Assembly: GCA_964533295.1 (NCBI GenBank)
Contig: CAZHLM010000001.1
Span: 1,958 to 65,957 of the forward strand
DNA: 64,000 nucleotides
Direction: 5' to 3'
From: an uncultured Verrucomicrobiota bacterium
Lineage (GTDB): Bacteria; Verrucomicrobiota; Verrucomicrobiia; Palsa-1439
A program made the position numbers and the translations under genes. A model generated the notes under the pieces. The model searched no databases. It saw only the letters and a program-made list of their open reading frames with translations, and had not been told where the DNA came from. Below, one piece after another: positions 1 through 64,000 of this stretch. The number at the start of each line of letters is the position of its first letter. The stretch's first letter is position 1.

Positions 1-530
1 GGAGCAAACCGCGTACGCTGATCAGCAACAGACCGCCGCCGGCCAGGGCCAGCTGTGCGACTTCCCAGACCGTTTCCTGGAGCGAACCGTTGTAGAAGCC
101 GACGCCCGCCGCGAGCGCCTGATCCCAGAGCACGGCGCTGACGCCGGCGGCGATCAGCGCGATCAGAGCCAGGCCGAGGGTCAGGGCGTCCGCCGGGCGG
201 GAGGGGGAGGGGAAGGCGAACGCCCACAGCATCAGCAGCAGGCTCAGCGTGCTGACGGCGCGCGTCAACGGCGGGGGCAGGAGGAGCGGGTCGATCAGTT
301 GGAGGGCGGCCAGGAGCGTGCCGACCAGGCTGAGTAGATTGAGGAGGACGGCCAGGGCCGTGGCAATGGTCAGGCGCGCTGCGGTCGGGCCGCGTTCGCG
401 GCGCCAGGCGTTGAGGGCCAGGGACGCGGCGGTTTGGAGCGCGAACAGGAGCACCAGGTGATAGACCAGGCTGCCGTTCAGCTCGGTGATCAGCATCACC
501 GTTTCGGGGATGAGAGACTCCATGCCTGGG
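1..530 (-). CDS. Integral membrane protein, 5'-partial at window edge; start ATG at 530-528 on the minus strand
   Basis: Reverse-complement translation from 530 gives MESLIPETVMLITELNGSLVYHLVLLFALQ... with several hydrophobic helices and an open frame to position 1. High-GC third positions. Not in the ORF track because it is truncated. Confidence 0.5.
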
Positions 531-662
531 CGTGGGCGACAGTCGGCGGGTTCGAATTCGGATTATAGCATAGGGCTTTTTAAGGAAGAATTGGTCCGCC
601 AGGTTAGAGATGTGTGTGGGCGCAAGCGGTCGAGGGGCCAGAGGCGCGCAGGCGAATGCGCG

Positions 663-691
663 TTGACAATCCACGCAAAGCAAGTAAAATA
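663..691 (+). promoter_or_regulatory. Sigma-70-like promoter (TTGACA-N16-TAAAAT) upstream of tRNA-Leu
   Basis: ttgaca at 663-668 and taaaat at 685-690, about 45 nt upstream of the tRNA 5' end. Confidence 0.4.
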
Positions 692-735
692 GCGGCGTTC
701 ACTGACAGCTGTGTCGGGCAGTGGGCGCAAACCTT

Positions 736-819
736 GCCGAAGTGGCGGAATTGGCAGACGCGCTACGTTCAGGGCGTAGTGGCCGAAAGGCCGTCTGGGT
801 TCAACTCCCAGCTTCGGCA
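736..819 (+). tRNA. tRNA-Leu (anticodon CAG), class II with long variable arm
   Basis: Acceptor stem gccgaag/cttcggc, anticodon loop tt-cag-gg, long variable arm, T-arm gggttcaactccc, discriminator A. Confidence 0.85.
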
Positions 820-919
820 CAGAGGGAATCCCGGCCCCGCCGGGATTTTTCCGTTCTTGTGGGTACGGGTGACTTGAGCCGGCCCTATTCTTCCCGCTGC
901 GCGAGTCAGGAGTGAAGCC

Positions 920-1327
920 GTGACGCAAGACAACCGACGACCGCCCTTGACGCTGGCGCAGGTGGCGGGTCTTGTGGTCGTCGTGCTGGCCGTGGTGGTC
1001 CTGGTGGACTTCAGCCAGCGGCTGGCGGCGTCGCAGCGGCTGGTGGACGAGGCCAGCCTGGCCAAGACGGACGTGGCGCAGTTGGAGCGCGAGAAGGCGG
1101 CGCTGCAGACGCAAGTCGCTTATGCGACCACCGACGCGGCGGTGATTGCCTGGGCGCATGAGCACGGCAGGATGGTGCGGCCGGGCGAGGTCCTGGTGGT
1201 GCCGGTCGTGCCGACGGCCCCGGCCACACCGGTGGCGACGCCCGCCCCGGCGCCGACGTCGCCGCCGAATTGGAGCTTATGGCGGGACCTGTTTTTCGAG
1301 GCGGCCTCCGCGCGCCGTTCGCCTTGA
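920..1327 (+). CDS. Septum formation initiator (FtsB/DivIC-like) membrane protein with proline-rich tail
   Basis: GTG start, N-terminal TM helix (LVVVVLAVVVLV), coiled-coil (QLEREKAALQTQVAYATTD), and C-terminal AVIAWAHEHGRMVRPGEVLVV typical of FtsB/DivIC. Confidence 0.5.
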   Translation: MTQDNRRPPLTLAQVAGLVVVVLAVVVLVDFSQRLAASQRLVDEASLAKTDVAQLEREKAALQTQVAYATTDAAVIAWAHEHGRMVRPGEVLVVPVVPTAPATPVATPAPAPTSPPNWSLWRDLFFEAASARRSP

Positions 1328-1352
1328 CGGGTTAAGGTGTCTGTGATATATT
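1324..1352 (+). promoter_or_regulatory. Sigma-70-like promoter (TTGACG-N17-TATATT) upstream of tRNA-fMet
   Basis: ttgacg at 1324-1329 and tatatt at 1347-1352, about 35 nt upstream of the tRNA. Confidence 0.35.
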
Positions 1353-1386
1353 GAACGTGCGCCGGGAAAAGGCGCTATTTTATCGC

Positions 1387-1458
1387 TGCGGGGTAGAGCA
1401 GAGGCAGCTCGTCGGGCTCATAACCCGGAGGTCGTTGGTTCGAATCCAACCCCCGCTA
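1387..1458 (+). tRNA. tRNA-Met (anticodon CAT), initiator-type (fMet-like)
   Basis: Near-identity to the bacterial initiator tRNA pattern: GCGGGG acceptor, three G:C pairs in the anticodon stem (cggg-ctcataa-cccg), T-arm ggttcgaatcc, acceptor 3' strand ccccgc-ta. Confidence 0.85.
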
Positions 1459-1466
1459 CCTGAGAG

Positions 1467-1497
1467 ACACCCTAGTCCAAAAGACTAGGGTGTTTTC
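1467..1497 (+). terminator. Rho-independent terminator after tRNA-fMet
   Basis: Stem acaccctagtc / gactagggtgt with loop caaaa, followed by tttt. Confidence 0.55.
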
Positions 1498-1550
1498 ATT
1501 GGTCCGGCGGACTCAAGTTCGGGAGACCCCCATTCCAGGAGGATCCCGAA

Positions 1551-2543
1551 ATGAACCACAGTCTAAAGGGCTTAAAACTCGACGACGCTGTCGAAGGCTT
1601 CCTGCAGCACAAGGCGGCCGAGGCGCTGAGCGCCGCGACCCTATATGCGTACAAGGACCACCTGACGGTCTTTCGGACCCAGGTGGGCGACCACCCTGTC
1701 CAGGCCATCACCACCGCCGACCTGCGCGCGTTCCTGGCCTGGATGCGCTCAGACTACCAGCCCCGCCGGCTGAGCGGCAAGACCGGCCCCCTTTCCCCGA
1801 AGACCCTGCGCAACTTCTGGGTCAGCCTATCCGCCTTCTTCCGCTGGGCCAGCACCGAATTCGCCTTCGAGAACCCAATGAAGGGCGTGCCGGCGCCCCG
1901 ATTCCAATACCCCCCAATCGAGCCCTTCACGAAGGAAGAGATCGAGCGACTGCTGAAGGCCTGCGAGTTCTCGCGCGAGGCCAGGACCGAGGCGCGGCGC
2001 AAGTTCGTCATGCGCCGGCCGACGGCCAACCGGGATCGCGCCCTGATTCTGATCCTGGTGGACACCGGGCTGCGCGCCAGCGAGCTGTGCAGCCTGGCCG
2101 TGGGCGACCTGGAGCCGTCGACCGGCAAGGTGCACATCAAGCACGGCCGGGCCGGCGGCGCCAAGGGCGGCAAAGGGCGCTTTGTCTACCTGGGCAAGGC
2201 CGCGCGCCGGGCGGTCTGGCGCTACCTCGCCGAGCGCGAGGACGGGAAAGACCCCGACGCCCCGCTCTTCATCGGCAAGTTCAACCGGACCCTCCAGCGC
2301 GACGTACTGCTCAAGCTGATCGAGCGGGCCGGAAGACGGGCCGGCGTCGATCACTGCCACCCACACCGTTTCCGCCACACCTTCGCCATCACCTACCTGC
2401 GCTCGGGCGGGGACCTGTTCACCTTGCGGGCGCTGCTCGGCCACAGCTCGCTGGAGATGGTCCAGCACTATGCCCGCATCGCCCAGGTCGATGTGCAGGA
2501 CGCGCACCGCCGCGCCAGCCCAGCCGACAACTGGCGGCTGTGA
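1551..2543 (+). CDS. Tyrosine recombinase / phage-type integrase (XerC/D-like), immediately 3' of tRNA-fMet
   Basis: Strong RBS aggagga. N-terminal SAM-like core-binding domain. C-terminal catalytic motifs ...LRASEL..., HRFRHTFAITYLRSGGDLFTLRALLGHSSLEMVQHYARI (R..H-R-H...Y). Confidence 0.85.
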   Translation: MNHSLKGLKLDDAVEGFLQHKAAEALSAATLYAYKDHLTVFRTQVGDHPVQAITTADLRAFLAWMRSDYQPRRLSGKTGPLSPKTLRNFWVSLSAFFRWASTEFAFENPMKGVPAPRFQYPPIEPFTKEEIERLLKACEFSREARTEARRKFVMRRPTANRDRALILILVDTGLRASELCSLAVGDLEPSTGKVHIKHGRAGGAKGGKGRFVYLGKAARRAVWRYLAEREDGKDPDAPLFIGKFNRTLQRDVLLKLIERAGRRAGVDHCHPHRFRHTFAITYLRSGGDLFTLRALLGHSSLEMVQHYARIAQVDVQDAHRRASPADNWRL

Positions 2544-2652
2544 CGGCCTCCGACCAGGAAACACCATGCTCCTGATGCTAATCGGGATGGTGCTTATTTC
2601 GGACCGCGAGGCTTGGGCGGACGAGATCAAGGCTGATGCCCCCGTGGCACGC

Positions 2653-3750
2653 TCACGCCCGAGCCATCTCATCGGCCAGGATGTGGAGGGCTCGCGCCTG
2701 GTCGCCGCGCGACAGACCGCGCAACAGGCCGGCCAGGTCGTCGTCCAGCCTGGAAGGCAGCGCGGCCGGGCCGGTCAGGGCCGTGATCCGGTCCCGGACC
2801 TCGTCCCCGAGCAGGGGCGCGTAGATGCCGTCCGTGATGCGCACGTCCGAGTGCATCAGGTTCTGGCTGATGGCCTTGTAGTCCGCCATCGTGCGCGCGT
2901 GCTGCAGCGCAAACACTGCGTGCCCGTGGCGGAACTTGTGCGCCGACCTGTATTCCAGCCCGGTCCTCTGATAAAGGCCGCGCAGGCGGTCGGTCACGGC
3001 CCCGTTGCGATGGGCGCCGGCCGGGTCCGGGGACAGGATTGGCTGACCCCAGCGGATGACGATGGGCGTGAACCACATAGCGGTGTCCGGCAGCCGGCCG
3101 CGGACGCGGGCATCCCACTGTGCCACCACCTCCATCAGTTCGGGGACATTCAACAGATAGGTCGTGCGCGAGCGGCCGTTCTTCGTATGCACGCCCAGGG
3201 ACGGCCACTGCTTGACCTCACGCCGGGCCAGGTCGACGGCCCCGATCGGGAGCGAGCCGAAGGCGCCGGCCCGCATGCCCGAGAGAAACAGGAACGCGGT
3301 CGCGGCCTGGTCGCGCAGGCGGGCCAGGTCTTCACCCGTCCCAGGTTGGCGGCTGAGCGCCAATACTTCGTCCAAGGTCACGAAGACGTGCTCGCGCTCC
3401 GGCTCCGGCAGGCGCGGCGGGCGCAGGGTCTCGATCCAGGCCGCCGTGACCGGCTTGAAGTCGCGGGGGTGCTGGAGCCGTGCCCATTGAAAGAAGCGCC
3501 TCGCCAGCTGGCAGGACTTGCGCAGCGTGCTGCGCGCGAGTCCTTGCTCTTCTCGCCGGCCCCGCTTTTCCAGCAAGTACTGGGGGTACGTCGGCCTCAG
3601 GTCCACGACCTGGCCGAGGGGCGTCTCACCGGCCCAGTACAGGAGCGGCTTGAGATAAGTGGTATAGCGGTCGAAAGACTCCCGGCCCACCTGGGCGACA
3701 TCGTTCAGGTGGTGCAGGAAGGCGTCGAACAGAAGGTAATTGGCCCGGCT
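2653..3750 (-). CDS. Second tyrosine recombinase / integrase, convergent with the first
   Basis: C-terminal HKFRHGHAVFALQHARTMADYKAISQNLMHSDVRITDGIYA. Start chosen at MISRANY (ATGA overlap with the upstream gene's stop). Alternative start at 3804. Confidence 0.8.
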   Translation of the reverse strand, partial: SRANYLLFDAFLHHLNDVAQVGRESFDRYTTYLKPLLYWAGETPLGQVVDLRPTYPQYLLEKRGRREEQGLARSTLRKSCQLARRFFQWARLQHPRDFKPVTAAWIETLRPPRLPEPEREHVFVTLDEVLALSRQPGTGEDLARLRDQAATAFLFLSGMRAGAFGSLPIGAVDLARREVKQWPSLGVHTKNGRSRTTYLLNVPELMEVVAQWDARVRGRLPDTAMWFTPIVIRWGQPILSPDPAGAHRNGAVTDRLRGLYQRTGLEYRSAHKFRHGHAVFALQHARTMADYKAISQNLMHSDVRITDGIYAPLLGDEVRDRITALTGPAALPSRLDDDLAGLLRGLSRGDQARALHILADEMARA

Positions 3751-4171
3751 AATCATCGGCGGCTCCACGGTGGATGGTGCAGCCACAGTCCGGGCAGCGG
3801 GCAATGTGCAGGATGTGCCGGCCCTCGCGGCGCTGTGAGGGATTGGTCATCGGGACGGCGCGCCGGCAGCGCAGGCAATAGGCCTCGCCTGGCCCAAGGG
3901 GCTGGCTGGGCCAGGCTTCGCGCACGCGCTGCACCCAGGCGGCCAGAGCCTGCCCGTCGAACCAGAGATGGCCGCGGCCATCCTGCTGATAAGGAAGGCC
4001 GTTGCGCATCCAGTCGTGCAGGTCGCCGCTGGTGATGTCCAGCTTCTGGCAGATCTCGGCCGAGCGGTACAGCGTGGGCAGCAAACCCCGGACGCTGGCG
4101 AGGGTGCGCTGTGAGAAACGCTTCCCCAGCCGGATGGGCGTGGGATCGAGGGCAGGTTGGGCGATAGACAT
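3749..4171 (-). CDS. Excisionase/MerR-like HTH + C-terminal Zn-ribbon small DNA-binding protein, translationally coupled to integrase 2
   Basis: Internal start MSIAQ with RBS ggagg. HTH LYRSAEICQKLDITSGDLHDWMRNGLP. C-terminal C-x2-C ... C-x2-C (CLRCRR...CPDCGC). The upstream part of track ORF 3749..4495 lacks features and overlaps the divergent promoter region. Confidence 0.5.
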   Translation of the reverse strand: MSIAQPALDPTPIRLGKRFSQRTLASVRGLLPTLYRSAEICQKLDITSGDLHDWMRNGLPYQQDGRGHLWFDGQALAAWVQRVREAWPSQPLGPGEAYCLRCRRAVPMTNPSQRREGRHILHIARCPDCGCTIHRGAADD

Positions 4172-4240
4172 CGGAAACAATCCTCCAGTGATCAAACTGG
4201 AAGCAGTGTAGGGAAAATATGAGCCGCCGGTTCCGAAAAG

Positions 4241-4273
4241 CCTCCGAGAGTCCTCCGAGAAACCTCCGAAAAC
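4241..4273. repeat. Three tandem 11-bp direct repeats (CCTCCGAGA-like) in the divergent xis/int promoter region
   Basis: cctccgagagt / cctccgagaaa / cctccgaaaac at 4241-4273, plus a partial copy ttccgaaaag at 4231-4240. The 11-bp period equals one helical turn. Confidence 0.55.
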
Positions 4274-4387
4274 CAACGAATCCGCGCCCAGCCCTATCCA
4301 TTCACCCTCTTGTGCGGCGATTGGGGCAGCCCTATGCTCGTGCGGTTTTTTGAATAACGGTTGTAGGCCTCGCCGCGGAGGTTCACC

Positions 4388-6406
4388 TTGATTGCCCTTC
4401 AGAGCCGCCCACCAAAGGCTCCACCCGACGACCCACTCGTCAAAGAGCTCAGCACGCTCCTGGCCGCGCTGAAAAAGCCAGGTCAGGCGGAGCACCAGCC
4501 TCTGGCCGGGGCGCTGATCCCGTGCCTGCGAGAGCGCTTCACGGATTTAGCGGACGAGACCGCTGAGAGTGTCCTCATTCGAGGTCTGGCGCGTGTGTGG
4601 CAAGAGACGGCCGGAGCGGTGCCGCTCTCGCTGGCACACCAGACGCTCCTGGAGAAGTACTTCACGCTCATGGTTTATTACTTCTACCCGGCGCTGCATG
4701 GCCTACACCGTTACCGGATTTCGTCTGAGCAACTGATCGGGCCGGTGCGGACGTTGCCGGATGCGGCGGGCCGGTGCAGCGAGCGCGAGTACCTGGCCCT
4801 GATTTACGCAGACGGTGACGTGGAGCGCGCCCGGGAAAGCCTTAAGCGGTATGGCCCCGTGTTCGATGCGCTCACCGAAAGCGAGCTAGATGGGCTGGCC
4901 GTCCCAATCCATCCGAACACCGTCGACAGCCGGCGGAAGGTCGGGATCCAGATCCTGGCCGCACGGCTTCGGGGTCTGCTGGGCTGGCCAATGTCTGAGC
5001 CGGCGGCGCCCACCGGCGCCCAGGCTGACCCGGAAACAGCCCCGCTGACCGAGGGCCAAAGCGCGCCCGCGGAGGCTGATCCCCTTCCAGACGTGGGTCG
5101 CCAGTTTGCACTGGAGGTCGCCGTTGACGTTCCCGACGAACCGCTCCAAGACATCGTCTCGGCAGGGGAGGCGCGTCTACGTCGAGACGCTCTCGAAGAG
5201 GTAAGCCCACTCACTTTCGTGGGGGCGGATTTTGACGCGGCCCTGCGACAGGACCGGCCCGCTGTGGAAATGGCGCGAATGTTGGACCAGGCGTTTGCGT
5301 CGGCGGGGACGCCCACCCGGGCCCACGAGGCCCGGTGTCTGGCCCAGCAACTGGCAGCCATCGCACTCGGGCTGGAACCTGCCGCCGAACGGACACACGC
5401 CCTCACCCCTGCCAATGTGAGCCTGGCGCTGCGCCGGGTCCATCCGATCTTGGAGAGTGGCCAGGCCAAGCTGACCCTGCTTGACGTCCTGGCCGAGTTA
5501 GGCCTCCTTCACCGACAAGACGACACCTGGGAGTTTCCCTCGCCCGCGATGGCAGCCTGGTTCGCGGCCGAGTATATCGCCACTTACGCCGGTCACCGTT
5601 TCCTGCCGCAGGCGCGCCTTGCTGACCTCATGCGCTGGGCGTGCGAACTACTCGCGGGCCGGGGCGATGATGAGCGGAACGCTCTGCTGATCGAGGACAT
5701 GGCCGGCGCACTCCGGCACCTGCACCAGGCCTCGCTCCTGGACATCGCCAGCCTGGTCGGCGTATTCCATAGCCGCGAAACGCCTACCGTGAGACGGTTT
5801 CGGGAGGTGATCACGCCCGAGGTCCGCCGCCTGGCCCAGATCCCATCCGGCATTCTGCACCGGCGGCTCAAGCGCCTGGACCACGTCTTCGGCCCGAACC
5901 TGGCCCGTGACGAGTATGAAACAGAGACTGTCCTGTCAGAGGGAGAATTGGCTCGGCCAGCTTCGAGGATCGAGCCGGGTGCACTGCTCGTGGCCCTTGG
6001 CCTACCAACGGCCCTGGCGAGCCGGCCGGACTGGCACCAGTCCAGGCCGGTGATCGCGGCCATGCTGAGGCAGGTCAGCGCCCCAACCGACCGCGGCCTC
6101 GCGCTCGCTTGTGCCGCCTGGCTACAGAAGTCGCGACTGACGCAAATCCTGGAGGTCGATCTCAGCCTGGGCTGGCCCATCATGCGCCCGGTATCGGCCC
6201 TGGACCTCCTGGTCGGCATGACGCGTGAACACGATGCCTTCGGCCGACAACTCGCCCTGAGCGTCCTGGCCAGCCCGCCCCACCTGGAGCTGCTGCTGAA
6301 TAACCATGCTGCGGACGCCCAGGCATCCGCGATATCGCTCCTGCTTTTGACCGAGCGGCGCGCCACATGGGACAGCCGCGCACAGCAGTGGAGGCTGCTC
6401 ACGTGA
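4388..6406 (+). CDS. Hypothetical alpha-helical protein (672 aa), TTG start
   Basis: Long ORF with GC3-rich codon usage. No recognisable catalytic motifs. Leu/Ala-rich, helical-repeat-like. Confidence 0.5.
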   Translation: MIALQSRPPKAPPDDPLVKELSTLLAALKKPGQAEHQPLAGALIPCLRERFTDLADETAESVLIRGLARVWQETAGAVPLSLAHQTLLEKYFTLMVYYFYPALHGLHRYRISSEQLIGPVRTLPDAAGRCSEREYLALIYADGDVERARESLKRYGPVFDALTESELDGLAVPIHPNTVDSRRKVGIQILAARLRGLLGWPMSEPAAPTGAQADPETAPLTEGQSAPAEADPLPDVGRQFALEVAVDVPDEPLQDIVSAGEARLRRDALEEVSPLTFVGADFDAALRQDRPAVEMARMLDQAFASAGTPTRAHEARCLAQQLAAIALGLEPAAERTHALTPANVSLALRRVHPILESGQAKLTLLDVLAELGLLHRQDDTWEFPSPAMAAWFAAEYIATYAGHRFLPQARLADLMRWACELLAGRGDDERNALLIEDMAGALRHLHQASLLDIASLVGVFHSRETPTVRRFREVITPEVRRLAQIPSGILHRRLKRLDHVFGPNLARDEYETETVLSEGELARPASRIEPGALLVALGLPTALASRPDWHQSRPVIAAMLRQVSAPTDRGLALACAAWLQKSRLTQILEVDLSLGWPIMRPVSALDLLVGMTREHDAFGRQLALSVLASPPHLELLLNNHAADAQASAISLLLLTERRATWDSRAQQWRLLT

Positions 6407-6482
6407 AAGGATGAGCACAGTGAAGACAGGCAGCGGGGGTCTCTGTGTCAAGTGTCATGGGAAAGGTTCGAGAAAGGGCGGC

Positions 6483-6580
6483 GAACCAAACGGGAAACGG
6501 TTCGCGCTGCGTTCCGGGCACTTCATTTATTTCGGGATACCCGAAATTCCGCAGCGTTTTTCGGGATACCCGAAATTCCT
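6483..6580. repeat. parC-like / operator region: two identical 20-bp direct repeats, each with an internal palindrome, plus an upstream 7-bp-arm palindrome
   Basis: ttcgggatacccgaaattcc at 6531-6550 and 6560-6579 (29-bp period). Each contains TTCGGG-ATA-CCCGAA. gcgaacc-N11-ggttcgc at 6481-6505. The region 6411-7030 is non-coding by composition. Confidence 0.6.
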
Positions 6581-7030
6581 CGAAATGCGACTGTCATCAT
6601 CGGTGATTGATGACATCCGTCACACCGAAAAAATACTGAGGACGCGATATACTCGCCCCCGTTCGACTAAAAACCGAAAAGGCACACCCGGCGAAAGCCG
6701 GGGTCGCAAAGCAATGGGTCTAAGGCCGCAACTGTGTCGCGGCGATGACTGCCAGGCCGCCGAAGTTTCCGAAGGGGTGACGCTCGTCTCTCCCCATAAT
6801 TCTGTGACGACAGGCCTGGATGCACGCGTCCAGGCCTTTTTGTACATCACTGCCACTGGCTTCAGGCGGGTCCATCGGCCCGGGCATATGCCTGGCCAAG
6901 CCCGCCCGCGCAGTCGCCAACGGTCCGGGGAACAACCTAGAAGGCGGGACAGTGGTCCAAAGGGTGAGAGGCTTAAGTGCAGGGTGATCGGATGCTGTCT
7001 CGAGCCGGTGCAACGAGCAAAGGATGTGGA

Positions 7031-8149
7031 ATGGCACTCAGACATTTGGTAGCCGGTTACGACATGGGGATGGCCGCGGGCAAGTTCAGCGGGCCACACG
7101 GGCACGCCGCGGTGCCGGCGCACGTGGCCGTCTACGACGGCAACAAGGTCACGGCCGACGACCTCCGCCTGGAGCATGAGGCCGGCGCTTCCAAGCCGCT
7201 CCTGATCGCGCTGGACCCGGGTGGGTCTCGCAGCTACTGGGTCGGCCGAGGCGCCTTTGATTGGGGTGATGCGCAGGACGCCCGCGACCTGGAACGTCTG
7301 ACCGATGTGCCGGAGGCGCGGGCGGCGTTCTACGCGACGGTGACGCGCTACATCCACCGGTTCGGACCCATCGACGTCCCGGTGTGCCTGGTAGCCGGCG
7401 TACCGTTCGACGCGGTCTCAGGCGACAAGGGCGAGGCCAACAAGCGCGCCATTGAAACCTGGCTGACCGGCCCGCACTCCTGGTACGTGGGCAAGCAGCG
7501 TAAGCCGTATTCTATCCACGTGTCGGCCGCACGCGTGACCCGACAGGGCAAGGGCGCGCTGTATTACTACGCGCTGGATGCCGCCGGCAAGCTGATCCCG
7601 GCCCGCGTCCCAGAGCTCAAGGGCGAGGTTGGCGTCGTGTCGCTTGGCTTCCGCACCGCCGAGCTGGAGATCTTCCGCAACTACGCCCCGATCCCCAACC
7701 GGGCGGGCAACGCGCCCGTGGGCGTGCATCGACTGGTGGAGCTCGCCAAGCGCCAGGAGCGCCGCCACTACAAGTTAGGCGAACTGGACGATTTGCTGCG
7801 CTCGGGAAGCCTGGACGTGTCCGCAGCAAAATCGGCCTGGTTCAACGATCTGCGCGCCCTGGTGGAGAACGTCTGGGACGAGGCCTGGCCCCGCCTGACG
7901 CGCATCCTCGTCGTTGGAGGGGGAGCCTACCACGCCCAGGAGTGGCTGACCCGCACTTTCTCCGGCCGCTGTGTGGTCGTGGAGGACCCGGTCATGGCGA
8001 TCTCGCACGGGCTACGCCGGATCGGCCTGCAGGTCTTTGGCACCGAGGAGGTATCCGCAGCTTCCACAGAAATGACGCCAGTGCTGGCCCCCACCGCGGA
8101 TGTGACGGGCACCCAGGCAGTCGCTGCGAGCGACGGGACCACGCGGTGA
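7031..8149 (+). CDS. parM: Actin-like segregation ATPase (ParM/StbA family)
   Basis: Start MALRHLVAGYDMGMAAGKF (phosphate-1 D-x-G-x3-G-K), LDPGGSRS (phosphate-2), ILVVGGGAYHAQ (adenosine GGG motif), C-terminal ISHGLRRIG. RBS aagga. Confidence 0.7.
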   Translation: MALRHLVAGYDMGMAAGKFSGPHGHAAVPAHVAVYDGNKVTADDLRLEHEAGASKPLLIALDPGGSRSYWVGRGAFDWGDAQDARDLERLTDVPEARAAFYATVTRYIHRFGPIDVPVCLVAGVPFDAVSGDKGEANKRAIETWLTGPHSWYVGKQRKPYSIHVSAARVTRQGKGALYYYALDAAGKLIPARVPELKGEVGVVSLGFRTAELEIFRNYAPIPNRAGNAPVGVHRLVELAKRQERRHYKLGELDDLLRSGSLDVSAAKSAWFNDLRALVENVWDEAWPRLTRILVVGGGAYHAQEWLTRTFSGRCVVVEDPVMAISHGLRRIGLQVFGTEEVSAASTEMTPVLAPTADVTGTQAVAASDGTTR

Positions 8150-8427
8150 TGAAGCGGCTACCGGTACAAGACCGAGGCCGCGGCCGGAGGCGGATCACCC
8201 AGGCTTCCGTCGTGATCCCGATCAAGTTGAAGCTCCGCGATGGCTGGCACGATGACGTGATCCGCTTCTACCAATCTCTCCCGAGCGGTGCCCGCGCCTC
8301 AACCGTGGTGGCTATCACGCGGGCCTACCTGTCCGGAGAATTTGCTGGGAACGGCCCGCATCTGCCCGGGCCGGTTCTCGGGGTGGATGAGGGCGAGATC
8401 TACGCCGCCCTCAAGGACATGTTGTAA
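8149..8427 (+). CDS. Small basic DNA-binding protein, ParR-like adaptor candidate (RHH-like), ATGA-coupled to parM
   Basis: 92 aa. N-terminal Arg-rich segment then beta-strand-like VVIPIKLKL followed by helices. Its position after parM matches parMRC architecture. Confidence 0.35.
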   Translation: MKRLPVQDRGRGRRRITQASVVIPIKLKLRDGWHDDVIRFYQSLPSGARASTVVAITRAYLSGEFAGNGPHLPGPVLGVDEGEIYAALKDML

Positions 8428-8481
8428 CCGGGACGGTATGGGGCCGCAAGTGTTGCAGATGGTAGACCAGGAGACGGTTTC

Positions 8482-9414
8482 GTGACGACCAATCGCGCTT
8501 ACCTCATCGGGAACCTCGCCGCGGACGCGAAGTTCGAAATCCTGAAGAACAATACTCCGTGCCTGCGGTTTATGGTGATCGTGCCCCGCAGCAGTGACCA
8601 GGTCAGCGCCCGGTTCCTGGGCTACACCCGCCAAGATGGACGGCTGGATAAGAGCCGCGTTCCGACCGAATTGAAAGACAGTCTGAAAGACCAGTTGCAG
8701 GTGGCCTGTTACGGGCATCGCGCCCAGCAGATCGCGGCCAGCGTGCGGGCCGGCGTGCGCGTCGCCGTGGACGGCTGGACCGAGGAGCGGCGCTTTTTCG
8801 ACCGGGAGGTCGATCGCTACCGCGTGGTCTACGAGATCAACGCCGCCCATATCCTGGTGGCCGACGGCAATTGCGCCAGTGACGCGGTCACCAATCGGGT
8901 GCACGTGATCGGGCACCTCGAGAAAGATCCGCTCTTTGAAGTGATCGGCGGCTCGGTGCCCTGCCTGCGGATGCGGCTGCGCGTGCCGCGCGGCCCACGC
9001 CAGGTGAGCGCCGAGATGGTGCCCTATACGACCGAGCAGGGCTGGCTGGACCGGGCAGCCCTGCCGCGGGAGTTACGCGGGCGGCTCGTGGACATCCTGT
9101 CCCTGGTGGTGTATGGCCAGCGGGCGCTGCTCTACAGCAAATACCTGCGCCAGGCGGCCCAGATTGCGGTCGAGGGCTGGAGCGAGGAGCGCCGTTTCCA
9201 GGACCGCACGGTGAAACGCGAGCGCCGGGTTCAGGAGATCAACGCCGTGCAGATTGTGTGCGGGCCGGGCTCGGACTTCGAAGCCGGCGAGGCCTATCGC
9301 CGGCGCCTGATCGCGGAGGCGCAGGAACGCGGCGCTTACAACCTGGCCGAGCTCGGCCTGGAGCCGGTGCCGATGGTGGAATCGAATCTCGAAAGGGGCG
9401 GCTATGGAAATTGA
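8482..9414 (+). CDS. ssb: Single-stranded DNA-binding protein with two tandem OB folds
   Basis: N-terminal NRAYLIGNLAADAKFEIL...TPCLRFMVIV, and an internally duplicated OB segment (VDGWTEERRFFDREVDRYRVVYEINAAHILV / VEGWSEERRFQDRTVKRERRVQEINAVQIV) resembling the SSB core ...W...RYTTEVVV. Confidence 0.65.
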   Translation: MTTNRAYLIGNLAADAKFEILKNNTPCLRFMVIVPRSSDQVSARFLGYTRQDGRLDKSRVPTELKDSLKDQLQVACYGHRAQQIAASVRAGVRVAVDGWTEERRFFDREVDRYRVVYEINAAHILVADGNCASDAVTNRVHVIGHLEKDPLFEVIGGSVPCLRMRLRVPRGPRQVSAEMVPYTTEQGWLDRAALPRELRGRLVDILSLVVYGQRALLYSKYLRQAAQIAVEGWSEERRFQDRTVKRERRVQEINAVQIVCGPGSDFEAGEAYRRRLIAEAQERGAYNLAELGLEPVPMVESNLERGGYGN

Positions 9415-9946
9415 GATCCCGCGCCGCGTCGGCCTTGCCGCCCTGCTGAGTGGGGCCTTGCTCCTACTCGCCTTGCTTGGCTACGTCGCCTCCCCGCGAA
9501 CGGGCGATGGACGCCCTGTGCTGCTGCTGCCCGATGTGCGGGCCATCGAGCTCTATCGCCGGGCCACTGCCACCTGGACCGCGGACTGGCGCGACATTGG
9601 CGAGACGCTGGCCGGCCTCTTGGACCGGCAGGAGGCACCGCTCCTTGACCAGAGTCGGACGGCGCAAGAAGCCTTCGCTGAGTCAGTGGCCGTGGCCCGG
9701 CGCTTGGAAAGCACGGAGGCTCCAGTAGCCCTGCTGGGTCTGCACGATCAGGCCATGGCCGTGGCTGCCGCCCACGTGGATGCCAGCACGGCGGTCAACC
9801 GCTGGCTGTCCGGGCCATCAGCAGAGAACCTGTCAGCCGCCCATGAGGCCGTGGAGCAGGCGCGGACCTTGCTGGCCGCGCTCCAGGCCAATCAGTGGCT
9901 GGCTGAGCCCGCGGCGGCTCAAGCCCAGCCAGGGGAACAGCCGTGA
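9404..9946 (+). CDS. Hypothetical membrane-anchored protein
   Basis: N-terminal TM helix (LAALLSGALLLLALLGYV). Overlaps the ssb stop. GC3-rich. Confidence 0.4.
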   Translation: MEIEIPRRVGLAALLSGALLLLALLGYVASPRTGDGRPVLLLPDVRAIELYRRATATWTADWRDIGETLAGLLDRQEAPLLDQSRTAQEAFAESVAVARRLESTEAPVALLGLHDQAMAVAAAHVDASTAVNRWLSGPSAENLSAAHEAVEQARTLLAALQANQWLAEPAAAQAQPGEQP

Positions 9947-11337
9947 CGCTCTTTAGAATCCATTCGCTGAACCCAACTGCCGGCGGAGCAGACGTCGCCC
10001 GGCGACCGGAACCGTCCGGGCTCCCCGCTCCGGCCGCGGCTTCAACCTCAGCCGTCCAGCCTTACGTGGGTGCCGTTCAGGATCTTAAGCCCGCACCACA
10101 GCCTTCGCCTACTCTGGCGCACCTGAATGCGCTCCTGGAAGAGCGTGGCCGGCAGCTCACCGCCGCCACCCGACTGGCCTCGCACGCGACTCAGCAGTTG
10201 CAGCGGCTGGCGGAGGAGCTATGCCCGAGTGCCTTAGATGAGGAAAGGCGCAAGAGCAGCCCGAGCCTGGACGAGTGGCCGGCTGAGAAACTGGTGCGGT
10301 TCATTCTGGATCACACGAAACCGCGATTGCTCAAGGCTGACCGGGCGGCCCAACAGGTGGAGTCACTCATCCGGGCCTACTCGGAGATTCTGGCCGAGAA
10401 CCGGCAACTCCTGGAGCGATTGGAGCCCAAGCCTCGTCAAGGGCCAGGCCCGGCTTCGCAGGGAGACCAGAGCCTGGTAGGACCGGAAACGGCGGCACAT
10501 CCCGCGGTCAGGACTGTCCCAGCGCGCGAGACGCAGGCGGCGCAATCCGCGCCCGCGCCGGTCCCCCCACTGTCATCAGCGCCTGCCGAGGCCATGTTGG
10601 AAGATGCAGCCCATAATGAATCGACCTCAATTCACGTGGATCCGGCCCGCCTGGATGATGTCATCCGGGTCATGTCTGTGACCGGGTTGGCGCGGAGCAC
10701 GCGCCTGGGAGAGAAGCTCAGCCAGTTATGGGGAGTCCACCGGCGCGACCGCCTGATCGGCAACACCTTCGACGCCCTGACCCAGGCGGGCCTGATTCGC
10801 TTGCACCGTGTCCGGGCCGAATGGCCCCAAGCGCCGACGCAACTCTTCGAGCTCACCGACAGCGGCGCGGAGCGAGCGAGGCTATTGGGCGCGCGTCTGG
10901 TGCCCAGCGAGATTGGCGAGGGCCTGCGCCGACAGCTGGCAGTCGAGTTGATCAGCCTGGTGCTTCAGGCTGCCGAGGTACTGACGGAGAACGGCTACAG
11001 CGAGGTGATCGCCTTCCCGCGCCCAATTCACCTGCCGGACGGAAGCGAGTACGTGCCAGCGCTCAGCGCCCGGGATCGGGGCGCGAACACGATTTATGTG
11101 GAATGTGAGCGCACGAAAGCGTCCTTGCCCCGTGAGGAGCGCTGGCTCCGGGCTGCGCAGGTCGGTGGCGGCACGGTCCACCTCATCACCACGTCCGAGT
11201 CTGTTCAAACCAGCCTGACCTCGGAGCTCAATTTTCTGCGCGTGCATCATCCGCTCCGGATCCTGGCCTTCAACATCCACGGATATCAGAAGGGGCGGCG
11301 GAGCGCGGACAACTCCTTGTGGGTCTATAGCCGGTGA
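9943..11337 (+). CDS. Hypothetical protein (464 aa) with central coiled-coil and a C-terminal domain bearing a possible PD-(D/E)xK-like signature
   Basis: ATGA overlap with the upstream gene. C-terminal ...LPDGSEYVPALSA...IYVECERTK... The motif assignment is tentative. Confidence 0.45.
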   Translation: MTLFRIHSLNPTAGGADVARRPEPSGLPAPAAASTSAVQPYVGAVQDLKPAPQPSPTLAHLNALLEERGRQLTAATRLASHATQQLQRLAEELCPSALDEERRKSSPSLDEWPAEKLVRFILDHTKPRLLKADRAAQQVESLIRAYSEILAENRQLLERLEPKPRQGPGPASQGDQSLVGPETAAHPAVRTVPARETQAAQSAPAPVPPLSSAPAEAMLEDAAHNESTSIHVDPARLDDVIRVMSVTGLARSTRLGEKLSQLWGVHRRDRLIGNTFDALTQAGLIRLHRVRAEWPQAPTQLFELTDSGAERARLLGARLVPSEIGEGLRRQLAVELISLVLQAAEVLTENGYSEVIAFPRPIHLPDGSEYVPALSARDRGANTIYVECERTKASLPREERWLRAAQVGGGTVHLITTSESVQTSLTSELNFLRVHHPLRILAFNIHGYQKGRRSADNSLWVYSR

Positions 11338-11522
11338 GGTCGAGATGGTTTGGGATTTGGCCATGCGCACTCGCAAAGGATGCAACTGGGGCAATTGTCG
11401 CTCGACCCCATTGACTCAGGGACACAGCTTTTCTAGAGTCGGACGCGATTGGTGCGGCCGGCCCGAATGTGCCATTCAAGCCGTTGCCGTGCTGGGTGGA
11501 TGAGGTGGGAGTTGCCTGGCAA

Positions 11523-12278
11523 ATGAAACGGGTGTGGTCGTTGATTGCTCCCCTTGGATTGGCCTTGATGCTCACGGCCTGTGGTCCAGTGAAGATCAAC
11601 CTGGGCGCCGTGAGCGCCGGCGCATCCGGCGAAGTCGAAACAGGCCTGTACGTAGTCAAAGAGGGTGACACCCTGAGTGGGATTGCCGAGGCGTACCGAA
11701 CCAGCGTAGAAAAGCTCATAGACCTGAACGCCGAGCGGTACCCACGGCTGGCCGATAGTGGCGGACGGATCATTGTGCCGGGCTGGGAATTAGTTGTGCC
11801 AGCAAACGGCCTTTCAGGACCATTTCAAGGTGAGCCGGGACAAGACGGAGCCCACACGCCGGCACCGAGTGTAGACCAGCCAGGCGAGGGTGCCGCGCCG
11901 GCAGTAGATACACAAGACGGTTACTTTGATTATGACGCGGCACTGGAAATTGTGCGGCTGACGAATGAAGAGCGTTCACGCAACGGGTTGGCATCGCTCA
12001 CTGTGGATGACGCGCTGATGACCCTAGCCCAATCAAGATCCGTCGCTCTCCAAGATGACTTTAGTCATAACGGTTTTCAGGCCAGCAGCTGTGGGGCGTG
12101 TGGCGAGAACATCGCTGGTTGGTATGCAGGGCAGACAGCTGAAGGCTTTGTAGGTCAGTGGATTGGGAGTCCCGGACATCACGACAATATGCTCGCAAGC
12201 CACTACACGGCAATCGGAGCCGCGGTGTTCCGCAGTAGTGACCATGACATTGCTTATGCTGTTCAAATCCTCAGATAA
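11523..12278 (+). CDS. Secreted lipoprotein with LysM domain and CAP/SCP/PR-1-like domain
   Basis: Lipobox LTAC. LysM YVVKEGDTLSGIAEAYRTSVEKLIDLN. CAP signature GHHDNMLASHYTAIGAAV. Confidence 0.65.
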   Translation: MKRVWSLIAPLGLALMLTACGPVKINLGAVSAGASGEVETGLYVVKEGDTLSGIAEAYRTSVEKLIDLNAERYPRLADSGGRIIVPGWELVVPANGLSGPFQGEPGQDGAHTPAPSVDQPGEGAAPAVDTQDGYFDYDAALEIVRLTNEERSRNGLASLTVDDALMTLAQSRSVALQDDFSHNGFQASSCGACGENIAGWYAGQTAEGFVGQWIGSPGHHDNMLASHYTAIGAAVFRSSDHDIAYAVQILR

Positions 12279-12439
12279 GTACTGAGAGCACGGCCCATGA
12301 TTTAACTGGAAACTAGACGAACCACGAGGGCCACTAACGGGCAACCCGTAGGCTAGTGCAAGTTGAATTGGATACATTACCGAAAGGAGCAAACGGCTTC
12401 TCGTTTGCTCCTTTTAATTCTCAGAATGGAGGGCATGGA

Positions 12440-12988
12440 ATGACTATCACGCTAAATCGCAGGCTGATTTTCGGATTGTTAGTGGCTGTTATTACGATCA
12501 CGGGCCTCGTTTGGGCCGTACCCCAACTCATTCAGCCAGCTGCCGCACCAGAGGCGTCGCCTGAAGCTGTGGCCGCGAACTTCGCCCTAGCCTACTACGT
12601 GGCGGACTATCGAGACAGCGAGAAATGGCTGGCTGCACTGGAGCCACATATGACGGAGAAGGGACTCCGGCTGATCGAGGCTCAGGTAGCCCCGGTCGTG
12701 TGGGAATCGATCTCCGCTGCAAAATTCTCGAACACGCCCGAACAAGTCTCGATCGTTGACAAAGGCCTGGTCGCGGAAGGAAAGTCGAACCTGCCTCAGC
12801 CCATGGCCTGGCAGATCCAGCGCGTGCAGGTGACTCTCGCACCCGAAGCGAGGTGGCCGGGTATGAGTGCCAACACGATCACCTTGAACGTTTTACTGGA
12901 GCGTCCCGCTGATGGTGACTCCTGGAAGGTCAGCGCCACTCTTACCGATCAGAGCGTCACACTCTTCAAGCAGGAAAACGGCCAATGA
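12440..12988 (+). CDS. Hypothetical membrane-anchored protein
   Basis: RBS ggaggg. N-terminal TM LIFGLLVAVITITGLVWAV. Stop overlaps the next gene's start (ATGA). Confidence 0.45.
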   Translation: MTITLNRRLIFGLLVAVITITGLVWAVPQLIQPAAAPEASPEAVAANFALAYYVADYRDSEKWLAALEPHMTEKGLRLIEAQVAPVVWESISAAKFSNTPEQVSIVDKGLVAEGKSNLPQPMAWQIQRVQVTLAPEARWPGMSANTITLNVLLERPADGDSWKVSATLTDQSVTLFKQENGQ

Positions 12989-14367
12989 GACCGTTGATCA
13001 TCATCCTGGCTGCGTTGTTGGTAGTCACGATTAAGGCTTCCACAGCACTCGCCCAGACAGGGAGTCTCCCTCCCGGAGTGACGGTCGACAGCAATGGCAA
13101 TTATCACCTGAACACGAATGTCTGGACGCCCGGCGAGCCCGTTTTCATCCAGCCGGATGGATTGCCCTCGATCCAGGTGGAGCTGCCGGGCGGTGGGGCT
13201 ATCTGCGCCGCGTGTTTCTCCTTCAATACCTATAGCGGTCCCAACGGCGAAACCATCGTGGTGCCCAACACCTACACGGCCGTGATGATGGCCGTCACGG
13301 GCCAGAACCCGTTCAACACCCAGCCGGATGGGTATGTCCTGAGCGGCCTGCTCCAAATCCCGGCGGTCCTCGGGGTCTTCGAGGAGATGGGGGTTACGCC
13401 TGAGCAGTTTATGGATCCCCAGCAATGGAGCCCGGACCCGATGTTCTGGCTTCAACTCAACCTGGAGCTGAGTGGTCTTTGGGACCCGAACGAGATCAAT
13501 GAAAACACACTCTTTCTGGCGACTGGCCTCTTTTCCTTCAACGCCGGCAATTGCCCCCCAGCGTTAGGGAACGTGTGTACACAGACAGCGAGAAATTCGA
13601 ATTCGGGAAACGGAGGCGATGACCCCTTTGAGCGAATCTGCCTGGCGCTGGGCGACTGCAAGCCTCTCAAGCCAGACATCTGCGCCGACGGCCGTAATCT
13701 GACCATTGACGCGCCCAGGCCCCAATACCAGGTGGATCAGTATGCGCCGGAGAACCCCGTCGTCGTCGGGCAAGACGAGTCGGCCCGAGGCGCCGATCTG
13801 CGGGTGAGCGCCACCGTGCCGCCGGTCGTGGTGTCCTTCAACAACACGATCCGCCAGGACGGTGAGCAGGCCTGCACGTGGGTCGGTGGCGGCCAGGGTG
13901 GAGGCTGCGGTAACTGGGGCGGCAAGACCAACTACTCCGCTGGCTTCCAGCCGTGGATGGCGAGTGACCCGGACTGGGGCGTCGTCACCGAAGAGCATTG
14001 GATCTGCGTCCGGGATTCCAAGACCTACTTCGACCGCATCGCGCTGTTCACGGTCAACGTCGAGCTCACCGCCGAGTCGGCGGCCTGGATTACCTCGGGC
14101 GACCTGCAACAGCGCTACCCCGGCGCCAGGGTCTACCAGGCTCATTGGCCTCTGTGGCCGGGTCTCGCGCCCACCCTGCGGCGCGTCTCCTCCGATCAGA
14201 CCGCCTGGTTCCTGCAATGGGAACGAATTCCGTTCCGTGATCCTGGAAAGTATCAGGTGAGCGTGGGCGGCCAGACGAGCGGCACCCCGTACACGGCCCC
14301 GCGCAACCTGCGCTACGACAACTCTTTTTTCGACGTCGCCCTCTTCGAGGCCGCGCTCATCAAGTGA
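12985..14367 (+). CDS. Secreted hypothetical protein (460 aa) with signal peptide; Cys-rich, Gly-rich central region
   Basis: Signal peptide MRPLIIILAALLVVTIKASTALA. No known catalytic motif. Confidence 0.5.
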   Translation: MRPLIIILAALLVVTIKASTALAQTGSLPPGVTVDSNGNYHLNTNVWTPGEPVFIQPDGLPSIQVELPGGGAICAACFSFNTYSGPNGETIVVPNTYTAVMMAVTGQNPFNTQPDGYVLSGLLQIPAVLGVFEEMGVTPEQFMDPQQWSPDPMFWLQLNLELSGLWDPNEINENTLFLATGLFSFNAGNCPPALGNVCTQTARNSNSGNGGDDPFERICLALGDCKPLKPDICADGRNLTIDAPRPQYQVDQYAPENPVVVGQDESARGADLRVSATVPPVVVSFNNTIRQDGEQACTWVGGGQGGGCGNWGGKTNYSAGFQPWMASDPDWGVVTEEHWICVRDSKTYFDRIALFTVNVELTAESAAWITSGDLQQRYPGARVYQAHWPLWPGLAPTLRRVSSDQTAWFLQWERIPFRDPGKYQVSVGGQTSGTPYTAPRNLRYDNSFFDVALFEAALIK

Positions 14368-14415
14368 TTGATCTCAAGTTCCACTCACCCTTTCCCACCC
14401 TGAAGGAGCACTCCC

Positions 14416-15297
14416 ATGTCGGATTCGAAGAAAGCCTCTATCATGCCGGTCATCGCCCTGGCGGGCCTCGCCTTCGCCCTGACTGCCGGCTTCCTGTACA
14501 CGCTGCGGGCTGAGAGGGCCGTCGTGGTCGCCGCCCGGCCGATCAATGTCGGCGCCCGGCTCACGGCCGATGACCTGACGATCAAGAACGTCCGGGCGGC
14601 GGATGTCCCGGCCAGCGCCCTGACCAACGCCGAGGACGCCATCGGCCAGGTGATTGGTCTCCAGCGCGGCAGCGGCGACATCATCACGGCCGAGATGCTG
14701 GGATCCGAGTCGGTCTCGGCCATCGCCGGCGGACTGGCGCCGGACAGCCGGGCCGTGGCCGTGAAGGTCACGCGCTCATCGGGCATGGCCGGCCTGCTGC
14801 GTCCCGGGGACTTCGTGACCCTGATCGCCGTGGTCGAGCCGCCGGACGTCAACGACGTGTTCGCACCGACCGAGCCGGTAACCCAGACGGTGTCTAGACC
14901 CGCGGTGGCGGATGCCGAACCCGCGGCGTCCTCGACCGAGATCGTGCCCCAATCTCCATTCGCACGAGTGACGGCCACCGGGCTCAGGGTGCTGCTCGTG
15001 CCCCAGACCTTCCGGTACGAGGAAGTGACGACCACGGAACAGGACGGCTTCGCCCGCGTGCAGACCTCGCAGGTCGGCCAGCAGGAGTCCGTGATCGTGT
15101 TAGAAGTGCCCGCTGGACCCATTCAGATCGATGGGCCGAACGGCCCGCTCACAGTCACTTTGCCGGAGCTGATCGCGCTTCTGGACTCGCAGGCCAAGGT
15201 GTATCTGGCTCTTGAGCCGGCCGCCGGCGTCGCCGAGGGGCGCTTCCCGGGCGTGGCCATCGAGCAGATCGTTGATGCCGGCGTGGGAGGCCGCTAG
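14416..15297 (+). CDS. cpaB: Flp pilus assembly protein CpaB/RcpC family
   Basis: N-terminal TM. SAF-like segment VVVAARPINVGARLTADDL...VPASAL...AIGQV...GDIITAEML. Confidence 0.7.
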   Translation: MSDSKKASIMPVIALAGLAFALTAGFLYTLRAERAVVVAARPINVGARLTADDLTIKNVRAADVPASALTNAEDAIGQVIGLQRGSGDIITAEMLGSESVSAIAGGLAPDSRAVAVKVTRSSGMAGLLRPGDFVTLIAVVEPPDVNDVFAPTEPVTQTVSRPAVADAEPAASSTEIVPQSPFARVTATGLRVLLVPQTFRYEEVTTTEQDGFARVQTSQVGQQESVIVLEVPAGPIQIDGPNGPLTVTLPELIALLDSQAKVYLALEPAAGVAEGRFPGVAIEQIVDAGVGGR

Positions 15298-15299
15298 CC

Positions 15300-16625
15300 A
15301 TGTCCTCAAACGAAGCCCTGTCCATTTTGCTGGCCGGCCCCAACATGAAATCGATGCTGGACTACGTGTACCCGCCGTTCAAGAGCGATCCGGCTCGTTT
15401 CAACGTGCTCACCCTCTGTGAGAAGTGGGGCGAATTCGAGGGCGACGTGGCGAGCTACAAGCCCGAGGTTGTGGTACTCGAGGCCGCCATCGCGCCGGAA
15501 CCTCTGGCACTGCGGGACGTCCTGGCCCGGTTCCCGGCCGGCACGCTTGCCATTGTGGTCCTGCCTTCCACGCCGGGCTGGCCGGAACGAAGAGGCGCAA
15601 TTGAAGACGTCCGGACCACCGTGCGGGGCGTCTTCATCGCTCCCGTGAACTGGTCGCAGATCGCGGCCCAGGCCTACACCGCCGGCATCACCGAGCGCAC
15701 CCGGAAATTCGAGACTGCCCCGGCCGGCGCTGCCCATGAGACGCCGGGGATGGGCAACTTGCCGTCGTCCGCGGTCGTCGGAACCCGCATCGTCGCCGCG
15801 ACCTCCTTCGCCGGCGGCACGGGCAAGAGCACGATCCTGGAGGCTATCGCCGTCGAACTGGCGCGCAACCATGTCAAGACGTTGTTGTGCTCCTTCAACT
15901 CGCCGCCAGCGGTGGTCGGGCACATGGGGCTGAAATTCGGGCCGAACGCCGTGGAGTGGTTCAATCGTCCCACGACGGACGGGTTCCGGGCCGCGCTCCA
16001 GAGCCCAAAAGGCCACGCCGGGCTCGACGTGCTGCTCGCGCCCGAAGACCCTGAGGCGCTTGCGACGGCGGCGGACCGGCCGACCGAAAATCCGCTCAGT
16101 ATCCGCAACCTGATCCACGCGGCGACCTCGTTCAATTACGGCGTGATCCTCTTGGACCTCCCGCCTTTCGCAGACTCGATGTGGGCCGTGCAGGGCGTGC
16201 TGTCCGCCAATATGGCGCTCCTGGTCAGCCGGCCCACGGTCCACGACCAGTTCGCGGCGCTGCGGGCGTACCGGTTGTTCACGCAGCGCCTGGCCGCCCA
16301 GCACCGGGTCCCGCTTGAATCGATCTTCGCGGTGATCAACTTCACGTCGCCGGATGACAACATGTCCCCGAGCGATTTCGTCGGAGGCCTGGCCCGAGCA
16401 GCCGGGGGCTTCCCACCCATCCTGGCCTCGTTCCCGTATGTCGCCCAGCTCCCGGCTGTGCAGAACCGTGGCATGTCGCCGATGCTGGCGCCGGAGACAG
16501 CCCCCTTCGCCAATGCCGCCAATTCGCTGGCCTCCAAGCTGATCGGCGGTTCGGTGATCCCGATAGCCACCAATGGCAAGCAGCCCGAAAAAGGCTTCTT
16601 GGGGATCAGGATCAAGATCAAGTGA
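15300..16625 (+). CDS. cpaE: CpaE/TadZ-type pilus assembly ATPase (receiver-like N-domain + MinD/ParA-like domain)
   Basis: Deviant Walker A IVAATSFAGGTGKSTI. Hydrophobic stretch VILLDLPP, possible Walker-B region. Confidence 0.7.
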   Translation: MSSNEALSILLAGPNMKSMLDYVYPPFKSDPARFNVLTLCEKWGEFEGDVASYKPEVVVLEAAIAPEPLALRDVLARFPAGTLAIVVLPSTPGWPERRGAIEDVRTTVRGVFIAPVNWSQIAAQAYTAGITERTRKFETAPAGAAHETPGMGNLPSSAVVGTRIVAATSFAGGTGKSTILEAIAVELARNHVKTLLCSFNSPPAVVGHMGLKFGPNAVEWFNRPTTDGFRAALQSPKGHAGLDVLLAPEDPEALATAADRPTENPLSIRNLIHAATSFNYGVILLDLPPFADSMWAVQGVLSANMALLVSRPTVHDQFAALRAYRLFTQRLAAQHRVPLESIFAVINFTSPDDNMSPSDFVGGLARAAGGFPPILASFPYVAQLPAVQNRGMSPMLAPETAPFANAANSLASKLIGGSVIPIATNGKQPEKGFLGIRIKIK

Positions 16626-16632
16626 GGGTCCC

Positions 16633-17547
16633 ATGGAATTCTTGATTTCCGGCCTCGTCTCGCTCTCCGTCTTCAGCCTGGCCTATCACCTGCTTTACCG
16701 GCGGCAGGTCCTGAGGCGCGAGGCAGAAAAGCGCCTCGTGGAAGCCTTTCCTGATCAGCCGGCCCCATCCGAGATCGATCGGAGCAGCCCCGAATACCGG
16801 CTGGCGGCAGCCGGCATCCAGACTCAGAACCCGCGCCTGACATGGCTGTTGCTTCACTACGGGCCGGCAGCGGCAGCCTTGGTCACCACCCTGGCAGTGG
16901 GCATGCCGCCGCTCGTGGTGATTGGGGCCGGCCTGGTGACCTTGATCGCGCCCCGCCAATGGCTGGACGGGCGCGTCAAAGGCCGGGGCCGGCGCCTCGA
17001 GGCCGACCTGCCCCAGGTGTACGTGGAGTTGCTCGCAATCCTGCGGGCTAACCCGGACGTCGCCGGGGCTCTGACCGAAGTTGCCGACGGGCTGGAACGT
17101 GAGAAAGGATCGAACCCAATGTCGGCCGAATTGCGCCGCACAGCGCAGGAGGCGGCGGCGACAGCCATCGGGCGCGAGGAGGCATTTCGCAATCTGCAAT
17201 TGCGCGCGGCGTCACCAAGCCTGGCGAACCTGGGCCTGCTGCTGGAACGCTTCACCCAGACCGGGGCCGGGGGCGGCGCTTTCTTCGACGCCTTCGCCGC
17301 CGGGGCCGGGAACGTGCAATCGATCCTCGAGGCGCGCCAGAAGGCCCAGGCCAAGGCCGCCGAGCAGATGCAATCGGCCCGGATCGTGCCCCTCCTCCTG
17401 GCCGCGACGCTGCTGTTCTTCATGGGCGACGTCACCTTTCGGGCCGCGTTCCAGCTCCCGCTCGTCCAGTTTGTTCTCGCTGGCGCAGCCGTAATCATGT
17501 ATCTGGGCTATGTTGTCATGAGCGATATGGCCCGAGAGGCGGTCTGA
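16633..17547 (+). CDS. tadB: TadB-like inner-membrane platform protein (T2SS-F domain)
   Basis: RBS gtgaggg. GspF-like domain with N- and C-terminal TM helices. Confidence 0.65.
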   Translation: MEFLISGLVSLSVFSLAYHLLYRRQVLRREAEKRLVEAFPDQPAPSEIDRSSPEYRLAAAGIQTQNPRLTWLLLHYGPAAAALVTTLAVGMPPLVVIGAGLVTLIAPRQWLDGRVKGRGRRLEADLPQVYVELLAILRANPDVAGALTEVADGLEREKGSNPMSAELRRTAQEAAATAIGREEAFRNLQLRAASPSLANLGLLLERFTQTGAGGGAFFDAFAAGAGNVQSILEARQKAQAKAAEQMQSARIVPLLLAATLLFFMGDVTFRAAFQLPLVQFVLAGAAVIMYLGYVVMSDMAREAV

Positions 17548-17550
17548 GCC

Positions 17551-18138
17551 ATGGTCACCCTGGACACGCTCCTCGACCTGACTGAGACGATGACCATTCA
17601 GGAGGGCGGGGTCAGCCTCTCGTCTGAAGAGCAACTTGCGGCTTTGCACTCTGCCTGGCAGAGCTTGCAGTCGGTGGCGGCCGAACTTCAGCGGCGCGAG
17701 CGAGTCGTGGCCGAACGAGAGCGCACCCCGGCACCAGCCGAGCCTCAACCGCCCGCCCCGATGCGCAACGTGGCAGGTCTGGCCCAGAACCCTGGGCCCA
17801 GTCGACGCCTCGTGCAAGAACTCCTGACCGACGCCCCGCGGTTGATCGTCGAGGTGCCGATGTCGTGCCTATCGCGCCGGGAGCGCGAGAAATTGTGCGG
17901 CGAAATCGCCTCCCAGGATGGCCTGGAGGCGGTCCTGGCTCAACTCATTCGCGAGTTGGGGCCGAGCCAGGCCCGGGCGCTCACGCTTCGTTTTGGCCTC
18001 GACGGCCAAGGTCCACGCCTTTACGACGATATCGCCCGGACGCTGGGCGTATCCCGCCAGGCAGCCAAGTTCAAAGTGACGCAAGCCTTGCGCGATCTGA
18101 GGAAACCAGACTGCCTCCGTCGCTTGGCAGAGTATTGA
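17551..18138 (+). CDS. Sigma-70 region-4-like HTH protein (minimal sigma/regulator) embedded in the tad operon
   Basis: C-terminal LTLRFGLDGQGPRLYDDIARTLGVSRQAAKFKVTQALRDLR matches sigma-70 region 4. No region 2 is recognisable. Confidence 0.5.
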   Translation: MVTLDTLLDLTETMTIQEGGVSLSSEEQLAALHSAWQSLQSVAAELQRRERVVAERERTPAPAEPQPPAPMRNVAGLAQNPGPSRRLVQELLTDAPRLIVEVPMSCLSRREREKLCGEIASQDGLEAVLAQLIRELGPSQARALTLRFGLDGQGPRLYDDIARTLGVSRQAAKFKVTQALRDLRKPDCLRRLAEY

Positions 18139-18150
18139 AGGAGTCGTGCC

Positions 18151-19032
18151 ATGGAATTCGTCATCGCCCTGCTCGTCGCCGCCCTGACGGCCCTGATCAC
18201 GTACAACGCCCATCCCCTACCGGGCAACTACTTTGAGGAACGTTTGCTCGCGGCTTTCGCACCGGCCGAAGCAAAGCCCTTGCCGTTCTACCGCGGCCTC
18301 CTGGCCGGCTTTGGGCCGCTTGTGAAGTACACGCCGGTCGGCTGGCTCCGCGCCATCGCCCGCCAGCTGTACTGGGCGCAGCTCGCCGGCCGTTGGATGG
18401 GTTGGTCGTTGACCGAGGTCGCCGCGCTGCATGCCGCGCTCCTGGTCGGCGGCGCGGTCCCGGCCATTTTGCTCGCCGGCGGAAGCCCCCTGACGGCAGT
18501 CGCAATCCCGGTCGCGCTTCCACTGGTCTTCAACATCCTGTACTTGCGGGCGCCTTCCCGGCGCGCCCGGCGGCAGTTCGCGGCCGAGCTTCCGGAATTG
18601 GTCGCCGTCGTGGCGGCCGAGGTCGCGGCGGGGACCTCACTGCAAGATGCCATCGCACGCGTCTCCAGCGCCCCGGGCCTGTGCGCGGCCTGGTTCCGGC
18701 TTGCTGGGCAGCGCGCGGCCGGACGGTCACTGTTTACTGAGGAGCACGAGCCAGGCGCCCTGATCCAGGAGGCGCTGGAGTGCGGCGAGCGCGAGCTGAT
18801 CATGTTCGTGCGCGCCCTGGACAACATCAAAAAGCGCGGCACCGGCGCCCGGGAACTCCTGGGTCAGATCGCGCGGGACACGGCCTCGCGTTTCGTGGGC
18901 GCGGCGCAGGTGCGGGCCGAGAAGGTGGGATCGGAGCTCATCCTGCCCATGATCTTTTTCTTTTTCCTGCCGTACGTCGTCGTGATCCTATCGGTGATGA
19001 TGGGACCGGTGTTCAGCGGTGGGTTGTTCTGA
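18151..19032 (+). CDS. tadC: TadC-like inner-membrane platform protein (second T2SS-F domain protein)
   Basis: GspF-like domain, TM helices at both ends, follows tadB in canonical order. Confidence 0.65.
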   Translation: MEFVIALLVAALTALITYNAHPLPGNYFEERLLAAFAPAEAKPLPFYRGLLAGFGPLVKYTPVGWLRAIARQLYWAQLAGRWMGWSLTEVAALHAALLVGGAVPAILLAGGSPLTAVAIPVALPLVFNILYLRAPSRRARRQFAAELPELVAVVAAEVAAGTSLQDAIARVSSAPGLCAAWFRLAGQRAAGRSLFTEEHEPGALIQEALECGERELIMFVRALDNIKKRGTGARELLGQIARDTASRFVGAAQVRAEKVGSELILPMIFFFFLPYVVVILSVMMGPVFSGGLF

Positions 19033-19178
19033 GTTGGTGAGTAGAGAGTGGTTAGTGGTAGGTGGTCAGGAACCAGTGACCAGCCACCAGTTACCCATCC
19101 CCGATTGCTGCTTACGAATCACTGCTCACTGTCCACTGTTCACTATCCACTTACTACTCACCCATTACCAGAGGTAGC
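19033..19178. repeat. ~145-bp strand-asymmetric imperfect inverted repeat (GT-rich arm / CA-rich arm)
   Basis: Left arm ggtgagtagagagtggttagtggtaggtgg. Right arm cactgttcactatccacttactactcaccc (reverse complement of ggtgagtag...). Confidence 0.4.
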
Positions 19179-19179
19179 C

Positions 19180-19590
19180 ATGTCAACTCCAAGACTTGTC
19201 GCCATCGTCCCGGCCGAAGACGTGCTCCAGACACTGGTCAACGGCGATGGGCGCTACACCCTACACCGGGTTTTGTATGACCTGTACAGCCCGTCTTTCC
19301 CTTCGCGCCTTGGCCCGCTGACGGTCAATGTGATCTTCTGTGGCGGCGTGGGCACTTATGCCGCCCGGCTACGGATGCTCAGTCCACAGGGCCACGCCGT
19401 GTCGGAGACAATCTTCAAGTTCGAGGCCAGGACCTATCACCTGCAAGGGATCACGCTCGCCGGCACGCCGGTGGAAGCGCCCGGCGCCTACATCTTACAG
19501 GTGGACTTGGAAGGCCAGATCGTGGGCAGCGCCCCGCTCAAGATCGTGCCGCTCGACCAAGGGGCCAACATCGAAGGACCGGGGCGATGA
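19180..19590 (+). CDS. Hypothetical protein (136 aa)
   Basis: ATG with RBS gaggtag. The upstream part of the track ORF runs into the low-complexity repeat. ATGA-coupled to the LuxR gene. Confidence 0.45.
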   Translation: MSTPRLVAIVPAEDVLQTLVNGDGRYTLHRVLYDLYSPSFPSRLGPLTVNVIFCGGVGTYAARLRMLSPQGHAVSETIFKFEARTYHLQGITLAGTPVEAPGAYILQVDLEGQIVGSAPLKIVPLDQGANIEGPGR

Positions 19591-19895
19591 CACTGCTGCA
19601 TGGCACGACCGTGCCCCTTGACTCACAACGGCCGTTCAAGGCCAAGGACCCATCCTATCGGTATCGGCTTACACCAACCGAGCGCGAGGTGGCCAGTCTC
19701 CTGATAGCCGGACTCGCCACGCGCGAAATTGCGGCCGTGCGGGGGGTCACGCCGAAACGGGTGGAGTGTGTCATCTCCAACATCATCGGCAAGCTGGGGG
19801 TTCAGAACCGCCGCGAGGCCCTGCCGCTGCTCTCGGAAGTCCAGGCGCAGGTGCTCACGCCCCATGGGAGACAGGCCTCATGTTCGCCATGCTGA
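19587..19895 (+). CDS. LuxR/GerE-type HTH transcriptional regulator (small, HTH only)
   Basis: LTPTEREVASLLIAGLATREIAAVRGVTPKRVECVISNIIGKLGVQNRREA. Confidence 0.6.
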   Translation: MTLLHGTTVPLDSQRPFKAKDPSYRYRLTPTEREVASLLIAGLATREIAAVRGVTPKRVECVISNIIGKLGVQNRREALPLLSEVQAQVLTPHGRQASCSPC

Positions 19896-19974
19896 TCGTT
19901 ACGGGGTCCGGCCTGCTCCTGCTTGCGGCCATCACCTGGGTGGTCTGGCAACGAAGTCTGGAGACGGGGCCGTG

Positions 19975-20661
19975 ATGGAAACCCTGCTGGGATGGATCGC
20001 CGATGGGGTTATCTATCTGCTCAACGGCGGCCTGGTCTTGGTGTACGTGCTGTTTGGCCACGCGGCCCAGCTGGCGGCCACGACCTGTGCTGCGGCGCTC
20101 GCACTGACCTTCGACCGGCTTGTCCAACAGGAGGCCGTTTTCGCGCCGGGTCGATACGGCGGGAGTGCCCCGACCCGGCCTCCCCGCACGGCGCAGATCA
20201 CCACGCTGGTCGCGCTGGGGTTATGGCTCCTGGCGAGCTTCGCACTCGGCGCACCGGTTCCGGCCATCGGTGCCGTGATGTGGGCGTTTGCGCTTCTGGC
20301 CCTCCTCATCATGCCGCAGCAACGCTGGTCACTCCTGTGGAGCACCAAGGCCGGGCTGGTCGTGTACAGCCTGGTCGTGATTGCCTATCGCCTCTTCCTG
20401 TGGCAGGCCGCCCAGCTCTCGCCTGCCGATCTGGCCGACGTATTCGGCGGCGCCCGCGCGGCCGGGAGCGTCATCGCCCAAAACGTCGGGACGGTTCAGA
20501 CGGTTGGCGCCTGGCTGTTGTGGGTGATCCTGCCGGCCGGGTACGCGTGGATTCTGATTCAGAACTGGGCCATCCAGCCGATGGCGCTGGTCGGGCCGCT
20601 GCAGGGCGCTCGGGACGTGATCGCGGCGCTGCGAACCCGCGGCGAAGCGAGCCATTCGTAG
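19975..20661 (+). CDS. Polytopic membrane protein, hypothetical
   Basis: METLLGWIADGVIYLLNGGLVLVYVLF... with at least 6 predicted TM helices. Confidence 0.45.
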   Translation: METLLGWIADGVIYLLNGGLVLVYVLFGHAAQLAATTCAAALALTFDRLVQQEAVFAPGRYGGSAPTRPPRTAQITTLVALGLWLLASFALGAPVPAIGAVMWAFALLALLIMPQQRWSLLWSTKAGLVVYSLVVIAYRLFLWQAAQLSPADLADVFGGARAAGSVIAQNVGTVQTVGAWLLWVILPAGYAWILIQNWAIQPMALVGPLQGARDVIAALRTRGEASHS

Positions 20662-20690
20662 GTCGAGGCCATGATAAGTACGGAGGTGCC

Positions 20691-23600
20691 ATGCAGGCCG
20701 CAAGTCAGGTAAGGGAGTCATTGCGCCGGCTCTTTGGCGCGCTGTCCGGACAAACCCGGCGTTTTGGGGGGCGGGTTGACGATCTCAGGGTGCTCGACGC
20801 CGGGATCAATTTCGCGCCGGCCGGCCAGGGCCTGGTGGACGAGTACTGGTTCGAGATCGACGAAGAGCGCGAGGCTGGCGGGCGATGGCGCGGAGTCCGG
20901 GCCGTCAAGCTGGGCGAGCTGACCTACCTGCCGCAGGAGGCGCGGAATGATGCCGCCCTCATCCGCAAGCAGGCCGCCTTCCAGCGCGGCCTGGCGGCGG
21001 CCGGGATCGAGCTCATCACCCTAAGCCTGGGCATCTTCGAGAACGGCCCCGGGGTCATCCAGTGCTACGGCGTGGCCACCCGCGCCGCGGACCGGGCGAC
21101 GGCCATCCGGCTCGCCCGCGAGCACTATGCGGCCGTCGTTGCGGCCTTTGCGGCCCAGTTCCCGCAGAGCCGCCTGACGCCGCTGCGCGCCGAACGTGCC
21201 ATTTGGCTGGCGAATGCCCTGGAGGCGATGCCGCACGTCACGGCCCTGATCGGCCAGCCCGACCCGCGCGAGAGCGTGCGCGGTGGCGCCCAGCATCCGA
21301 ACACCGGGGGCGCCCAGGCCTTCAGTGAGCAGCAGAACGAGCTCCTCTTCCGGGCGATGGCCCGCGCCCGCGAGGAGTTCGTCTTCCTCAACATCGCCAC
21401 GCCCGTCCAGCGCAGGGACATCGCCAGGATGCAGGCGGCTCTCGGAGACCTGACCAGCCCCATCGCCTCGCGCCAGATGGGCGCGACCAGCATCGGCTTC
21501 GGGGTGTCCCTGCCCGTGATCCTGAATGTGGCCCAGGGGCTCTCGGCCGGCCAGTCGTACGGCACGTCCGAGACTCAGGGCGAGTCGCAGAGCACGGGCG
21601 AGACCCAGGGCAGGGCAGTCACGGATGGCGTGGCGAACACCGCGAGCTGGTCACGCACGGTCGGCCAGGCCCACACGGAGGGCGTGGCGCACACCGCCAG
21701 CCTGACCCACACCAGCGGCGTCTCGCACTCGGTCGGGATCTCCCAGGGTGCGGCCCAGACCCAGGGCTGGGCGCAGACGGCCGGGGAGTCGCAGTCCCAT
21801 GGCGTCTCCAATTTCAACTCCCACTCCGAGACCGCCAGTGGGGGCACGGTCACAACGGTCAGCAGCGGTATTAACCAGGGCCACACGGACAACTGGTCGG
21901 TCAACGGCGGTGTCTCGGTCGCGCCGGCGGGGATTGGGCTCTCCGGTGGTGGCAGCGTGGGGGCCAGCGACTCGGTCGGCCAGAGCAGCGGGGTCAGTGT
22001 GGCCTCGTCCAGCGGCTGGGCGAGCACGAACAGCAGCGGCCAGTCCGTGAGCGACGTGACGACGGTCAGCCAGTCCCAGACCCAGAGCGGGTCGCAGAGC
22101 CAGAGCCAGGGCCAGTCGGAGTCGTGGGGCTCGTTCTCGTCCACGAGCGTGGGCCAGGCCACCACGCGCAGCCAGGCGGATACGGTGAGCGAGTCCCAGA
22201 CCGTGGGCGGCGCGCGGACGGTGTCCCATGCCGAAAGCGTGTCCGAGTCGCGCACCGCGACCCAGGGCACCTCTCGCGGGCACGGGATCGCCCAGGCCCG
22301 CACGCTCGGCGCGATGCAGTCGGCCGGGCTCGGCGCCGGCGTCGCCCCATCCGTCTCGATCTCGAAATCCTTCCAATGGAAGGACGAGAACGCCGTCGCG
22401 ATCACGGAGCTTCTTGAACAGCAGATCAACCTCTTGAAGGAGGCCGCCGAGGAGGGCGGCCTGTATTCGGACGCCTACGTGCTCACCTGGACTGAGAGTG
22501 GCCGTTCGGTCGCCGAGGCCGCGGCCGTGCAGGCCTTCGGCGGGTCACAGGGCGTGGTGACTCACCTCCAGCCGCGCCGGCCCATGGGGGAAGCCGAGGT
22601 CGAGCACGTCCGGCGGCACGTGCGCTGCTTCTCGCCCTCGACCCTGACCGAGACCCTCGGCTGGCTGAACGGCTACGCCTTCTCGACCCTGATCACGCCC
22701 ACCCAGCAGGCGGCGTACTCCGCGCCAGGTTTATTCGAGGAAGGCACCGCCCTGACCGTCCAGGAGCGCACGCCGCCCTTTGCCCTTCACCCCGACTTGG
22801 AAGGTGAGGTGGTCCTCGGCTTCCAGGTCTCGACCGAGCGCGGCGAGCTGACCACGATCCCGCTGCGCCTCTCCGAGGGCCGCCATTTCCACACCGTGTT
22901 CGCCTCGGACACCGGTTTCGGCAAGACCGTGGCCGCCGAGCGGCTGGCGGTCGAGGTCGTCGGCGTCTGGCATCATCGCGCCGTGGTCCTGGATTTTGGG
23001 GCGGGCTGGCGCCGGCTCCTGTGGAGCGTGCTGCCGCGCGAGCGCCTGGACTTCTACCAGCTCTACCCGGGCGCGGTCCGGCCCTTCCGCTGGAATTTCC
23101 TGCAGGTCGGGCGGCGCGTCGACCCGGACACACAGATCTCGGCCACGGCGGAACTCATTTGCTCGGCGGGGCGGATGGGGCCGCGCCAGCTGGGCTTACT
23201 CAAGCGCACCATGCGGGCGACGTATCTCCAGGCCGGCGTGATCTTTCCCACCACGCGCCTGGAACGGGAAGAGTTCGGGGGCCGCCTGGACGCCTGGCAG
23301 GTGGTCCAGGACGAGGAAGTGGCCGCCCTGGTCGCCGCGCGGACGGCGTATGGGAAGCCGGGGCCGGTCGTGTCCGCGGGCCAGCGCGTCGACGCCCTGC
23401 CGGCGTTCGACCGCCAGAGCCTGGCCGTGCACCGCTCGCGCCAGGTCGGGGTCGGGGACGTGTATGCCCGATTGGAGGGCGAACTTTTCTCACTCGATCC
23501 GCGCGACCCATCCCGGGCCTCGCTCGAAGGTGCCCTGGTCCGCCTGGAGCCGTTCACGCGCGGCACGCTGGGCACGATGTATGGGCCGGGCGACGGCTCG

Positions 23601-24251
23601 GTCGCGGTGGAGGACCTGGGGCTGCTCGGTCCGGAGACTGAGGTCGCGGACCGTTGGGGTCTGTGTATTTTGGAAGCCGGAGCGATGGACGAGTTCGCCA
23701 AGATCGTGGTGTTCTCGCTGGCCGCCTGGCACCTGTACCACGACGCGATTGCGCGCCGGCGCGAGGCCATCGGCGGGCGCTACAACCGGCCCCTGGACGT
23801 CTTCTGGGAGGAGGCCAACAAGGTCCTGAGCGGCGTGCCGGTCGGTGACGACAACTCGACCTCGAGCGGCGCGGGGGCCGTCCAGCTCTGGCAGGCCATG
23901 TGGCGCGACGGGCGCAAGTACTCAATTTTCTTACACCCGCTGGCGCAGACACTGTCTGAGCTGCCGGCCGGGATCCTGGCCTCCTGCAACAACGCCTTCT
24001 TCGGCCAGATGAAGCATCTGAAGGACCGCGACCTGGCGATGGGGCACCTAGCCCGCTCGGAGCGCGGCTTCACGGATGAGGAGTACAAGCGCTTCGCGAG
24101 CCGGATCCCGCGCAAGAAGGCGATCGTGAAGCTGGGCTATGACGACGACGTGGCCGGCGGCGAGCCGATGCTGGTCCAGCCGCTCATCGTGCCCGGCGTG
24201 GAGCCCACGGATGACGAAATCGCCGAGATGGTTTTCGGGTATCCCAACTAA
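20691..24251 (+). CDS. Large P-loop NTPase (1186 aa) with ~260-aa Ser/Gln/Thr/Gly low-complexity region; HerA/FtsK/TraD-like (DUF87-like) ATPase domain
   Basis: RBS ggagg then ATG (MQAASQV). Walker A FASDTGFGKTV. Hydrophobic strand HHRAVVLDF. Later ILEAGAMDE. The N-terminal 256 aa of track ORF 19923.. overlap the upstream membrane-protein gene and were rejected. Confidence 0.55.
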   Translation: MQAASQVRESLRRLFGALSGQTRRFGGRVDDLRVLDAGINFAPAGQGLVDEYWFEIDEEREAGGRWRGVRAVKLGELTYLPQEARNDAALIRKQAAFQRGLAAAGIELITLSLGIFENGPGVIQCYGVATRAADRATAIRLAREHYAAVVAAFAAQFPQSRLTPLRAERAIWLANALEAMPHVTALIGQPDPRESVRGGAQHPNTGGAQAFSEQQNELLFRAMARAREEFVFLNIATPVQRRDIARMQAALGDLTSPIASRQMGATSIGFGVSLPVILNVAQGLSAGQSYGTSETQGESQSTGETQGRAVTDGVANTASWSRTVGQAHTEGVAHTASLTHTSGVSHSVGISQGAAQTQGWAQTAGESQSHGVSNFNSHSETASGGTVTTVSSGINQGHTDNWSVNGGVSVAPAGIGLSGGGSVGASDSVGQSSGVSVASSSGWASTNSSGQSVSDVTTVSQSQTQSGSQSQSQGQSESWGSFSSTSVGQATTRSQADTVSESQTVGGARTVSHAESVSESRTATQGTSRGHGIAQARTLGAMQSAGLGAGVAPSVSISKSFQWKDENAVAITELLEQQINLLKEAAEEGGLYSDAYVLTWTESGRSVAEAAAVQAFGGSQGVVTHLQPRRPMGEAEVEHVRRHVRCFSPSTLTETLGWLNGYAFSTLITPTQQAAYSAPGLFEEGTALTVQERTPPFALHPDLEGEVVLGFQVSTERGELTTIPLRLSEGRHFHTVFASDTGFGKTVAAERLAVEVVGVWHHRAVVLDFGAGWRRLLWSVLPRERLDFYQLYPGAVRPFRWNFLQVGRRVDPDTQISATAELICSAGRMGPRQLGLLKRTMRATYLQAGVIFPTTRLEREEFGGRLDAWQVVQDEEVAALVAARTAYGKPGPVVSAGQRVDALPAFDRQSLAVHRSRQVGVGDVYARLEGELFSLDPRDPSRASLEGALVRLEPFTRGTLGTMYGPGDGSVAVEDLGLLGPETEVADRWGLCILEAGAMDEFAKIVVFSLAAWHLYHDAIARRREAIGGRYNRPLDVFWEEANKVLSGVPVGDDNSTSSGAGAVQLWQAMWRDGRKYSIFLHPLAQTLSELPAGILASCNNAFFGQMKHLKDRDLAMGHLARSERGFTDEEYKRFASRIPRKKAIVKLGYDDDVAGGEPMLVQPLIVPGVEPTDDEIAEMVFGYPN
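21540..22330 (+). repeat. Coding low-complexity tract (S/Q/T/G-rich) within the large ATPase gene
   Basis: Reiterated cagagc/agcggc codon-level repeats encoding QGESQSTGETQG...SQSQTQSGSQSQSQGQSESWG. Confidence 0.5.
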
Positions 24252-24337
24252 GCCTCCGCGAAGTCGAGGCCTTCCCCTCTTGCGCCGGCCTCTCAATTTT
24301 GCTTTTATCTTGCGGCGATTGGAAAGGGACGGAGCAC

Positions 24338-24622
24338 GTGTTGCCAGAGCATTCAACGTACGGTCGGGACATCATCGGACCCGTGATGGCGGCCAGGCTT
24401 CTCAGCCTCGACCGGTCCACAGTCCGACGGCTCGCCAATCGTGGCGCAATCCCGGTCTACGCCTGGACCCCGGGCGGACACGCCCGCTTCCGCCGGGCAG
24501 ATGTTGAGGCCTTGCGGGAAAGGCTGGCAGCCCGCTCGAAGCGGGGCCGCACGGTCAAGCGTCTGCGCCAGCGCGCCGGCGCCAAGTCGCGTGAGGTCAG
24601 AGACGATGGTCAAAGGGCTTGA
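24338..24622 (+). CDS. Excisionase/MerR-family HTH DNA-binding protein
   Basis: AARLLSLDRSTVRRLANRGAIPVYAWTPGGHARFRRADVEAL (excisionase-type HTH), Arg/Lys-rich tail. Alternative ATG start at 24386. Confidence 0.4.
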   Translation: MLPEHSTYGRDIIGPVMAARLLSLDRSTVRRLANRGAIPVYAWTPGGHARFRRADVEALRERLAARSKRGRTVKRLRQRAGAKSREVRDDGQRA

Positions 24623-25160
24623 GGCCCTGGCCGCGGCCGGGCTGCTGGCGCTGTCGGGCTACCGTGTGTTGCAGGGCGGGCTGCTCGGCATCTTTCTGGC
24701 CGTCCAGACGACGGTCGTTGCCGTCCTGCTCCTGGTCCGGCGCGCCCCAGCCCAAGAGGCCAGCTGGGTATTCCGGCTACTGGCCTGGCTCTCGGCCGGC
24801 CTGCCCGTCCTCTTGCAGCCCGGCGCGGGCGCCACGTGGCCGGCAGCGGTGCAGATCGCGGGGTTAATGATCGCGATCTGGGCCAAGGCCAGCCTGGGCC
24901 GGTCCTTCGGCATCGCCCCCGCAGACCGAGGCCTGTGCGTCCTCGGCCCATACCGGTGGCTGCGCCACCCGGCGTACGCCGGAGAGCTGTTGAGCTTTAC
25001 GGGCGTCTGGGCCTCGGCCCCGACCCTCTGGAACACCGCCTTGCTCTTGCTGATCGGCGTGAGCCTCCTGGTCAGGATCGCGGCGGAAGAGTCGGTGATG
25101 AGTGGCTATCCCCAGTACGCGGCGCGGGTGCGCTGGCGTCTGGTGCCGGGAGTGTGGTGA
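24606..25160 (+). CDS. Isoprenylcysteine carboxyl methyltransferase (ICMT)/phospholipid methyltransferase-family membrane protein
   Basis: Four TM helices. GPYRWLRHPAYAGELL is the RHPxY signature of the ICMT/PEMT family. Confidence 0.6.
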   Translation: MVKGLEALAAAGLLALSGYRVLQGGLLGIFLAVQTTVVAVLLLVRRAPAQEASWVFRLLAWLSAGLPVLLQPGAGATWPAAVQIAGLMIAIWAKASLGRSFGIAPADRGLCVLGPYRWLRHPAYAGELLSFTGVWASAPTLWNTALLLLIGVSLLVRIAAEESVMSGYPQYAARVRWRLVPGVW

Positions 25161-25330
25161 GAGATGGAACCCCAAGTATTGCAGATATTCGTGGCCGGGC
25201 TCAGCCTCGGTGTGGGGACCGGTATGGCGATCATGGCCATCCGGCGCTTCCTGGAGGAGCGCTAGACCATGGCTTCGGTCTTCCTTGCGCTGGTGATCCA
25301 GCCGGTTGGCGTTGCTCCTGGGACGATGCC

Positions 25331-28300
25331 ATGAGCCGCAGAAGCACTCCGCTAATGGCCGGGCTATTTGTGGCAGCTGTGTTCGCCCTGACCAGCGGCC
25401 CCGCCCACGCGGCCCGCTACGGCTCTCCAACCGTGATCGGGCCAGTGCCCGCCAATGGTGTGCTGCGCGTTTACCTGAAAGCCATGTCGGCCTCCGGGCC
25501 CCACCGGCTGAACTTCCTCAACACGCGTACGGGCGCCTTCAGCACGGTGTCAACGCCAGGGGGTTCGTATGGCCTGGTCGGGCTGGCGACTACCTTACCC
25601 GTGGCGACGGGCGATTCGGTCCAGATTGAGATGCTCAACGACAACACCGGCGGTTCGATGGCGATCGGTTATGAAGACCCGGTGGCGGCCTGGCAGTGCA
25701 ACGGCGGCGACGATTTCGGCGATCTTTACGGCATGGCCGCAGCCGCGGGCGCGCCCATCCTGGCCGTGCAATGTTGGGAGGACTGGACGGACGCCGATTA
25801 CAACGACGTGGCCCTGATCGTGTCTTATGAGCCGGCCACGGTCTCAACCAACACCTTCACCCCAACGGCCACGCAAACCGCGACCTGGACGCCGACGGCG
25901 ACCCGCACACCGACCGCGACTGCGACCGCGACCGCGACCTGGACGCCGACCGCGACTGCGACCGCGACTCCGGTTCGGGCGGATCTCTCGGTCACGGTGT
26001 CCAATAGCGAAAGCTCGGTGACCGCCGGGACCGCGACTATTTATGCGGTCGTGGTCCGCAACGACGGACCCAATCCGGTCACAGCAGCCCCGGTCAGTGC
26101 CAGTTTCTCCGCGGCGTTCGGCTCCCTGACCTGGACCTGTTCGGCCACGGGCGGCATGTGTGGCGCAGGGAGCGGCTCCGGCAGCGTCAATACGACTGTA
26201 AGCCTGAGCGCTGGCGGCTCGGCCACCTTCACGGTAAGCGGCCTCGTGCGCCACGATGCGACTGGCGTGGCCTCCGCCTCCGCCAGCGTGAGCACGGCTG
26301 GCGGGGTCCAGGAGTCCGATCCGGCGGATAACAGCAGCTCGGACTCGGATCCCATCCGGGTCATCACCGATCTCTCGCTCACCAAGGGCAACGGCACCGG
26401 CGTCGTGATCCCGGGGACAGAGACCACGTACACCCTGGTCGTGGCCAACGGCGGCCCAAGCCGCGCGGTTGATGTGCCGGTCACCGATATTTTTCCAGCG
26501 CAGTTGGAGGCCGTGACCTGGACGTGCGCGGCATCCGCGGGGGCGTGTGGCTCAGACGCTGGAGCGGGAGACATCCACGCTTTGGTCAGCCTGGATCCAG
26601 GCGGAACGGCAAGCTTCACCGCGGTCGCCAGGGTGCGGGCGGACGCAACGGGCACGGTCTCGAATTTGGCTGCGCTTGGAGTCCCGAGCGGTGCGATCGA
26701 CCCAACTCCTGAGGATGAAACCGCGACCGATGTGGACGTCCTTGAGCCGCGGGCTGATCTCGCCCTGAGCCTCGCGAATGGCGTGGACGCGATTGTGCCT
26801 GGTACGGACACGTCCTATACCGTCACCGTCACCAATCGCGGGCCGAGCACGGTCGCGGGTGCCCGTGTGAGCGTTCCTTTCGCGGCACAGCTGTCGAACA
26901 TCTCCTGGTCGTGCGCCGCCACGGGTGGGGCCTGTGGCCTGGCAGGGGGCGATGGGGATGTTGAGACTACCCTGACCCTTAGCCCGGGCGGGTCGGCAAC
27001 ATTCACGGCGACGGGGAGAGTGGCGGCCGGGGCGACGGATGCCCTGACTCAGGCCGCGACCGTCGGTGTTCCGGCAGGCGTCCTCGATCCTGACACCGCC
27101 AACAATCGTGCCGTGGACACGGACGCGCTGGCACCCGTGGCCGACATTGCCATCTCCAAAAGCGTTTCCCCCTCCAGCCTCGCGCCAGGCCAATGGGTGA
27201 CATACACCATCACTGTTCTCAACGCCGGGCCAAGCGATGCGCCGACGGTGACCGTCACGGACTACCTGGCCCCGGATCTACAGAACGCGACCTGGACGTG
27301 CGCGGCTTCTGCTGGGTCCACCTGCGCGAAAGCCAGCGGGTCAGGGGACATTCAAACGACGGTTGATCTGAAGGCCGGTGGAATGGCCACCTTCACCTTG
27401 CGGACGCGGGTTCGCAGCACGGCAGCCGGGGTCGTGAACAACTCGGCGACGGCGGACGTGGGTGGCTCAGTCCTGGACCCGAATCCGGGCGACAACCACA
27501 GTGGGGACATACCCGTAGTGCTCTTCCCCGAGGCCGGCCTCGCCATCGTGAAGACGAACGGCGTCAACGCCATCACGCCGGGGTTGCCCGTCACCTACAC
27601 GATCACGGTCCACAACGGCGGCCCCAGCGCGGCCAGGGGAGTCGCCGTGCTCGATATGGTCCCCGCGCAGCTGGCCGGAGCGACCTGGACCTGTGCGGCA
27701 ACGGTCGGCTCCCGTTGTGCAATCGACGCGGGGAGCCGGGACATTAGCACGACCGTGGACCTCCTCGACGATGGCCAGGCTGTCTTCAACCTGGTGGGCC
27801 GCGTCCCCGCCGACGCCCACCTGAGCGGGGTCGGGATGACTAATACCGTCTCGCTCACGGCGCCGGCCGGTGTGACCGTCCCACCTGGTTTCCAATCGAG
27901 CACGGACGCCGATCCGTTTGCACCCCAGGCGGACCTGGCCGTGACCCTGAGCTCGGACGCGGTCCCCGGGGCGCCGCCCGGCACTGAAATCCGGCAGCGC
28001 CTGTCGCTCGCCAACCTCGGGCCGAGCGTGGCCGTCAACGCTCGCCTCGTGTATAGGCTCCCGGCCAGCGCGGAGGTCTTGGCACCGCCCGCGGGCTGTA
28101 CGCTGGCCGGGGACAGAATTACGTGTGACCTGGGCCAACTAGGGACTGGGGATCGGCGAGACGTGTTTATCCGACTTCGGCATTTGGAAGAAGGCACCCT
28201 CACGACCAGCGCACAGGCCTCGTCCGACGTGCCGGACCCGGCAGAGGGGAACAATTCGGCCAGCCACACGTCCTTCACGGGACCACGCCCGACCACGGTC

Positions 28301-28702
28301 CCGACTCACACACCAACCGCCACGCCGCCCACGCCCACGGCGACGGCCCAACCCGGCCAGCGCGCGTCCGAGACGCCGCCGGCCACCACGACTCCGACCC
28401 GGACACCAATGCCCACCACGACGGCGTCCGCGACCGTCTCGCCGACGCCAACGCGCGAGCCCAGCCGCACTCCGGTCCAGATGCGCGTCACGCCCGTGAG
28501 GCTGACTCCGACCCCGCCCGCGCCAAGCGCGCGAAACGGCTGGCTCTGGCTATATGGGCTCGCCACAACAATTCTTTCCGGGCTGATCCTGGGCACGACC
28601 GCGCTGCTGCGTGACCCGCGGCCGTGGGCCCTTCGGCGTCTCACGGCCCTGGCGGCCTGGCAGCTCCAACGAAAGCAGGACTTTGAGGACCACACACCAT
28701 GA
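25331..28702 (+). CDS. Large cell-surface protein: N-terminal domain with DUF4114-like motif, Thr/Pro/Ala linker, ~7 DUF11 repeat domains, Pro/Thr-rich stalk and C-terminal TM anchor
   Basis: Signal peptide MSRRSTPLMAGLFVAAVFALTSGPAHAA. WEDWTDADYNDVALIV. Repeated ...TWTC(A/S)A(S/T)GGxCG...GDI.TTV.L..GG.A(T/S)FT... units (DUF11). C-terminal WLWLYGLATTILSGLILGTTALL. Confidence 0.7.
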   Translation: MSRRSTPLMAGLFVAAVFALTSGPAHAARYGSPTVIGPVPANGVLRVYLKAMSASGPHRLNFLNTRTGAFSTVSTPGGSYGLVGLATTLPVATGDSVQIEMLNDNTGGSMAIGYEDPVAAWQCNGGDDFGDLYGMAAAAGAPILAVQCWEDWTDADYNDVALIVSYEPATVSTNTFTPTATQTATWTPTATRTPTATATATATWTPTATATATPVRADLSVTVSNSESSVTAGTATIYAVVVRNDGPNPVTAAPVSASFSAAFGSLTWTCSATGGMCGAGSGSGSVNTTVSLSAGGSATFTVSGLVRHDATGVASASASVSTAGGVQESDPADNSSSDSDPIRVITDLSLTKGNGTGVVIPGTETTYTLVVANGGPSRAVDVPVTDIFPAQLEAVTWTCAASAGACGSDAGAGDIHALVSLDPGGTASFTAVARVRADATGTVSNLAALGVPSGAIDPTPEDETATDVDVLEPRADLALSLANGVDAIVPGTDTSYTVTVTNRGPSTVAGARVSVPFAAQLSNISWSCAATGGACGLAGGDGDVETTLTLSPGGSATFTATGRVAAGATDALTQAATVGVPAGVLDPDTANNRAVDTDALAPVADIAISKSVSPSSLAPGQWVTYTITVLNAGPSDAPTVTVTDYLAPDLQNATWTCAASAGSTCAKASGSGDIQTTVDLKAGGMATFTLRTRVRSTAAGVVNNSATADVGGSVLDPNPGDNHSGDIPVVLFPEAGLAIVKTNGVNAITPGLPVTYTITVHNGGPSAARGVAVLDMVPAQLAGATWTCAATVGSRCAIDAGSRDISTTVDLLDDGQAVFNLVGRVPADAHLSGVGMTNTVSLTAPAGVTVPPGFQSSTDADPFAPQADLAVTLSSDAVPGAPPGTEIRQRLSLANLGPSVAVNARLVYRLPASAEVLAPPAGCTLAGDRITCDLGQLGTGDRRDVFIRLRHLEEGTLTTSAQASSDVPDPAEGNNSASHTSFTGPRPTTVPTHTPTATPPTPTATAQPGQRASETPPATTTPTRTPMPTTTASATVSPTPTREPSRTPVQMRVTPVRLTPTPPAPSARNGWLWLYGLATTILSGLILGTTALLRDPRPWALRRLTALAAWQLQRKQDFEDHTP
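25850..25990 (+). repeat. Tandem codon repeats (accgcgac...) encoding a TPTATATAT linker
   Basis: Reiterated acc-gcg-act/gac units inside the DUF11 protein gene. This is coding low complexity, not CRISPR. Confidence 0.5.
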
Positions 28703-29298
28703 CTGAACTCACCCTCCTATCCGTCATCATTCAGGTAGCGACCCTCCTGGCACTCCTGAGCCTGGGCCTGATTGCGAGCTACTACTTCAAGTGGCAAGCC
28801 GTCGAGCTGGAATTGGCCCGTGCGGTGCTGGAGGACTGGGCCATGCTCGAACGCCGGAAGTTCCGCGAGGCGAAGGCCGCCCAGACCCTGGTCCCGGATC
28901 CCCTGGCCTGGGCCTCCGCGCAGTTGGCCGATGGCCTTGGCTTCGAGACTCAGGTCACCGCGGTCGCGCGGGCCGTCCCGGCGATGCGCGCGGTCGAGCT
29001 CATCGCCGCGGACGGGCGCCGGGTCGTCATCTCCCCCCTGAGTGCCCGGGCCATCAAGCAGGCGCAGTCCCTGGGAAAGGGCCACCTGGCCGCCGCGTAC
29101 AACCAGCCGCTCATCAATGGCCGCAGGCCGGTGAGCGTTGAGCGGACTCTGCTGAGTGCTGGCGACTACTTTGACCTGGAGGCCGAGCAGGCCGGGCAGC
29201 GGTTGAACGTGTGCTGGGCTGGCGTCACCCGCCTGTGGTTCCACGTGCTGCCGCCCCTGGAGCGACACGCGGGGCCACGCGAGGCACGGGTGAATTGA
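28699..29298 (+). CDS. Hypothetical membrane-anchored protein (199 aa)
   Basis: ATGA overlap with the DUF11 protein gene. N-terminal TM LLSVIIQVATLLALLSLGLIASYYF. Confidence 0.45.
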   Translation: MTELTLLSVIIQVATLLALLSLGLIASYYFKWQAVELELARAVLEDWAMLERRKFREAKAAQTLVPDPLAWASAQLADGLGFETQVTAVARAVPAMRAVELIAADGRRVVISPLSARAIKQAQSLGKGHLAAAYNQPLINGRRPVSVERTLLSAGDYFDLEAEQAGQRLNVCWAGVTRLWFHVLPPLERHAGPREARVN

Positions 29299-29328
29299 CA
29301 TGCGGCGCGGTGGAGTAAGGGGGCGCTC

Positions 29329-29997
29329 ATGGTGACCCGGCTGCGCCGCATGGCGCTCACGGATGCTGCCCTGCCGGCGTTTGGTGTCCTGGTGTCCGGC
29401 TTAGTCCTGGCAGCCGGCGTCTATGGCGGCTGGGAGGCGGGCCTGATGGTCCTGGCCCTGCTGTGGCTGACGATCATGGCGGCATTCGATGTGAAGAGCC
29501 GCGAAATCCCTCATGCCGGCCTGGTGCTGGCGCCGTTCCTGGGGGCGTCGGGATATGGGGTCTGGCGCGGCGATTGGGCGCTGGCCGGACTCGCGCTCGT
29601 CGTCCTGGCCGCCAGCGAGCGAGACCGGCTGCCTGGAGCCTGGCGGAGGGTCGTCGTACTTGTGGCGCTAGCGGCTTGCGCAGGGCTGCTCTGGCAAATG
29701 CGGCCCGAGTCCCTGGCCGGCGCCCTGGCTGTCCTGGTCTTCTGGGTCATGTTCGATCTGAATTGGTGGGCGGGGATGGATGCCCTGGCGGCGATCACGC
29801 TCGTCGTCCTGTGGCCGGACCTGGCGATGGTGCTGGCCATCGGCCTGGCGCACCTGGGCCTGGCGCTCGTCTCTCGCCGGCCCCTGACCCGGCCCCGGCC
29901 GCTGCGTGCGGAAGAGCTGCTCGCGACCGGGCGGCCGGGCTTCCCGGCCCTGGCGCTCTCGATGGGTTTGTACTGGATTCTATGGCTACTCAAGTGA
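29329..29997 (+). CDS. tadV: Prepilin peptidase (A24 family, TadV/CpaA-like)
   Basis: Polytopic membrane protein. Candidate catalytic Asp motifs AFDVKSREIP and WWAGMDALAAI. Confidence 0.65.
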   Translation: MVTRLRRMALTDAALPAFGVLVSGLVLAAGVYGGWEAGLMVLALLWLTIMAAFDVKSREIPHAGLVLAPFLGASGYGVWRGDWALAGLALVVLAASERDRLPGAWRRVVVLVALAACAGLLWQMRPESLAGALAVLVFWVMFDLNWWAGMDALAAITLVVLWPDLAMVLAIGLAHLGLALVSRRPLTRPRPLRAEELLATGRPGFPALALSMGLYWILWLLK

Positions 29998-30004
29998 GGG
30001 AACG

Positions 30005-31483
30005 ATGATTTTTACAAATCTGGCAGAGGCCTTCAGCGCCCAGAGCGGCAACGCGGCTGGCAGCCAACAGACCGGTGGCGGGTTGCTGGGCCTGCTCGGC
30101 CCGAGCGCGTCCACACCTGGGCTGAACCCAACCGTCCGGCGCGAGATCTTCGACGAGGTGGCGCGCCAGGTCGCGGCCGAGTTCCGGGCCGAGCAGCTCC
30201 GCACGCCGACAGACGCTGACCGCGAGGCCGTGCGGGTCCGCGTCAATCAGGCCACGGCCATCGCCGTCCGGCGGCGGGGCCTGTCCAGCGTGCCCTACGA
30301 CGAAGAGCAGCGCCTGGCCGCGGACATCGCGCGCCGGCTGGTGGGCCTGGGCTTCCTGGACCTCCTGCTGCCGCCGGCGCGCCACGACATCGCCGAGATC
30401 GCGCTGGATGCCTTCGGGGTCGCGTGGCTCAAGCTCAAGGGTAAACGCGAGTTCGAGCCCCTGGACGATCTCGACCTGGACCTGGTGGAGGTCGAGACGG
30501 TCTTCTCGAATTTGCTCGGCCAGCAGCTCAAGGCCGCGAGCGAGGCCGAGCCATCCATCAACGCCAAGCTGCCGCGCACCCGGGCCAACCCGGGTGGCGG
30601 GCGCATCAAGTACATCCATCCCATCATCACGCCGGGCGCGGGCTTCCCGTCGGTCAACATCCGCCTGTTCGAGCCGGAGCCTGTGAAGCCGGAGAAGCTC
30701 CTCGAGTGGGGGATGCTGGACGAGGGGACCCTCGACCTGGTGGCAGGCCTGGTGCGACGGGGCCAGCGCGGCTTCATCTGCGGGGGGACCTCGTCCGGCA
30801 AGACCACCATGCTCTCGATGCTGTGCAACTTCCTGCCTGTGAACTGGCGGGTTTTGACCATCGAGGACCCGCAGGAGATCTGGATCGACAACCCGCACGT
30901 GGTCACTCTGGAGGCCCGCCCCGCCAGTGCGGCCAGCGAGCTGCGGCCATATCTCCTGCGGGACGGCGTGGACGACGCCATGCGTATGACGCCCGATTAC
31001 CTGGTCGTCGGCGAGGTGCGCGACGGCCTGGCGGGCCAGGGCCTGTTCCGGGCCATGATGTCCGACCATGCCGGCATGTCCACGTTCCATGCTGAGAGCC
31101 CGGCCCTGGCCGTCGAGCGCATGGCGCTTCTGTTGGAAGCCGACACGCGCACCAGCGGCCTGGCAGCGCGCAAGATGTTCGCCTCGGCCCTCGACTGGCT
31201 GATGCAGATCGGCTTCGACCCTGCCGGCCGGCGGCGGGTCTTCCAGGTGGTCGAAGTGGACGAGGAGCTCGCCAACGGCCAGGTGACCTTTCAGAAGCTG
31301 GTTGCGTATGAAGGTGATGGAGTCTGGCGACAGGGGGGCGGTCCCGGCCGCGAGCGGGGCGGACACGGAACCGCCGCGGCCCTGCCACGAACCTGGCGTG
31401 AAATCATGGCCCTGGATGCCGGGCTGCGGGAAAGGTATCGGCCGGTCATCGAGCGCCGCCGGGCGGCCTTCCGGGCAACTTGA
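30005..31483 (+). CDS. cpaF: CpaF/TadA-type secretion ATPase (type II/IV secretion ATPase family)
   Basis: Walker A GGTSSGKTTML, Asp box LTIEDPQE, Walker B DYLVVGEVRD, and His box region. Confidence 0.85.
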   Translation: MIFTNLAEAFSAQSGNAAGSQQTGGGLLGLLGPSASTPGLNPTVRREIFDEVARQVAAEFRAEQLRTPTDADREAVRVRVNQATAIAVRRRGLSSVPYDEEQRLAADIARRLVGLGFLDLLLPPARHDIAEIALDAFGVAWLKLKGKREFEPLDDLDLDLVEVETVFSNLLGQQLKAASEAEPSINAKLPRTRANPGGGRIKYIHPIITPGAGFPSVNIRLFEPEPVKPEKLLEWGMLDEGTLDLVAGLVRRGQRGFICGGTSSGKTTMLSMLCNFLPVNWRVLTIEDPQEIWIDNPHVVTLEARPASAASELRPYLLRDGVDDAMRMTPDYLVVGEVRDGLAGQGLFRAMMSDHAGMSTFHAESPALAVERMALLLEADTRTSGLAARKMFASALDWLMQIGFDPAGRRRVFQVVEVDEELANGQVTFQKLVAYEGDGVWRQGGGPGRERGGHGTAAALPRTWREIMALDAGLRERYRPVIERRRAAFRAT

Positions 31484-31574
31484 AAGGGGGCGATGACAGG
31501 AAAACGGACCTCCCGCGGCCGTGGCCGCAACACGTGGTACATGCACAACTCACCCTACCCAAGGAGAAACTGAC

Positions 31575-31721
31575 ATGCTGACTCGATTGCAAAACAAGGG
31601 CCTGGAGACGCTGGAGTGGATCGGCATCGGCGTGGTCCTGATCATCGTGGCCGTGATCGCCTACAACGCCCTGGGCGGCAAGATCGTCGAGTGGATCGCC
31701 CAGGTCGCCGGCGCGATCTGA
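31575..31721 (+). CDS. flp: Flp-family pilin (class III signal peptide)
   Basis: Perfect RBS aaggag. MLTRLQNKG|LETLEW: G at -1, E at +5, aromatic at +6, followed by a hydrophobic helix IGIGVVLIIVAVIAYNALGG. 48 aa. Confidence 0.7.
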   Translation: MLTRLQNKGLETLEWIGIGVVLIIVAVIAYNALGGKIVEWIAQVAGAI

Positions 31722-31728
31722 GGCCGCC

Positions 31729-32136
31729 ATGCTGACGCGACACAGCCGGCGCGGTCTGGAGGTCCTGGAGGCAGCGGCGACGCTCCCCCTAATGCTCTTC
31801 CTCCTGACCGCGATTGCGAACCTGGGCTTCGTGGTCTACGCCCAGCAGGCCGTGCAGAACGCGGCCAACTACGGCGCCCGGATGGGCTCGACGGCCCAGG
31901 ACTGCCGCTCGTGCGTGGCCGCCGGCGCGGCCTGGTCGTCCATCCGCCAGACCGGCCTGCAGAACGCGGGCGTGGATGTACTCGCGCCCGGCGGGGTCGT
32001 GGGCAGCACGCTCAAGATCCGCGTGAGCGCCCAGGTGCCCAACCTGCTCGGGCCGCTGGCCGCGCTGCTGGGCGGGAGCCTGGGCGATCCCTTCCAGGTC
32101 TCCGCCGAGGCGACGTTCCGGGCGGAGGGCTGGTAA
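31729..32136 (+). CDS. tadE: TadE-like pseudopilin/pilus assembly protein
   Basis: N-terminal RRGLEVLEAAATLPLMLFLLTAI, the TadE-like domain. Confidence 0.65.
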   Translation: MLTRHSRRGLEVLEAAATLPLMLFLLTAIANLGFVVYAQQAVQNAANYGARMGSTAQDCRSCVAAGAAWSSIRQTGLQNAGVDVLAPGGVVGSTLKIRVSAQVPNLLGPLAALLGGSLGDPFQVSAEATFRAEGW

Positions 32137-32217
32137 AGCAGTAGGCAGGAGGCGGTTGGCAGAAGGCAGTGAGCAGTCATTGATAACTGCCTTCTGCTCT
32201 CTGCCTCCTGCCTACTG
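32137..32217. repeat. 81-nt imperfect palindrome/hairpin in the tadE-tadG intergenic region
   Basis: Arms gcagtaggcaggaggcggttggcagaaggcagt / actgccttctgctctctgcctcctgcctactg (about 27 of 32 positions complementary), loop gagcagtcattgata. No T-run follows. Confidence 0.5.
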
Positions 32218-32231
32218 ATCACTGGAGATTT

Positions 32232-32663
32232 ATGCTCAAGACACGACACGCCTACTCCACCCTCTTTTGGGTCGGCTTCCTGACATTCGCCGTGGTGCCG
32301 CTCCTGGCACTGGCGATCAACGTCGGCCGCTGGTTCTACGCTCGGGCTGAGATGTACAAGGCGGCGGATGCTGCGGCGCTGGCCGCAGTACAGGAAGTGG
32401 ATGTGCCCATCTACATTGAAACCGGCCAGATCATCATCCGCGACACGGCCTTCGGCAAGGCTCAGGAGTACGCGACCTTGAATGCCAATTACCTGATCAG
32501 CCGCAAGATCTACCCGAGTGTGACGGCGATTGAGGTGGACAACGCCCGCAAGACCGTGCGGGTGAAGGTCATGGCCGCGGCCGAGGAGCTCGTGCCCCTC
32601 ATCGGGACCGTTTATCTGTACGGAGAAGGGGAGGCCCAGGTGCGAGGCCGTTTCCAGCCATAG
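32232..32663 (+). CDS. tadG: TadG/TadE-like pilus assembly protein
   Basis: N-terminal TM, then AAVQEVDVPIYIETGQ..., typical of TadG-like proteins that follow tadE. Confidence 0.55.
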   Translation: MLKTRHAYSTLFWVGFLTFAVVPLLALAINVGRWFYARAEMYKAADAAALAAVQEVDVPIYIETGQIIIRDTAFGKAQEYATLNANYLISRKIYPSVTAIEVDNARKTVRVKVMAAAEELVPLIGTVYLYGEGEAQVRGRFQP

Positions 32664-32856
32664 CGTCCCCATTAAGGCGGACTGAGACGAACGTTTCGGA
32701 ACGGATTCCGAAAGGCTGCCGGGCTTAAGAAGGAGTTCGTGACGGCCACCTAGGTGGCCCGCCATTCGCAAAGCACCGCATCATAAAGTCCGTCCCCTCG
32801 GCCCGCATCCCAGTCCTGGACAACCCATCGAAGTGTCTTTCAAGAGAGTGATTCTC

Positions 32857-35800
32857 ATGACTCGTATTCCTGCTCGCCTGCACCCGGCCCAATTCAGACG
32901 CGGCGCGTTGCGCCAGGTCAGCCGATGGCTGCCGCCCGTGATCCTTCTGTTCGGGCTGGTGGCTGGCCTGACCGCCCCCGCCCAGGCGGCGACTTACTGG
33001 CAGTTCCTTGGCTTCGGGAACACGGTGAACGCGCTCGCCCTGGACGTTGGCGGAAACCTGTATGCCGGCAGCAAGGCGCCATTCTCCAACATCAATAGGT
33101 GGGATGGCGCTGCCTGGCAGGGCCTGGGGCAGGCCAACCAGAACGTCCTGTCCCTCGCCTTCCACGACGCGACGAACACCCTGTACGCGGGCGGCTATTT
33201 CACGTTCGTGAGCGGCGTGCCCGCCACGTATGTCGCCCGGCGGACCGGCTCGGGGTGGTCCAGCCTGGGGTCTGGCGTGAACAACGCCGTCATGGCGTTG
33301 GAGCTGGATGCGGGCGGCAACCTGTATGCGGGCGGCGACTTCACGATGGCCGGGGGCGCCCCGGCCGGCTATGTGGCGCGCTGGAATGGCTCCGCCTGGC
33401 AGACCCTCGGGGCCGGGACCAACAACATCGTCTATGCCCTGGAGGCAGGCGGCGGAAATCTCTATGCCGGCGGCTCCTTCTGGGAAGCGGGCGGCGCCTC
33501 AGCCAGCCGCATCGCCCGGTGGAATGGCTCCGCCTGGCAGGCGCTCGGGTCCGGGATCAACAACACCGTCTATGCCCTGGCCTTTGACCCGGAGACGGGC
33601 AGCCTGTATGCCGGCGGAACCTTCACGATGGCGGGCGGCGTGCCGGTCAGCAACATCGCCCGGTGGAACGGCTCCGCCTGGCAAGCGCTGGGGACCGGGA
33701 TCAATGGCGCGGTGCTGGCGCTGGCCCTCGATGGCGACGGCAACCTATACGCTGGCGGGGAGTTCACCCTGGCCGGCGGCGTGCCCGCGGTCCGCGCGGC
33801 CAGGTGGGATGGTATCCAGTGGTCGGCGGTCGCCGCGGGTACTTTTGACAACTCGGTCCGGGCGTTCGCCTTTGACGCCGCCTCGGACAGCTTCTACGCT
33901 GGCGGGGACTTCACCGGCCGGATCGCCAGGCTGGCAGAAGACAACACACCACCCACCAACCCGACGGCCACGACGGCCGGCGCCACCAGCGGCGCCTGGA
34001 CCAAGCAGGGCAATCCGCTATTTGCCCTGTCTGGCGCCGCCGACGCAGGTTCCGGGGTGGCCGGCTACTACTGGTATTTCGGCCCGGACAGCGCGGGTGA
34101 GCCGGGCACCTGGACGCCGTCCACGAGTATTGACCCGGCCCCGGTCGCCGACGGCACCTACTACCTGCGCGTGAAGACCCAGGATGCCGTGGGCCACGTC
34201 TCAGCCGCTGAGACGGTCTTCGTGTATCGCTACGATGGCGTCGCCCCGTCCAGCCCCACGATCACGGAGATCCACGACCTCGTGTCCGGTGCATGGCACA
34301 ACCACTGGTGGGAAGCCCCGGCCTTCACCTTCAGCGGGGCGTCGGACTCACTTTCGGGCCTGGCCGGGTATGCCGTGTGCTGGGATGCGGCCGAGGGCTG
34401 CGCGCCAACGGGTTTCCAGGCCGGGACTACGTATTCGCCGGGGTCCCAGATGGATGGCCGTTACACCCTGCGCGTGGTCGCCCGCGACCAGGCCGGGAAT
34501 GAGTCGCCGGCCACGGAGTTCGTGTATGCCCTGGATGCTACGCCGCCGGCCAACCCGGCTGCGGCGATGGATGGCGTGACCAGCGGCGAGTGGACCAGCA
34601 ACGCAGACCCGCTGTTCACCCTGTCCGGGGCCATTGATAGTCATTCCGGCGTCATCGGCTACAAGTGGTATTTCGGCACGTTCGACGACCACGCGCCTGA
34701 CGCCTGGACGGACACGCCAACAATTGACCCAGAGGCGCTCATGGCCTGGACCGGCACCTATTATCTCCGGGTCGCGGCGGTGGATGCTGCGGGCAATGAA
34801 GCCTATCCCGAGACCGTCTTCGTCTACCGGTACGACAACGACCCGCCCTGGCCATCCGGCCCCGTGACGGATGCCGCCGGCTCAGCCCATGACACCTGGC
34901 AGGGCACGGTGGACGATCCCGCCTTCACCTGGCCGGCCTGGGCCGACGTCTCCGGCATCGCCGGGTACGCCGTCTATTTCGGCCCCGAGGAATGGGGTGC
35001 GCCGGAGATCACGACGACGGCACCTGTGTTCGATCCGGCTGGCCCGCTTGAGGAAGGGACCTACTACCTGAATGTGATCGCCGTCGACAACGTCGGCCGG
35101 AGCAGCCTCGAGACCTGGTGGGAGCACTACGTCTTCCGCTATGACACGACCGCGCCCGGTGAGCCGGGAGCCGCGGCGGAGACGCACGGCGCGCAGTCTG
35201 GCGCCTGGCAGAGTGTGGTCAGCGCGCCATCCTTTACCTGGGCCGAGGCCGCCGATGCGGTGTCTGCGGTCTCGTATGACATCTATTTCGGGCCGGACCC
35301 GGAGGGCGTTATCCCGGTCACGACCACGGCCTCGCCGGCATACTCGGCGGTGTCCCAGGCGACCGGCATCGCTTATCTTCGAGTCCGGGCCAGGGATGGG
35401 GCCGGCAACACATCCGAGTGGGTGGACGCGTTCACGTTCCAATACGACGACGGAGCGCCAACTGCGCCTACGGGGGCTGTAGAACTGGGAGGTGCTGTTT
35501 CGGGCGCCTGGGAGCGTGAGGTCTGCCAGCCGGAGTTCACCTGGGACGACGTGGCCGACGCCGACTCTGGCCTGGCCGGGTACGAGGTGTACTTCGGCCT
35601 GGACGAGAATGGCACAGCCGTGGTGGCCACAACGGCGAGCGCCGCCTTTGCGCCTGGCGACCTCTGCAACAGCGACGGCACGTACTATCTTCGCGCCCGT
35701 GCGCTGGACGTGGGGGGCAATCGCTCGGACTGGACGACCCTGTTCACGTTCCGCTATGACGGCATGGCCCCGAACCAACCGACCGCTTCGGTCGCAGGCG

Positions 35801-37326
35801 TGACGAGCGGGCAGTGGCAGAATACCGTCAACAACCCGGTTTTCGCACTTGACGCCAACGACTGGCAGTCGGGCATCGCCGGGTACAAGGTGTGTTGGAG
35901 CACAACCCTGGGCTGCTCGCCAACAACCCTAATTACCAGCACCACCTTCTCGCCTGGCCCGGTGGAGACCGGCCAGTACTTCCTGACGGTCGTAGCGGTG
36001 GATAGCGTCGGGCACGAGTCCACCCCGTGGAGCTATCTGTTCTTCTATGATGACACGGCACCGGTTGTCCCAACTGAGGCAACCGACTTGAATGGCTCGG
36101 CCTCGGACGTCTGGCAGAATGAAGTGGAAGCCCCCAGGTTCCGGTGGGCGGATGGGGAGGAGCTTGACTCCGGCCTGACAGGCTACGACGTCTACTTCGG
36201 CCCAGACCCTGATGGGACAAGCGCGGATCACTTTAACGGCCTGGTTTATTCCCCAGGTCCCCAGGCCGACGGCACGGCTTACCTGCGCGTCCGGGCGAAG
36301 GACTTGGCCGGCAACGCTTCGCCCTGGACCACGCTCTATGTCTTCCGGTACGACTCGACCCCACCGGGCCAGCCCGGAAGCGCCACCGACGCGCAGGGGA
36401 GCCTTTCCGGGGTATGGCAGGATACCGTGAGCGCGCCAGAATTCACGTGGACTGAGGCCAGCGACGCCCCCTCGGGCGTTGCCGGATACCAGGTGTACTG
36501 GGGTCGCGATCCCGAGGGCACGACGGTCGTCACGACCACGGCAAGTGCCGTATTTGCACCTGGTAGTCAAGCTGAAGGCATCTACTATCTGCGCGTGAGG
36601 TCCGTGGACATGGCTGGAAATGCTGGTGCATGGGGCACGCTCCTCACCTTCCAATATGACGCGAATGCGCCAGAGTTCGCGCCCGGCTATACGGCCATGG
36701 CCGACTCCGGGGTGATTTCCGGCACTTGGAGCACGAAATCCAGTCTCAACTTCACCTGGGCCGCAACCGACGCAGGCCAGGGCGTGGATCACTATGAAGT
36801 GTATTTTGGCCTGGACCCTGCCGGAACAACGGCCGTGACCATCCCTGAGCACGAGGGCGTCTACACCGCGCACATGGCCGACCAGGGGTTGCACTACTTG
36901 CGCCTTCGGGCGGTGGATGGGATGGGGCATCAATCGGAGTGGATCACTGCATTTATCGTGGGGTATGACACAGAGGCGCCCAGCGCACCGACGAGTGTCA
37001 CCGCCCCGACTGGAGTCGAGGATGGTGTTCCACAGTCAGCAGTGAACGCGCCGACGTTCACCTGGAGCGGAGCGAGTGACGCGGGCAGCGGGATTGCGGG
37101 GTATCTCGTGTATTTCGGGCCAGACCCGAATGGCACACCGACGATCGGAGTCGCTGCGCCTAGTTTTACCTCGGGAGTTGTGGAGAGCGGGGCTTACAGC
37201 CTGCGTGTCGTAGCTTTTGATGGCGCCGGCAATGATGCTGCTCCAGTAACGTTGCTTACCTTTGTATATTCGGCCACGCCACATATTCCGGCATGGACGG
37301 TTCATTTGCCACTGGTCGTACGATGA
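32857..37326 (+). CDS. Giant secreted repeat protein (~1490 aa): N-terminal beta-propeller-like repeats followed by ~11 Ig/FN3-like ~100-aa repeats
   Basis: Signal peptide ...LFGLVAGLTAPAQA. Six reiterations of ARWNGSAWQALG...NxVxAL...GNLYAGGxFTxAGG. Then repeats each containing (GYxVYFGPDPxGT). Alternative GTG start at 32833. Confidence 0.65.
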   Translation: MTRIPARLHPAQFRRGALRQVSRWLPPVILLFGLVAGLTAPAQAATYWQFLGFGNTVNALALDVGGNLYAGSKAPFSNINRWDGAAWQGLGQANQNVLSLAFHDATNTLYAGGYFTFVSGVPATYVARRTGSGWSSLGSGVNNAVMALELDAGGNLYAGGDFTMAGGAPAGYVARWNGSAWQTLGAGTNNIVYALEAGGGNLYAGGSFWEAGGASASRIARWNGSAWQALGSGINNTVYALAFDPETGSLYAGGTFTMAGGVPVSNIARWNGSAWQALGTGINGAVLALALDGDGNLYAGGEFTLAGGVPAVRAARWDGIQWSAVAAGTFDNSVRAFAFDAASDSFYAGGDFTGRIARLAEDNTPPTNPTATTAGATSGAWTKQGNPLFALSGAADAGSGVAGYYWYFGPDSAGEPGTWTPSTSIDPAPVADGTYYLRVKTQDAVGHVSAAETVFVYRYDGVAPSSPTITEIHDLVSGAWHNHWWEAPAFTFSGASDSLSGLAGYAVCWDAAEGCAPTGFQAGTTYSPGSQMDGRYTLRVVARDQAGNESPATEFVYALDATPPANPAAAMDGVTSGEWTSNADPLFTLSGAIDSHSGVIGYKWYFGTFDDHAPDAWTDTPTIDPEALMAWTGTYYLRVAAVDAAGNEAYPETVFVYRYDNDPPWPSGPVTDAAGSAHDTWQGTVDDPAFTWPAWADVSGIAGYAVYFGPEEWGAPEITTTAPVFDPAGPLEEGTYYLNVIAVDNVGRSSLETWWEHYVFRYDTTAPGEPGAAAETHGAQSGAWQSVVSAPSFTWAEAADAVSAVSYDIYFGPDPEGVIPVTTTASPAYSAVSQATGIAYLRVRARDGAGNTSEWVDAFTFQYDDGAPTAPTGAVELGGAVSGAWEREVCQPEFTWDDVADADSGLAGYEVYFGLDENGTAVVATTASAAFAPGDLCNSDGTYYLRARALDVGGNRSDWTTLFTFRYDGMAPNQPTASVAGVTSGQWQNTVNNPVFALDANDWQSGIAGYKVCWSTTLGCSPTTLITSTTFSPGPVETGQYFLTVVAVDSVGHESTPWSYLFFYDDTAPVVPTEATDLNGSASDVWQNEVEAPRFRWADGEELDSGLTGYDVYFGPDPDGTSADHFNGLVYSPGPQADGTAYLRVRAKDLAGNASPWTTLYVFRYDSTPPGQPGSATDAQGSLSGVWQDTVSAPEFTWTEASDAPSGVAGYQVYWGRDPEGTTVVTTTASAVFAPGSQAEGIYYLRVRSVDMAGNAGAWGTLLTFQYDANAPEFAPGYTAMADSGVISGTWSTKSSLNFTWAATDAGQGVDHYEVYFGLDPAGTTAVTIPEHEGVYTAHMADQGLHYLRLRAVDGMGHQSEWITAFIVGYDTEAPSAPTSVTAPTGVEDGVPQSAVNAPTFTWSGASDAGSGIAGYLVYFGPDPNGTPTIGVAAPSFTSGVVESGAYSLRVVAFDGAGNDAAPVTLLTFVYSATPHIPAWTVHLPLVVR

Positions 37327-37713
37327 CGCCTGATTAATACATTGCTTCCACTGTCGGCAAGGAGTTGTCTGGATTTGCCCTGGAAAAAGCACGAAGTCAG
37401 TACAGGAAAACTTTAAGACGGGCCTATTGCCTGGGCTTCCGAACTTTGCTAGACTCCACCACAATCAAATAAAGCACATATGTGGCGTCCTTCACAAGGG
37501 AGCCGCCATATATTGGAGGTGGAGCCTAGAAAATATAAGCCAAACATATGCTCGAATTTCGCCGAAGCGCGTGGAATCCGTGCCGGTAGAGTGTAGTGGG
37601 GCGGTAACGAACGACAGGAGTCCCTTTGACTACAAACGGGTGCATTGCATGAAGTCCACAGTGGACCAGAGACCCGGTTAGGTCAAGTTCGACCAGTCCA
37701 GTCGCATCTAAAA

Positions 37714-37762
37714 CAAGGCCGACCCGCCCCATTGGGGGTGGAGTCGGCCTTGTTCATTATTT
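37714..37762 (+). terminator. Rho-independent terminator (bidirectional character)
   Basis: Stem caaggccgac / gtcggccttg with structured loop ccgccccattgggggtgga, followed by ttcattattt and preceded by aaaaca. Confidence 0.45.
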
Positions 37763-37976
37763 AGGAAGGAGGTGATGCATATGATCGTGCGTGGGCCGCC
37801 ACAAAACCAACGGTGAATGAGGGCTCCTGCAAAGCTACTCATCCACCGCTGGGTCGCCGGAAAGAATCCAGCTCTTTGGGTCCGCTCGAATTACCCTGAG
37901 CGGACATCCTGTAGGCCGGTGACTATACCCAGTCACCTGGCATTCGTCAACTCAGCTAGGAGAAGCTGGGGGGACA

Positions 37977-38221
37977 TGGAGTCAGAAATGGCCAAGAAGA
38001 ATCAACACGTTGTCCCCCGTCCTGACGGTTGGGCGGTACGCGGCGAGGGCAATACCAAGGACACGGTCAAGACCGAAACCAAGCAGGAGGCTATCGACGC
38101 GGCTCGCGAGATCGCCAAGAACAATGGCGTCGAGGTGGTCATCCACGGTAAGGATGGCAAGATTCAGGACAAGGACAGCTACGGGCGCGATCCGAACCCG
38201 CCCAAGGATCGCAAACCGTGA
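37977..38221 (+). CDS. DUF2188-family small protein
   Basis: MESEMAKKNQHVVPRPDGWAVRGEGNTKDTVKTETKQEAIDAAREIAKNNGVEVVIHGKDGKIQDKDSYGRDPNPPKD matches the DUF2188 pattern (W.V...QeAI..A..iA...g.E..IH...G.I...dSyG.DP.PP.D). Confidence 0.55.
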
Positions 38222-38325
38222 CCCATGCTTGACCAATGAACCGTTCTACAGCCCTGACCCAAGCAGCCGAGTCGGGGCTGTAGACGAAGTCTATCCACCC
38301 GCTACCACTCGGAAGGGTAACAACA

Positions 38326-38627
38326 TGACTGCTTATCGTATTGTCTGCACCGTCCAGGAGCCGGTTACACAACCTACCACTCATGCGCACATCGTGGCCG
38401 TGGGAACCGGAACGAACCCGCAAACCTACTCGCAGCGCTGGACCCTGGCGCAAGTCATCGCGGCCATGGACAGGGGCGATACCTTCTACACCCAAGGCGT
38501 CACGAGTGGGAAGACGGCCAGGGTCGAGAAGTACACATGCCCGAAGTGCCGCGGCACGCACATCAGGTCAGCGAGTGACGCGGTACAAGACAACAACCTG
38601 GACAATCTCCCCCGGTGCGGCTCCTAG
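38326..38627 (+). CDS. DUF3892-family small protein
   Basis: MTAYRIVCT...HIVAVGTG...WTLAQVIAAMDRGDTFYTQG...NNLDNLPRCGS. Confidence 0.55.
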
Positions 38628-38982
38628 CGAGCGTACTTTGGGCCGCCGACTCTGAATCGGCGGCACAAAGTCATAGCATTGAGTAGCGCCAAACAACTGT
38701 GGCTCCAACGAACCATCCACCGATTTGCTTGCATTCCCGTTACTCCCGTCTAGAATCCAAGCACATGGCTACTCGACTCTCTCTCGTCAACAACGCCCAG
38801 GCAATTGGCCAATGGGACATCAAGCAAAATCGGGCCCGGCGCCGGGAACCTACATGCTGGATCTATATCGCTCTCGGTGCTAGCCAGTTTCAGGGGCCGT
38901 TGGACGTAGCCGACACGGGGCTCGGATTTCCGAGGAGTGAGATAGCCTATTGAGATCCGTATCTCCAGGGGACCTAACCTCA

Positions 38983-41900
38983 ATGTCACAAGACCAACAC
39001 AATCCGAAGCCAGCGACGTGCCGGACAATCTTGCTAACCGATGATCCGGCTGCTAATGACAATTTTGGTGGTGCACACCAGCGTCTGGCTGATGCTTTGA
39101 CAGAGCTAGTTTGGAATGAACCAGGCGGCCGAACAATAGGCCTTGAGGGAGACTGGGGCTCTGGCAAATCGACTGTCGTCAAGCTGCTGCAACGAAAAGC
39201 GGAGGAAACCCGTTCGACTGATTGCTCAGTTGTTATCTTCGACGCTTGGGCTCATCAAGGAGATCCGCTCCGCCGAACTTTCCTGGAACATTTGATGATC
39301 CACTTCCAGGCATTGAAATGGCTCAATCCAAAGCTGTGGACGACGAGGCGAGAGGAACTAGCTCGACGACGCAGGGTCATCGAAAGGACCACTACGCCCC
39401 GCCTTGGACGGTTTGGGAAAATACTTGCACTAACACTGGCGCTGACACCTGCGGGATTGGCGCTGCTTGAAGCTGGGTTACTGCAAGGCGTCTCGTTTGC
39501 ACTGTTTAGCAGCTTACCACCCAACATTCTTTTTATTGTGGGTCTTGTTTTGTGTCTCCTGCCATTTGTCCTGTTGATCGCTAATTTTCGCAACCCGGAA
39601 GGCTGGTCGCTTCTTGTTCAGAAGGAAGAGCTAGACGCCACAACTGAAGTTGTCGAGACACCTGAGCCGACTTCGGTCGAATTTGCCACCTCGTTTCATC
39701 AGCTATTCGACGAAGCTCTCGAACCAATCTCGCGCCGAGTCTTGATTGTCCTGGACAATCTGGATAGGGTTCCCGTGGGCGATGCAAGCTCCATGCTCTC
39801 AACACTGCAAACGTTTCTAGAGTATGGCCAATACGCTCAAGTCAATTGGTTGAGCAGAGTATGGGTTCTGATTCCCTATGATCGGGATGGGCTGGCCCGA
39901 CTGTGGTCAACAGCAGTTAATAAAGCGGCTGCCGGTGATATGACATCAGAACCATCCGAGGCAGTGTCGGACGCCTTTTTCGCGAAACGATTCCAGATAC
40001 TGTTTCACGTTTCGCCCCTGATTCGCTCGGATTGGCACGGATATTTCTTGCGACTACTACGTGAGGCATTTCCAGATCATGACGAGACGGATTTTCATGC
40101 AGTTTATAGGATTTTTGATACGCTTCGCGACATCAGCGACGAATCACCCACACCACGCAACATTAAAGCGTTTGTGAATCAAATCGGCGCAATTCACCGA
40201 CAATGGGGGGACACCTTTCCGCTCTCTCACATAGCCTATTTCGTGATTACGCCCAATGGCCGGTCAGCCGCCTTTGCTGAGGGTCTTCGAAATGGGCAAC
40301 ACCCAGACCAACGCGTGGCCGGCTTGCTAGGCGAGAATGCTCGTGACAACCTGGCGGCCATGATGTTTAACGTTGAGGTCCAACTGGCTCGTCAACTACT
40401 CCTCCGTGATCCCGTTTTAGCCGCACTAAGCGAGGGCAATGCCGAAGCACTCTCCGAACTTGCCAAGAACAATGCTACCGGCTTCTGGGAGGTTCTAGAA
40501 AAAACACCATTTCTGATGTGGGCAGATGGGCAGGAGAAGTCCATCGCCTGTGCTGCTACTGCATTGAGTAAATCCGGCCTCCTTAGCACTGCATCACCAT
40601 ACTTTTCGCGCCAGGTGCGCCATGATATTTGTCAAGCCACGTTGAGAGTGAAACGATGGCCCATAGAGGATGCTCAAGTTGCGACAGGAGTCGCAGATCT
40701 ATTGTCAATCAGCGATGGTAACCGTGGAGTTGCACCACGGATCTTGATTGCTATAAGCGAAGCAGTGCCCTCAGGAGGCCGACTCGAAGGATCTACCCTA
40801 TCAATGTGGACTGCTGGCTTACTGACAGTGCTGCAAGGCTATAAAGAGCATGGGCTCAACAGCCTCTTCGAGAGTAGCGGTGTCCCAGTTCATGCCAAGG
40901 CAGAAGGTTTCCTAGATGCCTGCATTCACATGGCGAGGCAAGACCCGGATGGAGTCTACTGGTCCACACTTCGCCCTAGAGTGGAATTGCCCGAGCTTGA
41001 CACGGTTGTCAACGGATGGGTGATCAACGGTAGCTTTGGCCAGGATCAATTGCGTGCTATCCGTGTTGTGAGGGCTGCGATACCAAACTGGGATTGGCAA
41101 AATTTCATTGCGAACGTTTCGGCGCGACTTAATGCGACCAACAATCTGCCGCCAACAGAAACGGTATCTCTACTGGAGGCGCTTTGGATCCTCAGAAGCT
41201 CAGATCCACGAGCAGATGCAACCATGCGTAAATTGGCGCAACAAGAGGGCCATATCGCTCATCAACTGTGGTTCGCTCAGCAGAGTAATCATGAGGAAGG
41301 CGTGGCATGGTGCAGCCTTGTACTGCTCTACTGTGATCCAGCCATAGCGAGCGCGGTGGATAGTGGCAATTCAAGTGTAGGCCGAAGTTATCTTTCGCAA
41401 CGTCTGACACAGTCTGATACCCAGCAAGCGGATTTTGTGAGAAGCACGGCAGACATCTTGCGCAGAGTCAACCAACTAGACCTGGTGGCTCAGGTGCTAG
41501 AAGCCAACCGCTCGGCACACAATTGGGTAGTGGGAATCATTCGCTATCTGCGACCACTCGGCGAGGTGTCAAGGATCCTTCAACCCTCAGTGATATGTCA
41601 GCATTGGATCATACTCCGACAACTTCTCGGGGAAGACTACTTATCTATTCTTGAGGAATTACTGGTCCAAACGGACCTAGTCCAAGTGATATGCACGCGC
41701 GATTTTGAGGCGCAAGACGCTGGCTTGTACCTCGATCTTGCTGGCGCCGGTGCATTGCACAATTCGAATTTTGCGAAGTGGTCGATTGGTGGCCTTAGAA
41801 AATTAGAGGAGGCTAATTGGGTAGCTGCATGTGAAGCAGAGTCTGATTTGTTGAACTTTGTTGTCGCTCTCAGGAAAGCTGAGTTTGATATAGGCTTAGG

Positions 41901-42414
41901 GCAACCGTTTGCTGATGCTCTGCACGCCCATGCTAAGCGACTAGCCACTGGCTCGATTACTCTTTCGAAACTACAGGGTGAGTGGGACCACGTGGTTGGG
42001 GCTCTTAGTGATCAAACTCGACGCGTTTTTCGGCGCAGTCTATACTATGTTGCCGAAGACACCGACGGCCAATTGTCAAGCCAATTCTTGGATCTCTATG
42101 GAGGCGAACTCGCTGATAAGGAGATTCTTCAGGAGGAAAACCGCTTTGTTATTCAGCTACTGGTCCCCATTCTGAAGACTCGCAACGCGAGGGGATTGCG
42201 GTGGACTGCGGAACTTGTCGAGAAACATCCGGACATTCTTTCTACCCAGCCGATGGATATTGTCGCTGACTTTCGGCAACGTATCGGCTCTATGCTGCAA
42301 GGAGAAGAAGCTGAAGAAGTAAAAACTTTGGTCAGCCGATTGGCCACAGCGCTGAATATCAAGATCGACAGCGGCTACCAAAGGACGGAGGACGAAGCCG
42401 AAAGCACCGTTTGA
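38983..42414 (+). CDS. KAP-family P-loop NTPase (1143 aa) with internal TM hairpin
   Basis: Walker A GLEGDWGSGKSTVVKLL, FDAWAHQGDPLRRTFLEHLMIHF (KAP signature), TM insertion LALTLALTPAGLALL...LFIVGLVLCLLPFVLL, Walker B VLIVLDNLDR. GC ~48-50%, well below the window average. Confidence 0.75.
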   Translation: MSQDQHNPKPATCRTILLTDDPAANDNFGGAHQRLADALTELVWNEPGGRTIGLEGDWGSGKSTVVKLLQRKAEETRSTDCSVVIFDAWAHQGDPLRRTFLEHLMIHFQALKWLNPKLWTTRREELARRRRVIERTTTPRLGRFGKILALTLALTPAGLALLEAGLLQGVSFALFSSLPPNILFIVGLVLCLLPFVLLIANFRNPEGWSLLVQKEELDATTEVVETPEPTSVEFATSFHQLFDEALEPISRRVLIVLDNLDRVPVGDASSMLSTLQTFLEYGQYAQVNWLSRVWVLIPYDRDGLARLWSTAVNKAAAGDMTSEPSEAVSDAFFAKRFQILFHVSPLIRSDWHGYFLRLLREAFPDHDETDFHAVYRIFDTLRDISDESPTPRNIKAFVNQIGAIHRQWGDTFPLSHIAYFVITPNGRSAAFAEGLRNGQHPDQRVAGLLGENARDNLAAMMFNVEVQLARQLLLRDPVLAALSEGNAEALSELAKNNATGFWEVLEKTPFLMWADGQEKSIACAATALSKSGLLSTASPYFSRQVRHDICQATLRVKRWPIEDAQVATGVADLLSISDGNRGVAPRILIAISEAVPSGGRLEGSTLSMWTAGLLTVLQGYKEHGLNSLFESSGVPVHAKAEGFLDACIHMARQDPDGVYWSTLRPRVELPELDTVVNGWVINGSFGQDQLRAIRVVRAAIPNWDWQNFIANVSARLNATNNLPPTETVSLLEALWILRSSDPRADATMRKLAQQEGHIAHQLWFAQQSNHEEGVAWCSLVLLYCDPAIASAVDSGNSSVGRSYLSQRLTQSDTQQADFVRSTADILRRVNQLDLVAQVLEANRSAHNWVVGIIRYLRPLGEVSRILQPSVICQHWIILRQLLGEDYLSILEELLVQTDLVQVICTRDFEAQDAGLYLDLAGAGALHNSNFAKWSIGGLRKLEEANWVAACEAESDLLNFVVALRKAEFDIGLGQPFADALHAHAKRLATGSITLSKLQGEWDHVVGALSDQTRRVFRRSLYYVAEDTDGQLSSQFLDLYGGELADKEILQEENRFVIQLLVPILKTRNARGLRWTAELVEKHPDILSTQPMDIVADFRQRIGSMLQGEEAEEVKTLVSRLATALNIKIDSGYQRTEDEAESTV

Positions 42415-42485
42415 TAACGGCAATCATTACATTGATTGTACTCATGGTTTGTGCTCTTTACTCGTCTTATCCAGAATGACTGGTC

Positions 42486-44051
42486 ATGGCTACCCAACTT
42501 CCTCTTGTCCCCAACTCCCAGGCGAATGGCCGGCTCGACATCAAGCAGCTTGAGTCCTGGCTGTGGGACGCCGCCTGCTCCATCCGCGGCGCCCTGGACG
42601 CGCCCAAGTTCAAGGACTACATCCTGCCCCTGATCTTCGTCAAGCGCCTCTCGGACGTCTTTGACGACGAGATCGCGCGCCTAATGGAGGAGTTCGGCAG
42701 CGAGAAGACGGCGCGCTCGCTTGTGAAGAAGGACCACTCCCTGGTCCGCTTCTACATTCCCCCCGCCGGCACCTGGGCCGCCATCCGCCAGTCCGCCACC
42801 GGCGTGGGCCAGCGGGTCACCGACGCCCTGCGCGCCATCACCCGCGAGAACCCGTCGCTCCAGGGTGTGATCGACATCGTGGACTTCAACGCCACGGTCA
42901 GCGGCCAGCGCATCCTGGACGACGGCAAGCTGTGGTCCCTGATCGAGATTATCAGCCGGCACCGGCTGGGCCTGAACGACGCCGAGCCCGACATCCTGGG
43001 CCGGGCCTACGAGTACCTGCTGCGCAAGTTCGCGGAGGGCCAGGGCCAGAGCGCGGGTGAGTTCTACACCCCGGAGGGCGCCGGCTGGCTGGTGGCGCGT
43101 CTTCTCAACCCTAAGCCAGGCCAAGTCGTGGACGACCCAACATGTGGGTCGGCGGGCCTCCTGGTGAAGGCTCAATTGGTGGCGCGCGAACACGATGGGC
43201 ACGACGCCCAGCCGCTCCGGCTGTACGGCCAGGAGCTGAACCACGTCACCTACGCCATCGCCAAGATGAACATGATCATCCACGACATGGAGGGGGAGAT
43301 CGTCATCGGCGATACGCTGCGCAGCCCGAAGCTGCTGGAGGGCAGCCGGCTCAAGCGCTTCGACCTGGTGGCCGCCAATCCGATGTGGAACCAGGACGGC
43401 TATGGCACGGCCTTCTACGAGAACGATCCCTTCGAGCGCTTCACGCACGTGCCGCCGGCCAGCTCCGCCGACTGGGGCTGGGTCCAGCACATGGCGGCCT
43501 CGCTCAATGACGCCGGCCGGGCCGCCATTATCCTGGACACCGGCGCGGTCTCGCGCGGTAGCGGCGGCCAGAGTGGCAACAAGGAGAAGGACGCGCGCCG
43601 GGCCCTGGCCCAGCGCGATTGGATCGAAGGCGTGGTGCTGCTGCCCGAGAACCTGTTCTACAACACGACCGCGCCGGGCATCATCCTGGTGCTCAACAAG
43701 GCCAAACCGGCCAGACGGCGCGGCCAGATCATGCTCATCAACGCGTCGCGGGAGTTCGAGAAGGGCCGGCCTAAAAATTTCATTCCGGAGGCCGGCATCC
43801 GCAAGATCGCGGACGCCTACCATGCCTGGAAGCCGGCCGAGAAGTTCGCACGTATCATCACTTTGGCCGAGGCCGAGCAGAACGACTGGAACCTGAGCCC
43901 GTCGCGCTACGTGGACACGGGTGAGGCCGAGCAGCACCGCGACGTGCAGGGCATCATCGACGATCTGGCGACTCTGGAAGTCGAGGCTGCCGCGCTGGAT
44001 ACCGAACTGAACGGGATTTTGAAGGGACTGGGTTATCAGCCCTATGCCTAG
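42486..44051 (+). CDS. hsdM: Type I restriction-modification system methyltransferase subunit
   Basis: HsdM N-domain (WDAACSIRG...KDYILPLIFVKRLSDVFDDE). Motif I region PTCGSAGLL. Motif IV ANPMWN (NPPF/W-type). Confidence 0.85.
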   Translation: MATQLPLVPNSQANGRLDIKQLESWLWDAACSIRGALDAPKFKDYILPLIFVKRLSDVFDDEIARLMEEFGSEKTARSLVKKDHSLVRFYIPPAGTWAAIRQSATGVGQRVTDALRAITRENPSLQGVIDIVDFNATVSGQRILDDGKLWSLIEIISRHRLGLNDAEPDILGRAYEYLLRKFAEGQGQSAGEFYTPEGAGWLVARLLNPKPGQVVDDPTCGSAGLLVKAQLVAREHDGHDAQPLRLYGQELNHVTYAIAKMNMIIHDMEGEIVIGDTLRSPKLLEGSRLKRFDLVAANPMWNQDGYGTAFYENDPFERFTHVPPASSADWGWVQHMAASLNDAGRAAIILDTGAVSRGSGGQSGNKEKDARRALAQRDWIEGVVLLPENLFYNTTAPGIILVLNKAKPARRRGQIMLINASREFEKGRPKNFIPEAGIRKIADAYHAWKPAEKFARIITLAEAEQNDWNLSPSRYVDTGEAEQHRDVQGIIDDLATLEVEAAALDTELNGILKGLGYQPYA

Positions 44052-45363
44052 GCCAAAGAAGGTGCAACAGCCTGCAAAGGATGTACCTTCAGATGCTTCC
44101 GCGGTAGCGATAGCGCAGTTTCCTGTTGAGTGGCCTCTGTCCACTCTCGGTGAGCTGTTCGAAATTCAACAGGGCAAGGCCTTGTCGCCAGAAAGCCGAA
44201 ATGGCAAGGCATCCAGGCCCTTCTTGCGGACCGCGAACGTCTTCTGGGGAAAACTGGATCTGACAACAGTTGACCAAATGGACTTTACGGACCAGGAGGC
44301 AGCACGCCTCAATCTACAAGCTGGTGATCTTCTGGTCTGTGAGGGTGGCGATATTGGCCGTACTGCCCTGTGGCATGGGGAGATCGAGGGTTGCAGTTAT
44401 CAGAACCACATCCATCGATTGCGTTCAAAACGAGAATACATTCAGCCGTCGTTCTACATGTACTGGATGCAGGCGGCTATGCAACTCTTCCGGCTATATG
44501 AAGGAACGGCTAACCGGACGACCATTCCCAATCTTTCCAAGGCACGCCTGAGCGCTTTTCAAGTACCGGTTCCGCCCCTCCGCGAGCAGCGCGCCATCGC
44601 CCACGTGCTCTCCCGGATTCAGGCCGCCGCCCAGACCCAGGCCGCCATCGCGGAGCGGGCGCGCGAATTGAAGCGCGCGCTCATGGCCAGGCTCTTCACG
44701 GAGGGCCTGCGCGGCGAGCCGTTGAAGGAGACTGAGATCGGGCCGATGCCGGAGAGTTGGGAGATTGCCGAGTTGGGTCAACTCGCCGACATCGTCTATG
44801 GTGCTCAGGCCGCTGTGGCCCATGCAACCGACCCATCCATCGGCACGCCAATCTTTACGAATGTGAATATCACGAATGATGGCCAGTTGGACTTGCAGCT
44901 CCTTCGATTCTATAAGATTCCGAAGGACAGGAGAGACAGATTGATCCTTCAAAAGGGCGACATCTTGTTCAACTGGCGGAGCGGCAGCCAGGACCATGTG
45001 GGCAAAACGGCCCTCTTCGATCTCGACGGTGAATACACCTTCTCGTCGTTCATTCTTCGATTCAGAAAGTTTGGACCAGTAAGCAACGATTTCTTGTATC
45101 GTCAACTTCAACATTTGAAGTCGCAAGGCTTCTTTGCGCGCAATCGCCAACAATCGTCAGTGAACTCAGTGTTCAATTCGAGCGTCGCCGCGAAAATCCC
45201 GATTGCCGTTCCATCAGATATGGAGCAGCGTGAGATCACTCGTGCTCTTCAAGCTATAGACGCCAAAATCATCTCTGCGGACCGCAAACAGGGACGGCTG
45301 GAGGAGTTGTTCCGGGCCATGCTGGGGCAGTTGATGACGGGTAGAATAAGGGCTAGGGAGTAA
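44044..45363 (+). CDS. hsdS: Type I restriction-modification system specificity subunit (two TRDs)
   Basis: Overlaps the hsdM end. Conserved central repeat PPLREQRAIAHVLSRIQAAAQTQAAIAERARELKRALMARLFTEG and distal repeat QREITRALQAIDAKIISADRKQGRLEELFRAMLGQLMTG. GC ~55%. Confidence 0.8.
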   Translation: MPRPKKVQQPAKDVPSDASAVAIAQFPVEWPLSTLGELFEIQQGKALSPESRNGKASRPFLRTANVFWGKLDLTTVDQMDFTDQEAARLNLQAGDLLVCEGGDIGRTALWHGEIEGCSYQNHIHRLRSKREYIQPSFYMYWMQAAMQLFRLYEGTANRTTIPNLSKARLSAFQVPVPPLREQRAIAHVLSRIQAAAQTQAAIAERARELKRALMARLFTEGLRGEPLKETEIGPMPESWEIAELGQLADIVYGAQAAVAHATDPSIGTPIFTNVNITNDGQLDLQLLRFYKIPKDRRDRLILQKGDILFNWRSGSQDHVGKTALFDLDGEYTFSSFILRFRKFGPVSNDFLYRQLQHLKSQGFFARNRQQSSVNSVFNSSVAAKIPIAVPSDMEQREITRALQAIDAKIISADRKQGRLEELFRAMLGQLMTGRIRARE

Positions 45364-45368
45364 CTTTT

Positions 45369-48300
45369 GTGACGACGCCCACCCCCCGCGAGATGTTCGA
45401 AGCGCCTGACTTGACATTTTTTCAGAGTGCAAAGTTCGAACGCCAGCGATTTGAGCGCAAAGAAGCGCCCACAATGGAACAGGCCCGCCTGGACAAGCCC
45501 GCGAATCCAGCCGGAGCCTTCAAGCACAAACTCCAGGCACTGCGCGAAGACCTTCAACGTGTGCTGTGCAGCTTTGCCATCACAAACCCGGATGGCGGGT
45601 TATTTGTGCTAGGAATAGACAATGATGGGGCTGTGCGTGGCCTCAACCATCTCAAAGACAATGAACTTGCCCTGCTTGTCAATGCTCACGAGTGGTTAGA
45701 GCATGTTTCCGTACAAGCCCGTCAGCACGAATGCCTAGACGCCCAAGGCCAACCCAATTTCATCTACTTGTTCTATGTGCCCGGGACCAGGTTTGCCTGC
45801 TCGCCCATGGGTCAAGTTTGGTGGCGCAATGGCGAGCACACTAGGGAATTGACTTCGGATGAAATCTGGCAACTCAAGGCTGATCGCCAAATCGTTGAGT
45901 TCGAAGTTCAATTGTTCGGGGTCTATAGTCCTGATGAGTTGGACAAAGAGGTATCTCAACGCTTCCATGCAGCCATCATCGAACAAAAGCGGCTGCCAAT
46001 AGATACCAGCATGGAGAGTGTCCTCGCGGGCGAGGGGGTCATCGTTCATCAAAGCGGGCAATATTATTGGACTCGCGCCGGCTACCTGTTCCTTTCTCTT
46101 AACCCGCGTCGGCGTATTCCTGGAGCATATGTGCGCGCGCTGAAATTCGAAGAGCGCCGTGCGACGGCTGATCAACGATTCAACCCCTCGTATGATCAAG
46201 ACTTCGACGGACCGTTGCCGCGCCAAATCGACAAACTGCGCGCGTTCTTCAAGCAAGGGGCCTATTTCCGCACGTTCACGTACCGTGCCCAGGGGGCATT
46301 GGTCGACGAGTTGGAATTGCCGTCAGAAGCGGTCGATGAGGCTCTGGTGAATGCCATTGTGCATCGGAGCTATGCCATACTCAATCAACCCATACTTATC
46401 AAGAAGTACGCGGATCAGTTGGTCGTAGATAGCCCTGGACGCTTCGTCCAGAATCTCGGCAAACTGGAGTTTGGCGTATCGGAGGTGCCAGCTGGCCGTA
46501 GCGAACCACGCAATCCAATTCTGATGGGGTGGTTTCGTCTTTTGACCGATGACCGCGGTGAAAAATACGTCAAGCAATTTAGGGAAGGCACCCGGACCAT
46601 TGCTCGCTCGATGCAATTGGCTGGCAAACCAGAGCCAATATATCGAACTAATGGGCAGGTTAGCCTCACATTAGAAAACAGTCTGACAGAGTTGGAAACT
46701 CGCACTGCAGCTGCTGAAATCCCAAGCCAGGAGCGCTTTACCAATCTGTTTCCAATAGCGCTTCTGCGGCAGGGCTTTCCCTTTTCGCCTGCCCGAGGTG
46801 ATTTATTCGATCTATCGCGCCGTATTACTACTGCCCTCCGCGATGCGCTGCAAAACCTGGGCTGGTTTATCGACTCCGATTACCGAGGCGAGTTAGTCGC
46901 ACATCGACGGCAATCCGAATTTGACCTTCCCGCAATTGCGAAGTATATGCGCCTATATCCGGCCTATCGCTTTGACGTACGAGACTATGGCGGGACGCTA
47001 TTTCTCTGTATTGATTATGCTGTGCGAGAACGCAATGTCCGAACCCTGGCGGAGGTCTTGCGCGATCTACCAAGGGAAGAGCTGCTCAACCGGCGGGCTA
47101 CTTACCGGCAGAACCAGAGCTGGCAGACTGGCCTGTGTTTCATTCGGTCGATTGATGACGAGTACTCCGACTTGGAGCTAAGTGAAAGCCGCCAGACGAT
47201 TACCGTCGCGAATACTGATGTGCTGCCGGATTTGTCTGTTGAAAAGCTGGTGCGCATCCTGCGCAAACATGATGTGCGCTTTGACCTACACCGTGAGATC
47301 AAGCAGCGTGCATTGGCGTTAATGGTGGGTGCAGCCCGAGAGCGCGCTGAGAAATCCTTGCAAACGGCAGCAAATCTGGCGAACCAGATGTTTCCATTGA
47401 GCTGGAACGGCATTCGCGCGTTGCTCAACCCAAGCCCAGCTCGCCTTGAAGCGCCGGTATTCGATGTGCGGGAAAATCTAGAGGAGCCTGAAGTGGAGTT
47501 TGCCCAACGACGTCAGACCGATGACATCGTCGATGGTTTGACTCGCTACGGTGCATTTCGGCCCGTGCGCGACACAATCAACTTGGTATTGGTCTGCACT
47601 TCCAGGGTATCTCAGCGCATGGAGAGTCTTGTTGGGCAACTCCAGCGCGGTAGTCGAAAGTACCGAGGCGCTAGCCAAACGTTTGCGGCTCAATTCGAAA
47701 TTGGCCCACGCGTCGTCGTCCCGCGTCCGGAAGACTATCTGGGCGCCTGTCGATCCGTAATTGGCCAACTAGACCGGGGAAAACATTGGTTGTTCCTGGT
47801 ATATGCGCCGGAGAACTTGTATTCGCGCGCCGAGTATCAGGCGCCCTACTATCGCGTCAAACGCTTTCTCTTGGAAGAAGGCTTCCCTTCGCAGATGGTC
47901 GATGACCCTACTTTGCAGGACCCGAATTGGAAAGACCTAAATCTGGCACTCAATATCGTTGCCAAATGCGGATTTGAGCCCTGGGTGCTGACAAAGCCGT
48001 TAGCAGAGGCTGATTGCTTCATCGGCTTGTCATTCTCGCGCATTCCTACAAAGAAAGGGGTGAAGCGATTCTTTGGCTACGCTAATGTCTTCAACAACTT
48101 GGGACAATGGAAATTCTACAAGGGAAGTTCTCAAGCATCGACTTTAGACAATCGCGAAGCTGACACCGCTGGACTGGTTCGGCAAACCCTGGAAGAGTTC
48201 CAGCGTACGGTGTCGGTCCAACACCTACACATTCACTGGTCAGAAAAGTTTAGCCGCCAGATGCGGCAGGTTGTTGCCCAAGCTGCCCAAGAGGTTCAAC

Positions 48301-48731
48301 CAGGCATCACGGTGCATTTTGTGCATGTGAATACCGGTCATCCAGTACGCTTCTATGATCCTAACCCTCAAGGCGACGGGAGCTTGCCAAGGGGAATCTA
48401 TGTAGTAACCAATCCGCATCGGCAATTCTACATCTCAACCACAGGTTACAACCTGAAACAGAAAGCCATGGGCACGCCTGTCACGTTGGAGGTAAATGTT
48501 CATAGCGTGGCGAACAATCAACTCATTCACTCTGATTTGGCTTGTGTTGCACAACACATCCTTAGCTTGACCAAGCTTAACTGGGCGTCGACACGGCCCT
48601 TCTCGCGCGAACCTATTACACTCAAGTATGCAGGGAATATTGCCTATCTAATGAATGCCTTTCTTGCTGAGGGTGGAGAGCAGGTATTTCGGCTTAATCC
48701 CCTCTTGGAGAAAACGCCCTGGTTTTTGTAG
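45369..48731 (+). CDS. Fusion protein: Schlafen/AlbA_2 DNA/RNA-binding domain + HATPase_c_4 + linker + Argonaute-like MID + catalytically inactive PIWI (short-pAgo-like module)
   Basis: GTG start 6 nt after the hsdS stop (alternative ATG at 45393). AlbA_2 core SFAITNPDGGLFVLGIDNDGAVRGL. HATPase_c_4 VDEALVNAIVHRSYAILNQPILIKKYADQLVVDSPGRF. MID pocket YYRVKR..GFPSQMV..NLALNIVAKCG (compare eukaryotic Ago Y-x3-K...TQCV...NLxLKINxKLGG). PIWI start DCFIGLSFSR replacing GxDVxH (no catalytic Asp). C-terminal EPITLKYAGNIAYLMNAF resembles the PIWI PxPxYYA motif. GC ~52%. Confidence 0.6.
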   Translation: MTTPTPREMFEAPDLTFFQSAKFERQRFERKEAPTMEQARLDKPANPAGAFKHKLQALREDLQRVLCSFAITNPDGGLFVLGIDNDGAVRGLNHLKDNELALLVNAHEWLEHVSVQARQHECLDAQGQPNFIYLFYVPGTRFACSPMGQVWWRNGEHTRELTSDEIWQLKADRQIVEFEVQLFGVYSPDELDKEVSQRFHAAIIEQKRLPIDTSMESVLAGEGVIVHQSGQYYWTRAGYLFLSLNPRRRIPGAYVRALKFEERRATADQRFNPSYDQDFDGPLPRQIDKLRAFFKQGAYFRTFTYRAQGALVDELELPSEAVDEALVNAIVHRSYAILNQPILIKKYADQLVVDSPGRFVQNLGKLEFGVSEVPAGRSEPRNPILMGWFRLLTDDRGEKYVKQFREGTRTIARSMQLAGKPEPIYRTNGQVSLTLENSLTELETRTAAAEIPSQERFTNLFPIALLRQGFPFSPARGDLFDLSRRITTALRDALQNLGWFIDSDYRGELVAHRRQSEFDLPAIAKYMRLYPAYRFDVRDYGGTLFLCIDYAVRERNVRTLAEVLRDLPREELLNRRATYRQNQSWQTGLCFIRSIDDEYSDLELSESRQTITVANTDVLPDLSVEKLVRILRKHDVRFDLHREIKQRALALMVGAARERAEKSLQTAANLANQMFPLSWNGIRALLNPSPARLEAPVFDVRENLEEPEVEFAQRRQTDDIVDGLTRYGAFRPVRDTINLVLVCTSRVSQRMESLVGQLQRGSRKYRGASQTFAAQFEIGPRVVVPRPEDYLGACRSVIGQLDRGKHWLFLVYAPENLYSRAEYQAPYYRVKRFLLEEGFPSQMVDDPTLQDPNWKDLNLALNIVAKCGFEPWVLTKPLAEADCFIGLSFSRIPTKKGVKRFFGYANVFNNLGQWKFYKGSSQASTLDNREADTAGLVRQTLEEFQRTVSVQHLHIHWSEKFSRQMRQVVAQAAQEVQPGITVHFVHVNTGHPVRFYDPNPQGDGSLPRGIYVVTNPHRQFYISTTGYNLKQKAMGTPVTLEVNVHSVANNQLIHSDLACVAQHILSLTKLNWASTRPFSREPITLKYAGNIAYLMNAFLAEGGEQVFRLNPLLEKTPWFL

Positions 48732-48734
48732 ATT

Positions 48735-48929
48735 ATGTCCGAGCATCGGGAAGCCCAGGACCCTCTCATCCCCATTGTCGTCGAGGCAAGCTGCGCTTAT
48801 CTCTCAACTGACAACGCCTTGCCCATGCACTGCGGCAGGAGTGGAAAGGCTGTTCCGAGTGATGTGGCGCAGTTGATGACAGGGCGGGTGAAGGTGACAG
48901 GGCTGTTGGATACCTCGTTGCAAAGATAG
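48735..48929 (+). pseudogene. hsdR 5' remnant (64-aa N-terminal fragment of a type I restriction subunit)
   Basis: MSEHREAQDPLIPIVVEASCAYLSTDNALPMHCGRSG aligns with the intact hsdR N-terminus MSERREVQDPLIRYAVEVGWTYLSADDALILRGG at 51047. Low-GC codons. Starts 4 nt after the pAgo-like stop. Confidence 0.6.
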
Positions 48930-49014
48930 AAATAGTGTAGAAACTAAGTTTATGATGGAATTACTACATCTATGATATAATCATGCCTGTCGGTTATGTT
49001 ACGCAAGCCCTCCG
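48930..49014 (+). promoter_or_regulatory. AT-rich promoter region for abiEi with a -10-like TATAAT
   Basis: ctatgatataatcatg contains tataat. Repeated atgat motifs. Sharp GC drop just upstream of the abiEi start. Confidence 0.3.
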
Positions 49015-49848
49015 ATGAATACGACAAGCGCTCTGGCAGGCATTTCTGAGACCAACCGCCGCCACCTCTCCCAGTTGCACCGCCATACCCAGGGGTTGGT
49101 GGACGTGGAGGAATCGGCGCGGGTGCTGGGCCTGGACCGGACTGAGGCCGCGAAACTGCTGGCGCAGTTGGCGGCCCAGGGGTGGGTCCGCCGTCTGCGG
49201 CGCGGTCTCTATCTTCTCATCCCGCTCGAGGCCACCTCCCCTGAAGACTGGAGCGAGGACGCCTGGATCGTGGCCGAGCGCGTCTTTCGGCCGTGCTACA
49301 TCGCCGGGTGGAGCGCCTGTGAGCACTGGGGCTTTACCGAGCAGATCTTTCGCGATGTGGCAGTCTTCACGGCTGCGTCCATCCGTGAGCGCCGTCTGAC
49401 CATTGACCCGGCCGTTTTTGTACTGCGCAAGGTTTCTAAGCGGCTATTGTTCGGCACGCGGACCGTCTGGCGCAAGGCGACGCGAGTTCCGGTCTCCGAC
49501 CCCACACGCACGGTCGCCGATATCCTCGAGGCTCCAAAATGGGGGGGCGGCATCCGCCACGTAGCCCAGATCGTGGAAGCTTACCTGGCCTCCGACCATC
49601 GCGACGAGATGCTCTTGCTCGACTACATCGAGCGCATCGGTAACACTGCGGCGGCCAAGCGCCTGGGCTACCTCCTGGAGGCGCGCGGGCTGAGCGCCCC
49701 TATATTGATTGAACGATTGCCAACGTCGGTCACGACGGGCTACGCCCTACTCGATCCGACTGTCCCTGCCCGTGGGCCGCTGGTGGCCAGGTGGAAGGTA
49801 CGGGTAAACGTCGATGTAGCCGTGCGAGCGAGGGATATGGGCGAATGA
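49015..49848 (+). CDS. abiEi: AbiEi-family type IV antitoxin/transcriptional regulator (wHTH)
   Basis: N-terminal wHTH (VDVEESARVLGLDRTEAAKLLAQLAAQGWVRRLRRGLYLL), an AbiEi_4-like domain. Positioned immediately upstream of, and overlapping, the AbiEii gene. Confidence 0.65.
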   Translation: MNTTSALAGISETNRRHLSQLHRHTQGLVDVEESARVLGLDRTEAAKLLAQLAAQGWVRRLRRGLYLLIPLEATSPEDWSEDAWIVAERVFRPCYIAGWSACEHWGFTEQIFRDVAVFTAASIRERRLTIDPAVFVLRKVSKRLLFGTRTVWRKATRVPVSDPTRTVADILEAPKWGGGIRHVAQIVEAYLASDHRDEMLLLDYIERIGNTAAAKRLGYLLEARGLSAPILIERLPTSVTTGYALLDPTVPARGPLVARWKVRVNVDVAVRARDMGE

Positions 49849-51038
49849 TCCCGCGCATCGAGATCAACGAAGCCGTGCGCGCCTGGGGCCTGCGGCACGA
49901 CGTCGTCGAGAAGGACTATGTGCTCGGCTGGCTGTTGATGGGCATTGGTGCCGACCCGCGGCTGCAGACGCAGTGGATTTTCAAAGGCGGCACGTGCATC
50001 AAGAAGTGCTATATCGAGACCTATCGCTTCTCCGAGGATCTGGATTTCACCCTGACCGCGACGGCCAGCCGTGATCCGGCGGAGATCGCGCAGATGGTCA
50101 GGGCCGTCTGCGCGCGAGTGAGCGAGGCCAGCGGGATCGAGTTCCCGCCTGAGCTGACCGAGTTCCGGGCCACCCCCAATCCTCGCGGCGGCGTCACCCT
50201 GCGCGGCAAGGTGGGCTATCGCGGGCCGCTTCAGCCGCCGACCCTGCCCAAGCTTCAATTTGACCTGACCACGGACGAGATCATCATCCGGCCCCCGGTG
50301 CTCCGCCCCGTCTACCACTCCTACTCGGATCGGCCCGCCCAGCCAGCCCGCATCCACTGTTACCCGATTGAGGAGGTATTGGCCGAGAAGACCCGGGCGA
50401 TGGGAGAACGCGGCCGGCCGCGCGATCTCTACGACATCATCCGGCTCTCGCGCGGCGGACGCCGGGTCTTGCAGTTGGACGCGGCGGGCGTGCGCGAGAT
50501 CCTGGAGCGGAAGTGCGCGCATCGGGGACTGCCCATACCGACGTTGGCGGCGCTGGAGGCCTCGCCCAACTGGGTGGAACTGGAGTCGGAGTGGGCGAAC
50601 ATGCTGGGCCACCAGCTGCCAGCCCTGCCCCCGCTCGAAACCTTCCTGGCTGACCTGGCCACCTTCTTCGATTGGCTGAACGGCGCGCCCGTGGTGGACC
50701 TGCCGGCTATCACCGAAGAGGAGGCCAGCGATCCCGCCTGGCAGCCGCCGGCGGCAGTCGCTTTACCTTCGGAATGGGGCGTGGCCGCGCCCCTGGAGGG
50801 GATCCGGTTTGCCGGTGCCAATCGCCTGCTCCTGGAATTGAACTATCGGCCACAAAAAGGCCAACCAGGCGTGCGGCTCGTGGAGCCGTACTCGTTCCGG
50901 TACAGCCGCAAAGGGTACCTGCTGTTCTACGGCCGCAACGTGGAGCGTCCGCGCATCAGCGCCTACCGGGCCGACCGCATCCTGGGCGCAAAGGTGACGA
51001 CCCAGCCGTTCACGCCTATCTGGCGGGTGGAGTTTTAG
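49845..51038 (+). CDS. abiEii: AbiEii/AbiGii-family nucleotidyltransferase toxin (DUF1814)
   Basis: EKDYVLGWLL...IFKGGTCIKKCY...RFSEDLDF, the hallmark motifs of AbiEii nucleotidyltransferases. Confidence 0.75.
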   Translation: MIPRIEINEAVRAWGLRHDVVEKDYVLGWLLMGIGADPRLQTQWIFKGGTCIKKCYIETYRFSEDLDFTLTATASRDPAEIAQMVRAVCARVSEASGIEFPPELTEFRATPNPRGGVTLRGKVGYRGPLQPPTLPKLQFDLTTDEIIIRPPVLRPVYHSYSDRPAQPARIHCYPIEEVLAEKTRAMGERGRPRDLYDIIRLSRGGRRVLQLDAAGVREILERKCAHRGLPIPTLAALEASPNWVELESEWANMLGHQLPALPPLETFLADLATFFDWLNGAPVVDLPAITEEEASDPAWQPPAAVALPSEWGVAAPLEGIRFAGANRLLLELNYRPQKGQPGVRLVEPYSFRYSRKGYLLFYGRNVERPRISAYRADRILGAKVTTQPFTPIWRVEF

Positions 51039-51046
51039 GGGGCCTC

Positions 51047-53967
<2,921 letters not shown>

Positions 53968-53971
<4 letters not shown>

Positions 53972-54363
53972 CCATCGAGAAAGATACTATCAAGAAGGCG
54001 CGCTCAATGCGACGTCAGGCCTGGTCTGAAGCTGCCTTCCGGTCTCGTGTGACAGAATGGGCAATCAAGATCGGCGTGGAGCCAACGGAGGTTCACCTGC
54101 GGTCGATGCGGCGCAAGTGGGCATCGTGCTCGTCGCGCGGCCGGCTGACGTTCGATACCAGCCTGCTCCGCCAGCCGCGCGACTTCGCGGACTACGTCAT
54201 CGTCCATGAGTTGCTGCACTTGCGCGTTCCCAACCACGGCAAGCTCTTTAAGAGCCTGTTGTCCGCGCTTCTGCCTGGCCGGGAGCGGCATGGAAATTCC
54301 AGTAACGCGACTCCATCACGGTCCGGGAAGACGCGGACCCAGACACAACAACCTGACAGGTGA
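53968..54363 (+). CDS. YgjP-like / DUF45 (M48-type HExxH) metal-dependent hydrolase
   Basis: ATGA-coupled to hsdR. YVIVHELLHLRVPNHG carries the HExxH zinc motif typical of the YgjP/WLM family commonly linked to type I hsd loci. Confidence 0.6.
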
Positions 54364-54366
54364 TGC

Positions 54367-54723
54367 ATGGAGCCCAAAGCCATCATCCATAACCATCTTG
54401 CCCACATTCAATTCAACTGCCGGAGTTGCCAGAGGGAGTTATTGGCTGCCTTCCATGATATCGGCGGTCGGTTCACATGTCCCGGCTGCCGTCAAGAGCA
54501 CTCGATCCCCACGCTTCCCTGCCACTACAGTGCGGGATGCGACGGAGTCTATGCCCGTTGCGAGGGCAAACTCATCACTTCCCAGGTTGGGGGAAGTGTG
54601 GTGGAAAGCCCCGATTGGGAAACCCGGTGCGAGCGGTGTGGTGATGTATTGTATTACCGGGAAAAAGCGGCGCGCTGTTCCCGTGTGGTCTGCAATCGCT
54701 GTTTACGGCCCTATCCCGGCTAG
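54367..54723 (+). CDS. Cys-rich zinc-ribbon protein (multiple CxxC pairs), hypothetical
   Basis: CRSC, CPGC, CERC and CNRC pairs. Starts 4 nt after the YgjP-like stop. Confidence 0.4.
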   Translation: MEPKAIIHNHLAHIQFNCRSCQRELLAAFHDIGGRFTCPGCRQEHSIPTLPCHYSAGCDGVYARCEGKLITSQVGGSVVESPDWETRCERCGDVLYYREKAARCSRVVCNRCLRPYPG

Positions 54724-54779
54724 GCGTCTGCCAGTGACCAAATCCAAAAGTCTCTAGCCCACGAAGGCGAGGGGATCAC

Positions 54780-55928
54780 ATGAAACGTGCCCGAACTCAC
54801 TCTGTGACCTGGCTTCTCTCCACCTTGCTGGTAGCGACAGGATGCAGTCAGCCCTCCACGCCGCCCCCACCCACTCTTGACGGCCGGTTGATCGTCCTTG
54901 CGGATTACAACTTGTATGTCTTGTCCGATCAGTCCACGCCGGAGACTCCCGTCGACAAGCTACACCTGGCTGGCCCGTATGTCTACCGGCCCGTCGTCTC
55001 ACGGGACGGCCGCTACTTGGTCTACGAGCTGGGGGTGGACCAGGGCCAGGGCGGCGGTGGCGAGGTCCGGCTGCACGATCTGGAGACGGGCGAAACCCGG
55101 ACGCTGCTGTCCGTCACTTCCATCCCGGAATGTCTGAGCTGGGGCTGGACCAGCGACAAACTTGGCATCGTCAATGGGCCGGAGTTTTCGGTGATCGACC
55201 CGTTGAGCGGCTCCGCGCAACTGGTCTACACGGCGCCCTCGGCCGGCTACACCGCCGATCCTCTTGTGGCCCAGGCCGGCCAGGGCTCCGCCATCCACGG
55301 GAAGGTGACATGCGGCCATTGGGTAGGGCCAGACCAGATCCTCTTTACGCGTTTCGCCGGCCCCCTGCCGGGCCGGGTGACCAGCTCGGATGACCCCAAA
55401 TTGGCGCCGAACCGGCTGACCCTGGCGGCCCTGGGCGATCCAGTGACGCTGGAGGATTATCCGGGGGGTTTTAGCCTTCTCGACGTGTCCTCCGACGGCG
55501 CCTATTTCCTGGTCTCGCCACTGCCGGACCTCAAAGCCTATGTGATCCGGGCTTTCCCACCACAGGGTGAAGCGCTGGCCCTGGACGCGATCCAGGGGCG
55601 GGAACTGGCCGTTCCGCCCGGCGCTCTGATTTTCCAGCTGCGCTTTGCTCCGGGCAGCAATGAGGTCTATTACGTGGGTGAAGGCGGCGTACACTTCATC
55701 AACCCGGAGACGCTGGAGGAACGCGTTGGCCCGGAGATGGATATTGACTTCCGAGGCGATTGGACGTGGATCGGCGATCCGGCCCGCAACCTGGTGGCGG
55801 CCTCCAGGCCTGTTACTGATAGGTCATACCAGATCGACCTGATGGATTTGAACACGGGCGGCCGGCGGGTGCTGGCCGAGCTGCCGGCCAGCGGAGCGCA
55901 GTTCGTCGCTTGGGTGCCCTCTCCATAA
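54780..55928 (+). CDS. Lipoprotein with TolB-like beta-propeller
   Basis: Lipobox LLVATGCS. Repeated YxxSxDGxYL/F blades (SRDGRYLVYEL, SSDGAYFLVS). Confidence 0.5.
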   Translation: MKRARTHSVTWLLSTLLVATGCSQPSTPPPPTLDGRLIVLADYNLYVLSDQSTPETPVDKLHLAGPYVYRPVVSRDGRYLVYELGVDQGQGGGGEVRLHDLETGETRTLLSVTSIPECLSWGWTSDKLGIVNGPEFSVIDPLSGSAQLVYTAPSAGYTADPLVAQAGQGSAIHGKVTCGHWVGPDQILFTRFAGPLPGRVTSSDDPKLAPNRLTLAALGDPVTLEDYPGGFSLLDVSSDGAYFLVSPLPDLKAYVIRAFPPQGEALALDAIQGRELAVPPGALIFQLRFAPGSNEVYYVGEGGVHFINPETLEERVGPEMDIDFRGDWTWIGDPARNLVAASRPVTDRSYQIDLMDLNTGGRRVLAELPASGAQFVAWVPSP

Positions 55929-56020
55929 GGATCTCTCCTTGCATTGGACACCAGGAAACTGCGGGCTGATACCCTGGCCGAGAAACGCTTTCTTCTGGAA
56001 GTCTTCCCAGAACAGAGACC

Positions 56021-56058
56021 TACAAAAAAGGGCGCCCTGGAGGACGCCCTTTCTTTCA
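56021..56058. terminator. Bidirectional rho-independent terminator between convergent genes
   Basis: aaaaaagggcgccctggaggacgccctttctttc: G+C stem flanked by an A-run and a T-run. Confidence 0.5.
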
Positions 56059-58560
56059 AAACAGACTAAGTTGCGCAGTCGACTGGACCTCAACTCTGCG
56101 CCTGCGTCTCGATACCGTTGTCACCGTTCCTTTCCAGGTCTCCAGCATCGGGCTGATCGCCGTCGGCGAGCCATAGGGCGCCTCGGTCACCAGCATGTCA
56201 TTGCCGGAAGAGAAGACGCCTTCAGACCGCCCGACCGTCAACTCGCCCATTGCCTTGCGAACCAGATCATTGAGTAAGTTGCCTTCGTCCCCTTCATCCA
56301 CCAGCGCACCGCCGACCTCGTCCCCATAAAACACCTGGGCCGCCAGCATCTTCGCGCCGATCAGGTCGAGGGCCGCTTCCTCCAGCGTGCTCTCATACAC
56401 CGGGAAGTACAGGCGCACCGGCTTCGGCGCACCCGGCCGGTACAGCCGCCTCATCGCCTGCCAGACCACGGCCAGCGACCACTCCATCTCGAAGAAGATG
56501 GCGGTCGAGAACATGGTCAGGTTCAGGCCGACCTGGACCAGCCGGGCATTGGTCAGCAGCACGTCGAACTCGTGGACGTGCTGCTTGATCCAACTGGCGC
56601 GCCTGGCCGGGGCCAGGCTGGGCTTGAGCACCCCAACCCGTAGCCCATGCGCACGCAGGCACTCCTGCAGGCGTGGCTGGATGTCGCGCTCCCCGGTCTG
56701 GCGCACGTACACGAGCGTCTTCCGGCCTTGATGGTACTCCGCCAGGGCGGTGTTCGTTGTCCACTCTTCCTTAGGCAACCACATGGGCGTGGTTGCCTCG
56801 CTACCGAGCACGGCCCCGAACTGCCGGACCAGCTCTCGGCGGCGGACCGCCCACTTGCCCCTGCCGGAGAGGCGCCGGTTGAAGAAGACCTGTTCCGGCC
56901 GGAACATGGCGTCGGGCCGGTTCAGTGCGGCGTTGAGCCACACGCTGATCGCGCCCTTGCCGGTCTCCTCCTCCATCGTGTCCAGCGCCCAGCGGAACAG
57001 GCCCTCGGGGGGCCGGGTCTGGCTGCCGTCCGCGTCTTCATACTGCGCCCGCATCTCGGGCGTCATCGGGATGCGGACCACCTCTTCCGAGTAGGCCGGA
57101 AGCGGCAGGCCCACGTCCTTCAGGGACGAGAAGGTGCAGTATTTCAGGCCGAGGCCGGCGATGGCCGGGCTGATGCCGGGCTTCTCGCTCACCGTCTCGA
57201 AGAACTTGGTGCCCGTGAAGGCGCCGTCGTCGGGCACGGCGGCATCCGCATCCACGAAGAACGTGCGCTTGAGCAGGCCATACTTCTCCACCCAGCGCTG
57301 CTCGTCGTTGAACGCGAACTGCTGCCGGACCTCCGGCACCAGCCGGTACAGCAGCCAGAAGATCGACGTGCTGTACCCGGCGAACAGCGTGCCGGTCAGT
57401 CCCAGCACATACCGGGCCGCCCGGGTTAGGTTCATCAGCGAGAAGCCCACCCCCGTGCCTTTAGATTTAGCCTGATGGATCTCGTCCACGAGGCACAGGC
57501 CGAAGACGCCGCGGGCCTTCTTCTTGGCATACTCGGCAGCCGGGACACGGCGCAGGGCGCTGTTCTCGAACAGCGGCGCCCCGCACACGAGCCGCCGGCC
57601 ATCACTGTCCTTGTCCATCTCTTTGTGTCTCCCCGTCTCCGGATCCCAGAACCGGCGCGTGATCGGCGCCTGGCAGAACCGGCGCTTGGTGCCGATGAAC
57701 TGCTCGGCCTGCGCCGGCGTGACCGGCTCGCGCGGATGGCCGTCATCGTCGTACTTCTCGGCCACGATCCCGCCGCAGTGCGGGCACGCGCAGTAGGTGA
57801 CCAGGCGGGATTGGACTTGCTCCGTCTCATCTCGCACGTAGACCCGGATCGTCCGCCTGGTCATCGCCGGCACGCGTCCGGAGCCCAGCTTGGCCGTCTC
57901 GTAGGAGAGGATGGCGAAGCTCTTCTCCGGCAGCGCCCCGGCCCGGTGGTCGGCGATGAACTGCGCCAGGCTGTACTTGCCGCTCAGGTCGTCCTCAGAG
58001 TTCTGGTCGCGGCTCACGCCCAGGCCCAGCCAGGCGTATCCACCGATCCGGCTGTCCAGCAGGTTGGGCTGCCGGGCACCGCGCCGGCGGGGGGGTGGAC
58101 TTTTCTCGCCACGCTTCAAGGACGCCCTGAGCGCCGTGATGACGGCCTCTCCGAGCGGGACCTTCTGGCGCCTGGCCTGGTGATTGACCGCTGCCAGGCA
58201 GTCCTCCGCGCCATGGCCTTCGAGCTGGCCCTCATCCAGGGTCAGGCCCAGCGTATCTCGCAGATAGGCCCCGATCCGGGCCGGCTTCGCGAGCGCCTTC
58301 ACGCTCACGTCCACGACCCGGCCGAGGGCGCCAGGCGTGACCTCCGGGATCTCCTTGGGCCAGTTCTCCTTGCCAGTGACGACGCCCGGCCCGACGACGA
58401 GCGCCGGATAGGGTGTCTGCCGCCTGTCCTTGCGCGCGTCCGCGGCGGCGATGTACTCGGCGATGGAAATGCCAACGGTGGTCTTACCAGCACGATCTCT
58501 TTCGTTTCCGAAAGCGCAGACTATGACTTCATCCGGAGCTGGTAATTGGTGAATTGGCAA
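56056..58560 (-). CDS. SNF2-family helicase with N-terminal P-loop segment
   Basis: TTG start. DEAH-type LVDEIHQAK, motif III LTGTLFAG, N-terminal GNERDRAGKTT. SNF2-like C-terminal helicase domain. Confidence 0.7.
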   Translation of the reverse strand: MPIHQLPAPDEVIVCAFGNERDRAGKTTVGISIAEYIAAADARKDRRQTPYPALVVGPGVVTGKENWPKEIPEVTPGALGRVVDVSVKALAKPARIGAYLRDTLGLTLDEGQLEGHGAEDCLAAVNHQARRQKVPLGEAVITALRASLKRGEKSPPPRRRGARQPNLLDSRIGGYAWLGLGVSRDQNSEDDLSGKYSLAQFIADHRAGALPEKSFAILSYETAKLGSGRVPAMTRRTIRVYVRDETEQVQSRLVTYCACPHCGGIVAEKYDDDGHPREPVTPAQAEQFIGTKRRFCQAPITRRFWDPETGRHKEMDKDSDGRRLVCGAPLFENSALRRVPAAEYAKKKARGVFGLCLVDEIHQAKSKGTGVGFSLMNLTRAARYVLGLTGTLFAGYSTSIFWLLYRLVPEVRQQFAFNDEQRWVEKYGLLKRTFFVDADAAVPDDGAFTGTKFFETVSEKPGISPAIAGLGLKYCTFSSLKDVGLPLPAYSEEVVRIPMTPEMRAQYEDADGSQTRPPEGLFRWALDTMEEETGKGAISVWLNAALNRPDAMFRPEQVFFNRRLSGRGKWAVRRRELVRQFGAVLGSEATTPMWLPKEEWTTNTALAEYHQGRKTLVYVRQTGERDIQPRLQECLRAHGLRVGVLKPSLAPARRASWIKQHVHEFDVLLTNARLVQVGLNLTMFSTAIFFEMEWSLAVVWQAMRRLYRPGAPKPVRLYFPVYESTLEEAALDLIGAKMLAAQVFYGDEVGGALVDEGDEGNLLNDLVRKAMGELTVGRSEGVFSSGNDMLVTEAPYGSPTAISPMLETWKGTVTTVSRRRRRVEVQSTAQLSLF

Positions 58561-58693
58561 TTGGGTGTGGTCATTTCATCCCAGCACCAATTACCAATCC
58601 CCACTTACCGACCCCGGAGTTCGGCGTCTGACGGTGACCGTGGATTTCGCCGGAGCGAGGGGTCACCGTCTCAGGCTCAAGGGCCTTCAGTCG

Positions 58694-60244
58694 TTACGGG
58701 GTGAACGCCGAGGCGGCGCCACTTCCCACGGCGTTACCGTTCGGGCTGGCCCGGGCAGGTTTCGCCGTTATTAGCCGAATGCATGGACCCGCATTGCTGC
58801 GGGCCGGGGCCACGCTCGACCCCATCTCCGCGTTGACAAACCCCGCGCCGTGGCGCAGGCACAGACGGCCGAGCGCGATGGCCAGGTGCCGCTGAAAGTC
58901 GGTCAGGCCGGTCTCGTGCCGGCCCGGCAGGCGCCGGCCGCGCGAGAGCGGGTCGAAGACCGCCCACTCCCAGGGCTCCGGCTGCATGTCGTACTGAGGC
59001 ACGTTGCGCGCCTGGACGACCTCCGCCAGCTGGCCCACGTACTTCTCCAGCACGTGCGCGATCCGGGCCGGATCGTCCAGCATGGTCAGCGCGCCGTCAG
59101 TCGTGAGCGTGGCCAGGCGGGTCAGGAAGCGTTCCTCCACCTGGACCTTCTTCAGTCCGGGGTCGTCGTCATCACCGCGGCCGTCCAGGAGCACCTCTTC
59201 TTCGGTGCCGTCCAGGTGCTTGCGGACCTGAAGCTTGACCACGTTGCCCTTGAGCAGCATGGCGCGTCCGTCCGGGTCGGTGACGCAGTTGGTGCCGAGC
59301 AAGCCACCGCTGACCTGCATGGCGATGTGGCCCTTCTTGGGCGTCATCGCCGGCTCGATCACGGGCGGCGCGAGCCGCGGGGCCAGCCCGGCCCAGTCGC
59401 GGCTGCCGTCTAGCCTGCGGGCGCACAGCTCGGCCTCGCGCAGCATGTCGTCCTCCGCGACGGCCGTGTACTGGAACCGGAACGGGCGGCCGTTCTTGCC
59501 CCGGACCGGGCTGGATGGCACGGTGTACTCGCCATTGCCACTCCCCAGTTCAGGCAGCGGCGCCAGGCTGGGCACCTGAACTTTCTTTGTTTTGCCGGCC
59601 GAGTCGACGGTCTCTTCCGTCTTCCAAGCAGTCGCGGAGTGACCGCCCTGCCAGCAGAGGAGCTCGCGCAGCAAGCGGCCCTCAGCGGGCTCGTAGCGCT
59701 CGCACTTGCGGGCGAAGATCACGACCTGCTTGAAGACGCCATATTCTTCGGCGGGCAGCTTGAAACAGCGCAGGTCCGTGTACCAGCCCCCGAGGTGTCG
59801 CGCGATCCGTTCGTTCAGGCGCTTGTGCGGGATGAGGTAGATCAGCACCCCGCCGGGCACCAGGGCCTCCGTGGTCGGGAGGTCGCACAGGAAAGACTCT
59901 TCCATGCGCCTCCCGCCGCCGGTCTCCTTCTCCCCGTCATACGGCGGGTTGAGGAGCACCAGCGAGAAGGTCCCGGGGGTCAGGACCGCGTATTCGTACG
60001 CGGTGTTGAGGACCGTGTGCAGGCAGTCCTCGGCTTTGCCAGCGCGCGTGTCGCTGATCTCAATCCCGTAGCTGTCCGCGTGTCCATTCGCGATTTCAGC
60101 CAGGGCCTCGCCCTCGCCGCAGCACGGGTCGAGGTAGCGCACCAGTTCGCCGGAGGCGGGGTGCGTCAGCCAGGTCTTGAGCAGGGCCAGCGTCTTTGGA
60201 GCGGTTGGGAAATATCCCAGTTTACTTTGTCCCTCAAGTCTCAT
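58694..60244 (-). CDS. N6-adenine DNA methyltransferase (gamma-class)
   Basis: Motif I LDPCCGEGEAL. Motif IV LLNPPYDGE (NPPY). Confidence 0.7.
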   Translation of the reverse strand: MRLEGQSKLGYFPTAPKTLALLKTWLTHPASGELVRYLDPCCGEGEALAEIANGHADSYGIEISDTRAGKAEDCLHTVLNTAYEYAVLTPGTFSLVLLNPPYDGEKETGGGRRMEESFLCDLPTTEALVPGGVLIYLIPHKRLNERIARHLGGWYTDLRCFKLPAEEYGVFKQVVIFARKCERYEPAEGRLLRELLCWQGGHSATAWKTEETVDSAGKTKKVQVPSLAPLPELGSGNGEYTVPSSPVRGKNGRPFRFQYTAVAEDDMLREAELCARRLDGSRDWAGLAPRLAPPVIEPAMTPKKGHIAMQVSGGLLGTNCVTDPDGRAMLLKGNVVKLQVRKHLDGTEEEVLLDGRGDDDDPGLKKVQVEERFLTRLATLTTDGALTMLDDPARIAHVLEKYVGQLAEVVQARNVPQYDMQPEPWEWAVFDPLSRGRRLPGRHETGLTDFQRHLAIALGRLCLRHGAGFVNAEMGSSVAPARSNAGPCIRLITAKPARASPNGNAVGSGAASAFTP

Positions 60245-60347
60245 TGTGATTTCTCCGATCTTGATGTCGTGTTGGTCTCAAATGCCAACCGCCAGCCTGG
60301 ACACATCCGTGATCCGGCTGGCGGTTGTTTTGGAAATGTAGATATGG

Positions 60348-61382
60348 TTACAGCGCGGTGGCCAGCAACTGCCTGACCGGCTCGCTCCCGTTGTGGAGAT
60401 ACAGGTCGGTGATGTCCTTCTGGCCGCGCCACCTGGGCGCGACGCAGTCGGGGAAGTGCTGGAGCCACCAGGCGGCGCCGGCCTGCCCGGCCTCATCCTG
60501 GTCATACAGGATCAGCTTGTGGCGGCCGGCTAGGCGGGACGCCCAGCGCCCGGCCATGTGGTTATTGGCTGAGCCATAGGTGGCCACCCCCATCTCGTGG
60601 GACTGGTCCAGCTCTCCGCCGAGTAACTGCCAGAGGAGCAGCGAGTCAAACTCGCCCTCCACCAGCGCCACCGTCGCCGCTTCGCCGATCGTGTCGGCCA
60701 TGTACAGGGCCGGCTTGCTGCCGCGCACCTGGGTGTACTTGTCGTCCGGGTCACGGGGTTGGAGCCGGCGGACCTTAAGGTACCAGGTCTCACCCTGGAC
60801 CACCCCCGGGATCAGGACGCCGGGCGCGATGTAGATGGGTTTCTCGTCTTCACGGCCCCAGTGCCGCGGGTCGTCCCGCAGCAGGCGTGGCACGTAGCCG
60901 ATCCCCCAGCGGGCGAGCGTGTCATCGGTCAGCCCGCGGCTGTAAAGCCAGTCGCGGGCCGCGACCCCTTGCCGTGACCATAGGGCCTCCTGCGCCGCGT
61001 GGGTCATCAGCCTGGCCCGATCCTGCCAGGCGGCCGGGGGCGGCAGGTCATAGTCGGTGCGCCAGTCGTAGTGCTGCGCGGTCGGGAGCGTGCCATCCGC
61101 GAGCGCCTGGACGGCCTCGCGGAAGCCCGCGCCGGTCACGAGCTGGTAGAACCGAATCGCGTCCTCCCAGCGCGGTGTGCAGTGCCGGCAGAACCAGCGC
61201 CCGCGCCCAGGGAGGACATGGAAGCGTTTCTGGCCCCCACACATTGGACAGGGGCCGGCGTACTCGCCCCCCTTCTGGGTGGAGAGGCGCCGCAAGTGAG
61301 TGTGCGGCTCCACGAGAGCCAGCAGATCCACGGCCTTGGCCTTCTGGATCAGGGCCTCGGGCAGCCTGGGCGTGGCAGCCAT
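60348..61382 (-). CDS. DNA primase (CHC2 zinc finger + Toprim), plasmid/phage type
   Basis: CPMCGGQKRFHV...WFCRHC. Toprim EGEFDSLLL...LILYDQDEAGQ. Confidence 0.7.
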   Translation of the reverse strand: MAATPRLPEALIQKAKAVDLLALVEPHTHLRRLSTQKGGEYAGPCPMCGGQKRFHVLPGRGRWFCRHCTPRWEDAIRFYQLVTGAGFREAVQALADGTLPTAQHYDWRTDYDLPPPAAWQDRARLMTHAAQEALWSRQGVAARDWLYSRGLTDDTLARWGIGYVPRLLRDDPRHWGREDEKPIYIAPGVLIPGVVQGETWYLKVRRLQPRDPDDKYTQVRGSKPALYMADTIGEAATVALVEGEFDSLLLWQLLGGELDQSHEMGVATYGSANNHMAGRWASRLAGRHKLILYDQDEAGQAGAAWWLQHFPDCVAPRWRGQKDITDLYLHNGSEPVRQLLATAL

Positions 61383-62167
61383 CAGGACCTCGGCGAGCGC
61401 GGGTGCCGGATAGAGTCATGCACTCGGGGGTCAGCACCGTTGACCACCTGAGCGCCGCGGCTGGCCGGGACTTCCACCAGGTCAGGCTGGCGGGTCGGCC
61501 ATTCGCTTACAGGGAACTCATTTAGGGACTCTTCTTGGGAGGCACGGGCTGGCTCAAGGGTAGACACGGAGCCGCCATCGAGCGTGATCTGCTCGTGCCG
61601 GACGCCGTCCGCGATCAGGTCGGCCCACGGCGTCTTGCCGGAGACCAGGTACCCACGCGGCGCCCTGGCGCTCGTGATGAGAGGCCGGGCACAGCCTTGG
61701 GCCAGGGCCTCGGCCAACAGGTACTCGCCCCACCCAATACGGATCGGGTAGGGCAGGCCCGCCTCCAGCATCGCGGCCAGGGTCTGGGCCGCCGTCTGGC
61801 CAGGCCATTCGAGTGCAATGAAGGCCTCGCCAGGCTTCTGGATCGCCAGGGCCTCCGGCGCGGCCAGGCGCAGGAACTTGGGCCGGGCCCGGCCGGCCAG
61901 CCGTGGCGCGTCGCTCGTGAAACGCTCGTAGCGGCGTCCCAGGCCCTGCACCTGCCGATAGGCGTCCTCATCGTCGCGCAGCTGCAGCGTTTCACCACTG
62001 CCGGCGACGAGTGATGCCCACAAGGCATTCAGGACCTTGGGGTGCTGGGGCGCGAATTCCACCCAGACGAGCACGTCGCCCGGGTGCTTGATCCCGTCCT
62101 CGGCGCGCAGCGTCGCAATGGCGAACGAGCGCAGGACGGCGCTGGTGGACTTGTTACTCAGTCGCAT
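61382..62167 (-). CDS. Hypothetical protein, ATGA-coupled to the primase gene
   Basis: 261-aa ORF with GC3-rich codon usage. No motif recognised. Confidence 0.45.
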   Translation of the reverse strand: MRLSNKSTSAVLRSFAIATLRAEDGIKHPGDVLVWVEFAPQHPKVLNALWASLVAGSGETLQLRDDEDAYRQVQGLGRRYERFTSDAPRLAGRARPKFLRLAAPEALAIQKPGEAFIALEWPGQTAAQTLAAMLEAGLPYPIRIGWGEYLLAEALAQGCARPLITSARAPRGYLVSGKTPWADLIADGVRHEQITLDGGSVSTLEPARASQEESLNEFPVSEWPTRQPDLVEVPASRGAQVVNGADPRVHDSIRHPRSPRS

Positions 62168-62535
62168 CGTGTTGTTCTCCAGAGATTACGAGCCGCCAGA
62201 ACGCCCGACCTAATCGCGGCGAGCGGCCGGCTGGCCCGAACGTTGTGAGAGGTAGGATGTCGTCTTGCGGCCGGATGGGGCAAGGTCAACGCGTGGACGG
62301 CCGTTTCGCACGCGCGAAAGAAGGCCCGGCTGTTTAGGCCCGGGCAGACGAAAGCAGCGCTCGGAGAGCGCCGGCACAGGAGGCGCGCTTCAAGGCGCGC
62401 AGCTCATCCACGAGAAGCGCGCGGCTCAGGTCACTGAGGCGCACAGGCCAGCCGGAAAGGCGATGCTTTCCGGCTGGCCTGTCGTTGGCGGAAAACGGGA
62501 GGGCTTTCCAGCCCTCCCGTCGTGTGTCATCGAGC

Positions 62536-62769
62536 TCAGACAGTAGACCGAAGGCTTATGGCCTCCTGAAGCGCTTGATAGGCCCTCCGGTAATCACTCA
62601 TCCAGAGGGCGTCCATGACCCACTCGCGACCTTTTTCGTCGCGCAGGATCACGCCTCCCTGGGAATCAGGGTTCGGCGGCGCCATCTCAAGTTGGTGGTG
62701 AGAGAACCAGGCCACCAGCCGGCCGCTGGTGACCGTGACACCGTTTGAGTTCACGACGCTGGGCATTTG
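62536..62769 (-). CDS. Small hypothetical protein (~77 aa)
   Basis: Internal Met of track ORF 62536..62898, just downstream of the 62772 gene's stop. Confidence 0.3.
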   Translation of the reverse strand, partial: QMPSVVNSNGVTVTSGRLVAWFSHHQLEMAPPNPDSQGGVILRDEKGREWVMDALWMSDYRRAYQALQEAISLRSTV

Positions 62770-62771
62770 TG

Positions 62772-63530
62772 TCACTCCTGGTGACCATCCACACAGGTGC
62801 ACTCCGGCAGGAGCCGAGTGGTGAGCACCAGTCCCTGCCCAGCCTGCCCCCCGCCATGGGGGGTGGTGCCGTAGCCGTAACGGCCCCAATCGGGCCAATC
62901 GGCTTTGAGCCGGGCCGCGGCCTGGCGGTACGCGAGCGGGACTAACTTGCGAGGCAGGTCGTCTGGGATGCGGTACAGGTGCTCCTCGTGCTCGCCCACC
63001 TGCTGGACGGAGTGCCGGATGCGGATCGGCACTTCTATGTGCGCCAGCGCTGTGGAGAGCGCGTCAGGGTGCGTGAGCGACGTGATCTGGCCCGCCTCAT
63101 AGCGCCGGACGAAGCCTTGCTCGCGCAGGTTCCTGGCCCACATCCCGGCGAAGTGCAAGGCGTCCTTCATCGCGCGCGGGAAGTACAGCAGCCGGGGCGG
63201 CTCATCGCCACCCTGGACCACCTGGCCGGTCGGGTAGACGCGGCCGAAGCCGCCCGGCTCGGTGCTTTTGGGCACCCAGCCCCGGAACAGGCCGCCGGAC
63301 AGCGCTTCCCACTCCGCCAGCGAGAAGACCATTTCCGGGTCGCGGGTTGGATCACCACCACGCTCGACGTAGTGCGTAACGGAGACTTCATCTCCATGCC
63401 GCTCAACGACAAGGGACAGCCAGGGGTCGTTCACCAGGCGCAGGTGGAAGTCCTGGGCCTCGTCAAAGGCCTCGGCCAGCCCGTTGAAATACAAGCTGGC
63501 ACGAATGACGTTCTTCATCTTGGTGTTCAT
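62772..63530 (-). CDS. Hypothetical protein (252 aa)
   Basis: Clean ORF with an AT-rich leader (tttttcccgaaagaaacac...), which is reverse-complemented to the minus strand. No known motif. Confidence 0.5.
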   Translation of the reverse strand: MNTKMKNVIRASLYFNGLAEAFDEAQDFHLRLVNDPWLSLVVERHGDEVSVTHYVERGGDPTRDPEMVFSLAEWEALSGGLFRGWVPKSTEPGGFGRVYPTGQVVQGGDEPPRLLYFPRAMKDALHFAGMWARNLREQGFVRRYEAGQITSLTHPDALSTALAHIEVPIRIRHSVQQVGEHEEHLYRIPDDLPRKLVPLAYRQAAARLKADWPDWGRYGYGTTPHGGGQAGQGLVLTTRLLPECTCVDGHQE

Positions 63531-63614
63531 GTGTTTCTTTCGGGAAAAAAGACACCGGCAGACCTCTTGGGGCCTGCCGGTGTGGTGGGGTTCGTGTTGA
63601 AACGGAGCTGGGTC

Positions 63615-63875
63615 TCAGGACGGGATCGGCTCTGGGTCGAGGAGATGGGTGACCTCCAGCCCGTCGTCCAGGTCCGGCCAGTAGACGTCGCCCCAGGGCG
63701 TGATCGTCCAGCCGGCGCGCTGCTCGGGCGTGGCCTCGCGCAGCCACCTCAGGTAGCGGTCCGCGAGCGGCATCCCGACCTCGCGGCCGTCGCTCAGGGC
63801 GACGTACACGTGCGTGTCGGTGAAGCGGACGCCGGTCGGCCGCAGCTTACGGCCGGTCGTGTTGGCAGTGCTCAT
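63615..63875 (-). CDS. DUF2442-family small protein
   Basis: FTDTHVYVALSDGREVGMPLADRYLRWLREATPEQRAGWTITPWGDVYWPDLDDGLEVTHLL matches DUF2442. Confidence 0.55.
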   Translation of the reverse strand: MSTANTTGRKLRPTGVRFTDTHVYVALSDGREVGMPLADRYLRWLREATPEQRAGWTITPWGDVYWPDLDDGLEVTHLLDPEPIPS

Positions 63876-64000
63876 CCCAGAACTCCATGAGCCGGGCAAG
63901 GTTGGCGCGCATGATGTCGCGGATCTTGTTCAGCTCTTTTGCATTGTAGCCGTGGTTCCACTCGACTTCAAGACTGCGTAGCCAGATCTTGGCTTCATAT
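63847..64000 (-). CDS. DUF4160-family protein, 5'-partial (runs off the window end)
   Basis: Reverse-complement translation ...YEAKIWLRSLEVEWNHGYNAKELNKIRDIMRANLARLMEFWDEHCQHDRP* is a DUF4160 C-terminus. Overlaps the DUF2442 gene as is typical for this pair. Confidence 0.5.
   Translation of the reverse strand, partial: YEAKIWLRSLEVEWNHGYNAKELNKIRDIMRANLARLMEFWDEHCQHDRP

Follow-up and report, generated by a model that had tools for sequence, protein, structure and literature searches.

What does a Tad/Flp pilus do for a mobile element that encodes it together with a large ATPase? In the window (the whole 64-kb stretch of DNA that was analyzed), a co-directional cluster between 8.5 and 37.3 kb codes for CpaB, TadZ, TadB, TadC, TadV, CpaF, Flp, TadE, and a TadG-like protein (Table 1). 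Our preferred reading, to which we give a probability of about 0.5, is that this cluster may be the element's own cell-to-cell DNA-transfer machine, independent of any type IV secretion system. All genes named in the initial annotation, the noncanonical ones included, are found on the plus strand at or near the places it had assigned to them, while the extent it gave to the locus (14416 to 32663) is too small, as the functional unit covers at least 8482 to 37326.

The location of the pilus genes on a mobile element, proposed earlier, is borne out by the junction between a tRNA-Met and an integrase gene that starts 91 bp downstream of it, together with a second integrase, a ParM-like protein, an SSB, and a primase. 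The element also codes for an SNF2-type helicase and methyltransferase, toxin-antitoxin pairs, and a defence island, with RadC, another SSB, and a Rad52-like protein encoded beyond the window. A search of the window and of 9.5 kb past its end gave neither a second copy of the tRNA 3' end (the att repeat) nor a right end for the element, a point that we counted against the transfer reading. We propose that an integrative mobile element of an Anaerolineae-type Chloroflexota host has the cluster at 8.5 to 37.3 kb as its conserved backbone. At its head stands a c-di-GMP-I riboswitch, for which an intrinsic terminator is the likely expression platform, and a pair of 21-nt repeats (TTTCGGGATACCCGAAATTCC) is a candidate operator or centromere-like site.

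Table 1. Features of the mobile element and its Tad-like module (window positions).
Feature	Position	Strand	Evidence or remark
tRNA-Met; candidate integration site, attL side	1387..1460	+	ARAGORN; Rfam tRNA
Tyrosine integrase	1551..2543	+	Phage_integrase 4e-35; SAM-like N-terminal domains
Second tyrosine recombinase	2653..3804	-	Phage_integrase 3.1e-9
Two perfect 21-nt repeats	6530..6579	+	each an imperfect palindrome; 0.04 matches expected by chance
Promoter-like site	6610-6637		ahead of riboswitch aptamer
c-di-GMP-I (GGC variant) riboswitch aptamer	6672..6765	+	RF03167, 63.7 bits (gathering score 59), E 1e-12
Intrinsic terminator	6812..6837	+	11-bp stem plus T-run
ParM/actin-like partition protein	6977..8149	+	ALP_N 4e-5; phrog_691 "partition protein" 4.5e-20
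SSB, two OB-fold repeats	8482..9414	+	PF00436 6.6e-17, two stretches
p180, N-terminal TM helix and helical domain	9404..9946	+	homologues in 16/40 fully flanked loci
p464, coiled coil, MarR/PadR-like winged helix, PD-(D/E)xK nuclease motif	9943..11337	+	
LysM plus CAP secreted protein, peptidoglycan-binding	11568..12278	+	LysM 1.9e-11, CAP 8.9e-13
p182, bitopic envelope protein, conserved Cys pair	12440..12988	+	cluster in 44 loci; Chloroflexota-specific
p460, secreted Cys-rich protein	12985..14367	+	signal-like N-terminus; Chloroflexota-specific
CpaB/RcpC	14416..15297	+	TIGR03177 78.8 bits (cutoff 71); RcpC, SAF
TadZ/CpaE-like ParA-family protein	15300..16625	+	atypical P-loop SFAGGTGKST; sub-threshold AAA_31, CbiA, ParA
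TadB-like platform protein, divergent T2SSF family	16633..17547	+	profile from orthologues
Sigma-70 region-4-like HTH protein, variable accessory	17551..18138	+	Sigma70_r4 23.6 bits, cutoff 24.1
TadC-like platform protein, T2SSF family	18151..19032	+	profile: L004 T2SSF 2e-16, pB6464 1.2e-15
LuxR/GerE HTH regulator, variable accessory	19587..19895	+	GerE 1.3e-10
TM228, polytopic membrane protein, 228 aa	19975..20661	+	upstream of ATPase
1186-aa "serine-rich" HerA-clade ATPase	20691..24251	+	NF033849 1026.7 bits (650 cutoff)
HTH_17/MerR-like, excisionase-type DNA-binding protein	24338..24622	+	HTH_17 9.8e-10
PEMT/ICMT-family membrane methyltransferase	24606..25160	+	PEMT 8.5e-8, ICMT 3.4e-6
1123-aa DUF11-repeat surface protein, C-terminal TM anchor	25331..28702	+	DUF11 1.3e-73, six repeats
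p199, bitopic protein	28699..29298	+	homologue just ahead of A24 peptidase in L002, 3e-24
TadV-like prepilin peptidase, divergent	29329..29997	+	catalytic-Asp motifs in family alignment
CpaF/TadA secretion ATPase	30005..31483	+	T2SSE 1.7e-26
Flp-type pilin, 48 aa	31575..31721	+	G/LETLEW class-III signal, hydrophobic helix; read by eye
TadE pseudopilin	31729..32136	+	PF07811 3.3e-9
TadG-like pseudopilin	32232..32663	+	PF13400 8.6e-10
1489-aa beta-propeller/Ig-repeat surface protein, adhesin-like variable cargo	32857..37326	+	Big_13, Rax2 propeller, PKD, fn3

Curated models recovered CpaB, CpaF, TadE, and the TadG-like protein, as well as the GerE, methyltransferase, DUF11, and Big proteins, while TadB, TadC, TadV, Flp, TadZ, and the sigma-like protein were identified only indirectly. 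The top NCBIfam model of CpaF, TIGR03819, stayed under its cutoff. TadB and TadC matched no Pfam or NCBIfam model; the profiles of their orthologues match each other and the PF00482/T2SSF-annotated genes of a Lachnospiraceae contig (L004) and of two Clostridia megaplasmids, pRUMAL01 of Ruminococcus albus and pB6464 of Alkaliphilus. TadZ orthologues match AAA_31, CbiA, and ParA clearly, whereas the protein in the window does so only below threshold. TadV had no A24 HMM match and resembles the Clostridia A24 peptidases weakly, with a low hhalign probability; its family keeps both catalytic-Asp motifs, D-x-[RK]-S-R-E-[VI]-P and GGADAK, the second of which reads AGMDAL in the window. The Flp gene, for which no HMM matched, is also called in the JGI record. 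The lack of a secretin, already noticed in the initial annotation, was confirmed, as neither a secretin nor TadD was matched among the larger ORFs scanned across 1 to 64 kb.

The large ATPase belongs, by its modeled fold, to the HerA clade, a DNA-translocase superfamily. It consists of an N-domain (residues 30 to 260, approximately), a Ser/Gly/Thr/Gln-rich region (about 268 to 560), and a HerA-like C-terminal part (560 to 1186), with GFGKT, whose lysine is K745, as Walker A and VFWEEA as Walker B. PDB profiles gave HerA/DUF87 matches (2e-12 to 1e-9), and PF01935 matched two distant members of its family, NF033849. The AF2 model, with pLDDT above 90 except in the Ser-rich region, returned HerA-NurA, Sulfolobus HerA, and the DndH C-domain at 1e-10 in Foldseek, and the VirB4 protein TrwK at 1.4e-7, VirB4 appearing first at rank 47. 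The earlier description as HerA/FtsK/TraD-like can be narrowed to HerA-like, with nothing specific to FtsK or TraD, and both searches keep the protein among the DNA-translocating ATPases. The closest fold matches are to HerA proteins that act in repair and defence, rather than to VirB4 or VirD4, and we counted this origin of the matches against a role in transfer. TM228 has no PDB relative and is, by gene order, the fixed upstream partner of the ATPase; in L004, L005, and pRUMAL01 its profile matches the gene that directly precedes the ATPase.

Several parts of the module were absent from the initial annotation, namely, the SSB, the winged-helix nuclease p464, and the envelope proteins p182 and p460. 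An SSB gene also stands ahead of the module in L004, L005, L038, L061, L064, L076, pRUMAL01, and pB6464. Of the Anaerolineae loci, no more than about half have p464 and SSB within 10 kb, which we counted against the transfer reading. The p464 family has the conserved motif PD-x13-ExE-x10-KW, a winged helix that matches 5aip at 7e-6, and members with weak matches to VRR_NUC, AHJR, and Replic_Relax (the last in 6 of 107), and its profile matches pB6464 (2.5e-26), pRUMAL01 (2.7e-14), and also L004 and L005. This architecture is that of the MOB_C (PF13814) relaxases, with a weak, sub-threshold similarity, and p464 is a candidate DNA-processing, relaxase-like protein. It could also be a replication initiator, because on both Clostridia megaplasmids p464 and SSB adjoin DnaE and a primase. 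Homologues of p180, which had no family match, are always placed just ahead of p464, and p182 and p460 matched neither PDB nor any family.

We compared 40 fully flanked loci around ATPase homologues of other species, taken from GTDB species genomes. The neighbors of the ATPase were CpaF (38 loci), TM228 (37), CpaB and TadZ (35 each), p460 (34), and TadB and TadC (30 each). The ATPase had been taken for one of several noncanonical genes inserted into a canonical tad operon; instead, ATPase and TM228 are fixed members of a distinct Tad-like module, and the methyltransferase, present in 20 loci and usually directly after TadC, also belongs to the conserved core. The sigma-like, GerE, DUF11, and Big genes are variable: in the related loci compared, the sigma-70 region-4-like protein shows no conservation and the DUF11 protein, a variable cargo, has no homologue, while L002 carries a comparable Big_13 protein.

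The linkage of the module is kept across two phyla. pRUMAL01 has sequence homologues of p464, TM228, ATPase, CpaF, TadB, and TadC, and the same set except TM228 was matched on pB6464; annotated SSB, TadZ-like AAA ATPase, and A24 peptidase genes follow the same order on both, with a Flp pilin on pB6464. Contigs of Oliverpabstia-type gut Lachnospiraceae also carry ATPase, p464, TM228, and SSB, and in one of them, L004, the Tad genes are directly followed by NlpC/P60 and lysozyme genes, the two wall hydrolases that typically accompany conjugation systems in Gram-positive bacteria. A segment of about 11.4 kb, from p182 to CpaF, is common to Levilinea saccharolytica, Bellilinea sp., and Flexilinea flocculi; its nucleotide identity is 93.6 to 96.1%, its borders are sharp, and the DNA on either side is unrelated. 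An identity of 94 to 96% with such borders across three Anaerolineae genera indicates recent horizontal transfer of the module, and several genomes carry two or three divergent copies. The module is patchy and multicopy, and genera have exchanged it recently; it is not a housekeeping locus conserved by vertical descent.

From these associations we infer how the machine would work, DNA as its substrate included. The secretin-less pilus (CpaF, TadB/C, TadZ, CpaB, TadV, Flp, TadE/G) would join the cells and breach the wall, helped by p182, p460, the LysM-CAP protein, and variable adhesins. With its winged helix and PD-(D/E)xK motif, p464 would process the element DNA, the single strand would be coated by SSB, and a hexameric HerA-type "serine-rich" ATPase docked on TM228 would pump the DNA across the membrane, with expression gated by the c-di-GMP-class riboswitch. 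No VirB4, VirD4, or canonical relaxase model matched among the larger ORFs scanned in the window and the genes of the 9.5 kb beyond. MOB-suite typed pRUMAL01 as mobilizable only and pB6464 as nonmobilizable, so no mating-pair system is recognized on either. Tad-carrying plasmids of Cutibacterium acnes have been described as transferable mobile elements common to several phyla.

The alternative that survives best is element-encoded adhesion, in which the pilus and the big surface proteins would let the host adhere to surfaces or to its kin, a benefit that the element carries as cargo, and the HerA-like ATPase, TM228, p464, and SSB would serve replication or maintenance of the element and be merely syntenic. 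Tad pili are classic adhesins, c-di-GMP control, for which a riboswitch stands at the cluster head, is classically associated with adhesion and biofilm, and the DUF11 and Ig-repeat proteins inside the cluster, as well as the DnaE and primase neighbors in the Clostridia plasmids, fit this picture. We counted the large surface proteins and the adhesion-linked c-di-GMP control against the transfer reading. Tad clusters of Anaerolineae have been reported to be strongly transcribed and were interpreted as adhesion pili, which we also counted against transfer, and hooks on the surface of Litorilinea are formed by a DUF11 protein. However, the adhesin-like genes are the variable part, while ATPase and TM228 are the most constant Tad neighbors (37 to 38 of the 40 loci, two phyla), it is not evident why an ATPase for maintenance should require a membrane partner of its own, and the segment exchanged between genera holds the ATPase with CpaB, TadZ, and CpaF. 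We consider adhesion possible but rather unlikely.

It seems more doubtful still that the module imports DNA in a competence-like or Ced-like manner, with a pilus that would catch partner cells or DNA and a TM228/HerA pair that would pull DNA in. SSB is also a competence component, and published work reports Tad pili in DNA uptake by some bacteria (Micrococcus, Liberibacter) and, in Sulfolobales, DNA import by Ups type IV pili with the membrane protein CedA and the HerA/VirB4-like CedB. Against import, the module is the backbone of mobile elements and plasmids, where selection favors export of the element itself, and ComEC, DprA, and ComEA-like genes were not seen among the window ORFs scanned.

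There is very little probability that the ATPase is part of a HerA-based anti-phage defence system and only a chance neighbor of the pilus operon. Its closest solved structures are indeed the HerA proteins of the Sir2-HerA, DUF4297-HerA, and TdpAB defence complexes, and the element carries pAgo, a type I R-M system, AbiE, and a KAP NTPase; but these form a separate lower-GC block (38.9 to 54.4 kb), PADLOC HerA models match no better than about 3e-4 (17 bits), none of the known effector partners (Sir2, DUF4297, nuclease) adjoins the ATPase, and what does accompany it constantly is a membrane protein together with Tad genes. Contact-dependent killing or protein delivery, for which the Tad-like Kil apparatus of Myxococcus (PMC8460266) gives a prey-killing precedent and the wall-active genes of L004 a hint, is just as improbable, since no toxin or immunity genes were recognized in the cluster and the conserved partners (SSB, nuclease, HerA-type motor) are DNA related.

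The module is undescribed and probably represents a DNA-transfer apparatus of a new kind, for bacteria with a single membrane.

The large HerA-type ATPase of the window is, as judged from sequence linkage, a fixed member of a distinct Tad-like module. We scanned one genome per GTDB species, which gave 250 relatives of the ATPase, and the best 80 of these 250 loci were taken; they include the isolates Longilinea arvoryzae, Levilinea saccharolytica, and Flexilinea flocculi, and several genomes carry two or three copies of the ATPase locus. The window proteins were compared with the six-frame ORFs of these loci, and neighbors were counted in the 40 loci with full 10-kb flanks (see the table). The commonest gene order begins with an SSB, followed by p180, the nuclease-signature protein p464, a variable stretch, p182, the secreted protein p460, the polytopic membrane protein TM228, the ATPase, CpaB, and TadZ, and it continues after TadZ with CpaF, TadB, TadC, an ICMT-type methyltransferase, another variable stretch, TadV, TadE, and TadG. 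The window has a rearranged variant of this order, similar to that of one other locus (L008). The sigma-like protein, the GerE regulator, the DUF11 protein, and the big Ig-repeat protein are not conserved in the related loci and look like variable cargo. The initial annotation had taken all of these, together with the ATPase, for non-canonical genes inserted in a tad locus, a description that fits the four cargo genes and has to be given up for the ATPase, which is, like TM228, a linked member of the module.

Features of the window, with the number of related loci (of 40 with full 10-kb flanks) in which a homolog lies near the ATPase
Feature	Position	Strand	Assignment or description	Loci
tRNA-Met	1387-1460			
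Tyrosine integrase	1551-2543			
672-aa protein	4388-6406			
Repeats of TTTCGGGATACCCGAAATTCC	6530-6550, 6559-6579		Two perfect 21-nt copies	
c-di-GMP-I aptamer	6672-6765	+	GGC variant RF03167 (Rfam clan CL00126), 63.7 bits vs gathering score 59	
Intrinsic terminator	6812-6837		11-bp stem	
SSB	8482-9414	+	310 aa, two OB folds	
p180	9404-9946			16
p464	9943-11337		Winged helix and PD-(D/E)xK	14
p182	12440-12988			
p460	12985-14367		Secreted, Cys-rich	34
CpaB/RcpC	14416-15297	+	TIGR03177, 78.8 bits vs cutoff 71	35
TadZ			ParA-type	35
TadB			Platform protein	30
TadC			Platform protein	30
GerE regulator	19587-19895	+	Curated model	
TM228	19975-20661	+	Polytopic membrane protein, 228 aa	37
ATPase	20691-24251	+	HerA-clade 'serine-rich' protein, 1186 aa	
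PEMT/ICMT methyltransferase	24606-25160	+	Curated model; frequent TadC neighbor	20
DUF11 protein	25331-28702	+	Curated model, six repeats	
CpaF	30005-31483	+	T2SSE, 1.7e-26	38
TadE	31729-32136	+	Curated model	
TadG-like protein	32232-32663	+	Curated model	
Propeller/Ig-repeat protein	32857-37326	+	Curated model	
Defense island	38950 to ~54.4 kb		Lower GC (52-57%), KAP NTPase first	
KAP-family P-loop NTPase	38950-42414	+	1154 aa, PifA/QatA-like in PADLOC	
Long pAgo	45369-48731	+	PADLOC PDLC02394, 1006 bits	
AbiEi/AbiEii pair	49015-51038			
SNF2-type helicase, DUF6094/mad2-like methyltransferase, Zn-ribbon/Toprim primase, DUF6908	56056-63530	-		

GC content is ~66% over 14 to 36 kb and lower at 38 to 50 kb, and from ~7 kb to 37.3 kb almost every convincing ORF lies on the plus strand, with short gaps. 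The canonical tad set proposed initially was recovered with curated models for CpaB, CpaF, TadE, and a TadG-like protein and with ortholog-built profiles for TadB and TadC; the TadB, TadC, TadV, and Flp candidates themselves had no match in Pfam or NCBIfam. For CpaF, the top NCBIfam models were of the TadA, VirB11, and FlaI types, all under their equivalog cutoffs. TadB and TadC are paralogous platform proteins whose profiles match one another as well as genes annotated as T2SSF (PF00482) in the related loci and on two plasmids (1e-7 to 2e-16). TadV and Flp are candidates, and TadZ is identified through its orthologs, in which the ParA-type matches are clear. In the TadV family alignment, the two aspartate motifs that are catalytic in A24 peptidases (D-x-[RK]-S-R-E-[VI]-P and GGADAK) are both conserved, and the 48-aa Flp candidate has KG/LETLEW ahead of a hydrophobic helix, with a processing signal shared by TadE (RG/LEVLE). 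On the other side, no HMM matched Flp or TadV, that of the A24 peptidases included, the hhalign comparison of TadV with Clostridia A24 peptidases was poor (probability of 5.7%), and the TadZ matches in the window are sub-threshold. The larger ORFs of the window, when scanned, gave no secretin (RcpA/CpaC) and no TadD, which agrees with the secretin-less locus described earlier and is expected of monoderm Chloroflexota.

In its pilus genes the module resembles Tad/Flp (type IVc) pili, including those of monoderms (Bifidobacterium, Micrococcus, and the Chloroflexota rcpC-tadZABC cluster), with the same CpaF, TadB/TadC, TadZ, and CpaB/RcpC, TadE/TadG, and, as in monoderms, no secretin; a candidate peptidase of the TadV type, lacking a methyltransferase domain, and a candidate Flp with the G/xxxxE(Y/W) signal would add to the likeness. 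Unlike these pili, it is permanently linked to a HerA-type ATPase of 1.1 to 1.5 kaa, a membrane protein, a PD-(D/E)xK protein, an SSB, and often the ICMT; curated models fail to recognize its divergent TadB, TadC, TadV, and Flp, and it is carried on mobile elements. The methyltransferase has counterparts in related loci (e.g., L002, 19122-19688), and a modification of pilin or lipid is conceivable; we did not find a role for PEMT/ICMT enzymes in known Tad systems. The DUF11-repeat protein has Thr/Pro-rich linkers and a C-terminal anchor, and in the chloroflexotan Litorilinea aerophila a DUF11 protein has been reported as forming grappling-hook appendages (bioRxiv 2025.08.19.671072).

The ATPase had no Pfam match, including DUF87/HerA at the curated threshold, and only two distant homologs carry PF01935. 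It belongs to the NCBIfam family NF033849, 'serine-rich protein' (ser_rich_anae_1), with 1026.7 bits versus a cutoff of 650, and has >120 homologs in the protein collection, the named ones of its close branch being all Chloroflexota (Anaerolineales, Caldilineaceae, and Thermoflexia). Three parts can be told apart in the family alignment: a conserved N-terminal domain, a Ser/Gly/Thr/Gln-rich region of highly variable length, and a conserved C-terminal half, which contains the Walker A and B motifs (GDTGFGKT and FEEAN in the alignment; GFGKT and VFWEEA in the window). Searched against PDB sequences, the ATPase profile retrieved HerA/DUF87 chains exclusively (2e-12 to 1e-9), with no VirB4, VirD4, or FtsK. 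In an AlphaFold2 monomer model the parts flanking the Ser-rich region have a pLDDT of >90, and a Foldseek search of the PDB placed HerA-NurA, trimeric and hexameric HerA, the DndH C-domain, Sir2-HerA, DUF4297-HerA, and TdpAB at the top (~1e-10, probability of 1.0). The VirB4 protein TrwK came at rank 47 (E value of 1.4e-7), VirB4 models did not match the ATPase, and the N-domain alone gave no significant PDB fold match. These profile and model comparisons assign the ATPase to the HerA clade of the FtsK/HerA superfamily; of the initial label, HerA/FtsK/TraD-like, the kinship with HerA and DNA-translocating ATPases is kept, and a specific likeness to FtsK or TraD is not.

The likeness to HerA ATPases of repair (HerA-NurA), of defense (Sir2-HerA, DUF4297-HerA, and TdpAB), and of DndH/DptH, the best matches, concerns the C-terminal 500-odd residues and covers Walker A/B and the region past Walker B. 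Unlike these proteins, the module ATPase has an extra N-terminal domain and the Ser-rich insertion, and it is accompanied by a membrane protein and a pilus machine instead of a nuclease or NADase. A known HerA defense system was considered and rejected, as PADLOC HerA models reached only ~3e-4 (17 bits) and no known effector partner adjoins the ATPase. When the ATPase model was compared with BFVD, a few proteins of large or jumbo Bacillus phages were seen to resemble the whole architecture, beyond the P-loop core, such as S5MSQ0 of phage JL (913 aa, ~1200 columns aligned, E value of 3e-13) and gp155 of phage G.

The Ser/Thr/Gly/Gln-rich insertion occupies residues ~268 to 560 and varies from 215 to 1050 residues across homologs. 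It has a periodicity of 2 and 6 residues: the autocorrelation of S/T reaches 0.35 at lag 6 and alternates in sign, even lags being positive and odd ones negative. In most homologs a hydrophobic Gly-rich motif (e.g., GGVSVAPAGIGL) lies at its midpoint, a placement kept in the family in spite of the varying length. AlphaFold2 draws the region as very long beta-hairpins with a pLDDT of <35, and the family profile matches the pore-forming stems of anthrax-type toxins at an E value of ~0.015 only. It may be a linker, a fiber, or a conduit.

Outside the Chloroflexota, tblastn against PLSDB recovered the ATPase from two circular megaplasmids of Clostridia, pRUMAL01 of Ruminococcus albus 7 (420 kb; locus L088, 2141-35931), typed by MOB-suite as mobilizable (MOBP), and pB6464 of Alkaliphilus sp. 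(436 kb; L089), typed as non-mobilizable; MOB-suite detected no mating-pair system on either. Gene order is shared by the two plasmids. The serine-rich ATPase is preceded, in this order, by a primase, DnaE (Pol III alpha), an SSB, a p464 homolog, and a small membrane protein, and it is followed by an unnamed gene, a TadZ-like AAA ATPase, CpaF, a pair of T2SSF genes, and an A24 peptidase; pB6464 additionally has an annotated Flp pilin upstream of the peptidase and a TadE/G protein downstream. The SSB, TadZ-like, and A24 assignments are by annotation, and sequence searches confirmed the homology of the ATPase (~1e-66 and 1e-62), p464 (2.5e-26 and 2.7e-14), CpaF, TadB, and TadC and, on pRUMAL01 only, TM228 (9e-8). 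The proteins p460, p182, and p180 appear to be specific to Chloroflexota. A further branch of the ATPase is annotated from Oliverpabstia, a gut Lachnospiraceae, with one 90% cluster comprising 427 members that lie on 115 contigs; in one locus of this type (L004), NlpC/P60 and lysozyme genes directly follow the Tad genes. The window SSB consists of a tandemly duplicated OB fold and has an acidic tail region, and similarly long SSBs (~230 to 300 aa) lie upstream of the module in Clostridia loci.

A word-indexed search with the p464 profile found 4 proteins and an exhaustive one 238, which are representatives at 50% identity. The family has three parts: a long coiled coil, a MarR/PadR-type winged helix (5aip, 7e-6), and a C-terminal block with an almost invariant PD-x13-ExE-x10-KW, the PD-(D/E)xK nuclease signature. 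Its weak matches were to VRR_NUC, to AHJR-like proteins, and to Replic_Relax (PF13814), the last in 6 of 107 members, all under the curated threshold (best E value of 5.6e-4), and the window p464 did not match PF13814. In Pfam, PF13814 corresponds to the MOB_C relaxases (PMC5357655). Likeness to them, in sequence alone, lies in the N-terminal winged helix and the restriction-endonuclease-like PD-(D/E)xK domain; unlike them, p464 has a long coiled coil, and its PF13814 matches are sub-threshold. The predicted architecture therefore fits that of MOB_C relaxases, of which TraX of pAD1 is an example, with p464 falling outside the family at the curated threshold. A role as replication initiator is equally possible, because DnaE and primase adjoin on the plasmids. 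Among the larger ORFs of the window and the genes in the 9.5 kb beyond it, we were unable to identify a match to VirB4 models, a coupling protein (VirD4/TraG/TcpA), or a canonical relaxase (MOB F/H/P/Q/V/T), a result that holds for this part of the element. The profiles of p182, p460, and TM228 and the single sequence of the 672-aa protein had no match in the PDB, and NCBIfam gave nothing useful for ten proteins without assignment.

The location of the locus on a mobile element, as first proposed, is borne out by a tyrosine integrase 91 bp downstream of tRNA-Met, an adjoining second recombinase, and a ParM-like partition protein downstream of the integrases (phrog_691, 4.5e-20), after which come the two-OB-fold SSB and the Tad module. 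As a candidate attR, we looked in the window and the following 9.5 kb for a second copy of the tRNA-Met 3' end or of words of at least 11 nt from 1300-1600, and there was none; either the element is >72 kb or the att core is short. As an integrative element it thus shows a recombinase at a tRNA gene and, through related modules, horizontal movement; the att repeats and the far end were not found. Levilinea saccharolytica, Bellilinea sp., and Flexilinea flocculi have ~11.4 kb (p182 to CpaF) in common at 93.6 to 96.1% nucleotide identity, with sharp borders and unrelated flanks (L033, 5690-18250; L036; L046); these are related modules, not the element of the window. Such identity across three genera and the multiple copies per genome agree with the earlier suggestion that this is not a vertically conserved housekeeping cluster. 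In the same subfamily there is a variable insertion hotspot between CpaF and TadB. A Pfam survey of 118 non-core flank genes gave 169 families with 1 to 3 genes each, so the flanks are variable; the nature of the elements is not told by this. A prophage was rejected, as the ATPase has no relatives in IMG/VR and there were no capsid, terminase, or portal matches; PHROGs matches were limited to the partition protein, the SSB, and, for the ATPase, one family without assigned function.

In the defense island, the pAgo, which has a Schlafen/AlbA_2-like N-terminal region, sits between hsdS and hsdR of a type I R-M operon that is also interrupted by the AbiEi/AbiEii pair, and a YgjP peptidase is present too. 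The minus-strand block that follows is typical of the 'leading' or establishment regions of conjugative elements. Past the right end of the window (L086, 1-10000) we found DUF2442/DUF4160 and PIN-MazE toxin-antitoxin pairs, RadC, a short SSB, and a Rad52-like protein.

The aptamer is classified by its covariance score as a c-di-GMP-class riboswitch, c-di-GMP being the predicted ligand. It has a promoter-like site upstream and the intrinsic terminator 47 nt downstream, and the whole assembly lies directly upstream of the ParM-like gene and of the entire co-directional Tad-bearing cluster. Just upstream of the riboswitch promoter, the two TTTCGGGATACCCGAAATTCC repeats, 29 bp apart and each an imperfect palindrome, may act as an operator, or the ParM-like system may use them as a parC-like site. 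Counts of internal terminators at 8 to 39 kb were within ~1 standard deviation of the shuffle mean, with none convincing across 8 to 37 kb. No riboswitch was found in the 11 related loci scanned.

We propose, with a probability of roughly one-half, that the module is the transfer apparatus of its elements and works independently of a T4SS. This reading is the simplest because transfer genes are unrecognized and yet the module is a conserved, recently transferred backbone. The Tad pilus and the envelope proteins would establish and keep cell contact, p464 and the SSB would handle the DNA of the element, and a HerA-type hexamer seated on TM228 would push this DNA out. The pilus parts are of a known kind; what is new is that, in two phyla, mobile elements have them permanently coupled to a nuclease, a membrane partner, and a HerA-type motor. 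We found no publication in which the family of serine-rich ATPases is connected with transfer or with Tad systems.

Element-encoded type IV pili serve mating-pair formation in the IncI1 plasmid R64 (a type IVb thin pilus) and in the ICE PAPI-1, both of which move their DNA with a full T4SS of their own; unlike in these elements, no T4SS was found alongside the module. With the T4SS of monoderms (MPF-FATA) the module shares a membrane-associated ATPase of the FtsK/HerA superfamily, of which VirB4 TrwK is a detectable fold relative, as well as a polytopic partner, bitopic proteins of the envelope, genes for wall binding or hydrolysis, adhesins at the surface, and an SSB in the leading position. 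It differs in having no VirB4, VirD4, or relaxase matches, in an ATPase clearly closer to HerA than to VirB4, and in a Tad machine in place of the T4SS channel parts. Another parallel is the Ups pili and Ced system of Sulfolobales, for which two reports (PMC9905601 and PMC11868833) describe contact by a type IV pilus and DNA passage by the polytopic CedA and the HerA/VirB4-like CedB. The same combination of type IV pilus, polytopic membrane protein, and HerA-like ATPase is seen here; Ced differs in being archaeal, chromosomal, and DNA importing, with parts homologous to T4SS, and no sequence relationship between TM228 and Ced was found.

The main rival is that the Tad pilus serves adhesion, which we consider possible although rather doubtful. 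Tad clusters of Anaerolineae are highly transcribed and have been interpreted as adhesive pili (PMC4877987), big surface proteins lie within the cluster, and a c-di-GMP-class riboswitch heads it. Among the analogies for the transfer reading, a Tad locus is the backbone, with ParA, toxin-antitoxin, and autolysin genes, of the Cutibacterium acnes plasmids p15.1.R1, pIMPLE-HL096PA1, and pTP-CU411, an element that is transferable and found across phyla at >95% identity, and there it is still read in terms of adhesion and virulence. The likeness to the module is that of a conspicuous Tad backbone on a transferable element; unlike in those plasmids, the serine-rich ATPase comes with it, its homologs in PLSDB being limited to the two Clostridia records.

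A more far-reaching version, which we regard as improbable, makes the module an unrecognized class of conjugation machine for single-membrane bacteria, without a T4SS and with the Ser-rich region as conduit. The insertion, instead of being a linker, would then form a very long beta-hairpin that ends in a hydrophobic tip rich in glycine, and six hairpins per hexamer would form a polar beta-barrel tube through membrane and wall, through which the DNA would pass while the Tad pilus gives contact. It is suggested by the 2- and 6-residue periodicity, the tip motif at the midpoint, the low-confidence AlphaFold2 hairpins, and the weak profile match to toxin stems. DNA import, defense, and contact killing are less likely functions; against defense, the ATPase has no adjoining effector partner of known HerA defense systems.

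To our knowledge, conjugation in single-membrane bacteria has been attributed to two routes, a VirB4/VirD4-type T4SS and, in actinomycetes, the FtsK-like TraB. Genome surveys class elements with neither as non-transmissible. The module proposed here as a transfer apparatus is conserved and evidently mobile and has no recognized transfer genes. Its carriers are Anaerolineae, a group plentiful in digesters, sediments, and hot springs, megaplasmids of Clostridia, and Lachnospiraceae that are common in the human gut. It can be tested in the cultured carriers R. albus 7, Levilinea saccharolytica, Flexilinea flocculi, and Longilinea arvoryzae. If the module moves DNA, some of the plasmids and islands now called 'non-mobilizable' would in fact transfer themselves, gene flow would be added to the roles of Tad pili, and the HerA family would include a branch for DNA export that is coupled to the membrane and has an unusual Ser-rich insertion.

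Follow-up and report, generated by a model that had tools for sequence, protein, structure and literature searches.

A Schlafen-Argonaute fusion gene of the SLFN-pAgo anti-phage family between hsdS and hsdR sequences of a verrucomicrobial type I restriction-modification operon

Long-B prokaryotic Argonautes (pAgos) fused to a Schlafen domain were already listed by Ryazansky 2018. The SLFN-pAgo family was defined, and its type member RzAgo from Runella zeae (WP_028663822.1) was characterized, by Kuzmenko et al. in a preprint of 30 May 2026 (bioRxiv 10.64898/2026.05.29.728809). According to this preprint RzAgo senses DNA targets with RNA guides, forms a tetramer upon binding of ATP and cuts tRNA with its Schlafen domain, which leads to abortive infection. 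The protein is autoinhibited by guide-RNA filaments and is active alone in a heterologous host. Mutation of D32 gave a nuclease-dead and mutation of E314 an ATPase-dead protein; the D72A variant was hyperactive, not dead. N and PAZ lobes in an experimental structure were also reported for RzAgo. When a long-B system recognizes its target, an effector is activated that causes abortive infection (PMC10620215). An independent paper describes prokaryotic Schlafens as tRNases (PMC13462974).

The window, a stretch of 64,000 nucleotides from an uncultured Verrucomicrobiota bacterium, contains an intact gene of this family. Its open reading frame of 1120 aa was found exactly where the first-pass annotation had placed it, with an AGGGAG Shine-Dalgarno sequence 8 nt upstream of the GTG start. 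The locus has the order hsdM-hsdS-[SLFN-pAgo]-[hsdR 5' relic + probable hsdS 3' relic]-abiEi-abiEii-hsdR and comprises the following features.

42486..44051, + strand: hsdM, type I R-M methyltransferase, 521 aa (Pfam N6_Mtase E 2.6e-89, HsdM_N E 8e-23; PADLOC MTase_I E 3e-191; GC ~0.66)
44044..45363, + strand: hsdS, specificity subunit, 439 aa (Pfam Methylase_S in two stretches, E 1e-30; PADLOC Specificity_I E 1e-93; 8-nt overlap with hsdM)
45369..48731, + strand: SLFN-pAgo gene (ORF call; GTG start; 1120 aa; GC ~0.53)
48735..48860, + strand: hsdR 5'-end relic, start codon and ~35-40 diverged codons (first part of a 64-codon ORF)
48865..48929, + strand: probable hsdS 3'-end relic (short identity and shared motif)
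49015..49848, + strand: abiEi antitoxin/regulator, 277 aa (Pfam AbiEi_4, AbiEi_1; PADLOC AbiEi E 3e-83)
49845..51038, + strand: abiEii nucleotidyltransferase toxin with C-terminal WYL (Pfam AbiEii E 7e-39, WYL E 1.6e-4; PADLOC AbiEii E 1e-123; start adopted from the L001 gene call, overlapping the abiEi stop in ATGA)
51047..53971, + strand: hsdR, intact type I restriction subunit (Pfam SWI2_SNF2, HSDR_N, ResIII, T1R_D3-like)
53968..54363, + strand: ygjP-like metallopeptidase gene (Pfam YgjP-like E 1.7e-27)

Homologues aligned with the encoded protein over its full length with E = 0, which excludes a chance reading frame. The identity of full-length homologues ranged from 33 to 60%, and an identical protein was present on at least six metagenomic contigs. 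The PADLOC 'pAgo' HMM PDLC02394 (1121 positions; PADLOC-DB v2, 2023) matched residues 4-1120 at model positions 2-1121 with an E value of 3.6e-303. RzAgo (locus L016) aligned end to end with 34.6% identity over 1076 aligned residues, and the length of 1120 aa falls into the family range of 1071-1187 aa. The order of Schlafen, GHKL ATPase and N/PAZ/MID/PIWI regions is the same in both proteins, the PIWI domain is inactive in both, and the setting in a defence island with R-M and toxin-antitoxin neighbours resembles that described for the family (bioRxiv 10.64898/2026.05.29.728809). Unlike RzAgo, the gene is wedged into a type I operon with hsdS on one side and an hsdR relic on the other. The architecture had been considered uncharacterised; the end-to-end HMM, the 2018 listing and the 2026 preprint speak against that. 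Thus, the gene is an intact member of the SLFN-pAgo anti-phage family with a known architecture rather than a novel system.

Profile and fold evidence backed the proposed combination of Schlafen/AlbA_2, HATPase_c_4 (GHKL), MID and inactive PIWI domains. All peptides quoted for them were found in the reading frame, namely SFAITNPDGGLFVLGIDNDGAVRGL (68-92), VDEALVNAIVHRSY (322-335), VVDSPGRF, YYRVKR (827-832), GFPSQMV, NLALNIVAKCG, IGLSFSR (885-891) and EPITLKYAGNIAYLMN (1081-1096). Domain composition, folds, conservation of key residues, family membership and genomic setting are established for this gene. A full-length model (pLDDT 83.5) and a separate N-terminal model (pLDDT 87.5) were used, and the domains are as follows.

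45369..45910, + strand: Schlafen/AlbA_2 nuclease domain, ~aa 1-180 (Pfam, Foldseek, family alignment; boundary estimated from the secondary structure of the model)
45930..46703, + strand: GHKL (Bergerat-fold) ATPase domain, ~aa 188-445 (Pfam, Foldseek, alignment; boundaries inferred)
46731..47570, + strand: N, L1, PAZ-like and L2 regions, ~aa 455-734 (Foldseek, PADLOC; sub-boundaries estimated from secondary structure)
47571..47985, + strand: MID domain, ~aa 735-872 (family alignment, phmmer to AaAgo MID/PIWI)
47986..48731, + strand: PIWI domain, ~aa 873-1120, predicted catalytically dead (phmmer vs PDB, alignment)

The N-terminal model matched the nuclease domains of human, pig and rat Schlafens in Foldseek (SLFN11, SLFN14, SLFN12, SLFN13 and SLFN5; E 4e-5 to 1e-3). 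The nuclease motif reads E24-x4-E29-x-K31. In an alignment of 14 family members E24 and K31 were invariant and position 29 was D or E; the three residues correspond to E24, D32 and K34 of RzAgo. Mammalian SLFN11, 12, 13 and 14 and prokaryotic Schlafen effectors such as the CRISPR-associated Cash (PMC13462974) have the same nuclease fold and the same metal-binding motif, E..(D/E).K, and cleavage of tRNA or rRNA leading to antiviral growth arrest would be a further likeness. Differing from the mammalian proteins, SLFN-pAgo possesses only one lobe of the bilobed domain, carries a GHKL ATPase in place of the SF1 helicase and would use an Argonaute as sensor.

One could argue that the output of the domain is altered or lost: it might be inactive, leaving the protein as a nucleic-acid binder or regulator, or it might not have tRNA as its substrate. 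In the Schlafen box CSFAI(TN) stands in place of SAFAN, and N85 occupies the position of the acidic residue D72 in RzAgo and D252 in SLFN11. Moreover, the Pfam SLFN_AlbA_2 match (residues 51-161, E 5.5e-4) scored 20.9 bits, below the gathering score of 25.3 bits, and in some sources such proteins carry the annotation 'predicted HTH transcriptional regulator'. However, the protein has no HTH domain, its reading frame is intact and recurs unchanged in several metagenomes, and E24, E29, K31, E324 and N328, which match the positions where mutation kills the nuclease or ATPase of RzAgo, are conserved. D72A raises rather than lowers the activity of RzAgo. The five closest full-length homologues all have the T/I/M substitution in the box and N85 recurs in two other homologues, which suggests tolerated variation. 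A changed output is therefore unlikely.

The adjacent domain was recognized by Pfam HATPase_c_4 on residues 341-433 (E 3.2e-7, above the gathering score). The N-terminal model matched DIP2311 (3lmm) with an E value of 4e-17 and, more weakly, the CA domains of histidine kinases. E324 and N328, predicted to serve in catalysis and Mg binding, lie within VDEALVNAIVHRSY, are invariant in the family alignment and correspond to E314 and N318 of RzAgo.

In the EcoprrI locus the anticodon nuclease PrrC is encoded between hsdS and hsdR. The R-M complex keeps PrrC latent, and the T4 Stp peptide switches it on. The first-pass annotation had placed the SLFN-pAgo gene in the same slot, adjoining an hsdR remnant, and this was borne out by a direct repeat (48735-48835 vs the true hsdR start at 51047-51147, 70% identity) and by the translations of relic (MSEHREAQDPLI..) and hsdR (MSERREVQDPLI..). 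The first 37 residues of the relic also matched the HsdR start of a related contig (tblastn, E 8e-9). The true hsdR start is the ATG at 51047 (N-terminus MSERREVQDPLIRYAVEVGW) and not the mechanically listed TTG upstream at 50672. Tight packing was likewise found, with spacings each one nucleotide smaller than the 6 and 4 nt given before: hsdS ends at 45363, 5 nt before the GTG at 45369, and the SLFN-pAgo stop at 48731 is followed after 3 nt by the ATG at 48735.

The probable hsdS relic (..AQLMTGRVKVTGLLD.. and stop) is so short that BLASTP gives it no statistical support; it is identical to the hsdS 3' end (45323-45341) at 17 of 19 nt. Its motif is common to HsdS of the window (GQLMTGRIRARE and stop) and HsdS of the related operon L030 (EKLMIGALRVTPLLE..), and the relic is also kept upstream of abiEi in L125. 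An AT-rich promoter-like region (48927-49014, with a promoter-like site at 48927-48956) precedes abiEi and is conserved in L125 and L091. The abiEi/abiEii toxin-antitoxin pair (49015-51038) between SLFN-pAgo and the intact hsdR was absent from the earlier annotation.

This arrangement had been taken to mean that SLFN-pAgo is a latent tRNA nuclease which is silenced by association with HsdMSR and freed once the R-M enzyme comes under attack by an anti-restriction factor of a phage. Indeed, type I hsd genes were found within 10 kb in 8 of 27 full-length family loci, several of which (L006, L014, L018, L022) are tightly packed on the same strand, and the closest non-Argonaute relatives of the Schlafen-GHKL module are HsdS fusions (P0056, P0057, P0154). 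With PrrC the protein would further share a tRNA-directed abortive-infection nuclease, tRNA being the target of its homologue RzAgo, and an NTPase regulatory domain. However, the two are unrelated in sequence and fold, and profile searches of the SLFN-pAgo protein yielded no similarity to PrrC. None of the three closest homologues (57-60% identity) is part of an R-M operon or has hsd neighbours. Homologues that adjoin R-M genes do so at different places, some following hsdS, some lying between hsdM and hsdS and some following hsdR, and here a separate abiE cassette and recombination relics lie between the gene and hsdR. The family survey found no conserved genetic partner, and RzAgo, a guide-dependent DNA sensor whose own filaments keep it latent, protects a heterologous host alone (bioRxiv 10.64898/2026.05.29.728809). 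Control by the R-M complex is thus quite improbable. Some functional cooperation may nevertheless exist, as several of the eight hsd-adjoining loci show operon-like spacing.

The non-R-M contexts of the closest homologues argue for autonomy. Most likely, SLFN-pAgo is a stand-alone single-polypeptide abortive-infection system, an 'extra-long' long-B pAgo with an N-terminal Schlafen and GHKL 'Schlatpase'. The earlier guess of a Schlafen tRNA nuclease acting as effector under an Argonaute sensor agrees with what has been demonstrated experimentally for RzAgo. Homology to RzAgo, the only characterized member and about 35% identical, is the sole basis on which we infer which types of guide and target are used, that filaments and tetramers form, that tRNA is cut and that the gene defends against phages. 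Small 5'-phosphorylated RNA guides would be loaded into the MID pocket of the dead long-B core, and the loaded protein would be kept as inactive filaments. The filament would dissolve once the guide pairs with complementary DNA of an invader. Binding of ATP by the GHKL domain would then give a tetramer in which paired Schlafen domains form an active cleft, which would cut tRNA, stop translation and abort the infection.

The GC content across the SLFN-pAgo gene is 0.49-0.55 vs 0.64-0.67 for hsdM, abiE and hsdR, in agreement with the drop from about 65 to about 52% noticed before. In hsdS it is 0.67 in the central conserved region and 0.48-0.56 in the second target-recognition domain and the 3' end. 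The related operon L030, whose HsdR is 58% identical to that of the window, has hsdM-hsdS-hsdR-ygjP contiguous and without insert. Based on the GC drop, the relics and this insert-free operon, the gene is very probably a low-GC cassette that recombined into the hsdS-hsdR junction. The abiE cassette and the recombination relics point to a cassette hotspot, and we consider it highly probable that the junction is a site of defence-gene exchange and not of a PrrC-type functional partnership. A ygjP-like gene is the usual tail gene of such hsd operons; a similar small HExxH ORF follows hsdR in L030.

According to the model, the long-B Argonaute core is complete and spans residues ~455-1120. In Foldseek the full-length model was most similar to RsAgo (Rhodobacter sphaeroides) ternary complexes, with ~795 columns spanning all 755-759 residues, an E value of 5e-32 and a TM score, normalised to RsAgo, of 0.63-0.66; other long pAgos and eukaryotic Agos ranked after it. 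RsAgo is an inactive long pAgo which uses RNA guides against DNA targets. RsAgo and the long-B systems BPAN, BPAS and BPAM have their effector (nuclease, SIR2 or membrane protein) as a polypeptide of its own, whereas here the pAgo N-terminus carries both the predicted effector, a Schlafen RNase, and an ATP switch.

The predicted 5'-end binding pocket of the MID domain consists of Y827, K831, Q842 and K866, which together with Y828 are invariant in the family alignment and align with the SPYYGIKEF motif of RzAgo. The MID Tyr and Lys of RzAgo, which like its E24, D32, K34, E314 and N318 proved important in experiments, correspond to Y827 and K831. Pfam Piwi was not reported for the protein at E ≤ 0.1. 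A phmmer search of the PIWI region against the PDB matched the SPARTA pAgo 8fex (E 3.5e-9) as well as AaAgo, AfAgo and RsAgo. GIDIS of AaAgo (D502) paired with GLSFS, so that S888 replaces the first catalytic Asp, as had been proposed; this position was mapped residue by residue, and for the other three the assessment used local motifs only. The 13 close relatives all have S888; in RzAgo the position is occupied by Ala.

It is extremely unlikely that the protein is a single-chain short pAgo, as its description as short-pAgo-like implied, with only MID-PIWI and an APAZ-like adaptor fused to the effector as in SIR2-APAZ-pAgo (SPARSA-type) fusions: SPARTA proteins are the best sequence-only PDB matches of the PIWI region and residues 224-363 weakly match the PADLOC Aga_SIR2-PNTD models, but the model superimposes on full-length long pAgos, the class II (long) pAgo_II models of PADLOC cover residues 485-1120, stand-alone pAgos of ~700 aa match positions ~470-1104, and the family belongs to long-B by phylogeny (bioRxiv 10.64898/2026.05.29.728809). 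SPARTA, SPARSA and SPARDA resemble the long-B SLFN-pAgo in having an inactive PIWI, which would in all of them serve as guide-dependent sensor for an effector, be it attached or a partner protein; control by oligomerisation would be a further likeness. They differ in that short pAgos lack N and PAZ lobes, need an APAZ partner and employ an NADase or DNase rather than the predicted RNase. The N/L1/PAZ/L2 part of a long Argonaute in residues 455-730 had not been described in the first-pass annotation.

The gene at 45369-48731 on the forward strand of the window is an uninterrupted open reading frame of 1120 codons with a GTG start. This GTG is the earliest possible start, with an in-frame TAG at 45354-45356, and an AGGGAG Shine-Dalgarno sequence lies 8 nt upstream of it. 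The N-termini of homologous proteins start at the same point (MSxxPTPREIF.. in the family alignment). Independent sequencing runs yielded the identical protein and locus on six or more contigs, and therefore the locus is no assembly artefact. A pseudogene was likewise rejected, the reading frame being intact and the key residues conserved. A scan of the genome collection yielded no identical locus, and the top match showed 42-54% identity over segments. All peptides quoted in the first-pass annotation were located in the reading frame at the expected positions. The low GC content noted there was also confirmed, with values of 0.49-0.55 throughout the gene versus 0.64-0.67 for hsdM, abiE and hsdR. 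The low-GC block extends from approximately 44850, in the second target-recognition domain of hsdS, to approximately 49014.

The PADLOC-DB v2.0 (2023) profile "pAgo" (PDLC02394, 1121 positions) matched the protein from end to end (residues 4-1120, E 3.6e-303), and many further PADLOC pAgo models matched its C-terminal 400-640 residues. A phmmer search against PDB sequences detected the SPARTA short pAgo (E 3.5e-9) as well as Aquifex Ago, AfAgo and RsAgo over residues ~820-1120. The Pfam scan (E ≤ 0.1) did not report Piwi (PF02171) for this protein; the PIWI assignment thus rests on the PADLOC profiles, on phmmer and on the Foldseek comparison described below. The sole Argonaute match in the NCBIfam scan was far below threshold (23 bits, cut-off 700).

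A full-length AlphaFold2 model was calculated from a 13-sequence alignment (mean pLDDT 83.5) and compared with the PDB using Foldseek. The top matches were guide-RNA/target-DNA complexes of RsAgo, the prototype of the long-B pAgos, with E values of 5e-32 to 2e-31. The alignment of ~795 columns covered the entire RsAgo chain of 752-759 residues with a TM score of 0.63-0.66 normalised to RsAgo. Behind RsAgo ranked further long pAgos together with Ago/PIWI proteins of eukaryotes. According to this whole-chain match of the model, residues ~455-1120 form a complete long-pAgo core of the long-B type (N-L1-PAZ-L2-MID-PIWI) and not a short pAgo. In agreement with the long-core reading, stand-alone pAgos of ~700 residues matched profile positions ~470-1104 (E 1e-180 to 1e-195) when 1.84 billion cluster representatives were searched with a family profile. 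The fused full-length architecture was found in only about 13 representatives. The same type of core was also present in P0047, a protein of 1199 residues from this search (profile positions 469-1104, E 5e-178), in which an ADP-ribosylglycohydrolase domain (PF03747, E 4e-41) takes the N-terminal place of the Schlafen and GHKL domains; it represents another single-chain fusion of a pAgo with an effector.

The MID/PIWI similarity proposed by the first-pass annotation for the C-terminal part was thus recovered by all three approaches. Its description of the protein as short-pAgo-like had to be abandoned. Short pAgo systems (SPARTA/SPARSA/SPARDA) possess MID and PIWI only and the roles of N, L1 and L2 are taken over by APAZ, whereas the window protein shows the full long fold. 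Moreover, there is no APAZ partner gene beside it; hsdS lies on one side and an hsdR relic on the other. In a pairwise alignment the first catalytic aspartate of the PIWI domain, D502 of AaAgo (GIDIS), pairs with Ser888 (GLSFS), as the earlier proposal of an inactive PIWI domain had implied. Ser888 is invariant among 13 close relatives. The remaining tetrad sites were judged by local motif, where HIHWSEK and YAGNIA lack the expected Asp and His. Judged from this one aligned position and these motifs, the PIWI domain is devoid of the DEDX catalytic tetrad. A catalytically active long-A pAgo was consequently rejected.

The N-terminal part comprises a Schlafen nuclease domain and a GHKL ATPase domain, together termed the Schlatpase module. 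SLFN_AlbA_2 (PF04326) matched residues 51-161 with an E value of 5.5e-4 and 20.9 bits, just under the gathering score of 25.3, and HATPase_c_4 (PF13749) matched residues 341-433 above its gathering score (E 3.2e-7). Residues 1-450 were also modelled on their own (pLDDT 87.5), and this model resembled the structural-genomics protein DIP2311 (3lmm, AlbA_2 + HATPase_c_4; E 4e-17) and the nuclease domains of SLFN11, SLFN14, SLFN12, SLFN13 and SLFN5 (E 4e-5 to 1e-3, probability 1.0). Histidine-kinase catalytic (GHKL) domains were matched more weakly. Both domains had been correctly named before. The nuclease motif E(x)4(D/E)xK is conserved as E24-RQRF-E29-R-K31, and the catalytic glutamate and the Mg-binding asparagine of the GHKL domain correspond to E324 and N328. 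The closest relatives of the module without an Argonaute part were fusions to type I HsdS specificity domains (P0056, P0057 and P0154 of the profile search) and to leucine-rich repeats (P0077). The HsdS fusions are consistent with the exchange of modules between pAgo and restriction-modification (R-M) systems described in a recent preprint (10.64898/2026.05.29.728809).

Long-B pAgos with N-terminal Schlafen/AlbA_2 domains were recorded by Ryazansky et al. in 2018 (PMC6299218). The bioRxiv preprint of 30 May 2026 (10.64898/2026.05.29.728809) defined the SLFN-pAgos, 78 proteins of 1071-1187 residues that are monophyletic within long-B and combine a Schlafen domain with a GHKL ATPase (PF13749) and PAZ/MID/PIWI without a catalytic tetrad. 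Their genes are often part of defence islands, with R-M, toxin-antitoxin and BREX genes nearby, and have no conserved partner. The type member RzAgo from Runella zeae uses ~21-nt guide RNAs with a 5'-A and targets ssDNA. Its GHKL domain (E314, N318) binds and hydrolyses ATP, which leads to tetramerisation, and its nuclease is kept off by guide-RNA-dependent filaments. The Schlafen domain cuts tRNA in the presence of target DNA and ATP, and this cleavage is abolished by D32A. Protection against phages requires both activities, D72A is hyperactive, and RzAgo is functional alone in a heterologous host (all 10.64898/2026.05.29.728809).

The RzAgo gene was taken from the genome collection and its product was aligned with the window protein and 12 homologues. 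The two proteins share 34.6% identity from end to end over 1076 aligned positions. Residues E24, D32, K34, E314 and N318 of RzAgo correspond to E24, E29, K31, E324 and N328 of the window protein, and Y828/K832 of the MID domain to Y827/K831. The family alignment shows no variation at E24, K31, E324, N328, Y827, Y828, K831, Q842 and K866. In contrast to RzAgo, the window protein carries an asparagine (N85) at the D72 position, Ser888 rather than alanine at the first PIWI position and a Schlafen box reading CSFAI versus SAFAN, for which the five closest relatives show T/I/M. Diverged members of this kind, with 35% identity to RzAgo, help to separate essential from variable residues at these three sites.

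From this alignment and the end-to-end match to PDLC02394 we conclude that the window protein, a single chain of 1120 residues and thus inside the size range of the family, with Schlafen nuclease domain, GHKL ATPase, long-B core and tetrad-less PIWI domain, very probably belongs to the SLFN-pAgo family. The architecture, formerly regarded as uncharacterised, is already covered by PDLC02394 and by both publications, and the locus brings no novel kind of system to light. RNA-guided DNA sensing, tetramers, filaments, tRNA cleavage and phage protection would be ascribed to the protein by analogy with RzAgo; on the same analogy, the earlier idea of a tRNase effector appears to have been right. The family, whose characterisation dates back no further than 2026, joins Argonaute with Schlafen, two immune protein families that bacteria and humans have in common.

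The gene is embedded in a type I R-M operon with the following layout.

Genes and relics of the operon and its 5' neighbour in the window
38983-42414, forward strand: KAP-family P-loop NTPase, ~1143-1154 aa, directly 5' of hsdM, GC ~0.52
42486-44051, forward strand: hsdM
44044-45363, forward strand: hsdS
45369-48731, forward strand: SLFN-pAgo
48735-48929, forward strand: 64-codon open reading frame, composite of an hsdR 5' relic and a probable hsdS 3' relic
49015-49848, forward strand: abiEi, of a type IV toxin-antitoxin (abortive infection) pair
49845-51038, forward strand: abiEii-WYL, with C-terminal WYL domain, directly 5' of hsdR
51047-53971, forward strand: hsdR, intact, true start ATG 51047
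after hsdR, forward strand: ygjP-like peptidase gene

A mechanical list of reading frames starts hsdR at TTG 50672, overlapping abiEii. When the N-terminus was aligned with those of the relic and of related HsdR proteins, the result supported the ATG 9 nt past the abiEii stop codon as the true start. The first ~100 nt of the 64-codon reading frame show 70% identity to this start of the intact hsdR (101-nt repeat; translations MSEHREAQDPLI.. for the relic and MSERREVQDPLI.. for hsdR), and tblastn matched this 5' part to related HsdR (E 8e-9). Thus, the hsdR remnant postulated earlier is real, and an interpretation of the reading frame as an hsdS relic only was overturned by the 101-nt repeat. 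The last ~65 nt (48865-48929), which follow the hsdR relic and precede the abiE promoter, contain a 17/19-nt direct repeat with the 3' end of hsdS (45323-45341; TGGxGCAGTTGATGACxGG) and encode the HsdS C-terminal motif QLMTGR(V/I)(K/R). BLASTP of the 64-residue translation against HsdS proteins gave nothing significant. Since the 17/19-nt match and the QLMTGR motif are accompanied by conservation upstream of abiEi in a related contig (L125, see below), this segment, whose small length precludes statistical significance, probably stems from the 3' end of a second hsdS and marks a recombination scar. A promoter and terminator scan revealed nothing above background except a weak promoter-like site 5' of abiEi. 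In the simplest reading, two hsdS-X-hsdR units, one with pAgo and one with abiE, would have been fused by recombination, which would have left the hsdR'::hsdS' scar between them.

The related operon of a Thermoanaerobaculia MAG (L030) consists of contiguous hsdM-hsdS-hsdR-peptidase genes without an insert, and its HsdM and HsdR are 57% and 58% identical to those of the window. L090 displays the same abiEi-abiEii-hsdR linkage as the window with 83-87% identity. The metagenome scaffold L125 (JRYK01142903.1, 102-560) shares the hsdR'/hsdS' scar and abiEi with window positions 48560-49060, and abiEi is 92% and 76% identical in two segments. The gene just 5' of its scar encodes the C-terminus of a short pAgo and not of an SLFN-pAgo (..SPITLRFSDLVGEIM..PQFKYYM and stop; PADLOC pAgo_I E 6.5e-31, PDB 9om4_B E 3e-34). 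As far as this scaffold of 1279 nt with N gaps shows, Argonaute cassettes of different kinds may replace one another in a single hsdS-hsdR slot, SLFN-pAgo in the window and short pAgo in L125. Cassette, relics, abiE and the short pAgo of L125 together support the interior of type I R-M operons as a hotspot for the exchange of defence cassettes.

PrrC consists of an ABC-type NTPase N-domain and an anticodon-nuclease C-domain. As in PrrC loci, the SLFN-pAgo gene occupies the interval from hsdS to hsdR in a type I operon, a slot which also holds the abiE pair. The first-pass annotation had derived from this position a functional link to the R-M system. A survey of one-genome-per-species contigs revealed type I hsd genes within 10 kb for 8 of 27 full-length family loci, in variable arrangements. 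In L006 (positions 5711-17633; Candidatus Poribacteria MAG OZ242315.1) the order is hsdM, AAA_15/AAA_21 ATPase, small reading frame, SLFN-pAgo (36% identity), hsdS and hsdR, all on one strand with ~10-nt gaps around the pAgo gene. The order is hsdR-hsdM-hsdS-pAgo in L018, hsdM-hsdS-hsdR-pAgo in L014 and L022, and pAgo-hsdS in the Poribacteria loci L005, L013 and L041. None of the three closest homologues (57-60% identity) is linked to hsd genes. One lies beside Tex, RelB and AbiEii, one among PIN, DEAD/MZB helicase, Uma2 and MNT/HepT, and one between MFS transporter and SEC-C proteins. Linkage to hsd genes is thus not conserved among homologues and the position varies, which speaks against an obligate link to R-M. 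A defence-island or cassette-hotspot explanation for the R-M setting is best supported.

A coupling of the hsd-adjacent ~30% of the family (the window, L006, L014, L018, L022 and Poribacteria) to R-M appears improbable. Here the Schlatpase would dock on HsdS/HsdM and act as a PrrC-like second line which fires when restriction is evaded or inhibited, and the hsdS-hsdR junction would be a dedicated docking site for the exchanged Argonaute cassettes. In relatives this module occurs as a fusion to HsdS. Similarly improbable is masking of the PrrC type, by which the R-M complex would hold the window nuclease silent until a phage anti-restriction factor unmasks it. The hsd association, which by reasoning is much commoner than expected by chance, and the HsdS fusions of the closest non-Argonaute Schlatpase relatives, also noted in the preprint (10.64898/2026.05.29.728809), speak for some connection with R-M. 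However, the pAgo position in hsd loci is not fixed and the nearest relatives are without R-M genes. Furthermore, RzAgo needs no partner in a heterologous host and is kept latent by a mechanism of its own. Pfam, NCBIfam and PADLOC scans of the window protein gave Schlafen, GHKL and pAgo matches only and no similarity to PrrC. For these reasons masking is unlikely. Of the PrrC analogy the position stands, whereas the dependence on R-M is not supported. As a functional comparison it would still be apt, since in both cases a type I operon would house an abortive-infection nuclease that cuts tRNA.

Most probably the window harbours an SLFN-pAgo that serves as an autonomous abortive-infection system and entered the hsdS-hsdR junction as a cassette, with a mechanism modelled on that of RzAgo. 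The low-GC cassette would have been dropped exactly at this junction, flanked by donor hsdR and hsdS relics and with the abiE cassette behind it. The locus thereby offers a clear picture of how SLFN-pAgo genes move; its value lies mainly in the clean recombination scars and in the hint of Argonaute-cassette swapping. The operon is also a natural setting for testing the cooperation of R-M and Argonaute abortive infection.

The KAP-family NTPase gene has a low GC content like the pAgo gene, and its product showed weak PADLOC matches to the N-termini of PifA and QatA (E 1e-12); this gene, too, may have been imported for defence. Small DUF2188 and DUF3892 genes lie just 5' of it. Downstream of the R-M operon, the reverse strand at 56056-60244 encodes an 834-residue helicase-C-containing protein and a DUF6094 methyltransferase-family protein, which may make up one more module of the island, either for defence or from a mobile element. 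The window contains only two tRNA genes. Upstream of the island, at 19923-37326 on the forward strand, very large secreted or surface-type proteins are encoded, namely a 1442-residue reading frame without Pfam matches, a 1288-residue DUF11-repeat protein and a 1497-residue Big_13/Rax2/PKD/fn3 protein. These appear unrelated to the SLFN-pAgo.
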